Source: Thermodesulfobacteriota bacterium (lineage in GTDB: Bacteria > Desulfobacterota_D > UBA1144 > Nemesobacterales > Mycalebacteriaceae). From it: a stretch of DNA of 64,000 bases. Shown in pieces: positions 1 through 64,000 of the stretch. The DNA lies in contig OZ245366.1 of the NCBI GenBank assembly GCA_965226585.1, forward strand, positions 1,184,001-1,248,000, written 5' to 3'. Numbering within the stretch: the first letter of the stretch is position 1; every line of letters begins with the position of its first letter. The notes below the pieces were generated by a model. It was not told where the DNA came from, searched no databases, and saw only the letters and a program-made list of their open reading frames with translations. The position numbers and the translations under genes are program-made.

Positions 1-149
1 GATATTTTCCATGCCGTATGGACGCCTTCAACCTCGTCATGGTCTATTCTGCCAAACAGGGCGTAGTAGGCGGAAAGCAGAGCCAGAAAACCCGCGAGGA
101 AATAAAGGTATGACAAATTTCCAATCGCTTTTCGTAACACCCCTTTCAT
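1..149 (-). CDS. Membrane glycosyltransferase of GT-C fold (ArnT/PMT-like); 5' part only, runs off the window
   Basis: Manual translation from ATG at 149 gives MKGVLRKAIGNLSYLYFLAGFLALLSAYYALFGRIDHDEVEGVHTAWKI. This is one TM helix followed by a D-x-D-E loop typical of GT-C enzymes. It lies directly downstream of a GtrA-like gene and is not in the ORF track. Confidence 0.55.
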   Translation of the reverse strand, partial: MKGVLRKAIGNLSYLYFLAGFLALLSAYYALFGRIDHDEVEGVHTAWKI

Positions 150-178
150 TTTCTTCGTATTTCTCCGCTCTTAATTTC

Positions 179-682
179 TCAATAATCGCTGAAAGCGTAG
201 TATTTTGTGAGCGCGAAATTGACGAAAAACCCGACTGCAATGGAAAAACAGTTCGCAAGAAATATGCCGTCAAACGGAATCAGGGGCAGTTGGGTAACCT
301 CGCTCAAGTGGAGACCCTCAACAAGGGTTATCAGCACCACAAGGCTCACCCCAAGCGTAACAAGCCCTGAAACCAGTTTGCGCCAAGACGCTTTTATAAT
401 CGAACGCCCTTTCAAATCAAAAACGAACTTCACGCAAAGAGCAAAGTTTATTGATGTGCCGATGGCAAATGACGCCATTTTCGCAATTGAATACTCAATC
501 TCAAAACTGTGCCCAAACAGAACCAGATGGCTTTCAATGTCGGAAACCTCTCTTATCCCCTGAAAAATCAGCACATCCACAACGGCTGAAACAGCCCCGA
601 CCGCAAAATACTTCACAAATTGCACAAACCATTTTGGCATCTTCCCCGACTTTGAAACCGCGTCTGTTGTAGTCCCGTTCAT
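179..682 (-). CDS. GtrA-family membrane protein (lipid-linked sugar translocase-like)
   Basis: Starts QFVKYFAVGAVSAVVDVLIF, has four hydrophobic segments and ends NFALTKYYAF, the GtrA pattern. ATG at 682 is preferred over the ORF-track start at 745, which overlaps trpB. Confidence 0.8.
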   Translation of the reverse strand: MNGTTTDAVSKSGKMPKWFVQFVKYFAVGAVSAVVDVLIFQGIREVSDIESHLVLFGHSFEIEYSIAKMASFAIGTSINFALCVKFVFDLKGRSIIKASWRKLVSGLVTLGVSLVVLITLVEGLHLSEVTQLPLIPFDGIFLANCFSIAVGFFVNFALTKYYAFSDY

Positions 683-716
683 AACCTTTTCCGCATCCGC
701 CCGCAGGCGGGCAAAT

Positions 717-1904
717 CTACACCCGTTCCCGCGCCTCCGCAACAATGTCCATATCTTTGTCGCCCCTTCCCGAAAGGCAGATAACTATATTTGAATCCGC
801 CGCCATATCGCCCGCGACCTTCACAACGTGGGCAACCGCGTGAGAGCTTTCAAGGGCGGGAATAATCCCCTCAGTTGCCGAAAGAAGATAGAAAGCGGAA
901 AGAGCCTCGTCATCGGAAACGGAAACATAAGACGCAAGCCCGGACTTGCTGAAAAACGAATGTTCGGGACCCACTCCGGGGTAGTCAAGACCGGCGGCGA
1001 TTGAGTGCGCCTCGTTTATCTGCCCGTCCGTGTTTTGGAGAATAAAGGTTCTGCTTCCGTGAAGTATTCCCTCTGAGCCGGTTGTTATGGCGGCAGAGTT
1101 AAGCCCCGCGCCCGCGCCTTTTCCGCCCGCCTCAACGCCAACTTTCAAAACGGCGGGGTCGTCCATAAACGGATGAAAAAGCCCCGCCGCGTTTGAGCCG
1201 CCGCCAACACAGGCAACAACCATATCGGGCTTTTTCATTCCGAGGTCTGCCGTCTGCCATTTAACTTCAGAGCCGATAACAGATTGAAAATCCCGCACCA
1301 TCGTGGGATACGGATGAGGTCCCGCCACGCTTCCTATCACGTAGAAAGTGTCGTCAACATTTGTTATCCAGTCTCTCATCGCCTCGTTCAGAGCGTCTTT
1401 CAAAGTTGCCGTTCCGGTGTCAACCGGATGCACTTCCGCTCCGAGAGACTTCATCCGCAAAAGGTTTGTTTTCTGCCTTTGCGTGTCTTTGCGTCCCATG
1501 TATATCTCGCATTTTTTTCCAAGCAGGGCGCAAACTGTCGCGGTGGCAACGCCGTGCTGTCCGGCTCCCGTTTCGGCGATAATCCTTTCCTTGCCCATTC
1601 TGTCTGCGAGAAGAACCTGCCCCGCCGTGTTGTTTATCTTGTGCGCTCCCGTGTGGGCAAGGTCTTCGCGTTTGAGCCATATTTTTGCGCCGCCCAGTTT
1701 TTCCGTCAGTCTTGCGGCGAAATAAAGCGGCGTGGGTCTGCCGACATAATCTTTGAGAAGTTTTGCCACAGATTCCGCAAAAGCGTCATCCGCCTTTGCT
1801 GAGGCATACGCCTTTTCCAGTTCGGCAAGCGGCGGCATAAGCGTTTCCGAAACAAAACGCCCGCCGAACTCACCGAAAAAACCGTCTTTATGCGGTGTCG
1901 GCAA
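717..1904 (-). CDS. trpB: Tryptophan synthase beta chain
   Basis: Motifs [15 protein letters not shown] (PLP lysine), [32 protein letters not shown] and LSGRGDKD. Confidence 0.98.
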
Positions 1905-2511
1905 TTTGAACTTCCTCCATAAAACGCCTCAATTTTTCGGGGTCTTTAACGCCCGCCTTTTTCTCAACGCCCGAACAAACATCAACTGCGTAGGGGCGCG
2001 CGGCTTTAACGGCGGCGGCAACATTGCCTGAGTTAAGTCCGCCCGAAAGGAAAAGGTTTTTCCCTTTCAAATCCAAATTGTTAAGCAAATCCCAGTCAAA
2101 AACCCTGCCCGTTCCGCCGAACTGCCTGTCTGCGAAAGTGTCAAGCAGAACGAAGTTGGAATCGTAGAGGTCTATCTCCTTCAAACTGTCTCTGTTTTTC
2201 ACCCTGACCGCCTTCATATACGGAACCGGAATTCCTTTGCAGAACTCCGGAGTTTCATCGCCGTGAACCTGAACCAGATCCAGCCCCGCCGTTTCCGCTG
2301 CGGACACGATGAAACCGATATCCTGATTCACAAAAACGCCCGCTTTTACAACCTTTGAGGGCAGAACCGAAGCGGCGCGCCCCGCGGCGGACGGCTCAAT
2401 GTGGCGGCGGCTTCCGGGATAGAAAATAAAACCCACCGCGGCGGCTCCCATGTCTGCCGCCATTTGCGCGTCATCTGCGCCCGTTATTCCGCAAACTTTC
2501 ACTCTGGTCAT
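1888..2511 (-). CDS. trpF: Phosphoribosylanthranilate isomerase
   Basis: Motifs [39 protein letters not shown] and DVCSGVE..GVKD. Overlaps the trpB start. Confidence 0.96.
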
Positions 2512-2652
2512 ATCGGCAGGGGCTAATATAACACAGACACAGGATAAAGCGGATTGCGCGGCGGGTGAGAATTATTGCGGAAAAACCGCTTGTCGTATAA
2601 ATTGCGGCGGAGAAACGGACGGATATTTCTCCAAAGTTGACAGAGAGCAAAA

Positions 2653-3863
2653 ATGGCGGCAAACGAAAAAACCCCTGAAAAAGCGAAACCGGCGGCGATG
2701 TTCTGGCCCCTGATGAAAGACACCGTGAATGCGGAAGACAGAAAGTCGCTTTCCGATTTTGTTCTCACCTCCGAGCGTCTGACAAACGGGCCCAAAGTGC
2801 GGGAGTTTGAAGAAACCTGGAGCCGGTGGCAGGGCGCGCCGCAGTCTTTGTTTGTGTCATCGGGAAGCACGGCGAACTACCTTCTGCTTGCCGCCGTTAT
2901 GGAGCGTTACGGCATAGAGCCGGGCTCAAAAGTCGCCGTTCCCGCAGTTACGTGGTCAACCAATATCGCGCCGGTAATTCAGTGCGGGCTTGAGCCCGTT
3001 TTCTGCGATGTGAGCCGCTCGCATTTCGGCATAGAGACTGAAGATTTGAAAAAAGCCGCCAAAAAGCACGGCGACATCAAGATTGTTTTTGTAACGCATC
3101 TGTTCGGTATTCCGGCTCCGGTTCACGAGTACCGCGAGGTTTTGCCCGATGCCGTTTTCCTTGAAGATGTGTGCGAATCGCACGGCACGCAGGTCGGGGG
3201 AGAGAAAGCCGGAAACTTGTCTGAGGGTTCAACTTTCAGTTTCTATTTCGGTCATCACATGACGACTGTTGAAGGCGGAATGGTCTGTTCGCAAGATGGG
3301 CATTTGCACGAAATTATGCGGGCGAAAAGGTCTCACGGGCTTGCGAGAGAGCGCGGGGCGGAGGGGTTTGAAAAGTTCAGAAACCGGTACCCGGAAGTGG
3401 ACAAAGAGTTTCTTTTCAGCACCGGGGGTTTCAACTTCCGCAACACGGAAATCGGCGCGGTTCTGGGGCTGAGCCAGATAAAACGGCTGGACAAATTCAT
3501 AGAGCGCAGAAGGGAGATTTTCGGGCGGTTCACAAAAATGACATGGGAGAAACGCCCCGACCTGTTCAGCAGTTTTGATACTGAGGGAAACAGCAGTTAC
3601 TGCCTGCCGTTTGTGTGCAAAACGCGGGAAATGCGCGGGAAGATGCAGAAGTATATGACTGAAAACGGCGTTGAGACGCGCCCTCTTTGCGGCGGCAATA
3701 TGCTCCGCCAGCCGTTTTTAGAGGGAAAATACGGAAACCCGTCAGATTTTCCGAACGCGGACTGCCTCCATTATCATGGGTTTTTCATAGGAAACAACCA
3801 TCTGATAACGGACGGCGAAACAGAGAAACTGGAACAGTTGATTGACAGTTTCGTGAAAAAACT

Positions 3864-3867
<4 letters not shown>
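2653..3867 (+). CDS. DegT/DnrJ/EryC1/StrS-family PLP enzyme, probably a ColD/RfbH-like NDP-4-keto-6-deoxyhexose 3-dehydratase
   Basis: Motifs SSGSTAN, LEDVCESHG, FSFYFGHHMTTVEGGM (His at the position of the usual Lys) and GFNFRNTE. Confidence 0.85.
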
Positions 3868-5156
<1,289 letters not shown>

Positions 5157-5279
5157 TTGTTTATCCCTCCTTACAACAACTGCAAAGCCGGAACGATAGA
5201 ACGTTTTGAATCCGGCTCAAAATCAACTTCCCCTATTTTAACAGCAATGCGGGTTTTATCAAAATTCCGCCCCTTCCCT

Positions 5280-5476
5280 CGTCATTCCGTTGCCCCTTTT
5301 CCCGTCATTCCTCTTTCCCCGTCCATTCCTCTTTCCCCGTCATTCCTGCGAAAGCAGGAATCCAGTATTAATTAACCAGTTGAATACTGGATTCCGTGTC
5401 AAGCACGGAATGACGGAATAGAGAAGTGTCATTCCTGCCCCTTCCGTCATTCCTGCGAAAGCAGGAATCCAGTATT
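5280..5476. repeat. CGTC-tagged palindromic repeat cluster: partial units, one 78-bp doublet (5338-5415) and a half unit (5445-5476)
   Basis: Doublet reads CGTCATTCCTGCGAAAGCAGGAATCCAGTATT-N13-AATACTGGATTCCGTGTCAAGCACGGAATGACG. The half unit overlaps the autotransporter stop codon. Confidence 0.95.
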
Positions 5477-8400
5477 AAAACCTGTAATTAACTCCGCCTC
5501 TGAACTGTTGCACAAAAGTATCAACCGAAGAACTCACTCCGCCGCCATATTCAAAACTCACATTAAACTTCTCATAAGGGCTGTATTCAAAACCCGCGCC
5601 GTAGGTGAACATCACCCTGTCCATTGTGCCGTCAACGGGAACATTATCCCTCTCAAGCCTTCCTTCAATCTCCGACTCTGGGTTAAGCACCTGTATATCC
5701 GCCCCTGTTCTTATCCACATGTTTATTGTCTCATTGAGAGGACTCCGCGCCTCTATTGACGGACTCACGTACACAAGCAACTCGCTTATCTCATCTACCC
5801 CAAAGGCATCCATCGCCGCGTCTGCCGCACCTGTTCCTGTTGTAAGCGAAGTCTCATTAAACTTATCCGCCGTTATTTGCGATGCGCCAACCGCTACGCG
5901 GGGGAAGAAAGCGAACTCTCCCATTAAGAACGGTCTTGCCGCGCCTATTTCACCGCCAAATACTGTTGCGTCCACATCCGCAGAGTAACTGTTGCCCGCC
6001 GTTCTGGTCGCTTCCCAACTCGTTGACCCATAACGCAGGTTGCCATCAAGAACAAACTCATCAACCAACGCCTCAGCGAATATACCGCCCATGAACCTTG
6101 TTGCGTCTCCGCTTGCTTTGCCCAGTCCTTTTGTGTCCGCCGCAGTCTCTGTTTCTGAACTCGCGTCTATATCCGATATCTCATATCCGCCCGCGATGGA
6201 AACAAGCACTCCGCTGAATGGCGCGGAAAAACCGCCGGTGAAGGAATAAACATCCTCGTTATATTGTATCGCCGATGTGTGCCTTGTGTATCTCCCGCCG
6301 GATGTTGCCCATACGCATCCAGTCCAGAAATCTCCGCCCACCTCATCACTCGCCGCTCCGCCGGTTCCGCATCCTCTTGCCAACTTGTCCGCAAAGTTTC
6401 TGTCTGAACGATAGGCGGACTGTATCAGCGCGTCATATACATCCAAACTTGTGTCTTTGTGCGATGTCGCTATTAAAAACAAATTGCCGTTTTCGTCTGT
6501 CTCAACACTTACCCTTTCGCCTGTCTCCGCATTCAGGCGGTCTACAAATTCCTGCCTTTCTTCGCCTTCGGGCAGGTCATCCGCTTCAAAAATTGTGTAT
6601 TCGTTTATGTGCGTTCCGGGGATATCAACCCTGACATTAAAGCCTTCAATATCTTCCGCGCTTATCGTACCTTCAAGGTTTATCAGCGGGTCGCCCGTCA
6701 TGCTTTCAGGGTCTGCCGTGATAACAAGGGTTGAATTTTCCCCAAAGGTTATTTTCTCCAGTCCCGCAAATCCGCCTGTGTCTTGAATTACGATTGTGCC
6801 ATTGTTTATGAAACGGTCATCGCCATCGCCGAAGTTTATGGTTGCGGTTGTGTCCTCAGGGGCAGGGTCTGCAGAAGAAAGGCGGAAACGGCTGTCGCCG
6901 CTTGCTGCCCCCTCCGTCACTCCTGCCACCTCCGTCATTCCCGCCCCTTCCGTCATTCCCGCCCCCTCCGTCATTCCTGCGGAAGCAGGAATCCAGTATT
7001 GATTAGCCAGTTGAATACTGGATTCCGTGTCAGGCACGGAATGACGGGAAGGCGAAGATTGCGCTCCCGATGAGAGAGGGAAACTCCCGGTTCCGCCTGA
7101 AGACGGCTCGTTTTCCGCATTCTCAAGCATGAAAGCGCCAACAAGGAATGTTCCCGTGCCTTCGGTCGCAACGGTGTCATCGCCTGCGCCCATATCAAGG
7201 TCGCCCGTAAGCGTGAATGTCCCGCCGTCTTTAACGGTAATTGAGTCATTACCGGCTCCGGTTGTTCCCCAGCCCGTGAAAGTTCCCTCGTTTATAAAAG
7301 TGTCGGCGTTGTCGGAAAGTTGTATTCTGCCCGTTATGCTGCCGGTAGGGTCGGTTGTTATCCTTGAGCCATGGGTCGGGGAATCAACACTCACGGCATA
7401 GCCAACCTCCGTGCAGACAGAACCCGAAAGTTCACCGCCGCACACAACCGCGCCTCCTCCTACCGTCAATTCCATTAATGCCGTTCCGTTTCTGAGAGAT
7501 ACCGCCGAACTTGTGCCGCCGTTAGCCCACACTTTTGCGCCGTGAATGTTTGCCGCTGTTGTCGCCTTCACTGTTGAACTTCCCGAAGCGTTAGACCAGA
7601 CCTGCCCCGTTCCGTCTCCTGATATGACCGTAATCCCTCCGCCGGCTTTCGCTGAAATTGCCGAACTTCCAGAAGCGTTAGACCAGACTTTTCCGTCATT
7701 TGAAACATTGACCGTTTCCGCCACTATCGTGTTGCTTGTCTTGCCTTCCCCAATTGTGTTGGCTGATGTTTCGCCTACCCACACTTTTGCACCGTCAATT
7801 TCAACCGTGCCGTTTGAGATAATCGCGGAGTCTGAGTTGAACGCCGACACATTTACGCCGCCCGATACGGTTATTGTTCGCCCGTTGATTGCCGCGAACC
7901 CGTTTTCCGTCTTGACACTTAACCCGTTGTCTTCTCCCGTGCCTCCGGTTACTGACAAGGCTCCACCCGCGCTTGACGCTTCAATGGCGACTGCGCCTCT
8001 TCCCGCCACCTTGATTGTTGAGTTGGCATCTCCGGTAACGATTACATCTCCGCTTATTGATGTTGCCAAAATGCCGATTCCGCCGTCACTGTCGGTTCCC
8101 CTTCCAATAATTACCCCTCTTGACATGGTGAGGGTAATGTCTCCTCTAACCGTGTTGGCTATAACTCCGGTTTTGCCGATTATGCAGGAAAGTCTGTTCG
8201 CAATTATTACATCTACCGTTCCGTCCTCTCCGGTTACCGCCGCCAGACCGTAGGAATCTCCCATGGATGAGGAGAAGATTACCGCCCCGTTTATCAGCGA
8301 GGTCGTCAGGTCGCCGCTTGAACTCGTGAGAGTGGCGGATTTAGAGTCCGAGGTTGAACTCCACCTGACATCTCCGGGAATGCTTCTGTAACTGACAATT

Positions 8401-9001
8401 CCCGCCTCAGAACTGGTAAAAGTTAAATCAATGTTTCCGGCGTCCGTTTCCGCCACAAGACTGTTCACACCGCCCGTCTGCCGCGAATCCATTTTGCTGT
8501 ACCCGCTGAAATTTATGGCTATGCTTCCGCCCGTGCTTTTCGCTACAATTCCGTTGCCTCCGCCGGTTCCGTTAAGCCTGATACGCGAACTGCCCGTAAT
8601 CTCCATGACCAAATCGCCGCCGCCCGACACATCAATAATATTCCCGCCGGACCCTTTGGTAACGGCGTCCACATCGCCCATAAAAAAGGAAACATTGCGC
8701 GCCGCGCCAACTGTTATGGCGGGGTCTCCGTCTCCCGTTGTTGTTATATTCACTCCCATCGCGTTAAAAGCGGCATCCGTTCCGACCGCCTGAGCGTTGA
8801 CTGTAATTCCGGCTCCTGATGAAGTTTCTATGTCTCCGCCGCCCGTAAGAGCTAATGTTGCGTCTCCGGTTGCCGGAGAGCAGTTAAGAGCGGCTGTGGC
8901 TGAAGTTGTTAAGTTGCCGCAATCTGTTTGTGCATAAGCGGGCGGCGCGGCAAGCGTGAGTAAGAGAGAAAGCAGAATAAGGGGGGGGTGGCTTTAGACA
9001 T
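5475..9001 (-). CDS. Autotransporter adhesin-like protein AT1, frameshifted at a C8 tract in the signal peptide (phase-off, pseudogene or sequencing error)
   Basis: C-terminal barrel ends GGVNYRF. The ORF 5475-8759 stays open upstream to the G8 run at 8981-8988. One extra C joins it to ATG 9001 (GGAG upstream), giving MSKATPPLILLSLLLTLAAPPAYA/QTDCG, which matches the AT4 N-terminus (SHA/QTDCG). Confidence 0.88.
6914..7046. repeat. Repeat doublet (6969-7046) plus three 18-bp tandem units, inserted in frame in AT1
   Basis: Translates on the - strand as RHSVPDTESSIQLANQYWIPASAGMTEGAGMTEGAGMTEVAGVT with no stop codon. Confidence 0.95.
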
Positions 9002-9030
9002 TTTAGGTGCTCCAAACTTTATTAAAGTGT

Positions 9031-9060
9031 AGTCTATGGACAAAAATGGGGTTAGGTCAA
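9031..9060 (-). promoter_or_regulatory. Putative sigma70 promoter of AT1
   Basis: TTGACC-18 bp-TAGACT on the - strand, 30 bp upstream of ATG 9001. Confidence 0.45.
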
Positions 9061-9064
9061 GTTC

Positions 9065-9142
9065 CGTCATTCCGTGCCTGACACGGAATCCAGTATTCAA
9101 CTGGTTAACTAATACTGGATTCCCGCTTCCGCAGGAATGACG
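9065..9142. repeat. Single 78-bp doublet in inverted orientation, between divergent AT1 and AT2
   Basis: CGTCATTCCGTGCCTGACACGGAATCCAGTATT...AATACTGGATTCCCGCTTCCGCAGGAATGACG is the reverse complement of the majority orientation. Confidence 0.95.
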
Positions 9143-9181
9143 TTTTTTCCCTTTTCGTCATTCAAATCCCCCTCTCTCCTC

Positions 9182-9209
9182 TTTACAAAACCCCTTAAAC
9201 CATTAAACT
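9182..9209 (+). promoter_or_regulatory. Putative sigma70 promoter of AT2
   Basis: TTTACA-16 bp-TAAACT, about 40 bp upstream of GTG 9248. Confidence 0.4.
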
Positions 9210-9247
9210 AAACCCCGTATTTTCAGTCAAAAACCGGAACAATTTTT

Positions 9248-12200
9248 GTGGTCTTAAAAATCCAAAAGGCTCTCTTCACCGCTTTAACCGCGATTCTGCT
9301 CATCTCGGCAATTTCGCCCTTCCCCGCCTACGCCCAAGACTGCACAACCGTATCCTCAGTGAACTCATCAACATCCTGCACTTCAGCAACAAGCGACATC
9401 ACCGTAACCATGCAGGGCGCGATTATCACCCTTAAACCCCCCGACAGAGACGGAATAACCACAGAAACCGGCGGAAGCGGAACCATTACCGCAACCTTTA
9501 GCGAAGAAGGCAGAATCGCCTCCCGCCTGCACGACGGCGGAAACGGATTCAGAGCAACAACAGACGCCGGTAATATCACCGTATCCGTTGACGCCAGAAA
9601 CGCGGGAATCTTTATGTACCTCCCGCGTGAACAAAACAACTTCAGAGACAACAAAGGCGCGACACTCACAAGCGCGACAGGCGATATCTCCGTCTCTGTG
9701 ACCAACACATCCGCAATCCTCGCCTCCGCCGTGGGAGACTCCTACGGTCTGGCGGCGGAAACAACCGGAGCCGAAGGAACCGTCAACATTGTGCTGAGAA
9801 ATGACAATGCCTGCATTGTCGGCAGAAATGGCGTTATCGCCAATACAGTCGGCGGCGGAACCAACCTTCTGCTCTCACACTCCCTTATTGTCGGCACGGG
9901 GGCGGACGGAAAGGCGTTTGCGGCAAAATCAACCGGGGCGGGCGGCATATCAGCCACAATCGCCAACGAATCATCAGTCAAAGCGCGCAAAAGAAATTCG
10001 GCGGCGTTTGTCGCGTCATCGGCGGGCGGAGATGTGTCTCTCGTCATCACAAACTCGGCGGGAGTGGGAACTAACAGAACCGGCTCGTCAGCGGTCAACG
10101 TAAGCGCGGGCGGGTCGGGGAAAATAGTGATTGATGTAACAGGAAACGGAGGCATAAACGGCTCTAACATAATCGCGCGCGGCTCAGGCTCAACGGCGGT
10201 GGACGCAAATACGCAAACCGGAGCAATTTTCTTCAATGTTGTTGACACCAACTCCATCGTTGAAAGCGAAGGCGGTGAAAACGCCGTCTCTCTCACCAGC
10301 GAAAGCGGAGACATAAACATAAAAGTCAGCGGCGGCACGGTTGAAGGCGGCGCGTCCACAAAAAGCGTCATAAAAGCGGTTACGGGCGGCGGCGGAGCCA
10401 TAACCGCCCTGTTTGAAGGGGCTTCAAACATAAGAACAAAACCGGAAACTGTGGACGCATGGGCGGTTGACCTTTCAACCGAAAGCGGAGATTTAATGGT
10501 TCAGGTCGCCAACGGTTTTACCTTCCGGACGGAAAAAGGTGTTCGCGCCGTTTCGGATTCCGGCGATGTTACGGTGAACGGATACAGCGGATACTCCCCT
10601 GCGGGCGGATACGCCTATGTCTCAAGCAATTCAGGCACGGCATCTTTCGTAACGAACGCGCAATTCAGCCATTTTTTCAACGTATTAGGCGCGACGGCGG
10701 TTACCGCCAACACGGTTGACGGCAACGCGAGTGTGATGATTGTCGGCACGCCTTCCAGCCCGTATCTTCCCGATGCCGTGGACGCGAGGTTTATTGTCGC
10801 CACCGCAACCGGCAAGGGAAACGTGTCGGTTGAGTATGACCCCGGAAACCCCGGCGCGTCCATAACTCTCGGACATAACGCGGTCGCGGTCGCAACAAGC
10901 GCGGACAGCGGCAACACATCCATCAAATTCGGGTCGTCAAGGGTAACCACCTTAGCCAAACAGAATCAGAAAGTTATTGACGCAACTTCGGGAACGGGCG
11001 ACATAAACCTTGAATTTGAAGGCTCGTCCGCCTCTCTCGGAACCTCATCGGGAACGCGGCTTGCCGATGTAACATCCACAGGCGGCGACATAGCCGTAAC
11101 TGTCAGCCAAACACCGTCTTCTTCGGGGCTGAACTTCGCGGGCGGCAGGGGGCTTTCGCTCTCAACCGGCGGAACGGGCAACATAACGGCGGTATTTACG
11201 TCTGCTCTGCTCTACACCGGCTCTTCAGCCGTGGACGCGAGTTCGGTGGACGGCAACATAATCGTTTCAGTTGCAAGCGCGTCAACTTTGGAAACACGGG
11301 GCGCGGGCGGCGAGGCGGTGAAGGCGGCAACACAAACCGGAGATATTTTCTTTAATGTTACAGACGCGCTTTCCACTGTCATAAGCCTTGCGGGAACAAA
11401 CGCAGTTTCTCTCGCCAGCGCAAGCGGAAACATCAGCATTGAGGTAAAAGGCGGCGGAGATGTGAGGGGCGGCGCAACAACAGACAGCGTTATAAGAGCG
11501 AGCACGGGCGGAAACGGAACCATAACCGCCCTTCTTGACTCAGCCGCCTCAAACATACAAACGCCGTCAGGAACAGACGCCTACGCCCTCAACCTTTCAA
11601 GCGAAAGCGGGAACATATCCGTTAAGTTTGCCAACGGTTTCCAGACAAGGACGGTAAAAGGCGCGCACGCCGTTTCGGATTCCGGCGATGTTACGGTGAG
11701 CGGAGGCGGTTTCTTCGCCGTTGCGGGCGCGAGCAGATACGCCTATATTTCAAGTAATTCAGGCACGGCGTCTTTCGTGCCGGACTCAACTTTCAGTCAG
11801 GTTTATGAAGCTGTCGGAGCCACCTTTATTGAAGCCAACACGGTTGACGGCAACGCGAATGTGTCAATTTCGGGCATATCTTTCGGTATTGATATCGTTT
11901 CCGCGGGCGGAAGGGCGTTTGTCGCCTCCGCAACCGGCAGGGGAAACGTATCAGTCGCCTTCACGCCCGCCAATCCGTCCTATTCCTCCAAGTTAGACCT
12001 TGGGCATAACGCAGTCGGAGTTGAAACAGTTGCGGACAGCGGCAGCACAAACATAACGATTAGCGTGCCCTTTATACAACTTTCAGGCGAGAATGAACAC
12101 AACCAGAAGATTGTTTCCGCGACTTCGGGAACGGGAAATATAAGTGTTGTGTTTGAGCGCGTCAGCGCGGCTTTTGGAGGCTCAACAGGAACCCGGCTCG

Positions 12201-15200
12201 CGGATATAACATCTGCGGGCGGCAACATATCCGTGCTTGTTGACAGAACAAGTTTCCTTAACAGAGGAATGAACTTCGCGGGCGGCAGAGGGCTTTCGCT
12301 CTCAACCGGCGGAACCGGCAACATAGCGGCGAATTTCCTTTCAACCAGCGTTTTCACAAGCGAGGAAGCCGTGAACGCAACTTCAGTGGACGGCGACATA
12401 ATCGTTTCTCTTGCAGATATGGCGCGGCTGGAAACGCGGGGCGCGGGCTACTCTGCGGTGAACGCGACTTCAGTGGGCGGCAACATAACCGTTTCTCTTG
12501 CAAATCTGGCGCGGCTGGAAACGTGGGGCGCGGGAAACCCTGCGGTGAACGCAACCGTTTCGGGCGCGGGAAACATAGTTATTGATGTAAAAGGAGTGGG
12601 CGGAAGAAACGGCTCAAATATAACCGCTTTGGGCGCGGGCGCGGAGGCGGTTAAGGCGGAAACGGCAAGCGGAGACATATTTTTCAATGTTCTTAACAGA
12701 GACTCTTTTGTTAAAAGCGCGGGCGGAACAAAAGCGGTGTCTCTCACCAGCGCGGGCGGAAACATCAGCATTGAGCTCAAAGGGTCGAGAGCCAAAATTG
12801 AAGGCGGAACGGAAGCGGACAGCATTGTAAGGGCGCACACGACCGGAAGCGGAGCCATAACCGCAGTTATTGACGGGTCGCTGTCAACCATAAGAACGCC
12901 GACCGATACTGTGAACGCTTACGCTCTTAACCTCTCAACCGAAAGCGGAAACATATCCGTTACAACCTCAGGCGGGTTTCAATACAGAACTCTCAAAGGT
13001 ATCTACGCCGTTTCAGATTCAGGCGATATTACGGTGCACGACACTCCGGCATTCCCCTCCAAAGGCGGACACATCTATCTTTCAAGCAATTCAGGCGCGG
13101 CATCTTTTGTGGCGGGCGGAACCGGTTTTTTCAGCCCTGAACTGAGCGGCGAAGGCAGTGTGGGAGCCGCGATTATTGAAGTCAACACGGTCAGCGGCAA
13201 CGCTAACGTGTCAATTGCGAACATAACTTCCAGTATAGGCGCGGCATCGGCGGACGGGAGGGCGATTGTCGCCTCCGCAACCGGCACGGGAAACATAAAC
13301 GTTGTGTACAGACCCAACTTCGGCGCCGCGTTAAGGCTGGGACATAACGCGGTGGGCGTTTTAACGGTCGCAGACAGCGGCGACACAAGCATAGAATTGT
13401 CGCCCACCCAGATAATTGGCAGTCCGCAAACGCAAAACCAGAGGGTTATTTCCGCAACTTCGGGAGCGGGAGACATACGAATTGTGTTTGACCGCGCATC
13501 CATTGATTTGGCGGCAAACCCGGGAGCGCACCTCGCCGATATAACATCCGCAAGCGGCGACATAAACTTCTTTCTCGCGAACGGAAGCGGGGCTATAGGC
13601 GGAGCGAATTTCGCTCGGGGCAGAGGGCTTGTGCTGAAAACCGGCGGAACCGGAAGCATAACCGCGAATTTCGCGCCCGCTTTTGTTATGGCGCGCGAAA
13701 CGGCGGCGGAGGCGAAAACAGACGCGGGCAAACTGATTTTTGAGATAAGTTCCAGACTCACATCCACGGGAGACAACGTGGAAACGGTTTCAATGAAAAC
13801 CGGTTCGGGAACCGCCTTTGTCAACGCGGCTTCGGGAACAAACATTCTGGCAACCGGCTCAAGCGGCTCAACCGCTCTCGCGGTGGAAACGGGAACGGGA
13901 ACGATTACCGCAAACGTTTTACCGGGCGCGCGCATAGAATCGGTCGGCGCGGCTGAAAACGCCGTTTCACTTATAAGCGGAGGCGGAAGCGTCCTGCTTC
14001 TGATTAAGTCCGGCTATGCGGTAAGTGAAGACGACACCTCAAGCACTCCGGTTCCAAACGGCATTGTGTCAACGGGCGACAATGCTAACACGGTCGCCAT
14101 ATCATCGCAATCCGGCAGTGTATCCGTTAGAACCTTGAAGGCGGAAGGCGCCGAACACGGCGCGTATGTCAGGGCTTCGGGAACCGGCTCAAGGGCGTTC
14201 TCGGTTTCAACCGGCTCAAGCGGCGGAACATCAATTTATATGAGAGAGGAAGCCACCGTGCGGGCTTTCGGACGCGACTCCACAGTGCTTTCGGCAAATA
14301 CTGACGCGGGCCTGCTGATTCTCCAGTTTGACGACGCGGATGCGCGCGCGCGCGGAGAGAACGCGCACATTGTGGAAGCGCAAACAAACAGCGGAACTAT
14401 GTCAATCCAGTTCAAAGACACAAATATTGAGACCACAGACGGAGACGCTGTTGTGTTCAGCAGTAATTATGACATTGAGAAGGATGACAATATTGAGAGG
14501 AATGCGATGACCGGGAAGAAGGATAAGAAGCCGACGAATATTAACGGGGTTCTGGCAATTGACATTCTTAACGGCGCGGCAATTAAGGCGGGAGGAGACG
14601 ACCGGAACGCGGTAAGAGTGTCAACAGTCAGCGGAAGTGTGCAGGTTTCCCTTTACTTAGGCGTTGCAGGCGCAGTAAGCCCCCCGTCTCTCAGGTCTAC
14701 GGGAAAAAACGGTCACGCCATTGCCGTCTCAAGCAACAGCGGAGACTTGAGAGTATCATCCACGGCGCCGCAGGGAAGGTTTGAGGGGGATGAAACGGAT
14801 GTTCTCATGAACACAATCAGCGGCGACATAATATTTACTATGGTGGACCCGCAAGGATTCGGCCAGAACGGATTCCTTCGCGCGGTTACCAATTCGGGAG
14901 ATATATCCGTTAGGACCGTCAACGCAAGTCCTTTTCCGAGTCAGCCGGACTCGGTGGCATACGACCTAATCGCGACCACCGGTAATGTGTCCGCAAATAT
15001 CATCCGGGGCGGCGGGGTAACGGGAGATGACAGAGGAATCTACGTCAACGCCTCAACCGTGTCGGGAGAGATATCCCTCACGTTTGATGACGGAGACCCT
15101 CCCAGCACCGTTGTTAGAACATCATCCATTCGGGTGGGAGGGCACGGGGGATCAACGGATGAATCCGCCATAGCGACAAGCACGTCTTCCGGCGATACAA

Positions 15201-17704
15201 AGATTATCTTGTATAACACAACCGTAACCTCACAGGCAGACGGGAGCAGGTCTCAGGTTATCAACGCGAGCAGTGTTTCCGGAAATATGTTGCTTGACGT
15301 ATTCGGCGGAAGCGTGACTGTCGGCGGAGATGCAAGCAACTTTATAAGAGCGGTTTCCGGCAGTGGCGATATTGCCCTCAAAGTAAAAGATCACACTCCC
15401 AGTCTGGGAGTGGACGCGGACGTAACGAACGGCGGGATGGCGGGGGCGCATCTAATTCATATGGAAACGGCAACGGGCAATGTGAGCGCGTCTTTTTCAA
15501 CCATGCTGTCCTCTCTGGACAGGTTGCAATCCACCTTCGCTGAAATGATAAGCGGCACAGATGATGTAACAGTGAGTATGAGCGGAGGGAGTATCAGAAC
15601 GGAGTTTAGAGGCTCCAACATGTTTGTGATGTCGGCGGGGGGGACGGGTGATGTTGTATTTGAAATGACGAGCGCGGCAAACATTCGTTCCGCCAATTCC
15701 TCAATAGTGAGCATTAACGGCATTAACGCCTCCACAGACAGCGGCGATATATTTGTGAACGTAAGCGACGGGACGGTGGCGGACGGAAGCGCAAGCATAA
15801 CCGCGATTCACCTGACGGGGACGGATTCAAGCGCCATTTACGCCGTCAGTAAAAGCGGAAGCATAAGAGTAAATATTGACCAGTTCTCAAAAGTTGAGGC
15901 GACCCGCGCCGCCATAGAATTGGATTACGGGACGGGAGCGACCGGGGAAAGGGTGATTATCAACAACGGCGCGATTATAGGTCCCGTCATAACAACGGCG
16001 ATGGGTGATGTTTTCCAGAACAACGGAACTTTCACGGGTTCGGGCGATATGGGAGCGGGTGATGACTTCTTCAACAATGTGGGAACGATAACCTTGACGG
16101 CGGCTTTTGATATGGGAGCCGGAAGCGACACTTTCATCAACACCGGCACAATAGACGTTTCAAGCACGGGAACGGTTATAAACAACGAGCAGACAAGCCG
16201 GCGGTCGCCTCCTCAAAGCGGCGGCGCGGTTTTCTCATCCGGCGGGGAAGAGCGTTTCCGGCTGGTATCTGCGGAAGCGGATGACGGCTCTCACCGTCCG
16301 ATGACGATAGACATGGGAGACGGAGACGACACCATTGAAAACGAGGGAACTTTCCGGCTGGCTGTGGGAATGGATTTCGGCAGGGGCGATGACGCATTTG
16401 TGAACAACGGAAACATAGTGTTTGAAGACGGCGGGCGGATTGAAAATCTGGAAAGGGTGTCTTTTGGCGGCAATGCCGTTCTGACGGTTGCCGCAGACCC
16501 GAATTCCATGAGCAAGCCGCTTATCAGTATGGAAGGCGAGATAAGCGCGGAAGATTTGCCGGATGGATTACAGATAGCGGTAAGGGGAGACGGCATTTTC
16601 CCTCTGTTTTCTGCGGAATCTCTGCCTCAAGACGCGGGCGAATTGAATGAAATTCTGAATATGGTGCGGCTGGGCGTTGGGCGCGGAAACGGCGCGGGGA
16701 TTGACGGAGACGGCAATCTGTTTTTCACTTTCAGTCATCACACTGTTTCCGGTTTGCTTGCCTATGACGCGCTTATGCAGTCGGGTTTTTATTCCGCGCG
16801 CAATTTCGGCGGTTCGGCTTTGCGCGGAGAGTGCGGATATGCGGGAGAGAAGAGAGCGGAGGAGGAGACTTCATTCGGCGGGTGTTTGTGGGCTTCATCG
16901 GGAGCGCGTTACACGAGGCACAACACTTCGCTTGAATACGGGGAAGACGCTTACTTTTTCATGGGCGGGGTAACTTTTCCGGTTGCGAATTTCCTTATCA
17001 CCGCCGCCGGGGGGTATGAGTCATCAAATCTTGACATAGACGCCGAAGTGATGGACGGCACAATGGGGGCGACTTCCGACAGGTTTGTTGCGGGTGTGGG
17101 AGTTGCCACGGTAATAGCGGACGGCGCGTTTGGCGCGGATATGCGCTTACAAGCGGGGCACACGGAGTTAACGGCGCGGCGCGGTGATGGCGGTGTGTAT
17201 TCTTCAAGCCCTGATTTGCGGACTGTTGGAATATCCGGCGGTGTGGAGAAGCCGATGTTTGCGGGTGAGTTTGTAATAGTCCCGCGTTTTGAGGCTGGGG
17301 TTGTGTATTTGTCTGTTGACGGTTTTACGGAGCAGACACAAACCGGCGCGGATGCGGCTAAATCGCTTGCCGTTGAAGACACGACAGAGTTTTTGATGTA
17401 TTTGAATCCTTCCGTTGAGTTGTTCTACCCTGCGGGAGAGTATGTGGGATTATGGGCGCGGGGCGGCGCGGATATATTGTCAACGTATTACCCTGAGACA
17501 AGGTGGAGAGGAACGATAGACGGCGGCGCCACCGCCGCGAGGAACAACGGAACGATAGACCGTGTTATGTATGACTACGGCGCGGGTTTTGATTTTACCC
17601 CGATGAGCGGAGTGAGTTTGCGTGTTGAGTATGACGGCGGGGTGAGTTCTTCGTTTGATACTTTTATTCAGGAGTTCACGGGGAAAGTTAACGTGGCGTT
17701 TTAG
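9248..17704 (+). CDS. Giant autotransporter adhesin-like protein AT2 (2818 aa)
   Basis: Signal peptide ...PFPAYA/QDC, a Gly/Ser/Thr/Ala-rich repetitive passenger with three long internal repeats, DMGxGDD motifs, and a C-terminal barrel ending GKVNVAF. Confidence 0.92.
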   Translation: MVLKIQKALFTALTAILLISAISPFPAYAQDCTTVSSVNSSTSCTSATSDITVTMQGAIITLKPPDRDGITTETGGSGTITATFSEEGRIASRLHDGGNGFRATTDAGNITVSVDARNAGIFMYLPREQNNFRDNKGATLTSATGDISVSVTNTSAILASAVGDSYGLAAETTGAEGTVNIVLRNDNACIVGRNGVIANTVGGGTNLLLSHSLIVGTGADGKAFAAKSTGAGGISATIANESSVKARKRNSAAFVASSAGGDVSLVITNSAGVGTNRTGSSAVNVSAGGSGKIVIDVTGNGGINGSNIIARGSGSTAVDANTQTGAIFFNVVDTNSIVESEGGENAVSLTSESGDINIKVSGGTVEGGASTKSVIKAVTGGGGAITALFEGASNIRTKPETVDAWAVDLSTESGDLMVQVANGFTFRTEKGVRAVSDSGDVTVNGYSGYSPAGGYAYVSSNSGTASFVTNAQFSHFFNVLGATAVTANTVDGNASVMIVGTPSSPYLPDAVDARFIVATATGKGNVSVEYDPGNPGASITLGHNAVAVATSADSGNTSIKFGSSRVTTLAKQNQKVIDATSGTGDINLEFEGSSASLGTSSGTRLADVTSTGGDIAVTVSQTPSSSGLNFAGGRGLSLSTGGTGNITAVFTSALLYTGSSAVDASSVDGNIIVSVASASTLETRGAGGEAVKAATQTGDIFFNVTDALSTVISLAGTNAVSLASASGNISIEVKGGGDVRGGATTDSVIRASTGGNGTITALLDSAASNIQTPSGTDAYALNLSSESGNISVKFANGFQTRTVKGAHAVSDSGDVTVSGGGFFAVAGASRYAYISSNSGTASFVPDSTFSQVYEAVGATFIEANTVDGNANVSISGISFGIDIVSAGGRAFVASATGRGNVSVAFTPANPSYSSKLDLGHNAVGVETVADSGSTNITISVPFIQLSGENEHNQKIVSATSGTGNISVVFERVSAAFGGSTGTRLADITSAGGNISVLVDRTSFLNRGMNFAGGRGLSLSTGGTGNIAANFLSTSVFTSEEAVNATSVDGDIIVSLADMARLETRGAGYSAVNATSVGGNITVSLANLARLETWGAGNPAVNATVSGAGNIVIDVKGVGGRNGSNITALGAGAEAVKAETASGDIFFNVLNRDSFVKSAGGTKAVSLTSAGGNISIELKGSRAKIEGGTEADSIVRAHTTGSGAITAVIDGSLSTIRTPTDTVNAYALNLSTESGNISVTTSGGFQYRTLKGIYAVSDSGDITVHDTPAFPSKGGHIYLSSNSGAASFVAGGTGFFSPELSGEGSVGAAIIEVNTVSGNANVSIANITSSIGAASADGRAIVASATGTGNINVVYRPNFGAALRLGHNAVGVLTVADSGDTSIELSPTQIIGSPQTQNQRVISATSGAGDIRIVFDRASIDLAANPGAHLADITSASGDINFFLANGSGAIGGANFARGRGLVLKTGGTGSITANFAPAFVMARETAAEAKTDAGKLIFEISSRLTSTGDNVETVSMKTGSGTAFVNAASGTNILATGSSGSTALAVETGTGTITANVLPGARIESVGAAENAVSLISGGGSVLLLIKSGYAVSEDDTSSTPVPNGIVSTGDNANTVAISSQSGSVSVRTLKAEGAEHGAYVRASGTGSRAFSVSTGSSGGTSIYMREEATVRAFGRDSTVLSANTDAGLLILQFDDADARARGENAHIVEAQTNSGTMSIQFKDTNIETTDGDAVVFSSNYDIEKDDNIERNAMTGKKDKKPTNINGVLAIDILNGAAIKAGGDDRNAVRVSTVSGSVQVSLYLGVAGAVSPPSLRSTGKNGHAIAVSSNSGDLRVSSTAPQGRFEGDETDVLMNTISGDIIFTMVDPQGFGQNGFLRAVTNSGDISVRTVNASPFPSQPDSVAYDLIATTGNVSANIIRGGGVTGDDRGIYVNASTVSGEISLTFDDGDPPSTVVRTSSIRVGGHGGSTDESAIATSTSSGDTKIILYNTTVTSQADGSRSQVINASSVSGNMLLDVFGGSVTVGGDASNFIRAVSGSGDIALKVKDHTPSLGVDADVTNGGMAGAHLIHMETATGNVSASFSTMLSSLDRLQSTFAEMISGTDDVTVSMSGGSIRTEFRGSNMFVMSAGGTGDVVFEMTSAANIRSANSSIVSINGINASTDSGDIFVNVSDGTVADGSASITAIHLTGTDSSAIYAVSKSGSIRVNIDQFSKVEATRAAIELDYGTGATGERVIINNGAIIGPVITTAMGDVFQNNGTFTGSGDMGAGDDFFNNVGTITLTAAFDMGAGSDTFINTGTIDVSSTGTVINNEQTSRRSPPQSGGAVFSSGGEERFRLVSAEADDGSHRPMTIDMGDGDDTIENEGTFRLAVGMDFGRGDDAFVNNGNIVFEDGGRIENLERVSFGGNAVLTVAADPNSMSKPLISMEGEISAEDLPDGLQIAVRGDGIFPLFSAESLPQDAGELNEILNMVRLGVGRGNGAGIDGDGNLFFTFSHHTVSGLLAYDALMQSGFYSARNFGGSALRGECGYAGEKRAEEETSFGGCLWASSGARYTRHNTSLEYGEDAYFFMGGVTFPVANFLITAAGGYESSNLDIDAEVMDGTMGATSDRFVAGVGVATVIADGAFGADMRLQAGHTELTARRGDGGVYSSSPDLRTVGISGGVEKPMFAGEFVIVPRFEAGVVYLSVDGFTEQTQTGADAAKSLAVEDTTEFLMYLNPSVELFYPAGEYVGLWARGGADILSTYYPETRWRGTIDGGATAARNNGTIDRVMYDYGAGFDFTPMSGVSLRVEYDGGVSSSFDTFIQEFTGKVNVAF

Positions 17705-18141
17705 TTGCGCCTTCCGTTTTAGTTGCGTCTTTTCCGTTATTCCCGCCCTCTCTGTTATTCCCGCCCTCTCCGTCATTCCCGCCCTCTCCGTCATTCCGTT
17801 GCCTTCTCCGTCATTCCTGCGAAAGCAGGAATCCAGTATTGGTTAGCCAGTTGAATACTGGATTCCGTGTCAAGCACGGAATGACGGAAAGGAAAAAAAG
17901 CACGGAATGACACTCTTCCCCGTCATTCCTGCGGAAGCAGGAATCCAGTATTAATTAACCAGTTGAATACTGGATTCCGTGTCAGGCACGGAATGACGGG
18001 AAGGGGAAAAAGCACGGAATGACACACTCCTCCGTCATTCCTGCGGAAGCAGGAATCCAGTATTACCCAACCAGTTGAATACTGGATTCCGTGTCAAGCA
18101 CGGAATGACGGAAAAGGGAAAAAGGCACGGAATGACGGGTC
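17705..18141. repeat. Repeat array: 18-bp tandem units, then three doublets (17809, 17921, 18033; 112-bp period) between convergent AT2 and AT3
   Basis: Three 78-bp doublets and the linker GGAAAAAAGCACGGAATGACAC read directly. Confidence 0.95.
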
Positions 18142-21100
18142 TTAAAACCTGTAATTAACCCCGCCCCTGAACTGTTGCACAAAGGTATCTACCGAAGAAC
18201 TCACTCCGCCGCCATATTCAAAACTCACATTAAACTTCTCATAAGGGCTGTATTCAAAACCCGCTCCGTAGGTGAACATCACCCTGTCCATTGTGCCGTC
18301 AACGGGAACATTATCCCTCGCAAGCCTTCCTTCAATCTCCGACTCTGGGTTAAGCACCTGTATATCCGCCCCGGTTCTTATCCACATGTTTATCGTCTCA
18401 TTGAGAGGACTCCGTGCCTCTATTGACGGACTCACGTACACAAGCAACTCGCTTATCTCATCTACCCCAAAGGCATCCATCGCCGCCGCCGCCGCATCTG
18501 TTCCTGTTGTAAGCGAAGTCTCAACAAACTTGTCCGCCGTTATTTGCGATGCTCCAACCGCTACACGGGGGAAGAAAGCAAACTCTCCCATTAAGAACGG
18601 TCTTGCCGCGCCTATCTCGCCGCCGAATACCGTTGCGTCCACATCCGCAGAGTAACTGTTGCCCGCCGTTCTGGTCGCTTCCCAACTTGTTGACCCGTAA
18701 CGCAGGTTGCCGTCAATAACAAACTCATCAACCAACGCCTCGGCAAATATGCCGCCCATAAACCTTGTTGCGTCTCCGCTTGCTTTGCCCAGTCCTTTTG
18801 TGTCCGCCGCAGTCTCTGTTTCTGAACTCGCGTCTATATCCGATATCTCATATCCGCCCGCGATGGAAACAAGCACTCCGCTGAATGGCGCGGAAAAACC
18901 GCCGGTGAAGGAATAAACATCCTCGTCATATTGTATCGCCGATGTGTGCCTTGTGTATCTTCCGCCCGATGTTGCCCATACACATCCGCCAGTCCAAAAC
19001 TCCCCTTCTATCTCATCACTCGCCGCTCCGCTGATTCCGCATCCTCTTGCCAACTTATCGGCAAAGTTTCTGTCTGAACGATAGGCGGACTGTATCAGCG
19101 CGTCATATACATCCAAACTTGTGTCTTTGTGCGATGTCGCTCTCAAAAACAGGTTGCCGTTTTCGTCTGTCTCAACACTTATCCTTTCGCCTATCTCCGC
19201 GCTCAGGCGGTCTGCAACTTCCTGCCTTTCTTCGCCGTCCGGCAGAGCTTCCGCTTCAAAAATTGTGTATTCCGTTACATGCGCGCCGGGAACTTCAACT
19301 TCAACATTGAAACCCTCAACATCTTCGGCGGTTATCGTCCCCTCAAGGTCTATCAGCGGGTTGCCCGCAACGCTTTCAGGGTCTGCCATAATAACAAGGG
19401 TTGAGTTTGCACCGAAAGATATTTTCTCAAGCCCGTTAATCGTTTCCCCGCTCCTTATTACCAAAGTTCCGTTGACTGTCAGAGTGTCTCCATCGCTATC
19501 TCCAAAGTTCAGAGAACCGCCGCCCGATTTCTCCGGCTCCGTTTCCACAAACTCAGCGGTTCCCGCAGAACCGAGACGGGAACGCCCGTCTCCGCCGGAT
19601 GACACAGAACGCCTGCCGCTACTACTGCTGGTGGTAGTAATATTCGTGCCGTCATACACCGCGCCTGCGGCTATGGTAACACTTGCGCCGCCCACAACAG
19701 CCGATGTGTCTATATCGCCATACACCTTGCCGGTGCCGCCAACCGTAACTTCTCTCTTGTCGTAGCCAAGGGTTCCTGTTCCCACCTTCGCGCCCGCAGA
19801 CATTTTTATCGCCACGCCGCCCGTTACGTTCACGCTTCCGTTCACCCAAACAAAAGCCCCGCCGTTTGCCGTGTTCGCGGAAATCCCGGTTCCCGAAATA
19901 ACCGCCCCGCCGTTTGCGTACACCGCCGAACCTTCTTCAATAATTACATTTGCATATCCGGTATCAGCCCGCGCTATTATCGCCTTCGCGCCGTTTCCAC
20001 TCGCGTTCACAACTGCCTGTCCTGAAACGGTAATGGCAACATTCCCGCTTCCGCTTGACGCGCCCCGGAACGCGCTTGACCTGTCAGGGATGACTGACAG
20101 CCGCGAGTCTTCGCTCATTGAAAAAGAGATGTCTCCGTTTTCCGTCTCCGCGACAATCGCGTCTGAAGCGGAATGCCCGCGCATAATCACCTGAGAGGTG
20201 TTGGCAAGCGCAATGTTTATGTTTCCGTCCGCGCTGTTCGCGTAGATGGCTCCGGCGGTGGTTCCGTGATCCGGCAATCCGGCTATGACCTGCGCGCCGC
20301 CTTTCAAACTGACGGTTGTAACCCCGTTAATCATTTCCGACACGATGCCGCTTGACAGGTCTCCTGCCGCCTCTATCCGGGAGTTGTCTGATGCGTTAAG
20401 GAAAAAGTTCACATCATCGCCGCCCGCGACTGCGCGAATGGCTGTGCTGTTCCCCGCGCTTGTCCGAATACGCGCGTTTGCGGACATATTGAAGATTATA
20501 GACCCTCTGTTCTGGCTTGCATCCACGCCGCCGGAGTCAGCCGCGTTTGTGAAGACCGCCGCATTGCCTCTTATGTTGAGGCGGAACAAGTCTCCGTCAT
20601 TTATTTCCGCCAGCAGAGCCGTGCCGGAGACCCCTTCCGTGTAAATTTCCGTGCCGCCTTCCAAAACCGCAACGGCGGCTACATAGCCGTATCCCCCGCC
20701 CGGCCGGTGTGTCTTTATGCTGAGGGCTGAACTGTTTTCCCCTTCGCTGAATATTTTCGCAGAGTTTCCGCTTGATCTGAAAAATACGTCAAATGATTCC
20801 TGGGAAGCGGTTGTTATCTCAACTGCGGAGGCATTCGCCCCGTTTGACCACACTCTCAAGGGTCCTCCCATAAGTCTCACCTCAATATCTCCGAAGGGCT
20901 GAGAGGCGTTCACCTCCATAGTGTTCACATTATTGCCGGTTGTCCATACATCGGTGTCTCCCCGAACGTTAAGCCGGACTGTACTCGTTTCTTCAGTTGC
21001 AATCGCGCTTGCGCCGCCGGTTGCCCAAATTGTGGAATCCTCAACCGTCATGGATACGCTTCTCGCTATGACGATATCACCCGGCACGGTGCGGTTTGCC

Positions 21101-24100
21101 GAGTGCGCGGCAACGGCTCTTACACCCTCCGCCACCCGCGCCGAGGCGTTCACGTTGTTCATATAGACATCAGTGGAGGAAATAGCCTTGCCGTCTCTTC
21201 CGTTTGCCCACGCTGTTACTCTATAGACACTAACGCGGCGGGGCAGAAAAAAGCCGGGGGAACTGCTGGTGTAATGGCTGATGGCGACAGAGTTCACCCC
21301 CTCCGCCCAAACTTCTGACGATAGGTCACGGGAGTGGATGCTGTTCCCCGTAATCGTTACGGAGTTCGCCCCGTTTGACCACATTTTTGAACCCTCGCTC
21401 ATGTCGAACCTGCCGGATATGCTTGCCGTTACGGATGAATTGCCTTCAGTCCACAATTCCGCCGACTTCGTAATCTCAAATCTTTCCGCTAAAATCGCCG
21501 CGCTTCCCTCGCCGTTTGCCCACACTTTCGTGTCCGCCCCGCGCACGGTGGCTTCGGAACTTACAACAGTAACGCTGGTGTTTCCCTCAGACCACACTTT
21601 TGAGCCGCCTCTGATTCTCACATTCCGCGCGATGGCGGTGGTGCTGAAATCGCCGTTTGACCAGACACGGGGATCTGAGGCGGCGACAAAGGTTACGGCG
21701 GAAATGGTGTTGCTGTTATCCCCCTCCGTCCACACACTCGCTTGCCCTCTTGTTACACTAATCTCACTCGCCAAAGCCGCCCCGCTTCCGTATCCGTTAG
21801 CCCACACCTTTCCTCTGGAAAGTTTCACGTTAATACCGGGCGCCGCCGCAACGGTTGTGCTGTTCGCCCCTTCAGACCAAATCCTCTGCCTCACACCCGA
21901 GGTTTGATCGTCCACAGTAAAACTTCCGTTCTCGCCAACCGCGCCCGCCCTGTCTATGCGGAGGGTTACGCTTTCACTGCCTTTTGACCACACTTTTATT
22001 CGAGACGGCGCTCTGAGCCGGAGGGCGGTATTGCTGTAAATGGTGATTGTCGCGCTGCCCGCCCCCGTGCTTCCCAACTCTTTTGCGGGCAGATACCCCG
22101 CCATTTGTCCAACTGGAAGCCAGGCGTAGTTGAACGCGAGGGCGGAGCTGTTTTCGCCTGTTGTCCATACGGCGTTTGTCTTTTCAAAGGTGATAACTGA
22201 TGAATCTCCCAGCGGGATGAACCCGTCAAAGACAGTTATCTCCTCCGGGTTTGGTCCGGGGAAACTTTCGTCTTCCTGAACCGTTGTTGAGAATAATGTC
22301 CAGTCAGATCTTCCCGTCCAGAACGAAGAGTTGTAGGAGGCAACGGTAACTGTTCCTCCTTCTATGTTGGCGGCATGAAAAAACGCTCCCAGTTGGTGTT
22401 CAAATCCGATGGTTGAGTTGTGAAGGTTGAGGGTAACGTCCTTTGCCGCCGCCTTAATTTCAAAAGGCGTGGAGAAATCCCCCTTAGCCCACACTTCCGA
22501 GTTGTTCACGGTTATATTTTCGTCAACCGAAACGGCGTTGCTTGGCGACGACCCGTTTGCCCATATTTTCACGCCGTCAATTACTGAGGGTCCGCCCCTT
22601 ATGATAACGGTTGTGCTGTTTGCCCCTTCCGTCCAGAACTCCGCCCTGTCTCCTTCGGTGGAGGAGATAAAAACAGCTCCGCCGCCGCTTGAGACATTCA
22701 CCGCCGAACTTTCCTCTCCCTCAGCCCACACCTTGCCCGCAGTGGTGTACGCAACAGGTCCGCTTCCCGTTTCCAGACGGACTGTCGCGCTTCTGTATCC
22801 TTCCGTCCATGCCTTTCTCACGTTGAAGTGGCCGCCCAAGTCCGCCGGGCTTGCTCCCTGATTTTCAAATACGATGGCTGAACTGCGGAAGCCGTTTGCC
22901 CAAACCGAGTCTATGTTCTCAAAACTCATGCGGCTTGTGATTACCGTGTTGTCAATCCTTGCCGTTGCCGTTCCGCTTCCCGCGACTACCGCCGAGAATA
23001 CTCTGGCTATATCTTTTCCCATCCAGAAAGAGGAGTTTTCCGAAGCAACCGATACTGTTCCGCCGAGTCCTTCCGTGATTCCAAAAAACGCGCCTTGAGC
23101 CGTATCAGAGCCGACAACCGAGTTGTAAAGTTTGAAGTCAACCTCTCCGCTCCGCAGTCCGGACAGTCTGAAAATTGTTCCCTGCCCCACAGCGGAAAGG
23201 TTTGACGAGTTCACGATTACGGTTGCCTTTTTTCCGCTTCCCGACACAGTTGCGTCAACCGCGACCGTCCTGAGTCCCTCAGTCCACAAGGTTGAGTTTT
23301 CTATGGTAACGGATGTTTGCGCGGAAATGGCGTTGCTGTCTGCCCCGTTTGCCCACACTTTCAAGCCGGTAACCGTTGCGATGTTTGCTTTTACGGCTGA
23401 AGAGCGGGCTCCCTCCGCCCAAACTTCTCCCGTTCCGTCTGTTGAACTGATGGCAACCGTTCCCGAACTGTTTCCCGTAACCGCCACATCTCCCGCCCCG
23501 TTTGCCCAGACCCTTGATCCGCCGAGCAAGTCCGCCGTTCCCGCCGCCATCGCGTTTGCCATTTTACCCGCGCCGGTTGCCGCCCATATATCCGAGCCCT
23601 TTATTGTCGCGCTTTCTTCCGATGAAACTGCGTTGCCGCCTGACCCCCCTTTTACCCACACTTTCAAGCCGGTAACCGTTGCGGTGTCTGCTTTTATGGC
23701 TGAAGCCCGGAAGCCCTGCGCCCAAATTCCTCCCGTTCCGTCTGCTGAACTAACGGCAACCGTTCCCGAACCGTTTCCCGTAACCGCCACATCTCCCGCC
23801 CCTTTTGCCCAGACCCTTGCTCCGCCGAGTAATTCCACCACTCCCGCCGCTACCGCTTTTGCCGTTTTACCGTTGCCGGTTTGCGCCCATAAAGTCGCGC
23901 CGTTTATTGTTACGCTTTCTTCCGATGAAACTGCGCTGCCGCCTTCTCCTCTCGTCCAAATCTCTCCCGTTCCGTCAGATGATGTGATGGTTACCGCGCC
24001 CGAATCTTCCGCCCTAACCGCAGACGCGCCCACGCCTCTAGCCCAAACTTTTCCCATGGTTGAGATGTTGACCGTCTCAGCGATTACAGTCGTGCTGTTA

Positions 24101-25005
24101 TCGCCTTGCGTCCAAACGGATGCGGCGGCAACCTTTGCCGTATCCGCAACCACCGCCGCTGAGTTGGTTCCGGTTGCCCAAACTTGTGTGTTGTTGTGGA
24201 TGACTGCCAGTCCTTCAACAACAACCGCGCTGGTGTCTGTGCCGTTAGACCGGATTTCTGACTGTGAAATTGTTACGCCGTCTGATGCTTTGACTGCCGT
24301 GCTGTTTGCGCCTTCCGTCCACACATCAAGCGATGTAATGGACGCGCTTCCGCCTCCGCCCGTAATGTTGACGGCGTAACTGTCATCGCTGAGTGAGTAG
24401 ATTTCGCCCGCTGAGGTGTTGCCTGAGATAGAGATAAGTTCTTCGGATTCAACCGCCAGAGCCGCGCCGCCTGCGGAGCCTGCTTCCAGCGCGAGTTTTG
24501 AATTGTTGCCCACCCAAAAGGTGATGGATGTGTTCACGCCTTTGAATTCAGCGGTGTTCACGCTACCGCCGCCTGAGGTAACAAGCATATTGTCTGTTAT
24601 TCTTGCGGCTATATTTCCCTGTCTGATATTTACGCTAATCGCCGCGCTTCCGCCTGAGTTTATAACGTCTGTTTTTCCGTCTCTTGAGCGGACATCCAGA
24701 TCAAGGTTTGTAATGATACTGGTGTTTGTGTTTGGGTCTCTTGCGTAGGTAATTGTGGAACTAATTCCGTCTCCTCCGATTAGCGGAACGGGGTTTGCGG
24801 CTTCAATGATGAAGGGGGTAGTGGTTATGTTGTATGTAATAACCCCGCGTGTGTGTTTTTCATCAAGAATTTCGAATTGTTCAGAGGGAGACTCCGGAAA
24901 CGGGAGGATTGTCACGGGAGAATTTGTCTGGGAATAAGATACGCCCGGCACGATGAGGGTGAATAAAAGAGCAATCAGGGAGAGGGCGAATGAGCGTTTA
25001 AGCAT
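18142..25005 (-). CDS. Giant autotransporter adhesin-like protein AT3 (2287 aa)
   Basis: Signal peptide MLKRSFALSLIALLFTLIVPGVSYS/Q, VWxxGxxSxA repeats, and a barrel nearly identical to AT1 ending GGVNYRF. Confidence 0.92.
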   Translation of the reverse strand: MLKRSFALSLIALLFTLIVPGVSYSQTNSPVTILPFPESPSEQFEILDEKHTRGVITYNITTTPFIIEAANPVPLIGGDGISSTITYARDPNTNTSIITNLDLDVRSRDGKTDVINSGGSAAISVNIRQGNIAARITDNMLVTSGGGSVNTAEFKGVNTSITFWVGNNSKLALEAGSAGGAALAVESEELISISGNTSAGEIYSLSDDSYAVNITGGGGSASITSLDVWTEGANSTAVKASDGVTISQSEIRSNGTDTSAVVVEGLAVIHNNTQVWATGTNSAAVVADTAKVAAASVWTQGDNSTTVIAETVNISTMGKVWARGVGASAVRAEDSGAVTITSSDGTGEIWTRGEGGSAVSSEESVTINGATLWAQTGNGKTAKAVAAGVVELLGGARVWAKGAGDVAVTGNGSGTVAVSSADGTGGIWAQGFRASAIKADTATVTGLKVWVKGGSGGNAVSSEESATIKGSDIWAATGAGKMANAMAAGTADLLGGSRVWANGAGDVAVTGNSSGTVAISSTDGTGEVWAEGARSSAVKANIATVTGLKVWANGADSNAISAQTSVTIENSTLWTEGLRTVAVDATVSGSGKKATVIVNSSNLSAVGQGTIFRLSGLRSGEVDFKLYNSVVGSDTAQGAFFGITEGLGGTVSVASENSSFWMGKDIARVFSAVVAGSGTATARIDNTVITSRMSFENIDSVWANGFRSSAIVFENQGASPADLGGHFNVRKAWTEGYRSATVRLETGSGPVAYTTAGKVWAEGEESSAVNVSSGGGAVFISSTEGDRAEFWTEGANSTTVIIRGGPSVIDGVKIWANGSSPSNAVSVDENITVNNSEVWAKGDFSTPFEIKAAAKDVTLNLHNSTIGFEHQLGAFFHAANIEGGTVTVASYNSSFWTGRSDWTLFSTTVQEDESFPGPNPEEITVFDGFIPLGDSSVITFEKTNAVWTTGENSSALAFNYAWLPVGQMAGYLPAKELGSTGAGSATITIYSNTALRLRAPSRIKVWSKGSESVTLRIDRAGAVGENGSFTVDDQTSGVRQRIWSEGANSTTVAAAPGINVKLSRGKVWANGYGSGAALASEISVTRGQASVWTEGDNSNTISAVTFVAASDPRVWSNGDFSTTAIARNVRIRGGSKVWSEGNTSVTVVSSEATVRGADTKVWANGEGSAAILAERFEITKSAELWTEGNSSVTASISGRFDMSEGSKMWSNGANSVTITGNSIHSRDLSSEVWAEGVNSVAISHYTSSSPGFFLPRRVSVYRVTAWANGRDGKAISSTDVYMNNVNASARVAEGVRAVAAHSANRTVPGDIVIARSVSMTVEDSTIWATGGASAIATEETSTVRLNVRGDTDVWTTGNNVNTMEVNASQPFGDIEVRLMGGPLRVWSNGANASAVEITTASQESFDVFFRSSGNSAKIFSEGENSSALSIKTHRPGGGYGYVAAVAVLEGGTEIYTEGVSGTALLAEINDGDLFRLNIRGNAAVFTNAADSGGVDASQNRGSIIFNMSANARIRTSAGNSTAIRAVAGGDDVNFFLNASDNSRIEAAGDLSSGIVSEMINGVTTVSLKGGAQVIAGLPDHGTTAGAIYANSADGNINIALANTSQVIMRGHSASDAIVAETENGDISFSMSEDSRLSVIPDRSSAFRGASSGSGNVAITVSGQAVVNASGNGAKAIIARADTGYANVIIEEGSAVYANGGAVISGTGISANTANGGAFVWVNGSVNVTGGVAIKMSAGAKVGTGTLGYDKREVTVGGTGKVYGDIDTSAVVGGASVTIAAGAVYDGTNITTTSSSSGRRSVSSGGDGRSRLGSAGTAEFVETEPEKSGGGSLNFGDSDGDTLTVNGTLVIRSGETINGLEKISFGANSTLVIMADPESVAGNPLIDLEGTITAEDVEGFNVEVEVPGAHVTEYTIFEAEALPDGEERQEVADRLSAEIGERISVETDENGNLFLRATSHKDTSLDVYDALIQSAYRSDRNFADKLARGCGISGAASDEIEGEFWTGGCVWATSGGRYTRHTSAIQYDEDVYSFTGGFSAPFSGVLVSIAGGYEISDIDASSETETAADTKGLGKASGDATRFMGGIFAEALVDEFVIDGNLRYGSTSWEATRTAGNSYSADVDATVFGGEIGAARPFLMGEFAFFPRVAVGASQITADKFVETSLTTGTDAAAAAMDAFGVDEISELLVYVSPSIEARSPLNETINMWIRTGADIQVLNPESEIEGRLARDNVPVDGTMDRVMFTYGAGFEYSPYEKFNVSFEYGGGVSSSVDTFVQQFRGGVNYRF

Positions 25006-25038
25006 TAATTTATTACGGGTAAGGGCTGATTTGTAGAA

Positions 25039-25066
25039 ATTGTATTGCGTAGGTGTTTTTTGTCAA
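25039..25066 (-). promoter_or_regulatory. Putative sigma70 promoter of AT3
   Basis: TTGACA-16 bp-TACAAT. The same arrangement occurs upstream of AT4. Confidence 0.7.
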
Positions 25067-25331
25067 ACGGGCGGGGGTAAAAGGGGGTTTTTGAAGCAGG
25101 AATCCAGTATTGGTTAACCAGTTGAATACTGGATTCCGTGTCAAGCACGGAATGACGGGAAGGGGAAAAGGCACGGAATGACGGGAAGGGGAAAAGGCAC
25201 GGAATGACGGGAGTGGAGAAGCGTCATTCCGTTGCCTCCTCTGTCATTCCTGCGAAAGCAGGAATCCAGTATTGGTTAGCCAGTTGAATACTGGATTCCG
25301 TGTCAAGCACGGAATGACGGAAGTGGAGAAA

Positions 25332-25716
25332 CGTCATTCCTGCGAAAGCAGGAATCCAGTATTATTTAACCCGATGGACAAAAATCCCGCAGTCTACATA
25401 ATGGCGAGCAAGCGAAACGGAACACTTTACACAGGTGTAACCAGCAACCTGCCCGCCCGCGCTTGGGAGCATAAGAACAGCGCGACAGAAGGTTTTACAG
25501 ACAAATACAGTGTCCACCTGCTTGTGTACTTTGAAGTGCACGAGGATATGAATTCAGCAATTGAACGCGAGAAGCAGATAAAGCAATGGAAACGCCAGTG
25601 GAAATTGGAACTTATAGAGAAAGACAACCCTGAATGGAAAGATTTGTATGAGGATATTGTTTGAGTAGGGGTTTCGCCAGTTGAATACTGGATTCCGTGT
25701 CAAGCACGGAATGACG
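25332..25716 (+). mobile_element. Candidate autonomous element: left palindrome + GIY-YIG gene + right palindrome (385 bp)
   Basis: The left half of the doublet (25332-25363) and the right half (25684-25716) are intact and separated by the nuclease gene instead of the 13-bp spacer. Mobility is inferred, not shown. Confidence 0.6.
25374..25664 (+). CDS. Stand-alone GIY-YIG nuclease (YhbQ/UPF0213-like, 96 aa)
   Basis: AVYIMASKRNGTLYTGVTSNLPARAWEH, GFTDKY, AIEREKQIKQWKRQWKLELIEKDNPEW; the Tyr, Tyr-x-Gly, Arg, His, Glu and Asn positions of the family are present. The ORF-track extension from 25272 is translated repeat. Confidence 0.92.
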   Translation: MDKNPAVYIMASKRNGTLYTGVTSNLPARAWEHKNSATEGFTDKYSVHLLVYFEVHEDMNSAIEREKQIKQWKRQWKLELIEKDNPEWKDLYEDIV

Positions 25717-26496
25717 GGAAGGAGAAAAGGCACGGAATGACGGGAGTGGAGAAACGTCATTCCGTTGCCTCCTCCGTCATTCCTGCGAAAGCAGGAATCC
25801 AGTATTAATTAGCCAGTTGAATACTGGATTCCGTGTCAGGCACGGAATGACGGGAAGGGGAAAAGGCACGGAATGACGGGAGTGGAGAAGCGTCATTCCG
25901 TTGCCTCCTCTGTCATTCCTGCGAAAGCAGGAATCCAGTATTAGTTAGCCAGTTGAATACTGGATTCCGTGTCAAGCACGGAATGACGGAAAGGGGAAAA
26001 GGCACGGAATGACGGGAGTGGAGAAACGTCATTCCGTTGCCTCCTCTGTCATTCCTGCGAAAGCAGGAATCCAGTATTAGTTAACCAGTTGAATACTGGA
26101 TTCCGTGTCAAGCACGGAATGACGGGATGGGGAAAAAGGCACGGAATGACGGGAGTGGAGAAACGTCATTCCGTTGCCTCCCCCCGTCATTCCTGCGAAA
26201 GCAGGAATCCAGTATTAGTTAGCCAGTTGAATACTGGATTCCGTGTCAAGCACGGAATGACGGAAAGGGGAAAAGGCACGGAATGACGGGAAGGGGAAAA
26301 GGCACGGAATGACGGGAGTGGAGAAACGTCATTCCGTTGCCTCCCCCCGTCATTCCTGCGAAAGCAGGAATCCAGTATTAATTAACCAGTTGAATACTGG
26401 ATTCCGTGTCAGGCACGGAATGACGGAAAAAAAACAATCAACGGAATGACGGAATGGTGGAAAGCACGGAATGACGGAAGCGGCAGGTATCCAGTA

Positions 26497-29400
26497 TTAA
26501 AACCTGTAATTAACCCCGCCTCTGAACTGTTGCACAAATGTATTAAAACTCGCGCTGGTTCCGCCGCCGTATTCTATGCTTATGTTCAAACTGTCGTAGG
26601 GGTTGTATTCCATTCCGGCGGAGTAGGTGAACATCACCCTGTCCATTGTGCCGTCTCTGAGGACATTCTCGGGAACATCAGGGTCGCCGTCATTTGCGCC
26701 GTCTCTTATAAGCCGCCCCTCAATCTCAGATTCAGGGTTTAGCACTTGCACATCCGCTCCGGCTCTCATCCACATGCTTAACATCTCACTCACAGGACTC
26801 CGCGCCTCTATTGACGGATTTACATACACCAACAACTCACTCGTATCTTCTACATAAAACTTGTCCATATCCGCCGCCGTTTCCTCATTCACGCTGTCCG
26901 TATCGGGGTCATCCACCGCAAGCGAATTCTCAACGAACTTGTCCGCCGTTATGTACGATGCTCCCAACTCAAGACGAGGCAGTAAGGCAAACTTGCCGGA
27001 TAAAAACGGCTTGGTAACGGCTATCGCGCCGCCGAATACTGTCGCGTCCACATCAGCCGAATAACTGTCGCCGTCCGCCGTTCTGGTCGCCTCCCAACTT
27101 GTTCCCGCATAACGCAGGTTGCCGTCAACAACAAACTCATCAATAACACCCTCGGCAAATATGCCGCCCATAAATCTTGTTGCGTCTCCACCCGCTTTGG
27201 CAAGCCCCCTTGTGTCTTCATCAAATGCCGTCTCCGCGCTTGCGTCTATTGTGGATATCTCATATCCGCCCGCTACTGAAACAAGCACTCCGCTGAACGG
27301 GGCGGATACTCCGCCGGTGAAGGAATAAACATCCTCGTCATACTGTATCGCCGATGTGTGCCTTGTGTATCTTCCGCCAGATGTTGCCCATACGCATCCA
27401 GTCCAGAAATCTCCGCCCATCTCATCACTTGCCGCGCCGCCGGTTCCGCATCCTCGCGCCAACTTGTCGGCAAAGTTTCTGTCTGAACGATAGGCGGACT
27501 GTATCAGCGCGTCATATACATCCAAACTTGTGTCTTTGTGCGATGTCGCTCTCAAAAACAGATTGCCGTCTCCATCTGTCTCAACGCTTACCATTTCACC
27601 CGCCGCCGCGCTCAGGCGGTCTGCAACCTTTTGCCTTTCTTCGCCGTCCGGCAGGGCTTCCGCTTCAAAAATTGTGTATTCCGTTACGTGCGTTCCGGGA
27701 ACATCAACTTCAACATTGAAACCTTCAATGTCTTCAGCGGTTATCGTTCCCTCAAGGTCTATCAGCGGGTCGCCCGCCACGCTTTCAGGGTCTGCCATGA
27801 TAACAAGGGTCGCGTTTTCACCGAAAGTCATTTTCTCCAAGCCGTTCATAGATGTTCCCCGGTCAACCTCCCAAGTTCCGTCAAACATGAAACTGTCTTC
27901 GCCTTCTCCAAAGTCTAAAAGAATGAACGCAGATTCCGGCTCAGTTTCCACAACCTCAACGGGTTCCGCAGAACCAAGACGGAAACGCCCGTCTCCGCCG
28001 GATGACGCAGACCTTCTTCTGCTGGCGCACAAACTTGACGTATGGCCGCCTAATTCCACACTGCTAAAGCAACCTGTGCCACTGTATGAGGCACCGGAAA
28101 GAGAGAGCGTGTCATCTCCATCTCCCATAGCAAAAGTTCCCGTAAACCTCCAACCGGCGTTTTTTATGGAAACAATGTCAGCGCCCCTGCCCAAATCCCC
28201 GCTTCCCGTGAATGCTATTATTGATGAACCACTTAGTCCGTTCACGTAAATTTGGTCAATGTGTGACGTTCCACTAATATGACCGTGTATCCCGCCCTGA
28301 CCAGTACTTGCCAACTCCATAATAATTTTTCTGCTGACTGCCGGCCGCAGACTTGGCTGCACTCTCGCTTCGGCTACCAGATTTACCGCAGTCGCGCCCG
28401 GCGCGTACACAAACCCTCCCTTTATGTGAACCAGAATGCCCCCGTCACTCGTTTGCGCTTTAATCGCGGTTGAACTGCTTTGCGATACCTTCACAAACGA
28501 CCCCCTCTCCATAATCACGTTCGCGTGTTCTCTGACGCCGCCCGCCACAAATTTGTTGGTCGCGCTTCGCGCCAATATTCCTATCGCGCCCGCGCCGGTT
28601 AAGTTCAAACCCATGGTTGCTCCAATGTTCACAACCGCGTCTCCGACACGCCCCCCATTCGCGGTAATTCCGACCGCCCTGTCGCCATTCAACTGAACTA
28701 TCTGGTTGTTGGCATCCTGATTTTGGGTTCTTCTGTGGTGAAAATCAACTCTCGCCAATGCTCCGGATTCCGTAAGCACTGAAACAAACTTGCTGTCATG
28801 TCCGTGCGCGTGAAATCTGTTGTCGAAGCCCGAAAGCCCTACGCCGCGAGTAGAAACAATATTTCCCCTCACGCTTCCGCCGTCAACTACTTGCGCATGA
28901 AAAGCCGTGCTCCTGTCGCCTGTTACAAACAGGTCTCCCCGCACATCAAACCCTATGTTTCCCTTTCTGGCACTTATAAGCACCCCGTAACTGTCTGCGC
29001 CGGCGGCGGAGACGGTGGTGTTGGAATTCTGGCTATACACAACATCCGACGCTTTGGGGTTTGGACCCAAAGTGCCCAATCTTACCGCAGTACTGCCCGT
29101 CCCGTTTGTCCACACTCGAGCCCGATGCGCGGTGTCTGTGCCGAGGGTGAATGTTAAGGGTGTTCCGGATTGCGCATGCAGTTGAAGGGCAACGGCAGTG
29201 CTGTCTCTCGCCTCCGTCCACACTTGCGCACCCCCGCTAATGGTGGCTGTTACAGTTTCCGACAGACTGTCTGCGCCCAAGGCGGTGCTTGAGTGCCTTG
29301 TCGCCCACACTTTTGCCGACCCTCCAATGTTAATGTTAATTTTTCCGAAGTCCGTAACGGCGCTGAATGCGCTTGACCTGTCAGTCTGGATTGACAGCCG

Positions 29401-32400
29401 CGCACTTCCGCTCATTGAAAGAGTAACGTTTCCGCCCCGTGTGCCCGTGGTAATCGCGTCTGCAAGGAAATGACCGCGCATAGTTACTTGAGAGGTGTCG
29501 GCAAGCGTAATGTTTATGTCTCCGTCCGCGCTGTTCGCGTAGATGCCTTTGGCGGCGCTTCCGTATTGCGGTTGTCCGGCTACCACCTGCGCGCCGCCTT
29601 TCAAACTGACGGTTATAACTCCGTTGCGGCTTTGCAGTCTGACGGTATTGGTATTCGACTGCCCTGAGGAAACATACGCCGAATCCGGATTCCCCACCGC
29701 CGCGCCTGCCGCCGCCGCCGCGCCGTTGATATAAAGCCCTATGTCTCCGTCCAGCGATAACGCTCGTATGGTGTAGCCGTGCTTACTGGAGAAAGAGACT
29801 TTCGCCTTGTCGGAAATGATTATTTTTGTCTCCCCGTTAACCATTTCCGACACAATGCCTCTTGACAGGTCTCCTCCCGCCTCTATCCGGGAGTCGCCTG
29901 ATGCGGTAAGGAGAAAACTGGTCTCAGTTCCGCCTCGCGTTCCGGTGGTTTTGGCTTCCGCCCTGACGGCGTTGCTCGCCCCGCCGCCAACTTTTATCCG
30001 CGCTCTGTCTTCCAGATTAACTCTTATGCTTCCGATGTTCATTTTTACATCAACCGCGTCTGACATTCCGGCGGCTTCAATTAGTGAGTCGTCTTTCATG
30101 CTGAGGGTGAACCCGGTTCCGTCATCCATATCCGCCCGTACCACCGCGCTTCCCGTCCCGCCCGCGTATGCCCGCGCCGTGCCATCCAAACTTACTCCAA
30201 ACGAGATGCCGCTTCTTGCCGCGCCCGTGTATGTTTCATCTATGTTGATGACGGAACTGCCCGCTCCGTTTGCGAACACCCTTGCGCTGTCAGTAATGTT
30301 CAAGTTGAAACTGGTTTGGCTGATGCGGTGAAAATGGCTAATCACTTTGCTTCCCGTGCCTACCGCATACACTTGCGCGGAGCCCTCAACGCTTATGACT
30401 GATGCCGGTCTGGCGAGCGCGAATCCGAGCGGGGCTGTTGAATTCGTTATTATCACGTTACTGTCCGCCCCGTTTGTGAAAACCCGCGCCGTGCCTTTAA
30501 CGGTTACGTCCACGGGTCTGACATCGTCTCTTGTATAATTTGAGGTTATATCCAGCGCGCCACTGCTTCCGGCGGCGGCGTAAATTTGCGCGCTTCCCGC
30601 AACAGACACATTTGCCGCTCCGTTGGTTCGTATCACAACCGCGTTTCCCGTTTGCTCCACAAAAATCTTTGCGTTCTCTTTTATGGAGAGGTTGGCGCCT
30701 TCGGTTCCGCTTCCGGCGTCGGCTTCCATAAAGAGCGCGTTCGCTCCGATTCCGACCGCGCCAATAAACGCGCTGTCTTCAAGCGTAACGGTGATTCCCT
30801 GCGCGCCCTTAGTGCCTGTCGGCATAACGCGATTGGACGATAAGTGAACACCGCTTTTCTTTCCGCCATTGGTGAATATGCTTGAAGAGTCTTTCATGGA
30901 CAGGATGGCAAAGGAAGATCCCGAATGAATTCGCACTCCCGTTCCGCCTTCCTCAATGGTTGCGGGGGTGGAGGAAGGCAGGGCGGCTGTGTTCACAACC
31001 GCCGTGCCTGTCATGTCCATACGGGCTGTTCCGGTTCCCGCGAAAGCGCGTATGGCGTTTGACCCCGCGCTCGTGTTCACGGCTGAAGAATCCACAGTTA
31101 TTGTCGTGCTACCCGAACTTGCCGCGTTGACGGCGATTGCGCCGCGCTGTTGGGCTCTTTGTATCCAGGTTCCGTTGTATATTCCCACCGTTGTAGAGCC
31201 GCCCGCCGACATCTTAATGACGTTGAATGAAGCAAGCGTTCTCACCAACGTGTTGGAGAAGAGAACTGACATGGCGCCGCTGCCGGCTGTCGCTTCCATT
31301 AATATCGGAACGCCGGCTCCGTTTGCGACTATGTTTGTATCGTAGATTTCCATTCTAACTGTGTCGTTTGTTACCTGTATCATTTCGCCCGCGAGCGTTT
31401 TCCAGATATCGGACTGGTTGGCAATCAACTGCCCCGCCACAATCGCCGTTGACCTCGTGCCGTTTGTGTGCACACGCGACCGTGTGATGGTTACCCCTTT
31501 GGTTGTGGAAATTGCGTCTGCCCCCGAACTGCCTTGTGAGTACACTTCCGAGTTGTTCACATTCACGCTTCCCCCCGCAGAAACCGCGATGCTTATGAAT
31601 CCGTTTGACCACACTGTTGAGTCCGTTATATCCACGTCTCCCGGCGTTCTGATTGTTGCCGCTTGCGTTCCGTCTGACCAAACTTTCGCGCCGGTCTTGA
31701 TATTCACATCTCCGCCGGCGGCAATCGCGTTTGATTTATCGCCGCTCGCGCCCACTGTCCCGCCGTTGACTAAAACGGTGGTCGCTGAAACGGCATTGCC
31801 TCCTGCGCTGTCAGTCAAAACTGAGGCGCCGTCATGAACTGACACGGTTGTTGCCTTAACGGTTGACGCATTGGTTCCGCCGCCCGTCCAAATCTCTCCC
31901 ATTCCGTCTGATGAAACGATGGTTACACTTGCCGAAGTTCCCCCCGTAACCGCAGACGAGTTCGCGCCGCCAGCCCAGATTCTTGCCCCGCCGGACACAT
32001 TCACCGTTGCCGCCCTTACGGTTATGGCTCCAACCCCGTTGCTCCCGACTTTCGCCTTGTGGACTTTCACCGTTGCCGCTTCCGTTATGGTTTCCGTTGC
32101 GGCTCCGTCCGTCCAAATCTCTCCCATTCCGTCAGATGAAAATATGTTTATAACTGCCGCCGTTCCCGCGTTCACCGCGTATGCTCCCGCGCCGTTTGCC
32201 CAAACCCTCGCCCCGCCGGACACATTCACGGTTGCCGTATTTATGGTTGAGGCTCCGGTGCCATTGCTCCAAACCTGCGCCCCGTTCACCACCACAGTTG
32301 CCGCTTCCGTTATCGTTGCCTTGCTGTCTCCGTGCGTCCAAATCTCTCCCATTCCGTCTGATGAAAGAATGGTTACAACTTCCGCCGTTCCCGCATCCAC

Positions 32401-35400
32401 CGCGTATGCACCCGCGCCGCCGTTAGTCCAAACTTTCGCCCCGCCGGACACATTCACGGTTGCCGCCCTTATGGCTGAAATTCCAGTTCCGTTGCTCCAA
32501 ACTTTCACCCCGCTGACGGTTGCCGTTCCCGTTGCCTTTATGGTTGTCGCATCGGCTCCGGTTCCGGTTGTCCAAACTTCTCCGTCTGCGTCAGACGAGG
32601 TTATAAGCACATCTCCCGATTCTCCCGCAGAGATTGCCGATGAGTTATCGCCTTCCGCCCAAACCTTTCCGCCGCCGGAAACATTCACCGTGTCTGCAAC
32701 TACCGCGTTGCTTGTCGCCCCGTTGCTCCACACATTCGCGCTGTTCCAGATATTAACGGTTGTCGCAGTGATGGTGTCAGTTGTGTCGCCTTCCGTCCAG
32801 ACCTGAGTGTCCGCGCCGTTGACTGTTGCCGTTGTTGCCGAAACCGCCTGACTTCCCGCGCCGCTTGCCCACACTTTCAAGCCGTCATTGATATATGCCG
32901 TTGTTCCTTTTACTGTTGAAACGCCGTCAACTGTTGTCCACATCTGTCCCGTTCCGTCTGCTGATACTATGTTGACCGTTCCCGAAACTCCCGCAGAAAC
33001 CGCAGAACTTGTCGCGCCTTCCGCCCAAACCCTTCCTTCGCCGGAAATATTCAAAGTTTCCGCAACTACCGTGTTGCTTGTGTCGCCACTGCTCCAAACC
33101 TGCGCGCTGTTCCAGATATTGACGGTTGTCGCAACTATGGTGTCGGCTGTGTCGCCTTCCGTCCAGACCAGAGTGTCCGCGCTGTTGACTGTTGCCGTTG
33201 TTGCCGAAACCGCCTGACTTCCCGCGCCGTTTGCCCACACTTTCAAGCCGTCATTGATATATGCCGTTGTTCCTTTTACTGTTGAAACGCCGTCAACTGT
33301 TGTCCACATCTGTCCCGTTCCGTCTGCTGATACTATGTTGACCGTTCCCGAAACTCCCGCAGAAACCGCAGAACTGCCCGTGCCTTCCGCCCAAACCTTT
33401 CCTTCGCCGGAAATATTCAAAGTTTCCGCAACTACCGTGTTGCTTGTGTCGCCACTGCTCCAAGCCTGCGCGCTATTCCAGATATTGACGGTTGTCGCAA
33501 CTATGGTGTCGGCTGTGTCGGCTTCCGTCCAGATTTGAGTGTCCGCGCCGTTGACTGTTGCCGTTGTTGCCGAAACCGCCTGACTTCCCATTCCATTTGC
33601 CCACACTTTCAAGCCGTCATTGATATATGCCGTTGTTCCTTTTACTGTTGAAACGCCGTCAACTGTTGTCCACATCTGTCCCGTTCCGTCTGCTGATACT
33701 ATGTTGACCGTTCCCGAAGTTCCCGCAGAAACCGCAGAACTGCCCGTGCCTTCCGCCCAAACCTTTCCTTCGCCGGAAATATTCAAAGTTTCCGTAACTA
33801 CCGCGTTGCTTGTCGCCCCGTTGCTCCACACATTCGTGCCATTAACTGTTACGGCGGTTATTGCCGTAACCGCATTGCTTGTGTCGCCGTTTGACCACAC
33901 TTGCGCGTCGTTCCAGATATTGACGGTTGTCGCAGAGATGGTGTCGGCTGTGCCGCCTTCGCTTGTCCAGACCTGAGTGCCCGCGCCGTTGACTGTTGCC
34001 GTTGTTGCCGCAACCGCCCGGCTTCCCGCGCCGTTTGCCCAAACTTTCAAGCCGTCATTGATATATGCCGTTGTTCCTTTTACTGTTGAAGAGCTGTTAC
34101 CTGTTGTCCACATCTGTCCCGTTGCGTCATCCGCCACTATGTTGACCGCTCCTGAAGTTCCCGCAGAAACCGCAGAACTTGTCGCGCCTTCCGCCCAAAC
34201 CTTTCCGCCGCCGGAAATATTCAAAGTTTCCGCAACTGCCGTGTTGCTTGTCGCCCCGTTGCTCCAAACATTCGTGCCATTGACCACAACAGTTCTTGCC
34301 GTAACTGCGTTGCTTGTTACGCCGTTTGACCATACTGTTGAGCCCGTTGTTATATCCACGTCTCCCGCCGTTCTGATTGTTGTCGCTTGCGTTCCGTCTG
34401 ACCAAACTTTCGCGCCGGTCTTGATATTCACATCTCCGCCGGCGGCAATCGCGTTTGATTGCGAGCCGCTCGCGCCCACTATCCCGCCGTTGACTAAAAC
34501 GGTTGTTGCTGAAACGGCGTTGCCTCCTGCGCTGTCAGTCAAAACTGAGGCTCCGTCATGAACTGACACGGTTATTGCCTTAACGGTTGACGCATTGGTT
34601 CCGCCGCCCGTCCAAATCTCTCCCATTCCGTCTGATGAAACGATGGTTACACTTGCCGAAGTTCCCCCCGTAACCGCAGACGAGTTCGCGCCGCCAGCCC
34701 AGATTCTTGCCCCGCCGGACACATTCACGGTTGCCGCCCTTACGGTTATGGCTCCAACCCCGTTGCTCCCGACTTGCGCCTTGTGGACTTTCACCGTTGC
34801 CGCTTCCGTTATCGTTTCCGTTGCGGCTCCGTCCGTCCAAATCTCTCCCATTCCGTCAGATGAAAATATGTTTATAACTGCCGCCGTTCCCGCGTTCACC
34901 GCGTATGCTCCCGCGCCGTTTGCCCACACTCTCGCCCCGCCGGACACATTCACGGTTGACGTATTTATGGTTGAGGCTCCGGTGCCATTGCTCCAAACCT
35001 GCGCCCCGTTCACCACCACAGTTGCCGCTTCCGTTATCGTTGCCTTGCTGTCTCCGTCCGTCCAAATCTCTCCGGTTCCGTCTGATGAAAGAATGGTTAC
35101 AACTTCCGCCGTTCCCGCATTCACCGCATATGCCCCCGCGCCGTTTGACCAAACTTTCGCCCCTTGTGACACATTCACGGTTGCCGCCCTTATGGCTGAG
35201 GCTCCAACCCCGTTGCTCCAAACCTGCGCCCCGTTCACCACCACCGTTGCCGCTTCCGTTATCGTTGCCTTGCTGTCTCCGTCCGTCCAAATCTCTCCAG
35301 TTCCGTCTGATGAAAGGATGGTTACAACTTCCGCCGTTCCCGCGTTCACCGCGTATGCCCCCGCGCCGCCGTTAGTCCAAACTTTCGCCCCGCCGGACAC

Positions 35401-37761
35401 ATTCACGGTTGCCGCCCTTATGGCTGAAATTCCAGTTCCGTTGCTCCAAACTTCCACCCCGCTGACAGTTACCGTTCCCGTTGCCTTTATGGTTGACGCA
35501 TCGGCTCCGGTTCCGGTTGTCCAAACCTCTCCGTCTCCGTCAGACGAGGTTATAAGCACATTTCCCGATTCTCCCGCAGAGATTGCCGATGAGTTATCGC
35601 CTTCCGCCCAAACCTTCCCGCCGCCGGAAACATTCACCGTGTCTGCAACTATGGTGTCGGTTGTGCCGCCTTCCGTCCAGACTTGAGTGCCCGCGCCGTT
35701 GACTGTTGCGGTTTCTGCCGCAACCGCCTGACTTCCCGCGCCGTTTGCCCAAACTTTTACGCCGTCATTGATATATGCCGTTGTCGCTTTTACTGTTGAA
35801 ACGCCGTCAACTGTTGTCCAAACCTCTCCCGTTGCGTCATCCGCCACTATGTTGACCGTTCCTGAACTTCCCGCAGAAACCGCAGAACTTGTCGCGCCGT
35901 TTGCCCAAACCTTTCCACCGCCGGAAACATTCAAAGTTTCCGTAACTACCGTGTTGCTTGTGTCGCCGCTACTCCAAACCTGCGCGTCATTAACTGTTAC
36001 GGTTGTTGCCGTAACCGCATTGCTTGTTACGCCGTTTGCCCAAACCTTCGCTTCGTTCCAGATATTGACGGTTGTCGCAACTATGGTGTCGGTTGTGCCG
36101 CCTTCGCTTGTCCAGACCTGAGTGTCCGTGCCGTTGACTGTTGCCGTTGTCGCCGAAACCGCCTGACTTCCCGCTCCGTTTGCCCATACTTTTACGCCGT
36201 CATTGATATACGCCGTTGTTCCTTTTACTGTTGAAACGCCGCCAACCGTTGTCCAAACCTGTCCCGTTGCGTCATCCGCCACTATGTTGACCGTTCCCGA
36301 AGTTCCCGCAGAAACCGCAGAACTTCCCGCGCCGTTTGCCCAAACCTTTCCACCGTTTGAAACATTCAAAGTTTCCGTAACTATAGAGTTGCTTGTGTCG
36401 CCTTCCGTCCACACTTCAGAGCCGTTGACCACAACAGTTGTTGCTGAAATGGCGTTGGCTGTCGCTCCGGTAGCCCGCACTTTTGAGGCGTTCCACACAT
36501 TCACCGCGCCAGTTGTTGAGATCGTGGTGGCTTCCGTTTTGTTCGTCCACACATCCGCGCCGCTGACATCAACATCACCGGTCGCCAAAATCGCGAAATC
36601 CGAATCATTGCCGCCAATATCTGCGTCCACAACATTCACCGTTGACGCATTAATTGCCGCAAATCCGCCTTCCGTCCAGACGGAAAGACCGTCCGCTTCT
36701 CCCGCCACTACTGACAGGGTTCCCGTGGTTGAAGCTTCAATGGCAATACTTCCGGCTTCATCCGCAAAGATAGCCGAACCGCCGTTTCCGCCTATGTTTA
36801 TGTCTCCGCCGCTTGTGGATGTTGCTATAATGCCGTTCCCGCCTTCAGTGGATCCGCCGCCTCTTCCATAGACAACTCCGTTTGCGAGAGCAAGGTCAAT
36901 ATTTCCGCTAACCGTGTTGGCTATGATGCCGTCTTTACCAACTATGCAGGAAAGGTCGTTCGCAACTGTTATGTCTATCTTTCCCGCGCCCCCGGTGGAT
37001 GCCGCCAAGCCGTAAGACTCTCCCACGGATGAGGCGAAAATTGCCGCGCTGTCTATAAGTTCAACTGTTATGTTTCCGCTTGTGGATGTGAGTGTCGCGC
37101 CTTTGGTGTCTCTAACTGTGTATTCCTTGCCTGAGCCACTTCTGGCTCCATACAGATGGATTGCCGAATATATCCCGTTAAATGAAAGTTCAATATCTCC
37201 GCCTACTGTGTTTGCTATAAGACCGTTTGTGCCTTGTTTGTCTGAAACGATTAGTCCCTGATTGGAGAAGTCCGCGACCACTTTTCCGCCTTCGCTTGAC
37301 GCGACAATTCCGGTTCCGCCATCTCCCTCAATTTTAATTTTTGAGTGGTTGTGAATGTCTATATTCACATCGCCCGTTCCGGCTGTGATGGTAGCAACGT
37401 TTCCGCCGGTTCCGCTTTTGGCGGTGTACGACTCATCATCGGTTCGGAAGGCAGCGGCAGTCGCGCCGCCGATAACTACTGTGTCTCCGCCGTCTGTTTG
37501 GATTGTTGCAACATTTGCATCGTAAGAAGTAAAGGCGGCAGACCCTGTGGCGGAGTTGACTGTAACAACGGGGTTGTTCGTAACAGAGTCAGGCACCCCG
37601 CCTGAGATGTTAAGCGCGGCGTCTCCTGTTGTGGAGGTACAGTCAAACGCGGTTCCGGCGGTTGGGGTTACATCGCCGCAATCTGTTTGTGCATGGGAGT
37701 TTTGCGGCGCAAAAGCAAACAAAATTGCGAACAGAAAGATGATGGTTAATTTTCTGTGCAT
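26497..37761 (-). CDS. Giant autotransporter adhesin-like protein AT4 (about 3754 aa)
   Basis: ATG 37761 with AGGGA upstream gives the signal peptide MHRKLTIIFLFAILFAFAPQNSHA/QTDC. It has many VWxxG repeats and a barrel ending GGVNYRF. Alternative start at 37797. Confidence 0.92.
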   Translation of the reverse strand: MHRKLTIIFLFAILFAFAPQNSHAQTDCGDVTPTAGTAFDCTSTTGDAALNISGGVPDSVTNNPVVTVNSATGSAAFTSYDANVATIQTDGGDTVVIGGATAAAFRTDDESYTAKSGTGGNVATITAGTGDVNIDIHNHSKIKIEGDGGTGIVASSEGGKVVADFSNQGLIVSDKQGTNGLIANTVGGDIELSFNGIYSAIHLYGARSGSGKEYTVRDTKGATLTSTSGNITVELIDSAAIFASSVGESYGLAASTGGAGKIDITVANDLSCIVGKDGIIANTVSGNIDLALANGVVYGRGGGSTEGGNGIIATSTSGGDINIGGNGGSAIFADEAGSIAIEASTTGTLSVVAGEADGLSVWTEGGFAAINASTVNVVDADIGGNDSDFAILATGDVDVSGADVWTNKTEATTISTTGAVNVWNASKVRATGATANAISATTVVVNGSEVWTEGDTSNSIVTETLNVSNGGKVWANGAGSSAVSAGTSGTVNIVADDATGQVWTTVGGVSTVKGTTAYINDGVKVWANGAGSQAVSATTATVNGTDTQVWTSEGGTTDTIVATTVNIWNEAKVWANGVTSNAVTATTVTVNDAQVWSSGDTSNTVVTETLNVSGGGKVWANGATSSAVSAGSSGTVNIVADDATGEVWTTVDGVSTVKATTAYINDGVKVWANGAGSQAVAAETATVNGAGTQVWTEGGTTDTIVADTVNVSGGGKVWAEGDNSSAISAGESGNVLITSSDGDGEVWTTGTGADASTIKATGTVTVSGVEVWSNGTGISAIRAATVNVSGGAKVWTNGGAGAYAVNAGTAEVVTILSSDGTGEIWTDGDSKATITEAATVVVNGAQVWSNGVGASAIRAATVNVSQGAKVWSNGAGAYAVNAGTAEVVTILSSDGTGEIWTDGDSKATITEAATVVVNGAQVWSNGTGASTINTSTVNVSGGARVWANGAGAYAVNAGTAAVINIFSSDGMGEIWTDGAATETITEAATVKVHKAQVGSNGVGAITVRAATVNVSGGARIWAGGANSSAVTGGTSASVTIVSSDGMGEIWTGGGTNASTVKAITVSVHDGASVLTDSAGGNAVSATTVLVNGGIVGASGSQSNAIAAGGDVNIKTGAKVWSDGTQATTIRTAGDVDITTGSTVWSNGVTSNAVTARTVVVNGTNVWSNGATSNTAVAETLNISGGGKVWAEGATSSAVSAGTSGAVNIVADDATGQMWTTGNSSSTVKGTTAYINDGLKVWANGAGSRAVAATTATVNGAGTQVWTSEGGTADTISATTVNIWNDAQVWSNGDTSNAVTAITAVTVNGTNVWSNGATSNAVVTETLNISGEGKVWAEGTGSSAVSAGTSGTVNIVSADGTGQMWTTVDGVSTVKGTTAYINDGLKVWANGMGSQAVSATTATVNGADTQIWTEADTADTIVATTVNIWNSAQAWSSGDTSNTVVAETLNISGEGKVWAEGTGSSAVSAGVSGTVNIVSADGTGQMWTTVDGVSTVKGTTAYINDGLKVWANGAGSQAVSATTATVNSADTLVWTEGDTADTIVATTVNIWNSAQVWSSGDTSNTVVAETLNISGEGRVWAEGATSSAVSAGVSGTVNIVSADGTGQMWTTVDGVSTVKGTTAYINDGLKVWASGAGSQAVSATTATVNGADTQVWTEGDTTDTITATTVNIWNSANVWSNGATSNAVVADTVNVSGGGKVWAEGDNSSAISAGESGDVLITSSDADGEVWTTGTGADATTIKATGTATVSGVKVWSNGTGISAIRAATVNVSGGAKVWTNGGAGAYAVDAGTAEVVTILSSDGMGEIWTHGDSKATITEAATVVVNGAQVWSNGTGASTINTATVNVSGGARVWANGAGAYAVNAGTAAVINIFSSDGMGEIWTDGAATETITEAATVKVHKAKVGSNGVGAITVRAATVNVSGGARIWAGGANSSAVTGGTSASVTIVSSDGMGEIWTGGGTNASTVKATTVSVHDGASVLTDSAGGNAVSATTVLVNGGTVGASGDKSNAIAAGGDVNIKTGAKVWSDGTQAATIRTPGDVDITDSTVWSNGFISIAVSAGGSVNVNNSEVYSQGSSGADAISTTKGVTITRSRVHTNGTRSTAIVAGQLIANQSDIWKTLAGEMIQVTNDTVRMEIYDTNIVANGAGVPILMEATAGSGAMSVLFSNTLVRTLASFNVIKMSAGGSTTVGIYNGTWIQRAQQRGAIAVNAASSGSTTITVDSSAVNTSAGSNAIRAFAGTGTARMDMTGTAVVNTAALPSSTPATIEEGGTGVRIHSGSSFAILSMKDSSSIFTNGGKKSGVHLSSNRVMPTGTKGAQGITVTLEDSAFIGAVGIGANALFMEADAGSGTEGANLSIKENAKIFVEQTGNAVVIRTNGAANVSVAGSAQIYAAAGSSGALDITSNYTRDDVRPVDVTVKGTARVFTNGADSNVIITNSTAPLGFALARPASVISVEGSAQVYAVGTGSKVISHFHRISQTSFNLNITDSARVFANGAGSSVINIDETYTGAARSGISFGVSLDGTARAYAGGTGSAVVRADMDDGTGFTLSMKDDSLIEAAGMSDAVDVKMNIGSIRVNLEDRARIKVGGGASNAVRAEAKTTGTRGGTETSFLLTASGDSRIEAGGDLSRGIVSEMVNGETKIIISDKAKVSFSSKHGYTIRALSLDGDIGLYINGAAAAAGAAVGNPDSAYVSSGQSNTNTVRLQSRNGVITVSLKGGAQVVAGQPQYGSAAKGIYANSADGDINITLADTSQVTMRGHFLADAITTGTRGGNVTLSMSGSARLSIQTDRSSAFSAVTDFGKININIGGSAKVWATRHSSTALGADSLSETVTATISGGAQVWTEARDSTAVALQLHAQSGTPLTFTLGTDTAHRARVWTNGTGSTAVRLGTLGPNPKASDVVYSQNSNTTVSAAGADSYGVLISARKGNIGFDVRGDLFVTGDRSTAFHAQVVDGGSVRGNIVSTRGVGLSGFDNRFHAHGHDSKFVSVLTESGALARVDFHHRRTQNQDANNQIVQLNGDRAVGITANGGRVGDAVVNIGATMGLNLTGAGAIGILARSATNKFVAGGVREHANVIMERGSFVKVSQSSSTAIKAQTSDGGILVHIKGGFVYAPGATAVNLVAEARVQPSLRPAVSRKIIMELASTGQGGIHGHISGTSHIDQIYVNGLSGSSIIAFTGSGDLGRGADIVSIKNAGWRFTGTFAMGDGDDTLSLSGASYSGTGCFSSVELGGHTSSLCASRRRSASSGGDGRFRLGSAEPVEVVETEPESAFILLDFGEGEDSFMFDGTWEVDRGTSMNGLEKMTFGENATLVIMADPESVAGDPLIDLEGTITAEDIEGFNVEVDVPGTHVTEYTIFEAEALPDGEERQKVADRLSAAAGEMVSVETDGDGNLFLRATSHKDTSLDVYDALIQSAYRSDRNFADKLARGCGTGGAASDEMGGDFWTGCVWATSGGRYTRHTSAIQYDEDVYSFTGGVSAPFSGVLVSVAGGYEISTIDASAETAFDEDTRGLAKAGGDATRFMGGIFAEGVIDEFVVDGNLRYAGTSWEATRTADGDSYSADVDATVFGGAIAVTKPFLSGKFALLPRLELGASYITADKFVENSLAVDDPDTDSVNEETAADMDKFYVEDTSELLVYVNPSIEARSPVSEMLSMWMRAGADVQVLNPESEIEGRLIRDGANDGDPDVPENVLRDGTMDRVMFTYSAGMEYNPYDSLNISIEYGGGTSASFNTFVQQFRGGVNYRF
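31625..36420. repeat. Intragenic duplications in AT4: 366-bp tandem units and a >1 kb block duplicated at 2724-bp offset
   Basis: Near-identical shadow ORFs start at 32888/33254/33620 (366-bp spacing) and at 31871/34595, 31856/34580 and 32181/34905 (2724-bp offset). Boundaries are approximate. Confidence 0.9.
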
Positions 37762-37821
37762 TAAGGGTTCCCTAGAGGCGTTTAGGCATTCATACATCTA
37801 CCGTGAGGGGTTAATCTTGGA

Positions 37822-37849
37822 ATTGTATTGTCTTGGGGTTTTTTGTCAA
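37822..37849 (-). promoter_or_regulatory. Putative sigma70 promoter of AT4
   Basis: TTGACA-16 bp-TACAAT, homologous to the AT3 promoter. Confidence 0.7.
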
Positions 37850-37884
37850 ATGGGGGGGTAGAAAGGGGTTTTTTGCCTTCTATT

Positions 37885-38110
37885 CCGTCATTCCGTGCCT
37901 GACACTTCCCTCCCCCACCCCGTCATTCCGTGCTTGACACTTCCCCCCCCGTCATTCCTGCGAAAGCAGGAATCCAGTATTAGTTAACCAGTTGAATACT
38001 GGATTCCGTGTCAAGCACGGAATGACGGAAAAAAGACAATCAACGGAATGACGGAAGGGGGGCAGGCAAGGCACAATGACGGAAGGGGGGCAGGCAAAGC
38101 AATGACGGAG
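37885..38110. repeat. Repeat cluster with one doublet (37950-38027) and partial units
   Basis: Two truncated CGTCATTCCGTGCYTGACAC units, a full doublet, and AATGACGGA tails. Confidence 0.93.
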
Positions 38111-38150
38111 GGGGCGGGAATGGCGGGTTGCCTTTCCCGCCGTTACCCAA

Positions 38151-41100
38151 TCAAAACGCTATGTTAACGCTTCCCTTAACCTCATTCACAAGAGTGTCGC
38201 CCCAGAAGCCGCCGAAACCGCCGCCGTAATCCAGTTTGAACTCAAACCTGCGGCTCTCTCCGGCTATCCAGCTTACCCCTGCGCCGTAATCAAAGATTAT
38301 CGGGTCTATCGTTCCCTCTATGTCAAACTCCTCGTCTCTCAGGTCAGGGTCTGTTCCCGTCCACTCATTCTTGCCCCAGTCGCCGAGAAGGTCGGCTCCG
38401 GCGCGGAGATATCCGCTTATGTCGTTCACTCCACGTTTGTCCGGCGCGGGGTAGTGCAACTCAACCGAAGGATTGACATACGCCGTCAACTGACGCATTT
38501 CCCTTACCGTCATTCTTCCAAAAGAATCCACAGGTCCAATTTCGCTGAACTCGTTGATTGTGAAATATGCCGCGCCCAACTCAAGACGGGGAACAACCAC
38601 CGCGTCTAAAAAGTATATCGGCGCCTGAACAGCCGCTGAACCGGATGCCGTTCTTAAATCCGGCTTGGCTCTGTACACTTCCTCAAAATCGTTGTGACGG
38701 GTTGACTCCCACTCGGTGTGACCCACCTGCGCGCGCACATCAACATCAAGCAACCACCACACATTGCGGGTCGCGCTTATTCCCGCCATAAATCTGTCGC
38801 CCTCGCCTGAAGCCGCGAGACGCATTGACTGGTCGTAGTTGTCTCTCATACTGTCCGATGATGAAGACTCATATCCGGCGGCAACCGTTATCCGCACAAG
38901 GTCAAACGGCATCTGAACGCCCGCCGTGAACATTGATGAACTGTCATCGTATTTGTAGTTTGCCTCAAACGGATTAAAAGTGTCGTCTCCGTCATAATCG
39001 TAGTTTGTGTTCTGGCTTGTGAAACGCTGTCCGTAACTCGCCCAGACGCATCCGTCTCCGCCTTCCAGTTCGTATGACGCTCCCGTTCCGCACGCGCCCG
39101 TCAACTGTTTTCCAAATCCGCGTATTGAGTACCAGCCCGTCTGCACAAGCGGCTCATACGTCAGCAGGTCATTTCCGGTGAGCAGAGCGGTTAACAGAAT
39201 AATGTTCTTGGATGTTCTGTCTTGCACCGCGATTCCCTTGTCCAGAGCGAATGTCAACTTGTCCAGAACCGCTTGCAATACCGTTTTGTCCTCCGGCACG
39301 GATTCTGCGGTTATGAAGTGATAAAGCGGCAGAGCGTCATCTCCCGTTATTATTCCCGTATCTTCGTCTCCCTCACCGTCACCGTCCTCATCCTTGCCGA
39401 ATATTGACAGGTCATCTGCGGTTACCTTGTTGCAGTTCAGGTCATCAGCATCGCAGAAACTGAGAAGCGCTTTGTCCGGGTCTTCAGCGTCTTCCTGAGT
39501 TATTGCTTCCAGATTTATTGCTCCTTCCACAGAAAAACTGCCGAGTCCGGTGATAAGTCCGCCCTCAAAGATAAGGTCTTCCGCAACTATGAAGGTATCA
39601 ACTCCCGCGCCCAGTTCGTAGGTTTTGCCTTCTTCCACGGAGAAGTTTCCGGATTGGTATTGAAACTCGTCATTTCCCGCGCCCATATCAAAATCTCCGG
39701 TGAAGGTTCCGGTGTTTATAAAAATCTCCCGTCCCATGCCGCTTGTGAAGTCACCGATAACATTCCCCGTAGCCGCGATTGTGAACTCTGCTTCGCCCCC
39801 GCCATTTATGAAAACATCGCCGCTGAGATTTCCCGCAACCGATATAGGTGAAAAAGTTCCGCTTCCACTGCCCTTGTCAACACGCAAACTCGCAGTGCCT
39901 CCGCTTATGTTGGTGTATTCGTTCAGGGTAACGCTTGCGCCGCCGCCGTCCGCGAAGATGGATATCGCGTCTGCGGTCGTGTGGATTTCCGCCGTGTCAG
40001 AAGAGGTTCCTTCCACGGTAACCGTAACACTTCCGCCGCCTTCCGCTCTCGCGCTAATGGCGGTTGCCGTTGAAACCGCGCCTGCGGCGGTGTCGCTCCG
40101 CTCAACTCCGTTGATGTCTGAACCTCCGTCAACGACAACCTCAACACTTCCGCCGCCGGTTGTTACAACCGCGCTAACGGTGTTTCCTTCGCCCGAAGAC
40201 AGACTGTATCCGTTTATTCTCATTCCGCCGTCCACGCTGAATTCTATGTCTCCGTTCGTGGATTCAAGGTCTATGGGGAGGGATGACTCACTGTATCCGC
40301 TCCACACATGGGTTGAATCTCCCGCCAGTGTGGCTTCTATGTCTCCATCGACTGTGGTTATTTTCAATTGGTTGCCCAGCGCCGCCTCAAGTTGCGCGTC
40401 TGTAACGTTGAAGACCACATCTCCCGCCGCTGTTGTAAAGGTGAACAATGCTCCGGCGGCGGTGTCTCCCTGAAGCACATCCGAGGCGAGGTTGACGCCT
40501 ATGCCGCCGTTCGGGCCCGAAGAGATGGCGGTGATGAAGTCGTTCAAGCCCATTTGCAAAGGATTTATCCCGCCCGTTAGGTCCATGCTTACGGTTCCGT
40601 CAAACGTGGTTGCGAGAATTCCGGAGCCGTTGAATGTTCCGCCTTCAACAACATTGAAGGATATGTCTCCGGTAAAACTTTGCATATATCCCCCGCTTGC
40701 CGCGCCTCCGAGGTCAGTCATGTGGAGAACCGCGTCTGCTCCGTTCACCTGAACATGAATATCTCCGGATCCACCCGTGGGCGCTCCTCCTCCCTGCGGG
40801 AAATTTAGAGGACTTGCCAGAAAGAAAGGTCTTGAGCGTCTCGCGTCCACATACGAGTTGATGTTAAGTCTCACATCTCCCGCGCCTGTTTCCGCACGCA
40901 CAAAAGTAGCCGTTGGATCAATCGTGCCGGTTGCTTCTCTTGTTGAGTCGAAAGTTATGGTTATGTTTCCATCTCCGTCAGTTCCTGACGTGGTTGTCGC
41001 ATTAATACCACTCCACGCCGCAGTGTCTTGTGCTCTGCCGAGTTGCGCGCCTCCGCTCACAGTTATGGTTATGTCTCCGCTTGCGGATTCCGCTTTCAAG

Positions 41101-44100
41101 GCGGTCGCGCCCGCGCCGCGAGCGGTCAAAGTTCCGCCGCTTATGGATGCCGTTATGTCTCCCGCGCCTGATTTAAGGTGAACACCGTTCTGACTCGCGC
41201 CTTCCGCGACAATCTCCCCGTGTTGCAACATATCCAAACCGACATCTCCCGCGGCTACCGCTTCCGCGAAGAACGTGGTTGACCCCGTGCCAAATCTACC
41301 TACGGCTATTAATCCGTTCACAACCGCGCTAATATCTCCGCCGCCCGCAGTTACAAGCCTGACGGCTTGCGAACCGGCGCCGGCTCCCGGGGCGCGAATT
41401 ACAGACCTCTCGCCCAACAGGAAAGACAGGTCTCCGCCGCCTCTCGCAATCGCGTCCACGGCGCGCCGCGCGGCTGTTGTGCCGACTGTCTGTACCTGCA
41501 CGCGGTTGGCAATTCTAACTTCCACTCCGCCGCTGTTTGATGACAGTTCAATGGCTGTGCCGCTTGTCGAAGTAATCTCTGATAATCCTGCGGTTGTGAA
41601 TGTGCCGTCTGCGTAGAAGGTTACGGCGTCTGCGGCATCCACATCAACTACCTTACCCCCCGCGCCGCTTGCCGTTATTAAAAACGTTCCGCTGCCGGTG
41701 GAGTTGCTTATGTTGACAGTCGCGCCGCCGCCACTGCGTATGCTTACTATGTTTGTGTTGTCTGATAATGCGCGGAGAATCATCTGACCGTCTAATTTGA
41801 AGTTCACCTCTCCGCTTGTGGTTGCGATGTCAAACAGATTTTCTCCCGCCGCCGCGCCTGTAAGAGTCAGAGCGTTCGTGGTTAAACCGGCGTCAAAAAC
41901 CACATTCACGTTTCCACTGCCGGATGATGCCTTAACAAAAGAATCTGAAGTTGTCCCTGCGCCCGAATCCAGAAGGTTTATGTCTATGGTTCCCGCTCCG
42001 GTTGCTGTCGCGGCAATTCCGGAACCGCTGAATCCGTCAAGGTCTATGTCTGTGGCTCCCGTCCCGCTCGTTGTCGTGGTAATTCCGGAACCGCTGAAGT
42101 CGTCAAGTTTCATGTCTATGGTTCCCGCTCCGCCCGTTGTCGCGGTAACTCCCGAACCGCTGAATTCGCCGCCTTCAACAACGTTGAAAGTAATGCTTCC
42201 GCTTGTGCTGGTCATGATGCCTGTGCTGTCGCCGGTTGAACTGACGCTCGCGTCCGTTCCGTTCACCTGAACATTGATGTCTCCGGTTACGGTTGTCAGG
42301 TTGAAAGCTCTCGCGCCTCTCGCGCTCACCGCTTTGAAGATGTCCATTACTACATCTCCCGCGCTTGTTGACGCTTTCACAATGTCGCTGGCTCCTGATG
42401 CTGAACTCGTTCCGGTTACCGCTCTTGTTGAGTCAAAAGTTATGGTTACGTCTCCCTCTCCGTCAGTTGCTGATGTGGTTGTTACGTCAATACCGTTCCA
42501 CGCCGCAGTATCTTGCGACCTGCCGAATTGCGCGCCTCCGCTCACAGTTACGGTTATGTCTCCGCTTGCAGATTCCGCTTTCAAAGCGGTCGCGCCCGCG
42601 CCGTCCGCGCTCAAAGTTCCGCCGCCTATGGATGCCGTGATGTCTCCCGCGCCTGATCTAAGGTGAACGCCGTTCTGGTTCGCGCCGCCCGCGACAATAT
42701 CCCCGTGCTGTTGCATACTAAAAATAATATCTCCGTCGTCTGAGTCTGAACCTCTCGCTCCCACTCCCGCTTTCGCGCTAACCCCGGTTGTCCCTGAGCC
42801 GGTGCCGGTGCCTATTCTTCCGTTCACAGTAGCGGTAACATCTCCGCCGCCCCTTGTTTCAAGTTGGACTGCCACCGAATCGGCGCCTGACGTGAGAACT
42901 TCAGACCCTCTGTCCAACAGGAAAGATATGGTTCCCGTGCTCGTGCCTCTGTCCACATAGGCATCCACAGCAATCCGACCGGACTCAGTATTGGTTGTCT
43001 GTATCTGCACGCGGTTGGTAATTTGAATATCTATGGGTCCGCCATTTGAGTCCAGGCTAACGGCTACCGTGTCCGAGCCGCCCGATGCCGTAATTGTTGA
43101 GAATCCTCCGGTTGAGGCTGTGCCGCTTGCGTAGAATTCTATGTTGCTATCGGCTTTCACATCAATCGCGCTGCCACCGTGACTGCTCGACACCAAACTA
43201 AAAGCTCCGCTTCCGCCGCTGTTGGTTATGTTGACTGTCGCTCCTCCGCCGGCTCCTATTTTGACTACATTCGTGCTTCTGGCGAATCCGCCTAAGGTTC
43301 CACCGGTGGAGGAAAGAAAAGTCGCGCCTTTCACGGTGAATTTCACATCTCCGCTTGAACTTGTCAGATTGAACAAGCCGTCTCCGTCATTTGTGCTTGA
43401 AAGAGCCATAGTGCCGCCGTCAACCGTTACATCTATTTCTCCACTGCCGGAGACTGCCGTAACCGCAGACGTTTCAATTCCGGTGCTTCTTACATTTATG
43501 AGGTCTGCCGTGATTTTTCCGCTTGCGGATGAGAGGTCGGCAAGTATGGAGTTTGCTCCGGTTACCCCGACAGTTCCGGTTACATTCACATTTATAACCC
43601 CCGCGCCGGTCGCGGTTGCGGAAATCAATTTGCTGTTCGCGCCTGAAAGGACACTGCTTCCCGTTGAATCAAACTTAATGTTCACCGTGCCGCCGTCCGC
43701 CCGCGCTTTTACTCCACTGACATTTGTTGCTGAACTTCTGAGAACCGCGCTGTCTGTAATGTTGACGTTCACCTCTCCGCCGGTTGTGTTCGCGTTGATG
43801 AAGGTGGTAACTCCTCTGATTGTCGCCTCAACTCTCTCCATCACCGAATCGTCTGCAACAATTATGTTCGCGACACCCCCCGTTCCCACGCTCGCGACTA
43901 TTCCATTTGTGCCGCCTCCGCCGTCAGATCCCGATGAGGCGTTAAACCTTACAAGCGTAGAGACACCGCCCACTCCCTCTCTAAGATTTACGTCTATACT
44001 GCCTGTCGCGCTGTCCGCGACTATTCCGTTGCCTTCGTTCGCAATGGCTACGAAGCCGTGAATGTTGGCATATATTTCGCCTGACACGGAGGACAGTTTG

Positions 44101-45269
44101 GCAAGGGAGTTGTTGCGTCCGGCAATTTGCATTCCGTAATCGGTGGTGTTTGCCTCAAACTCAATTTTTCCGGAGTCTGAAGCGAGATCCGCCATTGTGC
44201 TGTCTCTGGCTGTTCCCTGCATTGTGAACGCGCTGTTGCCGCCGAAGACAACTTTTATCCCGCCGTTGGTTGTTCTTGCGCGAACACCGGTTGCCCCAGC
44301 CGCCTGACTTGCGTCTCCTCCGGCTCTGAAACGAAAAGGTCCGGGGTCTGATGCATCCATTGACCCGCCTGTGCCTATGATGGAGATATCCACATTTCCG
44401 GCGCCTGTTAGCGCCTCAATGCCTATGCCGCCTCCCGCCAGAACGAATCCGCCGGTTGTAAGTGTTTTTCCGTTAATGGTAATGTCGCCGCCGCCCGTGC
44501 TGTTGGCGTAAATTCCGACCGCGCCTTTCTCGTTCGCGGCTATCACTGATGTGGTATTCATGTTCACATCTATACTTCCCGCGCCTGAGTATGCTTCAAT
44601 TCCGTAACTTCTTACTATCGGTGTTGCTGATCCGGCATCGCCGGGGATTGTTTCGACACCTCCGGCTGTTCCGCCGCTAACGATAATCTTCGCGGCATCC
44701 CCCACCGATGTTGACGAACTTGAGAGTGTTATTTCAACATTTCCGGTGCTGTCTAAGCCGTTGGCTTTTATTGAAGTGCTTCCCCCTCTCCGCGTCCGCA
44801 AAACCACTTCGTCCCGAATATCTATGTCAATATCTCCCGCGCCCGCGCTCTTGGCTGACAGCAGTATGGTGTTCAAGTAATCATTGCCGCCGTCAAAGGT
44901 TTCTGAGTCAAACATGTCAACAGTCGCGGTTGTGCCCGCTTCAACATACAGAAGTGTGCGGTCATCCCCGCCCGGGCGAATGGTAGAGGCGGATGTGCCG
45001 GATGAGTTGTAAAGCTTAAGGGTTGCCGTTCCGCCGGATGAGATGACATTGAAAACAGCGCTGGTGAACTCGTAATCTCCCGCTGTAAATCCTGTGGCTC
45101 CGCCGTCAACAGTCATAGTTGCGTCTGTTGCGTTGCTACACAGAATTGAGGCGTTTGCGAATGTTTGCGCGCCGCAAGTTGCCTGCGCCCGCGCGCTTTC
45201 CGCGAAGGAGATTGTGAGGATGAAAAGAAGCGTTAAGACTGCTGTTCCGAAACGGCTTTTTTTGTGCAT
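38151..45269 (-). CDS. Giant autotransporter adhesin-like protein AT5 (2372 aa)
   Basis: Signal peptide ...SFAESARA/QATC, SGDI-type repeats, an internal duplication (about 40925-41230 vs 42410-42715), and a more divergent barrel ending GSVNIAF. Confidence 0.92.
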   Translation of the reverse strand: MHKKSRFGTAVLTLLFILTISFAESARAQATCGAQTFANASILCSNATDATMTVDGGATGFTAGDYEFTSAVFNVISSGGTATLKLYNSSGTSASTIRPGGDDRTLLYVEAGTTATVDMFDSETFDGGNDYLNTILLSAKSAGAGDIDIDIRDEVVLRTRRGGSTSIKANGLDSTGNVEITLSSSSTSVGDAAKIIVSGGTAGGVETIPGDAGSATPIVRSYGIEAYSGAGSIDVNMNTTSVIAANEKGAVGIYANSTGGGDITINGKTLTTGGFVLAGGGIGIEALTGAGNVDISIIGTGGSMDASDPGPFRFRAGGDASQAAGATGVRARTTNGGIKVVFGGNSAFTMQGTARDSTMADLASDSGKIEFEANTTDYGMQIAGRNNSLAKLSSVSGEIYANIHGFVAIANEGNGIVADSATGSIDVNLREGVGGVSTLVRFNASSGSDGGGGTNGIVASVGTGGVANIIVADDSVMERVEATIRGVTTFINANTTGGEVNVNITDSAVLRSSATNVSGVKARADGGTVNIKFDSTGSSVLSGANSKLISATATGAGVINVNVTGTVGVTGANSILADLSSASGKITADLINVRSTGIETSAVTAVSGSGEIDVTVDGGTMALSSTNDGDGLFNLTSSSGDVKFTVKGATFLSSTGGTLGGFARSTNVVKIGAGGGATVNITNSGGSGAFSLVSSSHGGSAIDVKADSNIEFYASGTASTGGFSTITASGGSDTVAVSLDSNGGPIDIQITNRVQIQTTNTESGRIAVDAYVDRGTSTGTISFLLDRGSEVLTSGADSVAVQLETRGGGDVTATVNGRIGTGTGSGTTGVSAKAGVGARGSDSDDGDIIFSMQQHGDIVAGGANQNGVHLRSGAGDITASIGGGTLSADGAGATALKAESASGDITVTVSGGAQFGRSQDTAAWNGIDVTTTSATDGEGDVTITFDSTRAVTGTSSASGASDIVKASTSAGDVVMDIFKAVSARGARAFNLTTVTGDINVQVNGTDASVSSTGDSTGIMTSTSGSITFNVVEGGEFSGSGVTATTGGAGTIDMKLDDFSGSGITTTTSGTGATDIDLDGFSGSGIAATATGAGTIDINLLDSGAGTTSDSFVKASSGSGNVNVVFDAGLTTNALTLTGAAAGENLFDIATTSGEVNFKLDGQMILRALSDNTNIVSIRSGGGATVNISNSTGSGTFLITASGAGGKVVDVDAADAVTFYADGTFTTAGLSEITSTSGTAIELSSNSGGVEVRIANRVQVQTVGTTAARRAVDAIARGGGDLSFLLGERSVIRAPGAGAGSQAVRLVTAGGGDISAVVNGLIAVGRFGTGSTTFFAEAVAAGDVGLDMLQHGEIVAEGASQNGVHLKSGAGDITASISGGTLTARGAGATALKAESASGDITITVSGGAQLGRAQDTAAWSGINATTTSGTDGDGNITITFDSTREATGTIDPTATFVRAETGAGDVRLNINSYVDARRSRPFFLASPLNFPQGGGAPTGGSGDIHVQVNGADAVLHMTDLGGAASGGYMQSFTGDISFNVVEGGTFNGSGILATTFDGTVSMDLTGGINPLQMGLNDFITAISSGPNGGIGVNLASDVLQGDTAAGALFTFTTAAGDVVFNVTDAQLEAALGNQLKITTVDGDIEATLAGDSTHVWSGYSESSLPIDLESTNGDIEFSVDGGMRINGYSLSSGEGNTVSAVVTTGGGSVEVVVDGGSDINGVERSDTAAGAVSTATAISARAEGGGSVTVTVEGTSSDTAEIHTTADAISIFADGGGASVTLNEYTNISGGTASLRVDKGSGSGTFSPISVAGNLSGDVFINGGGEAEFTIAATGNVIGDFTSGMGREIFINTGTFTGDFDMGAGNDEFQYQSGNFSVEEGKTYELGAGVDTFIVAEDLIFEGGLITGLGSFSVEGAINLEAITQEDAEDPDKALLSFCDADDLNCNKVTADDLSIFGKDEDGDGEGDEDTGIITGDDALPLYHFITAESVPEDKTVLQAVLDKLTFALDKGIAVQDRTSKNIILLTALLTGNDLLTYEPLVQTGWYSIRGFGKQLTGACGTGASYELEGGDGCVWASYGQRFTSQNTNYDYDGDDTFNPFEANYKYDDSSSMFTAGVQMPFDLVRITVAAGYESSSSDSMRDNYDQSMRLAASGEGDRFMAGISATRNVWWLLDVDVRAQVGHTEWESTRHNDFEEVYRAKPDLRTASGSAAVQAPIYFLDAVVVPRLELGAAYFTINEFSEIGPVDSFGRMTVREMRQLTAYVNPSVELHYPAPDKRGVNDISGYLRAGADLLGDWGKNEWTGTDPDLRDEEFDIEGTIDPIIFDYGAGVSWIAGESRRFEFKLDYGGGFGGFWGDTLVNEVKGSVNIAF

Positions 45270-45409
45270 AAAATTTCTCTCCCGATTGTTGACGCCTTAA
45301 AAGATTATGAGACGGCGTTTAAGCGTAAATATACACGCCCCCGCTCTGATATTTCAAGCATTGTTTGAGGAATTATATTGGGTGTAAAAAAAAGGGGAAT
45401 GGCGGGAGG

Positions 45410-46240
45410 GGGCAGAATGACACTTCTCTATTCCGTCATTCCGTGCTTGACACGGAATCCAGTATTCAACCGGTTAAGTAATACTGGATTCCTGCTTTCG
45501 CAGGAATGACGGAAGGGCAGAATGACACTTCTCTATTCCGTCATTCCGTGCTTGACACGGAATCCAGTATTCAACTGGTTAAGTAATACTGGATTCCTGC
45601 TTTCGCAGGAATGACGGAAGGGCAGGAATGACACTTCTCTATTCCGTCATTCCGTGCTTGACACGGAATCCAGTATTCAACTGGTTAAGAAATACTGGAT
45701 TCCTGCTTTCGCAGGAATGACGGGAGGGGGCAGAATGACTCTTCTCTATTCCGTCATTCCGTGCTTGACACGGAATCCAGTATTCAACTGGTTAAGTAAT
45801 ACTGGATTCCTGCTTTCGCAGGAATGACGGAAGGGGGCAACGGAATGACGGAGAGAGGCAACAGAATGACACTTCTCTATTCCGTCATTCCGTGCTTGAC
45901 ACGGAATCCAGTATTCAACTGGTTAATTAATACTGGATTCCTGCTTTCGCAGGAATGACGGGAGGGGGCAGAATGACACTTCTCTATTCCGTCATTCCGT
46001 GCTTGACACGGAATCCAGTATTCAACCGGTTAAGTAATACTGGATTCCTGCTTTCGCAGGAATGACGGGAGGGGGCAACGGAATGACGGAGAGAGGCAAC
46101 AGAATGACACTTCTCTATTCCGTCATTCCGTGCTTGACACGGAATCCAGTATTCAACTGGTTAAGTAATACTGGATTCCTGCTTTCGCAGGAATGACGGG
46201 AGGGGGCAGAATGACGGAAGGGCAGAATGACGGGGATGGG
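45410..46240. repeat. Tandem array of seven inverted-orientation doublets (45434, 45539, 45645, 45752, 45883, 45990, 46121)
   Basis: Period 105-131 bp with linker GGAAGGGCAGAATGACACTTCTCTATTC. Confidence 0.96.
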
Positions 46241-46244
46241 GCGT

Positions 46245-47288
46245 TCAAAACGCAAAATTGAACTTTGCGGTCAAACTGTTGACCACAGTGTCCAAACTCT
46301 TGGATATACCGCCGTCATAATCAAGGCGAAACTCCATTCTTCCTTTCCAGAAGTGAACCGCGCTTACTCCCAGTCCGTAGTCAAACATTACGCGCTCAAG
46401 GGTTCCTTTTGTTCTTAAACGCGAGCCGTCCACCTCGCCGCGCAGGTTGGACTTGGCGGGAAATATCACTATGTCCGCGCCAAAATTTGCCGATACGCTT
46501 ATCAACGTCTCCATAAAACTCGTTATTGAATGATACGCCGAAAATGACGGCGCGATATACACAACCGCATGCCCGGAGTTGTCAACCGAGAGAGCGGCAT
46601 CATCAGAACCCGCAAGGGTAACCTCGCCCAAACCGTCAAGGGCAAGATATACAACACCCGTTTCAAAACGCGGGGCGAATGAAAACCTGTCATCGCCGAA
46701 AGCCCTCTGAACCGCTCCAACCGCCGCCCATGTTCGCACATCGTTAAGACCGCGATACCTGTTGCCCGTTTCGCTTCGGGTCATATCCCATTCCGTTTGC
46801 GTGAGAGAAATACGGAAATCCGCGTCCACTATGTTTGCCACCGGAAAGGCGGCGGTGATTGCCGCGAGATAACGGCTTGCGTCTGCGTCCGCTTTTGTGG
46901 CGGTTCCGCGACCGGCAACGTCAAGGTCAAAATCCAGAATTTCGTAACCAATGCCGAAAGTAACCGCCGCCCAAGGCAGGGGAAACTGAACGCCGCCGTT
47001 AAAGGTGTAGGCGTCTTCGTTCCAGTTTAGGGTTTTTTCGTGTTTTGAAATCCGCGCTCCGCCGCCCGCCCATACGCAGATGCCGGTTTTAAGTTCCGCG
47101 CTTTCCCCCATTCCGCAACCGTCAAGCAGGGAAACGCCGAATTGTCTGTCTGAGTGGTAGCCCGATTGGACAAAGGCGTCATAGAGCAGAAGCCCTCCTT
47201 CATCGCCGCTTGCGGGGGCTGTGTGGATTAAGGTTGTAAAAATAAGCGCGAGGAGCGCAACTCCGAAAGAGGTGTCAAAACGCAACAT
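46245..47288 (-). CDS. Passenger-less autotransporter-type beta-barrel outer-membrane protein
   Basis: Signal peptide MLRFDTSFGVALLALIFTTLIHTAPASG is followed within a few residues by LYDAFVQSGYHSDRQF..GCG..GICVWA. Ends AKFNFAF. The start overlaps the upstream gene's stop. Confidence 0.85.
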   Translation of the reverse strand: MLRFDTSFGVALLALIFTTLIHTAPASGDEGGLLLYDAFVQSGYHSDRQFGVSLLDGCGMGESAELKTGICVWAGGGARISKHEKTLNWNEDAYTFNGGVQFPLPWAAVTFGIGYEILDFDLDVAGRGTATKADADASRYLAAITAAFPVANIVDADFRISLTQTEWDMTRSETGNRYRGLNDVRTWAAVGAVQRAFGDDRFSFAPRFETGVVYLALDGLGEVTLAGSDDAALSVDNSGHAVVYIAPSFSAYHSITSFMETLISVSANFGADIVIFPAKSNLRGEVDGSRLRTKGTLERVMFDYGLGVSAVHFWKGRMEFRLDYDGGISKSLDTVVNSLTAKFNFAF

Positions 47289-48330
47289 TAACTCTGCCTC
47301 TGAACCCGTGCACGAAAGTCTCAAACGAAGAACTCGCGCTGCCGTCATATTCAAACCGCAGGTTCACCCTGCCGCCTTCATCGGCTACAAAATTCATTCC
47401 CAAGCCGTAGTCATACATTACGCGCTCAATTGTTCCGTTTGCTCTGAGAGAATCGCCTCCGGCGGCGGCTCCCTTCCAGCGGGTTTCAGGGTAGTAAGTG
47501 GAAAGTATCTGCGCCCCGGCTTTGCCGAAAAGATTCATGAAATCCGTTACGGGGTACTCAATGCCAAGCGAAGGGTTCAGGTATATCAAAAACTCACTCG
47601 TGTCTTCAAATGTAATGGCATTGTCCGCATCAGAACTTCCTTCCGCTTCCTCGCTGAAAGCGTCAACGGAAAGGTATGCCATTCCGATTTCAAAACGCGG
47701 GACCAAAACAAAGTCTCCCGCGAGAACGGGTTTTTCCACCCCGCCCGCGATTGACACGGTTCTCAAATCAGGCGATGCCGTGTAAGAGTCGCTTCCCGAT
47801 GCGCGGCGGGTGTCCATTTCGGTTTGCGCTATTTGAATACGCATATCCGCGTCCATAGTGTTCAGGATGTATCTTGTGCCTTGTATTCCGGCGATAAATC
47901 TGTCTGTTGTCAGCCCGGCTTTGTCGGCTTGTCCGACTGCTTCAGAGTCAAAGTTTGAGGATTCGTAGGAGATGCCGAAATCTATTTCCGCGAAAGAAAA
48001 TGGCGCGGAAACTCCGCCGGTGAATGAGTAGGCGTCTTCGTCGTATTCAAGCGAGGTGTTGTGGCGTGTGTATCTTGCGCCGGCTGAACCCCAGACGCAC
48101 AATCCGCCGCCCATAAAACCTGTTTCGTCTGTTTCTGTGTCAGCTCCGGCGAGACAGCCGGATTTAAGTCTGCTTCCGAAAGCGGAGTCAGCATAAAACC
48201 CTGATTGTATGAGAGGGTCATAGACAAGCAGTTCGCCGTCTTGAGTCTGAGCCGCCGAGTTATGGGCGGCGAACCCGATTACAAGCAAAAGAAGGGCGAT
48301 TATCGCGCCGTTTAGCCGAAAAGAAATCAT
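47275..48330 (-). CDS. Passenger-less autotransporter-type beta-barrel outer-membrane protein, most similar to the AT2 barrel
   Basis: Signal peptide MISFRLNGAIIALLLLVIGFAAHNSAA/Q then VYDPLIQSGFY. Shares ARYTRHNTSLEY, PDLRTV..GGVEKP and LSTYYPETRW with AT2. Ends GRVNVAF. Confidence 0.87.
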   Translation of the reverse strand: MISFRLNGAIIALLLLVIGFAAHNSAAQTQDGELLVYDPLIQSGFYADSAFGSRLKSGCLAGADTETDETGFMGGGLCVWGSAGARYTRHNTSLEYDEDAYSFTGGVSAPFSFAEIDFGISYESSNFDSEAVGQADKAGLTTDRFIAGIQGTRYILNTMDADMRIQIAQTEMDTRRASGSDSYTASPDLRTVSIAGGVEKPVLAGDFVLVPRFEIGMAYLSVDAFSEEAEGSSDADNAITFEDTSEFLIYLNPSLGIEYPVTDFMNLFGKAGAQILSTYYPETRWKGAAAGGDSLRANGTIERVMYDYGLGMNFVADEGGRVNLRFEYDGSASSSFETFVHGFRGRVNVAF

Positions 48331-48419
48331 AATGAGAGTTTCTCCTGCGAGAGTGGTTGCCAATTTTCGCCTAAAAAGAGGCGAATATCAAGGGGAAATG
48401 TGGAAATACAACCTTCCCC

Positions 48420-48625
48420 CGCCATTCCGTTGCCTCCCTCCGTCATTCCGTTGCCTACCCTCCCTCATTCCGTTGCCTCCCTTCCGTCATTCCTGCGGAA
48501 GCAGGAATCCAGTATTGGTTAACCAGTTGAATACTGGATTCCGTGTCAAGCACGGAATGACGGAAGGGAGACAAGCGCGGAATGACGTGGGTGGCGTGTG
48601 TCAACAAGCACGGAATGACGGAATT
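48420..48625. repeat. Repeat cluster with CATTCCGTTGCC tandem units and one doublet (48485-48562)
   Basis: Read directly from the sequence. Confidence 0.93.
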
Positions 48626-48647
48626 GGGAAGTGAAGGACGGCGGTTA

Positions 48648-51600
48648 CTAAAACGCCAGGTTTAGCCTTCCGGTGAAGGAGTGCACAAACGTTTTGAATG
48701 AAGAACTCATCCCGCCGTCATATTCAAAACTCGCGCTCACTGCTCCGGCGCCGTCAGATGAGAAATTAAACTCCATTCCGCCGCCGTAGGTGTGGGTGGA
48801 ACGCTCAAGGGTTCCGTCAACCTGTGTGGGGTCGTCTTTTATCTTTAACAGCGACTCATGCGTCTTGTTCAAAAGTATGTTGCTTCCGGCTTTTGCCCAC
48901 ACATCCACAAACTGCTGGGCGGGGTAGCGGAACTCTATTGACGGGGCGGTGAAGATAAACAACTTGTTCTCACCCTCAACGGCTATGCCGTCAAATCCGC
49001 TCTCTGTTATTGAATCCATCGCAACATGCGATAATCCCAACTCAAGGCGCGGAGTTATGTAAATCCCGCCCACTACTGACACTCTTTCAATTCCTGCGGT
49101 TGATGACAACGCCCTCAAACGGGGAGACGAAACGGCTTCCTGCTGAACACGGTTTGATTCCACATCGGAACGGCCTACCTGAATCCCAATATCAGCAATG
49201 AAAAGATTGGCTACCGGTCTTGACGCGCCAACTCCCACCATAAAACGCTCAACTTCCGCTTTCGTTTTTACATCAGCGCCTCTCACGCCTATGTCAAAGT
49301 TTGATGTCTCATATCCGCCCGCGATGGTAACTCCCGCAATGGCAAACGGTATGGATATTCCGCCCGAAAAAGTGAAAACATCTTCCTTGTATTCAAGCGT
49401 CCGCTTGTGGCTCACACTCCGCGAGCCGGTTGTCGCCCATGCGCATCCGCCGCCCGCCATCTCTTCAACTTCGCCCTCTGTTGAACCGCAACGCCCTCTC
49501 AGTTTTGACGCGAATGCCCTGTCTGTGTGCCACGCCGATTGTATGAACGCATCGTAAGGCAGTAAGTTTCCGCCCGCTCCGCCCGGAGAAGCCAGACGGC
49601 TGAAACGTATCAGCAGGTCAAAGTCTTCATTAAATCTTGCCGAACCGCCGACTTTTGCCATTATGTTTGCGACCCTTGCCAGAACACTGTCGCGATTGCC
49701 GGAAGACAGAGACGCGGTTGTGTAAAGCGTGTAGTCAAGTTCCGTTGAGGCGTTGCTTGTTCCCATTATTGTCAAACTTGTTGCCAAGTCATCCGGTGAA
49801 ACCGCCGCGCCGAGGTTAAAAATTGTCGCCGCGCCCGCCACGGTTACGCCTTCAGAGTCCGCCGCCGGTGTGAAGTCAACCGCCAGTATGCTTTGTCCTC
49901 TGAACAACGCTCTTTCAAGACCTGTAATTGTGTCATCCGCGCTGACTGTAAGCGTTCCGGTGGTTTCAAACGTGTCTGCGCCCGCGCCGAAGTCTATAAC
50001 TCCCGCTCCCGCAAGCGTCAGCCTGCCATCGTTGTTGAAGGTGTCTGCGCCCGTGCCCATTTCCACCGTTGCGCCGCCGGGGGCAAGTGTCAAAACTCTT
50101 GAGCCAAGATTGTTGAAGGTGTCGTCTCCGCCTTTCATATCCACAACGCCCGTGAAGGTTCCGGTGTTGTTGAAGATGTCGCCGCTGCCTCCCATGTATG
50201 TGTCTCCGTCTATTTCGCCGTCATTTTGTATCTCGCCCGCGCCCGTTCCGGTCATGTTCACGGCAAACCAGGCTCCACTGACAAACGTGCCCGCGCCAAT
50301 CTCAAGTGTCATATTTCCGCCGTCTGATTTGGCGTATATCCCGCGCGTTCCGCGCGGTGTTGCGCCGTTGCCCGAAACGCGGCTTCCTGAACCGCTTAAT
50401 GTAATTGCCACATCTCCGCCGTCAGATTCGGCATATATTCCGTATGCTCTCGCGTCGCCCCTCGACTCGCCCCGGGCAGTTACATTCGCGCCGTTTGCCA
50501 CCGTAACACTCACATCTCCGCCTGTTGCGGTTGATGCGTTGACGGTTGCCGCTTCCTGGCTTACCGTCCACACTTCCGTGCCGGAAAGAACAAGGTTTGT
50601 TTCCACTCTAATCGCGTCTGCGCCGGGGCTGTTTGACCACACTTTCACATTGCCGACTGTTGCCGTTCCGCCAGCCGGGGCGAAAACACTTGCCACTTTC
50701 GCGGCTGATTGGATTGTTCCGTGTGTCCAAATCTCTCCCGTTCCGTCTCCCGTGATTGTAATATCCGCCGTGCGGGGAGCCACTGATGAAATCCCGTATC
50801 TTCCTGAGCCGCCGATTCCGGAGGTGGAGGCGCCGGCATCAGACCGCACTTTTCCGCCGCCCGTAATGCTCACCGTATCCGCTTCAATGGTGTTGCTTGT
50901 TCTTCCACTGCTCCACACCAGCGAGCCGCCGCTGACGGTAACTGTGCCCGCTCTGACAGCTTTTCCGCCGGCAACGGATTGCGCAGACACGATTGCGCCA
51001 CTGTAAATATCTGCGGTTTGCGCGATGATTGCCACGCCTCTTGGACCTCTTGCAATCACTCTTGAGTCGTCAACCACTACCCTTCCGGTTGCGTTTATGG
51101 TTGTGCCGTCTCCCGAAGAATGGGAATCCTTCCGCACTGTTGAGTCGCCGGTAACGTTCACAGACGCCGCCGCGATAACGTTGGTTGAGAAACCTGCCGT
51201 TGAAACCGTAGAGGCGTCAACATTCACGTGCCCTGTTGCATAGACCGATATGACTCTATCGGTAGCACTGTTGGACAAGACATTTGACCCGTCCGTGATA
51301 TCTACATTTCTCGCGTTGACTGTTATTCCGCGGGTTCCGGTTGTCCACACATTTGACCCGCTGATACTCACACTTGAGGTAGTCGCGTGGATGGCTCTTT
51401 TAGATCCATCCCCGTCAGCCCACACATTTGAGCCGGTAACATTTACATTTGTGCCATACGACCATAACGCCCAACCGTCTCTCGCCCACACCTGCGAATC
51501 GGTTATGTCCACGCCTGCCGCCCAAACGGCTATACCTTCTGATTCAGTCCGCACATTTGAACTGGTTATATTCACGTGTGCTGTTCGTCCCCTTATTGCC

Positions 51601-54600
51601 GTTGACGAACCGGTTCCACCCTGTACCCAAACATTGGAACCGGTAACATTCACAACTTGCCCCGACCCCGCTTCCGCGTTAATTGCCGCGCTGGTGTCGC
51701 CTCTTGCCCACACTGTTGAGCCGTTGAAAACTTCTATCGTTCGCCCTCTGATTCCGTCTGACCGTGCCGCGTTCCCCAACACATTTGCCCCGCTGATGAT
51801 TACTCTTCCCGCTTCCGCAACAATGGCTCCGGTTTGAGATATGTTTGTCCACACATTCGCGCTGTTGTGCACTTCCACCGTTCCGGTGGATGTAAAGATT
51901 CCGTCCGCCGTGCCGCCGTCCGACCACACACTTGAGTCGTCAACAAACACACTTCCTCTGAACGATGTAATGGCGGCGTTTGCCCCGCCGTTTGCCCATA
52001 CCATTGCCTTGTTGAATATCCGCGCCGTTTGCGCGTCCACGCCGTTTCCTGCCGATTCCGTCCAAACTTGCGCTCCGTTCACGGTTGCCGTTCCGGTGGC
52101 AAAAACCGCGCTGCTTGCCGCGCCGTTAATCCACACTTTCGCCCCGCTCACTATTTCCGCCGTTCCCGCCGCAACCGCGTCCATATCCGGGCCGCTTCCC
52201 TGCGCCCAAACCTCTGTGCCTGTGCCGTTGACCACCGCCAGAACAGTCGCGACAATCGCCGAGCCGCCATTTTCAACCGCCCAAACTTTTGCGCCGTTAT
52301 AGACGCGAGTCGTGTCCGCCGTTATCGCGTTGGTTATCCCTAAGGTGTTAGTCCACACTTGCGCGCCGCCGTCCACTATTGCGGTTGCCGCCCGTATCGC
52401 GTCCGTTCCGTTGTGTGTCCACACTTGGGAAGAGGAGTTGATGAAAGCGGATTGCGCTATAACGGCTCTGCTTCCCGCGCCGTTTGACCATACTTTAGAA
52501 CTGCTTTCGGTTACCGTTTTAGTTCCGTTGATTGCTTCTCCGGTCTCGCCTTCCGCCCAAACTTCGGAGCCGGTAACGGTTGCCTCGCCTGAGGTAATGG
52601 CGATGCTGTTCTCGCCTTCCGCCCAAACTTTTGAGCCGCTCCGAACCACCGTTCCGGTAGAGTTGATTGAGTTGCTGTCTATGCTCTCCGTCCACACTTC
52701 GGAACTGTCAACGGTTACGACTGAATCGGCGGAAGTGGCGGAAATCGCGTTGCTTGTTGAGCCGTTTGCCCAAACCTTCGCGCCGTCTATAATTCTCACA
52801 TCAGCCGTAATAGCGGATGAAAAATCTCTCGCCCTGATTGATGATGAAGTGCCGCCTTCCGACCACACTTCCGAGTTTCTGACGGTTACAACCCGTCCGG
52901 TGATCGCGCTACTGCTTACGCCGTTCGCCCATACCTTTGCGCCATTGGTAACGGTAACTCCGAGGGAGGCGGTGGCCGGGATGGTATCCTGAATTGATAT
53001 GGAACTGCCGCCTTCCGTCCACACTTCCGCGCCGTTGACGATTATGTCATTTCCGGCGACCGCTCTGCTTCGGCTTCCGTTTGACCATACTTTCGCGCCG
53101 TTTTCAATAGTTGCTCTCTCGAAAACTACGACTGCGTTGGTGTCTGCGCCTAATGTCCACACATTTGAGCCGTTGACGATTACACCACTGCCGCCGCCCC
53201 CGGTAATGGCGCTGGCTCTTATCATGTTTGCCCACACATTTGAGCCGTTGTAGATTCCCGTGGTTCCTCTGCCGATTGCAAGCGCGGCGTAGCCCACAGC
53301 GTCTGTCCATATATCGGAGTTGTCAACGGTTGCCGTTTGCGCCCTCAAAGCCGTGCGGCTACTGCGGTTAGACCACACCTTGGATTCGTTGAAAATATCC
53401 ACATGGCTTGCTCTCGCGACTATTCCGTTCGCGTCTGTTCCTTCCGCCCACACCTGCGAGCCGTTGACGGTTACACTGCCCGCTCTGAATTCGGTTACAG
53501 TAATGGCTGAGCCGCCCGTGCCGTTAGCCCATACTTTCGCGTTGTTTTCAACATCCACACTCGCGCCGCTGATTAATCTGATTGCGTCACGGATTGCGCC
53601 TTCCCTCCACACTTCCGCGTTGTTGACTTTTACGGATGACGTGCTTCCGGTCGCGTAAAGAGCTTCGGATGAACTGCCGTTAGACCATACTTTCGCGCCG
53701 TTTTCTACGATTATCTCGCCGCCGTCTCTCGTATATACCGTCCAACCGCTGCCGCCGGTAGTCCATACCTCTGTGCCACTGCCGTTGACTCTTACATCAG
53801 AGCCGCCGCGTGTTTCAATTGCTGTGGCGGCGATAGTGTTAGCCCAAACTTTTGACCCGTTGTACACGCTCACCGAACCCCCGCCGAGTGAAAGGGCTGC
53901 ATAAGAGCCGGCCGCCGCCGACCAAACCTCTGTGCCCGTGCCGTCAACGGTTACGGTGCTTGAGTTAATGGTTACCGCGCTCGCGCCGTTAGACCAAACT
54001 TTTGACCCGCCGTACACACCCACACCCACAGAGCCTGAACTGCCGATTGTCTGAGAGGGCGCGCCCGCACCGCCGCCTTGCGTCCATACGTTTGACCCGC
54101 CGTTGATTGTTACGGTTGTAGCGTTAATGGCTTGCGATGATGTGCCGTTAGCCCATACCTCGGAACCGTTGACGTTCACCTGCCTGCCGAGAATACCGTT
54201 GCTTCTGACTCCGTTTGCCCCAACCTTTGAGCCGTTCACAACATTCACCGTGCTTCCGGTCGCGTCTATTGCTTTACCGAAACTGCCGTTAGACCACACT
54301 TGCGAGCCGTTGATATCTACCCTGCCTCCGCCGGAGATTGCGCTAATGGCTGAACTGCTCGTGCTGCCGTCAGACCACACTTTCGCGTTGTTTTCAACAT
54401 CCACACTCGCCCCGCTGATTGATGTGATTGCTCTACTGCTTCCGCCGCTCTGCCACACTTCCGCGTTGTTGACTTTTACGGATGAACCGCTTCCGGACGC
54501 ATAAATGGTGTCTACTGCGGAACTGCCGTTAGACCAAACTTTCGCTTCGTTTTCTACGAGTATTTCACCGCCAAGTGTAAGTATTGTTGTTGTTCCGCTG

Positions 54601-57239
54601 TCGCCTTCCGACCATACCTCTGTGCCAATGCCGTTGACGGTTACATCAGAGCCGCCGCTTGTTCGAATTGTTCTGCCGGAAGTGTTAGACCAAACTTTTG
54701 AGCCGCCGTACACATCCACCGAGCCTGAACTGCCGTCTGAAAAAATTGTCGTAGAGAGGCTGCCCACAGACCAAACCTCTGTGCCACTGCCGTTGACGGT
54801 TACGGTTCTGGCGTTAATGGTTCCCGAATCCGCGCCGTTAGACCAAACTTTTGACGCGCCATACACACCAACCGAGCCTGTAACTGCAATGATTGTGTTA
54901 GAAGTGCCGCCTTGCGTCCATACGTTTGACGCGCCGTTGATTGCTACGGTTGTACCACTAATGGCTTGTGATGATGTGCTGTTAGCCCATACCTCGGAAC
55001 CGTTGACGTTCACCTGACTGCCGAGAATACCGTTACTGCTGACCCCGTTCGCTCCAACCTTTGAGCCGTTCACAACATTCACTGTTGCCGTGCCCGTTGT
55101 TACAATGGCGTTACTGTTATCCCCTTCCGTCCACACCTGCGAACTGTTTATGTTCAAATGCGCGGTGGCGGCGGTTGTAACAATGGCGTTACTTGTCGCC
55201 CCGTTTGACCAAACCTTTGAGCCGTTGACCGTTGCGGAGTCTTTTGTAACGAACGCTATGGAATCGGTTCCGTTTGTCCATACTTCCGTTGAGTGATTTA
55301 TGCTGACATGTGTAAATCCTTCCGTTGACGCAACCGCCGCGTTTATGCCGATAGAGTTACCCCCGTCCGTCCACACCTTCGCGCCGTTCAGGTCTGCTAT
55401 CGCGTAAGTCAACTGGCTTGAGCCGTCAACATCTTTGGTTTCCAGTTTTATCGCCGTTGAGTTAGCACCCCTTGCCCCGATTTCGCCGCCGTTTTTCACA
55501 CCCAGCCCGGCAATGCCGCCGTCCGTTGCGGAAACAAGAGCCGATATGGAATTTTCGCCCGTAGTCTCAACCTTCGCGCCGCCAACCACATTCGCAACAC
55601 TTACCCCGTTGCTGAGCGCGCTGGTCGCGCTTTCGCCGAGAGAAGTGAGGTAGTCAGACAAAGATGTTCCGTTGGCAAGGGCGGTTGAAGAATGCCCGGG
55701 GTTGACGACAATCGTTCCGCTGTCATCAAAAGTGAAAAGAGGGTTTGCCTCCGCAAAAGTTTCAAGTTCTCCAATATCGCCCGCCGAAACCGCCGCCCCC
55801 GTTTCGTATCCGTCCACCACGCCAACCATTATTCCGGTTGAGTTGTGTCCCGTTGCCGTAACCCGTGAGGCATTTATATCCGCTCCGGCTGTTCCGCCCG
55901 TGTCTGAAAGCACAACAACGCCGTTTGAGTTGTCTCCGCCGGTTGTGATTCGTGTTCTGGCGTTTGATATGTTCGCGTACGCGCTTCCGCTTGCCGTGTC
56001 CGTCAAAATCTCAACCGCAGTTGATTCCGCGCCAATTGTCTGCACACTCGCGCCGTTGAGGTTCAGGATTACGGTTCCGTCCGGAACTCCGGTGTCGCCC
56101 GTTCCTCTTTTTCCGCTCACGCGGGTTGAAATCGCCACAGAATTTGAACCGTTTGTCCATACGTTTGTGTTGTTCAGATTGAGGGTTGTGCTTCCGCCGA
56201 ATTCGCTTTCCGCGTCAATCGCCGAAGAGTTTGCCTCAGCCGCCCAGACGTTTGAACTTACAGCGTTCACGACAGTATTTGATTGTGAAAGCGCGGTTGT
56301 GTTTATCGCCACCGATTTGCCAAGAGTATCGTTGCCGCCTTTGCGGGTGGACACATTTGAAACAAAGAGGTTAATGGCGGTGTTGACCGCTGAAGATGAG
56401 TTTGTTTCAATGGCGGAAGCCGAGCCGCCGTCTGCCCAGATGTTCGCGCTTACCGAGTTCACGGTAACGTTCAGTCCCGCTTCATAAGACGAAATGGTTG
56501 TCGCCTCTATTCCGTTTGCCCATATATCAGAGCCGCCTATGTTGACAATCGCGTTGCCGTCTCCGGTTGCGTCATCTCCCATGTCCACAGGGTCCGGCGG
56601 GTCCGGCGGCTCCACAGGTTCTTCCGGTTCGTCCGGGTCTAAGTCCGTTACTTCGTCCCCGTTGTCTGTGCCGGTAGATTGACTGCGTCCGTCATCCGAA
56701 CTTCCTCCGGGAATACCGAGAAGTTTGCTGACAATGGAGATGGTTTTCGCGCCGCCGGCTGATGCGTTGGAATAAATTATACTGCCGTTGCTTATGTTCA
56801 CAGATTCGGCGTAGATGGCTGTGGTTCCTTCGCTTCCGTTTGCCCAGGCCGCCGCGCCGTTGACGTTGACAAACGGGGCGTTAATGGCGGTTACGTAAGA
56901 TGCGTTTGCAAATACTTTTCCGGTAGTCAGAATTGACACGTTGCCGGAAATATCTATGGTTGTTGACGCGCCCGCCTCCGTTCCGTCCCCTTCAGTCCAT
57001 ATATCAGTTACTGTGCCGCCCTCGCCGCCTGTCAGGGGAATGCTTACTCCGCCAAGGTCTAATATTGAGTCGCCATCTTCCGTGGTGGTGGTGTCCGTTA
57101 TGGAGTCGCCTCCGGTGTAGTCAATTGCCGTTTGCGCGCGGGCGGTATCAAATCCCGCAAAGGGAACGGCAATTGAAAATGCCACTAAAAGAAAGATAAC
57201 AAGGGCGGAAAACGCCCCGCTTTTAAGTTTAGATTTCAA
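48648..57239 (-). CDS. Giant autotransporter adhesin-like protein AT6 (2863 aa)
   Basis: TTG start, signal peptide ...FDTARA/QTA, an acidic Pro-rich insert, dozens of VWxxG repeats, DMKGGDDTF/EMGTGADTF motifs, and a barrel ending GRLNLAF. Confidence 0.92.
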   Translation of the reverse strand: MKSKLKSGAFSALVIFLLVAFSIAVPFAGFDTARAQTAIDYTGGDSITDTTTTEDGDSILDLGGVSIPLTGGEGGTVTDIWTEGDGTEAGASTTIDISGNVSILTTGKVFANASYVTAINAPFVNVNGAAAWANGSEGTTAIYAESVNISNGSIIYSNASAGGAKTISIVSKLLGIPGGSSDDGRSQSTGTDNGDEVTDLDPDEPEEPVEPPDPPDPVDMGDDATGDGNAIVNIGGSDIWANGIEATTISSYEAGLNVTVNSVSANIWADGGSASAIETNSSSAVNTAINLFVSNVSTRKGGNDTLGKSVAINTTALSQSNTVVNAVSSNVWAAEANSSAIDAESEFGGSTTLNLNNTNVWTNGSNSVAISTRVSGKRGTGDTGVPDGTVILNLNGASVQTIGAESTAVEILTDTASGSAYANISNARTRITTGGDNSNGVVVLSDTGGTAGADINASRVTATGHNSTGIMVGVVDGYETGAAVSAGDIGELETFAEANPLFTFDDSGTIVVNPGHSSTALANGTSLSDYLTSLGESATSALSNGVSVANVVGGAKVETTGENSISALVSATDGGIAGLGVKNGGEIGARGANSTAIKLETKDVDGSSQLTYAIADLNGAKVWTDGGNSIGINAAVASTEGFTHVSINHSTEVWTNGTDSIAFVTKDSATVNGSKVWSNGATSNAIVTTAATAHLNINSSQVWTEGDNSNAIVTTGTATVNVVNGSKVGANGVSSNGILGSQVNVNGSEVWANSTSSQAISGTTVAINGASNVWTQGGTSNTIIAVTGSVGVYGASKVWSNGADSGTINARTVTVNGSGTEVWSVGSLSTTIFSDGSSGSVDVYGGSKVWSNTSGRTIRTSGGSDVTVNGIGTEVWSEGDSGTTTILTLGGEILVENEAKVWSNGSSAVDTIYASGSGSSVKVNNAEVWQSGGSSRAITSISGASVDVENNAKVWSDGSTSSSAISAISGGGRVDINGSQVWSNGSFGKAIDATGSTVNVVNGSKVGANGVRSNGILGRQVNVNGSEVWANGTSSQAINATTVTINGGSNVWTQGGGAGAPSQTIGSSGSVGVGVYGGSKVWSNGASAVTINSSTVTVDGTGTEVWSAAAGSYAALSLGGGSVSVYNGSKVWANTIAATAIETRGGSDVRVNGSGTEVWTTGGSGWTVYTRDGGEIIVENGAKVWSNGSSSEALYATGSTSSVKVNNAEVWREGAIRDAIRLISGASVDVENNAKVWANGTGGSAITVTEFRAGSVTVNGSQVWAEGTDANGIVARASHVDIFNESKVWSNRSSRTALRAQTATVDNSDIWTDAVGYAALAIGRGTTGIYNGSNVWANMIRASAITGGGGSGVIVNGSNVWTLGADTNAVVVFERATIENGAKVWSNGSRSRAVAGNDIIVNGAEVWTEGGSSISIQDTIPATASLGVTVTNGAKVWANGVSSSAITGRVVTVRNSEVWSEGGTSSSIRARDFSSAITADVRIIDGAKVWANGSTSNAISATSADSVVTVDSSEVWTESIDSNSINSTGTVVRSGSKVWAEGENSIAITSGEATVTGSEVWAEGETGEAINGTKTVTESSSKVWSNGAGSRAVIAQSAFINSSSQVWTHNGTDAIRAATAIVDGGAQVWTNTLGITNAITADTTRVYNGAKVWAVENGGSAIVATVLAVVNGTGTEVWAQGSGPDMDAVAAGTAEIVSGAKVWINGAASSAVFATGTATVNGAQVWTESAGNGVDAQTARIFNKAMVWANGGANAAITSFRGSVFVDDSSVWSDGGTADGIFTSTGTVEVHNSANVWTNISQTGAIVAEAGRVIISGANVLGNAARSDGIRGRTIEVFNGSTVWARGDTSAAINAEAGSGQVVNVTGSNVWVQGGTGSSTAIRGRTAHVNITSSNVRTESEGIAVWAAGVDITDSQVWARDGWALWSYGTNVNVTGSNVWADGDGSKRAIHATTSSVSISGSNVWTTGTRGITVNARNVDITDGSNVLSNSATDRVISVYATGHVNVDASTVSTAGFSTNVIAAASVNVTGDSTVRKDSHSSGDGTTINATGRVVVDDSRVIARGPRGVAIIAQTADIYSGAIVSAQSVAGGKAVRAGTVTVSGGSLVWSSGRTSNTIEADTVSITGGGKVRSDAGASTSGIGGSGRYGISSVAPRTADITITGDGTGEIWTHGTIQSAAKVASVFAPAGGTATVGNVKVWSNSPGADAIRVETNLVLSGTEVWTVSQEAATVNASTATGGDVSVTVANGANVTARGESRGDARAYGIYAESDGGDVAITLSGSGSRVSGNGATPRGTRGIYAKSDGGNMTLEIGAGTFVSGAWFAVNMTGTGAGEIQNDGEIDGDTYMGGSGDIFNNTGTFTGVVDMKGGDDTFNNLGSRVLTLAPGGATVEMGTGADTFNNDGRLTLAGAGVIDFGAGADTFETTGTLTVSADDTITGLERALFRGQSILAVDFTPAADSEGVTVAGAATIFNLGAAVSPDDLATSLTIMGTSNASTELDYTLYTTASLSSGNRDSVLARVANIMAKVGGSARFNEDFDLLIRFSRLASPGGAGGNLLPYDAFIQSAWHTDRAFASKLRGRCGSTEGEVEEMAGGGCAWATTGSRSVSHKRTLEYKEDVFTFSGGISIPFAIAGVTIAGGYETSNFDIGVRGADVKTKAEVERFMVGVGASRPVANLFIADIGIQVGRSDVESNRVQQEAVSSPRLRALSSTAGIERVSVVGGIYITPRLELGLSHVAMDSITESGFDGIAVEGENKLFIFTAPSIEFRYPAQQFVDVWAKAGSNILLNKTHESLLKIKDDPTQVDGTLERSTHTYGGGMEFNFSSDGAGAVSASFEYDGGMSSSFKTFVHSFTGRLNLAF

Positions 57240-57374
57240 AACAAACTCTTGAGGACTGTTGTGTCCGTCAAATTTTTATTCCGCTGTTGCCTTATGATTA
57301 GATAAGACAATTTCCGCAATAGTAATAGCAAATGGTGTTTTCGTCAAGCCCCCGCCAAGCCCCCGCAGAGGCAC

Positions 57375-57402
57375 TTGAAATGACCGCCGTTTTAGAATAG
57401 TC
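57375..57402 (+). promoter_or_regulatory. Putative ssrA promoter
   Basis: TTGAAA-16 bp-TAGTCT ending 14 bp before the mature tmRNA 5' end. Confidence 0.4.
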
Positions 57403-57416
57403 TCAAAGCCCGAAAT

Positions 57417-57766
57417 GGGGGCGAACTGGCTTCGACGTATCTGAAGACAGCTCATGCCGCATGCCGAGCTTGGCTAACTCGTTAAACTGACCTGTCGCTT
57501 ATTAAACGGCGAACCAATTAACGCACTCGCGGCCTGAATAACGCCGCGACGTCCCGCCTGACAATGCCTGCGTGTTTTGCGGGGCGGCATCCTGCAGGCT
57601 GGTCTGCCCGCGCCTCCCGGCTCGCGAGCGGATGAGAAAACAGTCGGGAAAACGGAAGAAGCGCCCGTCCGCCGGCAACTTTTTCCGTAATTACGGCGGA
57701 ATAAGCATGTAGAAGCTGGGCGATTCTCTTTTGCGGACGCGGGTTCAATTCCCGCCGCCTCCACCA
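57417..57766 (+). ncRNA. ssrA: tmRNA
   Basis: 5' GGGGGCG..GGCTTCGAC; 3' GCGGGTTCAATTCCCGC-CGCCTCC-ACCA with the Ala G3:U acceptor pair. The tag reading frame 57508-57537 encodes GEPINALAA*. Confidence 0.97.
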
Positions 57767-57777
57767 ACGGAATCCTT

Positions 57778-62049
<4,272 letters not shown>

Positions 62050-62065
62050 AGGACACCACTTTTTC

Positions 62066-62336
62066 CCATCATTCCGTTGCCTCACCCCGTCATTCCGTTG
62101 CCCTCCCCGTCATTCCGTTGCCTCACCCCGTCATTCCGTTGCCCTCCCCGTCATTCCGTTGCCCTCCCCGTCATTCCTGCGAAAGCAGGAATCCAGTATT
62201 ACATAACCGGTTGAATACTGGATTCCGTGTCAAGCACGGAATGACGGAAGTGGAGAAGCGTCATTCCTGCGGAAGCAGGAATCCAGTATTAATTAACCGG
62301 TTGAATACTGGATTCCGTGTCAAGCACGGAATGACG
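62066..62336. repeat. Repeat cluster: 20-bp tandem units and two doublets (62169, 62259) between convergent genes
   Basis: About five CGTCATTCCGTTGCCCTCCC-like units, then two 78-bp doublets. The second abuts the reductase stop codon at 62337. Confidence 0.95.
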
Positions 62337-63725
62337 TTAGCCTTTAAGCGCCTTCATTATCTCTTCTATGGTTGTGTACTTAACCCTCGGTCTTCCCTCC
62401 ACCTCTCCGCGTTTTTTCTCTTTCTCATCCACAACCGACCACTTTTGATAACTTATGTAAGCAGGCTTCCTCTCGTCAAGCAGGGCTTCTATGGAAACCG
62501 CCTTCTCATCCGGCGCAAACAAAACCCCCTTCTCCGCGTCCTCAATCATCAAATCAACCGTTTCCGCAGAGTCGGTTTTGTTTGTCCCTATAACCCCGGT
62601 CGCGCCTCTTTTTATCCACCCTGCGGTGTAAAGACCCGTAAGCGCGCCGCCGCCGGGGGCGTCCAGCACTCTGCCCAGCCCGTTGGGTATCACACCCGCG
62701 CTGTCGTCAAACGGCACATCTTTTAGCGCGATTCCCCTGTATCCAATTGAACGGAAAACTATGTCCGCCCGTATAGTTTCGGTCTCCCCGGTCGGCACGG
62801 CGCGGACGGTTCCGTCTTCCCGCCTCTCAAGACGGTTTTTTACAAATGTTGCACTTGCCACCCTTCCGTCTTTTCCGCTTTCCATCGCAACGGGCGATAA
62901 CAGAAAACGCAGGTGGAGGGTTTTCTTTTCCCCGCTCTGTTCGCGGCGGGAAAAACTTTCCAGAATTTCCAATTTTTTCGCGGTTGCCGCGTCCGGGTTT
63001 TCTTCAAGAAACCGCTTTGAAACGGGGTCAAGATTCAAATCCTCCTCCCGCGTTACGGCAAGAGCGTCTTCAAGGGCTCCAAGTTCCCTGAGTTCGGGAT
63101 TTGTGAACGCCGCCTGCGCGGGTCCCCTCCTCCCGATGATGTAAATCTCTCTTATGCCGCTCGCCTCAAGTTTTTTCATCGCGTAGTCTGCGATGTCTGT
63201 TTTTCCAAGTTCGCCTCCGCTCAGACACAAAATACGCGCCACGTCTATCGCCACATTTCCAACGCCGATGATAATGGCGCGGCTTCCCGACATTTCAAAA
63301 TCCAATTCAGACGAATGGGGATGACCGTTATACCACGCCACAAACTCAGTTGCCGTGTGGCTTCCGGGAAGATTTTCGCCGGGGATTTCCATTCTTTTGT
63401 CCGTTTGCGCCCCGGTGGCGAAAACTATTTGATGATAGCGTTTTTTGAGGTCGGCAAGGGTTATGTCTTTTCCGAACTCAACAAAACCGAAGAAACGGAA
63501 AGACGGATGGGAGGCGATTTTGTCATACATCTTCGCCACCGTTTTAATTTTCTGATGATCCGGCGCAACGCCGTGCCGCACAAGCCCGTGCGGTGTGGGC
63601 AGAGTGTCAAACATATCTATCTGAAGCTCCGCCCCGCTTTTCTTTATAAGGCGGTCTGCGGTGTAGAAACCGGCGGGACCTGAGCCGACAATCGCGATAT
63701 TCAGTTTTTGTTTTCCGCTTTCCAT
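62337..63725 (-). CDS. Adrenodoxin-reductase/FprA-like ferredoxin-NADP(+) reductase
   Basis: Motifs IVGSGPAGFY, GLVRHGVAPDH, FVAWYNGHP, GVGNVAIDVARIL, GRRGPAQAAFT and GWIKRG. Start is ATG 63725 or TTG 63740. Confidence 0.93.
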   Translation of the reverse strand: MESGKQKLNIAIVGSGPAGFYTADRLIKKSGAELQIDMFDTLPTPHGLVRHGVAPDHQKIKTVAKMYDKIASHPSFRFFGFVEFGKDITLADLKKRYHQIVFATGAQTDKRMEIPGENLPGSHTATEFVAWYNGHPHSSELDFEMSGSRAIIIGVGNVAIDVARILCLSGGELGKTDIADYAMKKLEASGIREIYIIGRRGPAQAAFTNPELRELGALEDALAVTREEDLNLDPVSKRFLEENPDAATAKKLEILESFSRREQSGEKKTLHLRFLLSPVAMESGKDGRVASATFVKNRLERREDGTVRAVPTGETETIRADIVFRSIGYRGIALKDVPFDDSAGVIPNGLGRVLDAPGGGALTGLYTAGWIKRGATGVIGTNKTDSAETVDLMIEDAEKGVLFAPDEKAVSIEALLDERKPAYISYQKWSVVDEKEKKRGEVEGRPRVKYTTIEEIMKALKG

Positions 63726-63809
63726 CTGTTTAATCCGCAACCCTCAAATCAACCCGTCTATACGCGCAAGTAGGTTATCAGTATAATTACAGCCGGGTTT
63801 TTTAAAATT

Positions 63810-64000
63810 ATGCCGCGCGCCAATGTGGACAGAGAACATCTTCACCTGAAAATAGTTCAGGAGATCAGCGATTTTATGAATAAATCGACTGGTCTGGACA
63901 CTATTCTCAAAGGTGTGGTCAACAAAATAAGCGAGTCTCTCCACTTCGCGGTCGTGTCAATATACATAACCGACACCGAGAGCGGAAACTTGCGTCTTAT
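63810..64000 (+). CDS. N-terminal GAF-domain protein, possibly PtsP (enzyme I-Ntr); truncated by the window end
   Basis: Manual translation MPRANVDREHLHLKIVQEISDFMNKSTGLDTILKGVVNKISESLHFAVVSIYITDTESGNLRL resembles the start of a GAF domain. Confidence 0.55.
   Translation, partial: MPRANVDREHLHLKIVQEISDFMNKSTGLDTILKGVVNKISESLHFAVVSIYITDTESGNLRL

Follow-up and report, generated by a model that had tools for sequence, protein, structure and literature searches.

It has long been proposed for Neisseria that arrays of hairpins favour variation in the surface genes next to them, an idea that the scrambled genomes of these bacteria make hard to test. In this genus, NIME/dRS3 arrays with varying numbers of units flank variable surface genes, and an inversion has been attributed to recombination between arrays; in its passages on these arrays, the same study states that they had not been seen outside Neisseria (Bentley et al. 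2007, PMC1797815). Comparable hairpins are the CGTC-1 and CGTC-2 REPs, which form heterodimers, have in-frame intragenic copies and, where their distribution is described, build large arrays mainly in Neisseria and Wolbachia (Di Nocera et al. 2013, PMC3733652). In the Ssn/NTS-SRM system, repeats clustered at membrane-protein genes accompany the gene of a single-domain GIY-YIG nuclease in a repeat-gene-repeat layout; the parts of the paper devoted to SsnA report only cutting, 5′ of the hairpin, and a lowered integration of incoming DNA (Chenal et al. 2025, PMC11893778).

The window analysed here is a 64,000-nt stretch of the genome of a Thermodesulfobacteriota bacterium (GCA_965226585.1, contig OZ245366.1, 1,184,001-1,248,000, forward strand). 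A program-made ORF list places eight ORFs between gltA and ssrA (Table 1), with 369 and 362 aa for B6 and B7 and the tabulated sizes for the other six. The original prediction had described six large and two passenger-less genes with homologous helix and barrel C-termini filling this interval, a description that is borne out.

Table 1. Features of the window. Coordinates are those of the window unless prefixed G000:, which denotes whole-genome coordinates of this bacterium.
Feature	Position	Strand	Remarks
gltA	3864..5156	-	left backbone gene; Pfam Citrate_synt
Repeat array	5283..5476	+	one dimer (5339) and half dimer fused to AT1 stop codon
AT1 autotransporter	5475..9001	-	natural start ATG 9001; open frame 5475-8759 = 1094 aa
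Repeat dimer in AT1 linker	6970..7045	+	translated in frame
Dimer, promoter and AT1 5′ end	8924..9142	-	88.7% identity, inverted, to G000:1250455-1250684
G8 tract	8981..8988	+	within AT1 signal-peptide codons
AT2 autotransporter	9248..17704	+	2818 aa
Three-dimer array	17754..18140	+	between convergent AT2 and AT3
AT3 autotransporter	18142..25005	-	2287 aa; barrel 97% identical to AT1 barrel
Six dimers and partial arms	25095..26496	+	array encloses nuclease gene
Ssn-like GIY-YIG nuclease gene	25374..25664	+	96 aa, single domain
AT4 autotransporter	26497..37797	-	3766 aa; likely start 37761; passenger duplicated internally
Single dimer with partial arms	37886..38090	+	AT4/AT5 junction
AT5 autotransporter	38151..45269	-	2372 aa; barrel most divergent; above Pfam PF03797 cut-off
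Seven-dimer array	45400..46235	-	AT5/B6 junction
B6	46245..47288	-	347 aa: signal peptide, helix and barrel, passenger-less
B7	47275..48330	-	351 aa: signal peptide, helix and barrel, passenger-less; 12-strand barrel model
Single dimer with partial arms	48420..48625	+	B7/AT8 junction
AT8 autotransporter	48648..57239	-	2863 aa; above Pfam PF03797 cut-off
ssrA	57417..57766	+	heads ssrA-rdgB-pyrG-rnb-fpr-ptsP block
Two dimers	62060..62336	+	outside island, between rnb and ferredoxin-reductase-like gene

The eight genes are predicted to encode classical (type Va) autotransporters, whose C-terminal 330 residues share 29-97% pairwise identity. The B7 model built from a 30-row alignment (pLDDT 86.9), used in place of a single-sequence fold with a pLDDT of 36, comprises a helix and 12 long strands; its best Foldseek matches are EstA (E 7e-16) and NalP, and a profile search also reached EstA (E 4e-4). 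The likeness to these type Va translocators (3kvn and 1uyn) covers the helix, the 12-strand barrel and the terminal Phe, with TM-scores of 0.69-0.74, whereas sequence identity is 14-16%, passengers here extend to about 3,400 aa and two members have none. A six-frame search with Pfam PF03797 placed 15 family members above the cut-off, including three of the eight in the window, while a whole-protein Pfam scan placed none of the eight there; TIGR01414 matches five of the 30 alignment rows. Translations read by eye contain an N-terminal signal peptide, out of frame in AT1, and a terminal aromatic residue. The passengers, which in a type Va autotransporter would be beta-helical, carry as many as 53 copies of an xW..G motif per gene; they match no Pfam family, and their Atlas matches do not exceed 0.84 (leads 0.83-0.84). 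A scan of the species-genome collection yielded no confirmed B7 relative among 109 candidates. We infer an adhesive role ('adhesin') at the cell surface in the sponge host.

These genes belong to a family of 29 ORFs that occupies 149,391 bp, or 10.07% of the 1.48-Mb genome, at nine sites; the single island of the original prediction thus gives way to a dispersed family, of which the window holds 8 of the 29 members. The family is lineage-specific among the relatives searched: a profile search (A2) found it in none of 60 relatives, its relatives elsewhere are remote (27-37% identity), and the gltA-ssrA autotransporter interval is absent from all five congeners. The congeners have expanded other autotransporter families independently. 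In congener G001, giant autotransporters from a different family form a 130-kb cluster with no match to the hairpin repeat, so a need for repeats in expansion is not supported, and G004 has two large barrel-type genes, each between an inward-facing repeat pair. A private family at 10% of the genome and these independent expansions suggest that members of the genus are under strong selection to vary their surface. A quick barrel tree, not used for the order of events, shows two tight recent groups scattered over many sites. A search of the open-licence literature found no paper on this family or lineage; the genome may be included in the supplements of PMC11893778.

The repeat units consist of a CGTC tag, an 8-bp stem, a 4-5-nt loop and a CCA tail and are paired in dimers, the form described for CGTC-1/2 REPs (PMC3733652); 13 dimers lie in frame inside genes. 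The gltA-ssrA interval contains 21 full dimers of 74-78 bp: one each at gltA/AT1, inside AT1, at AT1/AT2, AT4/AT5 and B7/AT8, three at AT2/AT3, six at AT3/AT4, seven at AT5/B6 and none at B6/B7 or AT8/ssrA. This count matches exactly the doublets noted in the original prediction at every junction except the overlapping barrel pair and the ssrA side. The comparison of doublet density inside and outside the island gives 0.40 dimers/kb in the island and 0.078 in the rest of the genome (about fivefold). High repeat density is not unique to the island: the 50-kb bin with most of the island contains 43 repeat units, four further bins contain 29-47, and 14 of the 30 bins contain zero. Repeats lie within 130 nt of the stop codon in 21 of 29 family genes vs 20 of 930 backbone genes, and seven of the eight family genes lacking one run directly into the next paralogue. 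In six genes, spanning three barrel classes, a half dimer (one of them degenerate) is fused at the stop codon, an arrangement that plain homologous recombination does not obviously explain. At most autotransporter sites of this genome no clean inward-facing repeat pair forms a boundary.

The proposed likeness to dRS3/NIME fails for dRS3, whose exact form (ATTCCC-N8-GGGAAT) occurs 0 times in the whole genome; the repeats are of NTS/CGTC type, with 137 NTS matches at up to three mismatches and one at a single mismatch. Compared with the NIME arrays as described in PMC1797815, they are fixed 76-bp heterodimers instead of mosaics of many RS spacers, and the genes they flank form one paralogous family; hairpin arrays beside surface-protein genes, varying unit number and inversion are common to both, so by analogy the repeats would function like NIME arrays, yet are not NIME. 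From the CGTC REPs, as far as their survey describes them (PMC3733652), they differ by their concentration at one gene family in a small genome. Relative to the consensus given in PMC11893778, arm A departs from NTS at one stem pair, where the change is compensated; neither arm fits the SRM pattern as published, which has 0 occurrences in the island.

The 96-aa protein matches Pfam GIY-YIG with 57.5 bits. Its gene is set in the spacer between two inward-facing dimer arms, as is its counterpart in G001, and an identical protein is encoded at G000:1333306; both copies lie inside the two largest autotransporter clusters. With a 94-aa N. gonorrhoeae protein, presumably SsnA, which has 10 NTS matches within 1 kb, it shares 56.5% identity at 96% coverage, and its Y8, Y19 and E66 align with the SsnA catalytic residues Y6, Y17 and E64. 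None of the solved structures searched matched it. It shares with the Ssn nucleases the single domain, the catalytic residues and the repeat-gene-repeat layout. The hairpin dimers are likely derived from an Ssn nuclease element. The nuclease activity is putative; SsnA, as covered in PMC11893778, is its sole studied relative.

The chromosomal backbone is almost collinear with that of the congeners (930 orthologues). This locus lies at a lineage-specific inversion: gltA and ptsP are adjacent in five of five congeners and separated here, and the ssrA-rdgB-pyrG-rnb-fpr-ptsP block is inverted relative to all five. An inverted 230-bp pair comprising a dimer and a promoter, in which promoter and coding sequence account for about 150 bp of the homology, likely represents the ends of the inversion and its crossover site. 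A crossover between the two copies would invert some 57 kb and divide a former cluster of ten genes between ssrA and smpB. A simpler inversion of 9 kb would involve ssrA-ptsP alone, with a left end devoid of repeats; GC skew at fourfold sites did not separate the two models. The crossover was not directly observed, and the un-inverted order was not encountered on any molecule; the 80 loci retrieved from metagenomes with the fpr-like gene are all at 57% identity or less and thus give no conspecific gene order.

Repeats occur in 9/9 autotransporter-bearing backbone intervals vs 19/920 others, and at 5/5 junction intervals of two rearrangements derived in this genome, associations that cannot be counted as independent, since a duplicated gene takes its repeats along. 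Two further rearrangements were left out of the breakpoint count: one at 56-63 kb, which varies among congeners and cannot be polarised, and a flip at 1309-1312 kb (both in G000 coordinates), for which G001 agrees with this genome. The locus is supported as a surface-variation locus in which repeats mark all nine autotransporter sites and all five junction intervals.

Variation also occurs within the genes. A 758-nt block of AT1 recurs at 99.7% identity in a gene of another barrel class 740 kb away. In other assemblies, P0017 and P0035 join the passenger of one paralogue to another barrel class, and P0013, an AT8 allele, contains foreign passenger segments. Such chimeric proteins could also have arisen through misassembly at the conserved linker. 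Three samples have the AT1-AT3 gene content in common, which is thus more stable than 'cassette-like' implies; the mosaic alleles between assemblies support the predicted surface variation. Repeats were further expected to seed exchange of gene parts and to coincide with breakpoints. The latter applies to the rearrangement junctions above, not to recent exchange tracts, of which 8/94 ends lie within 30 bp of a repeat (6.2% of bases expected), with no enrichment, a difference from NIME arrays as presented in PMC1797815. Against a nearly collinear backbone, the question therefore splits: repeats go with gene-scale insertions and inversions and not with the ends of intragenic exchanges.

The best explanation, to which we assign a probability of roughly 60%, is that the family grew and diversified as its paralogues underwent homologous recombination and gene conversion with one another, and that Ssn-derived dimers at gene ends served gene-scale crossovers such as the inversion. 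The engine would be RecA-type recombination between paralogues; recA, comEC and dprA matches are present in the genome. Since tract ends are unenriched, the G001 cluster is repeat-less and SsnA lowers integration, paralogue homology likely does most of the shuffling, with the repeats probably helping gene-scale rearrangement. The most likely role of the nuclease is to maintain the repeats and, by analogy with SsnA, to trim incoming ssDNA that bears them; it would not drive exchange. The genes are likely reshuffled by recombination, which likely also turned this chromosomal segment around by way of the repeats, much as reported for Neisseria.

It is less probable that the repeats are passive, having entered downstream of a single early gene, or of a few, and been copied with the duplicates, with at most a role as terminators or mRNA stabilisers; all rearrangement would then proceed via homology of the autotransporter genes and their promoters. 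The indifference of exchange tracts to repeats, the G001 cluster, the promoter and coding homology within the 230-bp pair and the 3′-end position, which suits the transcript roles discussed in PMC3733652, agree with passive repeats. They account poorly for the second derived rearrangement, in which two junction intervals have repeats and no autotransporter (2/2 vs 19/920), and for two inverted blocks of congener G002 that are bracketed by its own repeat variants.

An improbable mechanism is mobilisation of repeat-bounded cassettes by the Ssn-like nuclease, which would nick ssDNA by hairpins and insert whole autotransporter genes at new sites, just as it would insert its own gene. The nuclease genes in dimer spacers here and in G001, the two identical copies of this genome in its two largest clusters, repeats at 9/9 sites and half dimers fused at stop codons of three barrel classes point this way, as do the bracketed G004 genes. 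However, SsnA as characterised in PMC11893778 only cuts and lowers integration, its cut falls 5′ of the hairpin while the fusions at stop codons are found 3′ of it, most sites of this genome have no clean inward-facing pair, and G004 (60 contigs, 95% complete) has no nuclease match. In its fullest form, which is just as doubtful, a domesticated Ssn element moves autotransporter genes as cargo and flips gene blocks, and the 57-kb segment may still invert between its two repeat-promoter copies; if true, this would be the first Ssn/NTS system to behave as a mobile element with cargo, and it would have built a tenth of a symbiont genome. Direct tests are limited by the lack of a culture of the organism; the nuclease and variant hairpins can be assayed in vitro.

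A horizontally acquired island integrated at ssrA is very unlikely and largely refuted: the interval is absent from the congeners, borders ssrA and carries a family with remote relatives only, but it is located 5′ of ssrA, its far border shows no duplicate of the ssrA end, no integrase lies in the element (two tyrosine recombinase matches are 120 kb and 560 kb away), GC is 53.9% vs 51.6%, and paralogues up to 98% identical occur at eight other sites. A repeat-driven assembly artefact, conceivable in a repeat-rich stretch that no contig of the examined runs spans whole, is scarcely credible given the distinct passengers, independent-run contigs matching AT1-AT3 in pieces up to 6.2 kb and a second assembly in which the alleles of AT8, B7 and B6 bear consecutive locus tags on a contig of one length.

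AT1 may offer a further source of variation. Contig depth is about 2x over part of AT1 in two runs, with no second copy in this genome. The abundance of autotransporter paralogues in so small a genome of a host-associated bacterium recalls the chlamydial Pmp/PmpG proteins, in which homopolymer-tract frameshifts are interpreted as phase variation in the relevant part of PMC6740158. No Pmp Pfam domain was found in the Pfam scan of the window, and the W-containing passenger repeat, flanking hairpin repeats and inversions set this locus apart from that system as described there. Another homopolymer, a T8 run, lies near G000:1258190. A similar tract is present in AT1, where the frameshift falls in the G8 run; it reads G8 (off) in one sample and G9 (in frame) in another (runs X1 and X4), and slipped-strand change of the tract may switch AT1 on and off.

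Judged by gene order, the autotransporter island is sited at an inversion. The gene order common to all five congener genomes runs gltA, ptsP, fpr, rnb, pyrG, rdgB, ssrA, a short variable stretch and smpB, with ssrA and gltA on one strand; one congener (G005) has additional genes within the ptsP-ssrA block. In the genome under study (G000, a single contig of 1,484,247 bp, of which the window covers C1:1,184,001-1,248,000), this block is flipped and lies between a group of eight autotransporters and a group of three. The top inverted homology across it (230 bp, 88.7%) consists of a dimer (the two-armed CGTC hairpin repeat), a promoter and first codons, and pairs AT1 with the gene at G000:1250606. 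A crossover in this pair would have flipped about 57 kb, starting from an order in which AT1 stood alone between gltA and ptsP, with ten genes between ssrA and smpB. Alternatively, a 9-kb inversion may have occurred instead of the 57-kb flip, with a left end that lacks a repeat. In the three samples whose contigs (from X1, X3, X4 and X5) were compared with AT1-AT3 and the gltA junction, gltA continues into the repeat flank (3/3), and the left junction is therefore common to them. The reading as an integrated island is rejected, with no nearby integrase, no duplicated ssrA end and a GC content of 53.9% vs 51.6%.

There are further rearrangements. A second derived event in G000 has parted a nadK-like gene from fmt, its neighbour in 5/5 congeners, and repeats occur at all three new junction intervals, two of them without an autotransporter. 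In G002, another congener, two inverted blocks are each bracketed by that genome's own repeat variants. In another assembly (NCBI locus tags ACR2NQ_02585 to _02630), protein records and tags place a short family member, whose barrel is of the AT1 class, at a distance of six tags from the AT8 allele. Should those tags correspond to ssrA-ptsP, the neighbour of ptsP would differ from that in G000.

The locus anatomy originally described is correct. A whole-protein Pfam scan of the island's eight ORFs gives no autotransporter match (0/8), and gene names beyond that scan are read off translations. The C-termini align with 29-97% mutual identity, and a PF03797 six-frame search places 15 family members above cut-off, including AT5, B7 and AT8. 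The B7 model (30-row alignment, pLDDT 86.9) contains twelve long strands and one long helix; its top structural match is EstA (E 7e-16, TM 0.74), and NalP, AaaA, AIDA-I and EspP are further best matches. B6 and B7 recur in other assemblies at 95-99% identity. The passengers, rich in G, S, T, A and N with recurring xW..G motifs, are likely to form a beta-helix.

Features at the locus, elsewhere in G000 and in congeners (unprefixed coordinates, window; C, contig; L, locus label)
Feature	Coordinates	Remarks
DegT-family aminotransferase	2653-3867	trpF-gltA interval; absent there in congeners
Eight autotransporter ORFs	5475-57239	fill the interval
B6, B7		signal peptide, helix and barrel only; 14-bp mutual overlap
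GDSRFRLSS-like conserved motif	6880-6900	low-complexity linker upstream of barrel; equivalent place in most paralogues; possibly a processing site
Stretch of raised contig depth	7698-8945	about twice that of gltA in X1 and X4; second copy absent in G000
Inverted 230-bp pair	8924-9142; G000:1250455-1250684	
Nuclease gene	25374..25664	
Last gene of right-hand trio	G000:1258160-1258261	signal peptide out of frame at T8 run
Very large barrel-ended genes	G000:46738-56331; G000:453061-462063	other families, also in congeners; repeat arrays ring the first
Repeat clusters without family members	G000:294,000-317,000; G000:672,000-682,500	neighbours porin- or glycosyltransferase-like (by eye)
Tandem giant autotransporters (L214-L220)	G001:C1:456,877-585,631	another family; about 130 kb
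Two Ssn-like genes (L107)	G001:C1:1,388,500-1,390,750	four tandem truncated 5' copies in between
Large barrel-type genes (L231, L232)	G004:C44:8987-12870; G004:C44:27551-34270	each between inward-facing CGTC repeats; layout resembles cargo of a repeat-bounded element

By profile search, the family is genome-wide in G000 and private to its lineage. The barrel profile retrieves 29 ORFs (149,391 bp, 10.07% of the genome) and one barrel fragment, spread over nine intervals of the backbone common to G000 and G003; a second, 57-kb cluster holds eight family genes with an identical copy of the nuclease. The same profile matches 0/60 relatives, the five congeners among them, and a search of 1.84 billion representatives returns 21 matches, namely G000 proteins, close alleles in other assemblies and four remote proteins (27-37% identity). 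PF03797 matches in congeners (1-10 each) come from other families. The giants of the congener G001 have open frames of up to 10,601 and 12,381 aa and identical C-termini; their cluster shares a backbone site with one G000 autotransporter and adjoins a pair of ORFs that we take to be Cas9-like.

The repeat unit is a heterodimer of 74-78 bp with two CGTC-tagged hairpins, folding far more stably than shuffles (z -7.5). There are 133 in the genome, 21 of them in the island, and the predicted enrichment is borne out (0.40 per kb vs 0.078 in the rest of the genome). Repeats lie within 130 nt of the stop in 21/29 family genes vs 20/930 backbone genes, and in seven of the eight others the next paralogue follows directly. 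They occupy 9/9 autotransporter intervals vs 19/920 others, with a Fisher p of 5e-15 that is overstated because repeat copies are related. Thirteen genes, including AT1, have an in-frame dimer in the linker about 1.5 kb upstream of the stop, of which related alleles elsewhere carry half or none; in six genes of three barrel classes, a half dimer (degenerate in one) is fused at the stop codon.

The analogy drawn with Neisseria (PMC1797815) is apt; the closer parallel is the NTS/Ssn system. G000 dimers agree with the description of CGTC-1/2 in PMC3733652. Exact dRS3 is absent from G000, its repeats do not follow the published SRM pattern, and the NTS consensus finds 137 matches at up to three mismatches. 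Repeat matches number 281 in G000 vs 0-31 in congeners. The 96-aa GIY-YIG gene is placed within the spacer of a dimer, and for this reason the dimers look like gene-less copies of the nuclease element. G001 has the same layout, 13 of its 14 repeat matches surrounding two nuclease copies. The predicted nuclease shares 56.5% identity with a protein of 94 aa from N. gonorrhoeae, itself ringed by NTS matches, and retains residues equivalent to Y6, Y17 and E64. According to PMC11893778, SsnA cuts ssDNA a few bases 5' of a hairpin and reduces the integration of transforming DNA.

The alignments show genuine exchange of gene parts that is not tied to repeats. Paralogues are joined in shifting combinations by 139 blocks (>=250 nt, >=88% identity). 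In other assemblies, P0017 pairs the 771678 gene's passenger with a barrel of a different class, P0035 is a mosaic of three or more paralogues, and P0013, an AT8 allele, has one stretch nearer the gene at 1359842; misassembly of these mosaics is possible. Tracts that are nearly identical (96.5% over 200 nt or more) fall in family genes in 47/48 cases. The prediction of breakpoints at repeats holds for rearrangement junctions but not for the ends of these 47 tracts, of which 8/94 lie within 30 bp of a repeat, such positions making up 6.2% of bases; the AT1/445149 tract is one clear case ending at a linker repeat. The 130-kb giant cluster of G001 contains no repeat match. Each ingredient of the locus is already known; the novelty lies in the inversion, in the use of congeners as controls, in the negative outcome at tract ends and in the G8/G9 state.

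On record, one run with 0.65 of the sampled words comes from a sponge metagenome, and two with about 0.2 each from cave metagenomes. AT1-AT3 are present in 3/3 samples, contrary to the unstable gene content foreseen in the original prediction. Measured on the longest contig pieces, X5 diverges by 3.5-4.3% in three AT2 pieces and 7% in an AT3 piece, vs 1.4% in gltA, with two further AT2 pieces at 1.5-1.9%; X4 diverges by 0.4-0.9% throughout. Contigs of X1, X2, X4 and X6 were compared over the AT1 G8 tract, at which the signal peptide is out of frame. One further family gene is broken in a similar way at a T8 run. The AT1 tract resembles those of PmpG described in PMC6740158. The X1 contig (104-nt) has G8, as in G000, and over the same span the X4 contig (105-nt) has one extra G, restoring the frame. 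With two samples showing one state each, G8/G9 is a polymorphism and not a switching rate.

Follow-up and report, generated by a model that had tools for sequence, protein, structure and literature searches.

Does the small nuclease gene that sits inside one repeat doublet of this chromosome drive the spread of the empty doublets around it? The window analysed here, a stretch of 64,000 nt from a 1.48-Mb genome, holds 50 hairpins of two types, 46 of which form 23 inverted empty doublets. All 23 have a 21-nt gap between CCAG-ended hairpins (a 4-nt tail, a 13-nt spacer and a 4-nt tail), and an empty doublet is 78 bp long. One hairpin pair lies 328 nt apart and encloses a GIY-YIG gene; we call it the filled unit. 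A sequence-only reading of the window had described this layout, which our hairpin scan and Pfam search confirm for the 23 empty doublets and for the pair around a 96-aa GIY-YIG open reading frame. It had proposed that the filled unit is an autonomous transposon, that the empty doublets are its internally deleted derivatives and that the nuclease plays the part of a RAYT transposase.

The filled unit begins with a left hairpin (25332..25359, forward strand), a CGTC-1 REP and NTS variant made up of a CGTC tag, an 8-bp stem, a 4-nt loop, a post-stem C and a CCAG tail; it differs from the NTS consensus by two substitutions that together form one compensatory stem pair. A tail and leader follow (25360..25373, forward), the first part being spacer positions 1–8 as kept in empty doublets, and then the ssn gene for the 96-aa single-domain GIY-YIG nuclease (25374..25664, forward; ATG at 25374 to TGA). 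The last part of the trailer (25665..25687, forward) is spacer positions 7–13 plus the tail of empty doublets, and the unit closes with an inverted, CGTC-2-like right hairpin (25688..25716, reverse) with its CGTC tag outermost, an 8-bp stem and a 5-nt loop. The reading frame is open for 34 codons upstream of the ssn ATG (25272-25664), through a right and a left hairpin, and no obvious Shine-Dalgarno sequence lies ahead of the ATG; a promoter scan gave 2 sites, equal to the number in shuffles.

The unit is part of a host array between two autotransporter-like genes (25093..26460, forward) that contains one truncated doublet, six empty doublets (25242, 25775, 25911, 26047, 26185 and 26348, forward), the filled unit and half-repeat satellites. 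Elsewhere in the window are a three-doublet empty array (17809..18110, forward), a seven-doublet one (45434..46198, reverse), two empty doublets (62169..62336, forward) and single empty doublets at 5338, 9065, 37950 and 48485. The whole genome has 279 hairpins, 122 short (empty) doublets in 54 clusters and two filled pairs, and the tag is CGTC or TGTC in 278 of the 279 hairpins; the hairpin pattern had 0 matches in each of five mononucleotide shuffles.

Judged by its sequence, the 96-aa protein is a new member of the Ssn family of single-strand nucleases described in 2025, single-domain GIY-YIG enzymes with CGTC-tagged hairpin flanks (Chenal et al. 2025, PMC11893778). Its sole Pfam match is PF01541 (GIY-YIG; E=7.8e-16, residues 6-78), searches of NCBIfam and of PDB sequences gave no match, and a single-sequence AlphaFold model had a mean pLDDT of 48. 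At 96 aa in a single domain it lies within the size range of the family (<150 aa), and it aligns without gaps with an NTS-embedded N. gonorrhoeae homologue at 52 of 92 identical positions (57%, E=5e-36), which satisfies a homology threshold of E<1e-10 over 75% of the length; that homologue sits among 16 NTS-like repeats in 3.3 kb. Residues Y8, Y19 and E66 align with SsnA Y6, Y17 and E64 at a two-residue offset, and mutation of these SsnA residues abolishes cutting (PMC11893778). They are conserved in 97%, 98% and 100% of 59 homologues (those of 63 homologue loci that gave an intact 80–125-aa protein), and R29 and H33 are also conserved in the family alignment. The sequence-only reading had placed the catalytic glutamate in the segment AIEREK; the segment is right, but the alignment with SsnA E64 makes the residue E66, in REK, and not the E of AIE. 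Its sequence, the numbering of its residues and the surrounding repeats point to orthology with N. meningitidis SsnA.

Both hairpins, on the 5' and the 3' side of the gene, retain the tag G and the post-stem C, the bases shown to matter in the NTS/SRM flanks of Ssn genes (PMC11893778). The degenerate SRM pattern is missed by two mismatches in the left hairpin and one in the right, and exact matches number 0 in the window and 7 in the genome. Hence, the published SRM string, which is a search tool and not a family definition, misses the hairpin variant present here. According to the same report, SsnA cuts only single-stranded DNA, a few nucleotides 5' of the hairpin, and leaves double-stranded DNA uncut; site-specific cleavage restricted to single strands was shown for four Ssn homologues, of which family 71% lie near such motifs and 42% are flanked on both sides, and N. 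meningitidis SsnA restricts transforming DNA (PMC11893778). From the 75-nt substrate and its 20-nt product we worked out the published cut position as 4 nt before the tag. By analogy, the predicted activity of the 96-aa protein is cleavage of single strands just outside each CGTC-tagged hairpin, at a distance of a few bases, and the published SsnA activity speaks against the cutting of a hairpin or cruciform that had been proposed. Homologues of ComEC and DprA are found in the genome, which makes incoming single-stranded DNA a plausible substrate.

The pairing of nuclease and repeat extends across the family. Around 63 homologue loci (E<1e-10, from two sets of 47 and 16, with the window's own locus and three weak matches left out), 25 have an inward-facing hairpin pair within 300 bp, 14 another arrangement and 24 no hairpin within that distance; of 937 control positions taken from these loci, only 1 has an inward-facing pair. 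Protein and hairpin distances are correlated (Mantel rho 0.52, n=24 including the window locus, p=4e-4; rho 0.55 after pruning to n=20), although the signal may in part reflect host base composition and kinship. The enrichment of palindromes at the flanks and their co-variation with the protein, both expected from the earlier proposal, are thus observed, the second with host composition as a possible confounder. Together with the published cleavage beside such hairpins (PMC11893778), they support the view that the nuclease belongs with the repeat.

Repeat number was also compared with gene presence. Among 41 genomes of the order, in a comparison in which kin are not independent and the repeat pattern is narrow, the gene (E<1e-10) was detected in 10 of 15 with at least 5 pattern matches and in 7 of 26 with fewer. 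Of the 15 repeat-bearing genomes, 5 had no detected ssn, including a single-contig, 99% complete genome (G006) and two genomes of the same genus; repeats therefore persist without the detected gene. Within the genus, ssn is present in one of five relatives, and the expansion is specific to the lineage studied here, given that no relative has more than 36 pattern matches, compared with 279. The protein groups with proteins of other phyla and not with those of its own order, in a tree of few columns and weak support. A phage search gave 12 distant records, each with <40% identity.

In a same-genus genome (G001), an Ssn gene of 68% identity is present twice (L003:2282-2750), at a distance of 1.3 kb. 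Between the two copies lie four 110-bp units in tandem, which each consist of a hairpin and the first codons of the gene. This further rearrangement has its joint upstream of the CGTC tag, at a distance of a few bases. The protein and flanks of this locus closely resemble those of a Ca. Poriferihabitaceae locus (L056), the two being sister rows in the tree, and the left hairpin of L056 is identical to that of the window. The resemblance between the two loci suggests transfer between phyla.

The relation between filled and empty units can be read from the junctions of the gene. Against the best spacer variants the left junction matches at 10 of 13 positions, as had been stated, and the right at 11 of 13. 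A profile built from 105 spacers shows that the left junction fits spacer positions 1–8 only (chance 5e-4; positions 9–13, chance 0.07 and a negative score), and that the right junction fits positions 7–13 only (chance 6e-5; positions 1–6, chance 0.14 and a negative score). The count that had been given is right, but the spacer is not duplicated and each junction matches its own half only. We accordingly rejected the idea that the gene is flanked by a target-site duplication. The overlap between the two matching halves is CC. Contigs of empty copies give the joint 25369/25677 with 2 shared letters, and the corresponding CC dinucleotides in the filled unit lie at 25370..25371 (forward) and, within the trailer, at 25677-25678 (forward). 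Removing the 307 bp between the two CCs leaves exactly 78 bp, and the product differs by 1 mismatch from 13 of the 105 empty doublets compared and by no more than 4 from 85 of them. The matching halves, the CC overlap and this arithmetic indicate that a single block with 2-nt microhomology separates the filled from the empty form.

It is likely that the 78-bp empty doublets arose from a filled unit through a 307-bp deletion between these two CC dinucleotides, and the junction profile and the arithmetic of removal support the proposed origin of empty doublets as internally deleted derivatives. We infer the direction from filled to empty. In 16 of 25 homologue loci with an enclosed gene, no more than 20 nt separate the upstream hairpin from the start of the gene, which argues that the filled layout is old and favours deletion. 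About half of the spacers start with G, which the CC deletion alone cannot explain; these possibly mark a second deletion end point. The gene may instead have been captured by a pre-existing doublet, given that inward-facing pairs with the same tails enclose 97–246 bp of unrelated filler in a same-genus genome (G002) and carry no Ssn remnant.

The fillers of G002 (L080-L086) are non-coding and some recur at several loci; no Ssn gene was detected in that genome. A scan for Ssn remnants between paired hairpins at 28 loci of G002, G004 and G005 gave no significant profile match, with two weak scores of 6.0 and 3.6 bits at L085. In the genome studied here, tblastn and blastn give two gene copies and neither a degenerate third copy nor a half-deleted intermediate, and four stray 14–17-mers are scattered chance matches. 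Two unrelated loci, L042 (Cloacimonadota) and L041 (Alphaproteobacteria), likewise contain both a filled and an empty form whose arms or tails match, and the same is less clear at L038, L039 and L045. We also rejected homing into empty doublets, because neither predicted target is lost in the filled unit: a homing GIY-YIG insertion destroys its own target, whereas here both hairpins and their outer flanks are intact and the published cut lies outside the tag.

The second filled unit lies 124 kb away (G000:1333264-1333648), in another array of the same repeat. The two units differ at 2 of 385 positions (99.5% identical), by a synonymous change in codon 75 and a change in the right hairpin loop, and their identity spans the left CGTC tag to about 25 nt past the right hairpin. 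On the left, identity breaks where the half-repeat satellites provide microhomology. As both copies are inside arrays and the left break falls on a half-repeat, recombination between arrays suffices to explain the second copy. Three sequencing runs from one sample, represented by their contigs, include a 368-nt contig that carries the ssn gene with both junctions unchanged, and none of the run contigs spans the arrays. Gene depth was 12.4, 11.5 and 28.8 in the three runs against about 10, 15 and 20 for a single-copy region, a comparison that cannot give copy number, and hence the second copy rests on the assembly.

These copies bear directly on whether Ssn itself mobilises CGTC doublets as a RAYT counterpart, by cutting outside both tags, freeing a single strand and helping it to join elsewhere. 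We regard this as unlikely, and it is equally unlikely that the filled unit is autonomous with the 122 empty ones as its MITE-like derivatives. The predicted cut sites do flank the whole unit at its outer ends, the two near-identical filled copies look fresh with an identity that stops exactly at the left CGTC, and the 122 doublets are dispersed over 54 clusters. Mobility would also fit the patchy presence of the gene in the genus and, as far as the weakly resolved tree goes, closest proteins that come from unrelated phyla while the relatives in the order fall elsewhere. Profile searches of the genome with rve (PF00665) and DDE_Tnp_1 (PF01609) gave no match; two tyrosine recombinases are present. 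For CGTC REPs, Di Nocera et al. 2013 (PMC3733652) reported that a dedicated transposase is lacking. Against this, neither a target duplication (0–2 of 122 doublets with direct flank repeats of 2–8 nt) nor a fixed target dinucleotide was found at the doublets, only pyrimidine-rich satellite flanks, and a MITE of a DDE insertion sequence is likewise disfavoured by the missing duplication and, as judged on the two DDE profiles above, by the missing transposase. Independent insertion sites are also fewer than 54, since 13 of the clusters are one linker position in paralogous genes and 21 more adjoin the same gene family. GIY-YIG enzymes are hydrolytic nucleases and have no known strand-transfer step. 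With no target duplication and both filled copies in arrays of the same repeat, the autonomous transposon of the earlier proposal finds no support. The peer-review file of PMC11893778 leaves unsettled what kind of ends SsnA produces, which keeps a mobilising role alive as a minority reading, and a literature search that covered few subscription journals returned no paper showing Ssn-driven transposition.

It had also been noted that no RAYT was recognised, which is false when taken genome-wide. A RAYT-like Y1 gene lies at G000:1393314-1394138 (L001:1420-2244), encoding a 274-aa protein with a C-terminal helix-turn-helix that scores 76.3 bits against NCBIfam REP_Tyr_transpos, just under the cut-off of 80. 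Such a transposase, or a lost one, could move the doublets with the nuclease gene as mere cargo between hairpins, and the same-genus genomes with inward pairs around varied filler and no detected Ssn would fit. We nevertheless consider this highly improbable, as the hairpin nearest to the Y1 gene is 21.9 kb away with no half-sites within 5 kb, and the gene is instead preceded by a motif of its own, 16 nt long, which occurs 5 times genome-wide when up to 2 mismatches are allowed. Unlike cargo, the nuclease gene recurs with the hairpins across phyla and co-diverges with them. The 2013 survey did not find CGTC repeats beside tyrosine transposase genes (PMC3733652).

Where the doublets lie brings in the host. 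The window holds members of an expanded family of giant proteins (18142-25005 and 26497-37797, reverse; 29 ORFs genome-wide), which reach 3766 aa, carry an outer-membrane beta-barrel at the C terminus (weak PF13505 matches) and are mosaic among paralogues. In or within 1 kb of these genes lie 78 of the 122 doublets, and 34 of 54 clusters are in or within 1 kb of outer-membrane beta-barrel genes, compared with 32 of 466 intergenic gaps. The 78-bp doublet sits in frame (26 codons) at a single linker position, approximately 480–540 aa from the C terminus, in 13 of the 28 autotransporter-like ORFs that we examined. The window's own example is at 6969..7046 (forward), in the ORF 5475-8759 on the reverse strand, and the 12 other carriers are at G000:25603, 443275, 446595, 688627, 775839, 779202, 1020198, 1252727, 1256572, 1259677, 1351572 and 1371319. 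Paralogues without the doublet show the empty site; one gene has the right hairpin only and another a remnant.

Carriers are scattered over the tree of the C-terminal 430 aa, with 7 changes (a count that includes a 14th gene with half an insert) against 9.3 in shuffles, at least 5 of them forced. Among 78 carrier pairs, which are not independent and for which non-carrier pairs give little power as a reference, switches between high and low identity number 12 at the doublet and 12 at 150 nt after it, compared with 0–1 at ten other boundaries. This shows conversion tracts at the doublet. Viable swaps would be expected at a domain boundary anyway, so causation by Ssn is not implied.

The clustering at beta-barrel genes, as in Neisseria, together with the function shown in N. 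meningitidis (PMC11893778), also agrees with a domesticated host tool that restricts incoming DNA only, in arrays that grow by slippage and unequal crossing-over alone. As a complete account we consider this rather unlikely, given that it leaves the precise cassette deletion, the second copy with an identical protein and the patchy spread of the gene across phyla unexplained. It is compatible with our preferred explanation and not exclusive of it.

That explanation, which we hold to be fairly probable, is that the locus is an Ssn cassette (hairpin, ssn gene, inverted hairpin) from which the empty doublets derive by the 307-bp deletion, and that both forms multiplied via host recombination and repair and not by enzyme-catalysed transposition. 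The enzyme would nick transient single strands, exposed during replication or transformation, just outside each tag, and host microhomology-based and homologous repair would convert the nicks into deletions, tandem arrays and copying between arrays. We infer that such nicks drive array growth and copying between arrays; gene-less copies probably spread by ordinary recombination. As in Neisseria, the enzyme may in addition hold back the uptake of foreign alleles at loci for surface proteins. A bolder version, in which Ssn enzymes are the missing mobilisers of CGTC doublets, with an autonomous 385-bp unit, two fresh copies, 122 derivatives and doublets in 13 linkers, is in our view doubtful. If true, it would mean that a GIY-YIG enzyme confers mobility through its action on single strands, with neither HUH nor DDE chemistry, and would imply module swapping of surface proteins driven by Ssn nicks at the linker doublets.

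The locus is a tidy test case for what makes and spreads CGTC, dRS3 and NTS repeats, a question that both key papers leave standing. A single defined deletion separates its filled from its empty units, which form a clean substrate set, the natural stem variants outside the published pattern may offer a new specificity for single-strand DNA tools, and the repeats coincide with mosaic junctions in a family of surface proteins.

Three known systems frame the locus. The hairpins conform to the CGTC-1 and CGTC-2 REPs and their HH heterodimers (Di Nocera et al. 2013, PMC3733652), which include Neisseria dRS3 and Rickettsia RPE-6: a CGTC or TGTC tag, a stem of 8 bp (8–9 bp in the definition) starting with AT, a loop of 4 or 5 nt, a CCA tail, tags outermost in the dimers, clusters and intragenic copies. 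In contrast to that survey, which found no associated enzyme, the dimer here encloses a nuclease gene. The REPIN/RAYT system (GTAG; Bertels and Rainey) shares an inverted doublet as the repeated unit, an enzyme gene flanked by the same palindromes and predicted single-strand cleavage outside the palindrome. However, RAYT is an HUH tyrosine transposase with strand transfer, while the enclosed enzyme here is a GIY-YIG nuclease for which none is known, the only Y1 gene noted lies 21.9 kb from a hairpin, and the tag is CGTC or TGTC and not GTAG.

The closest counterpart is Ssn with its NTS/SRM repeats (SsnA, cd10448, PMC11893778), which shares the single-domain GIY-YIG protein of about 95 aa with its catalytic Tyr, Tyr and Glu, CGTC-tagged hairpins with a post-stem C on both sides of the gene, and hundreds of repeat copies clustered at membrane-protein genes. 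What had been put forward as a new nuclease-driven system is therefore the Ssn/NTS system of 2025, and its headline claim is not new, the pairing of nuclease and repeat being already in print. The idea of a RAYT-like nuclease is likewise a published hypothesis, as the discussion by Chenal et al. likens NTS-ssnA-NTS to IS200/IS605 and RAYT, as something IS-like and maybe domesticated as RAYT is (PMC11893778). The locus departs from that system in that its hairpins have variant stems that the SRM pattern narrowly misses, a pair of unlike hairpins makes one fixed doublet (a word absent from the main text of PMC11893778), the empty doublet corresponds base for base to a cassette with a deletion, and one chromosome holds two near-identical copies of the gene.
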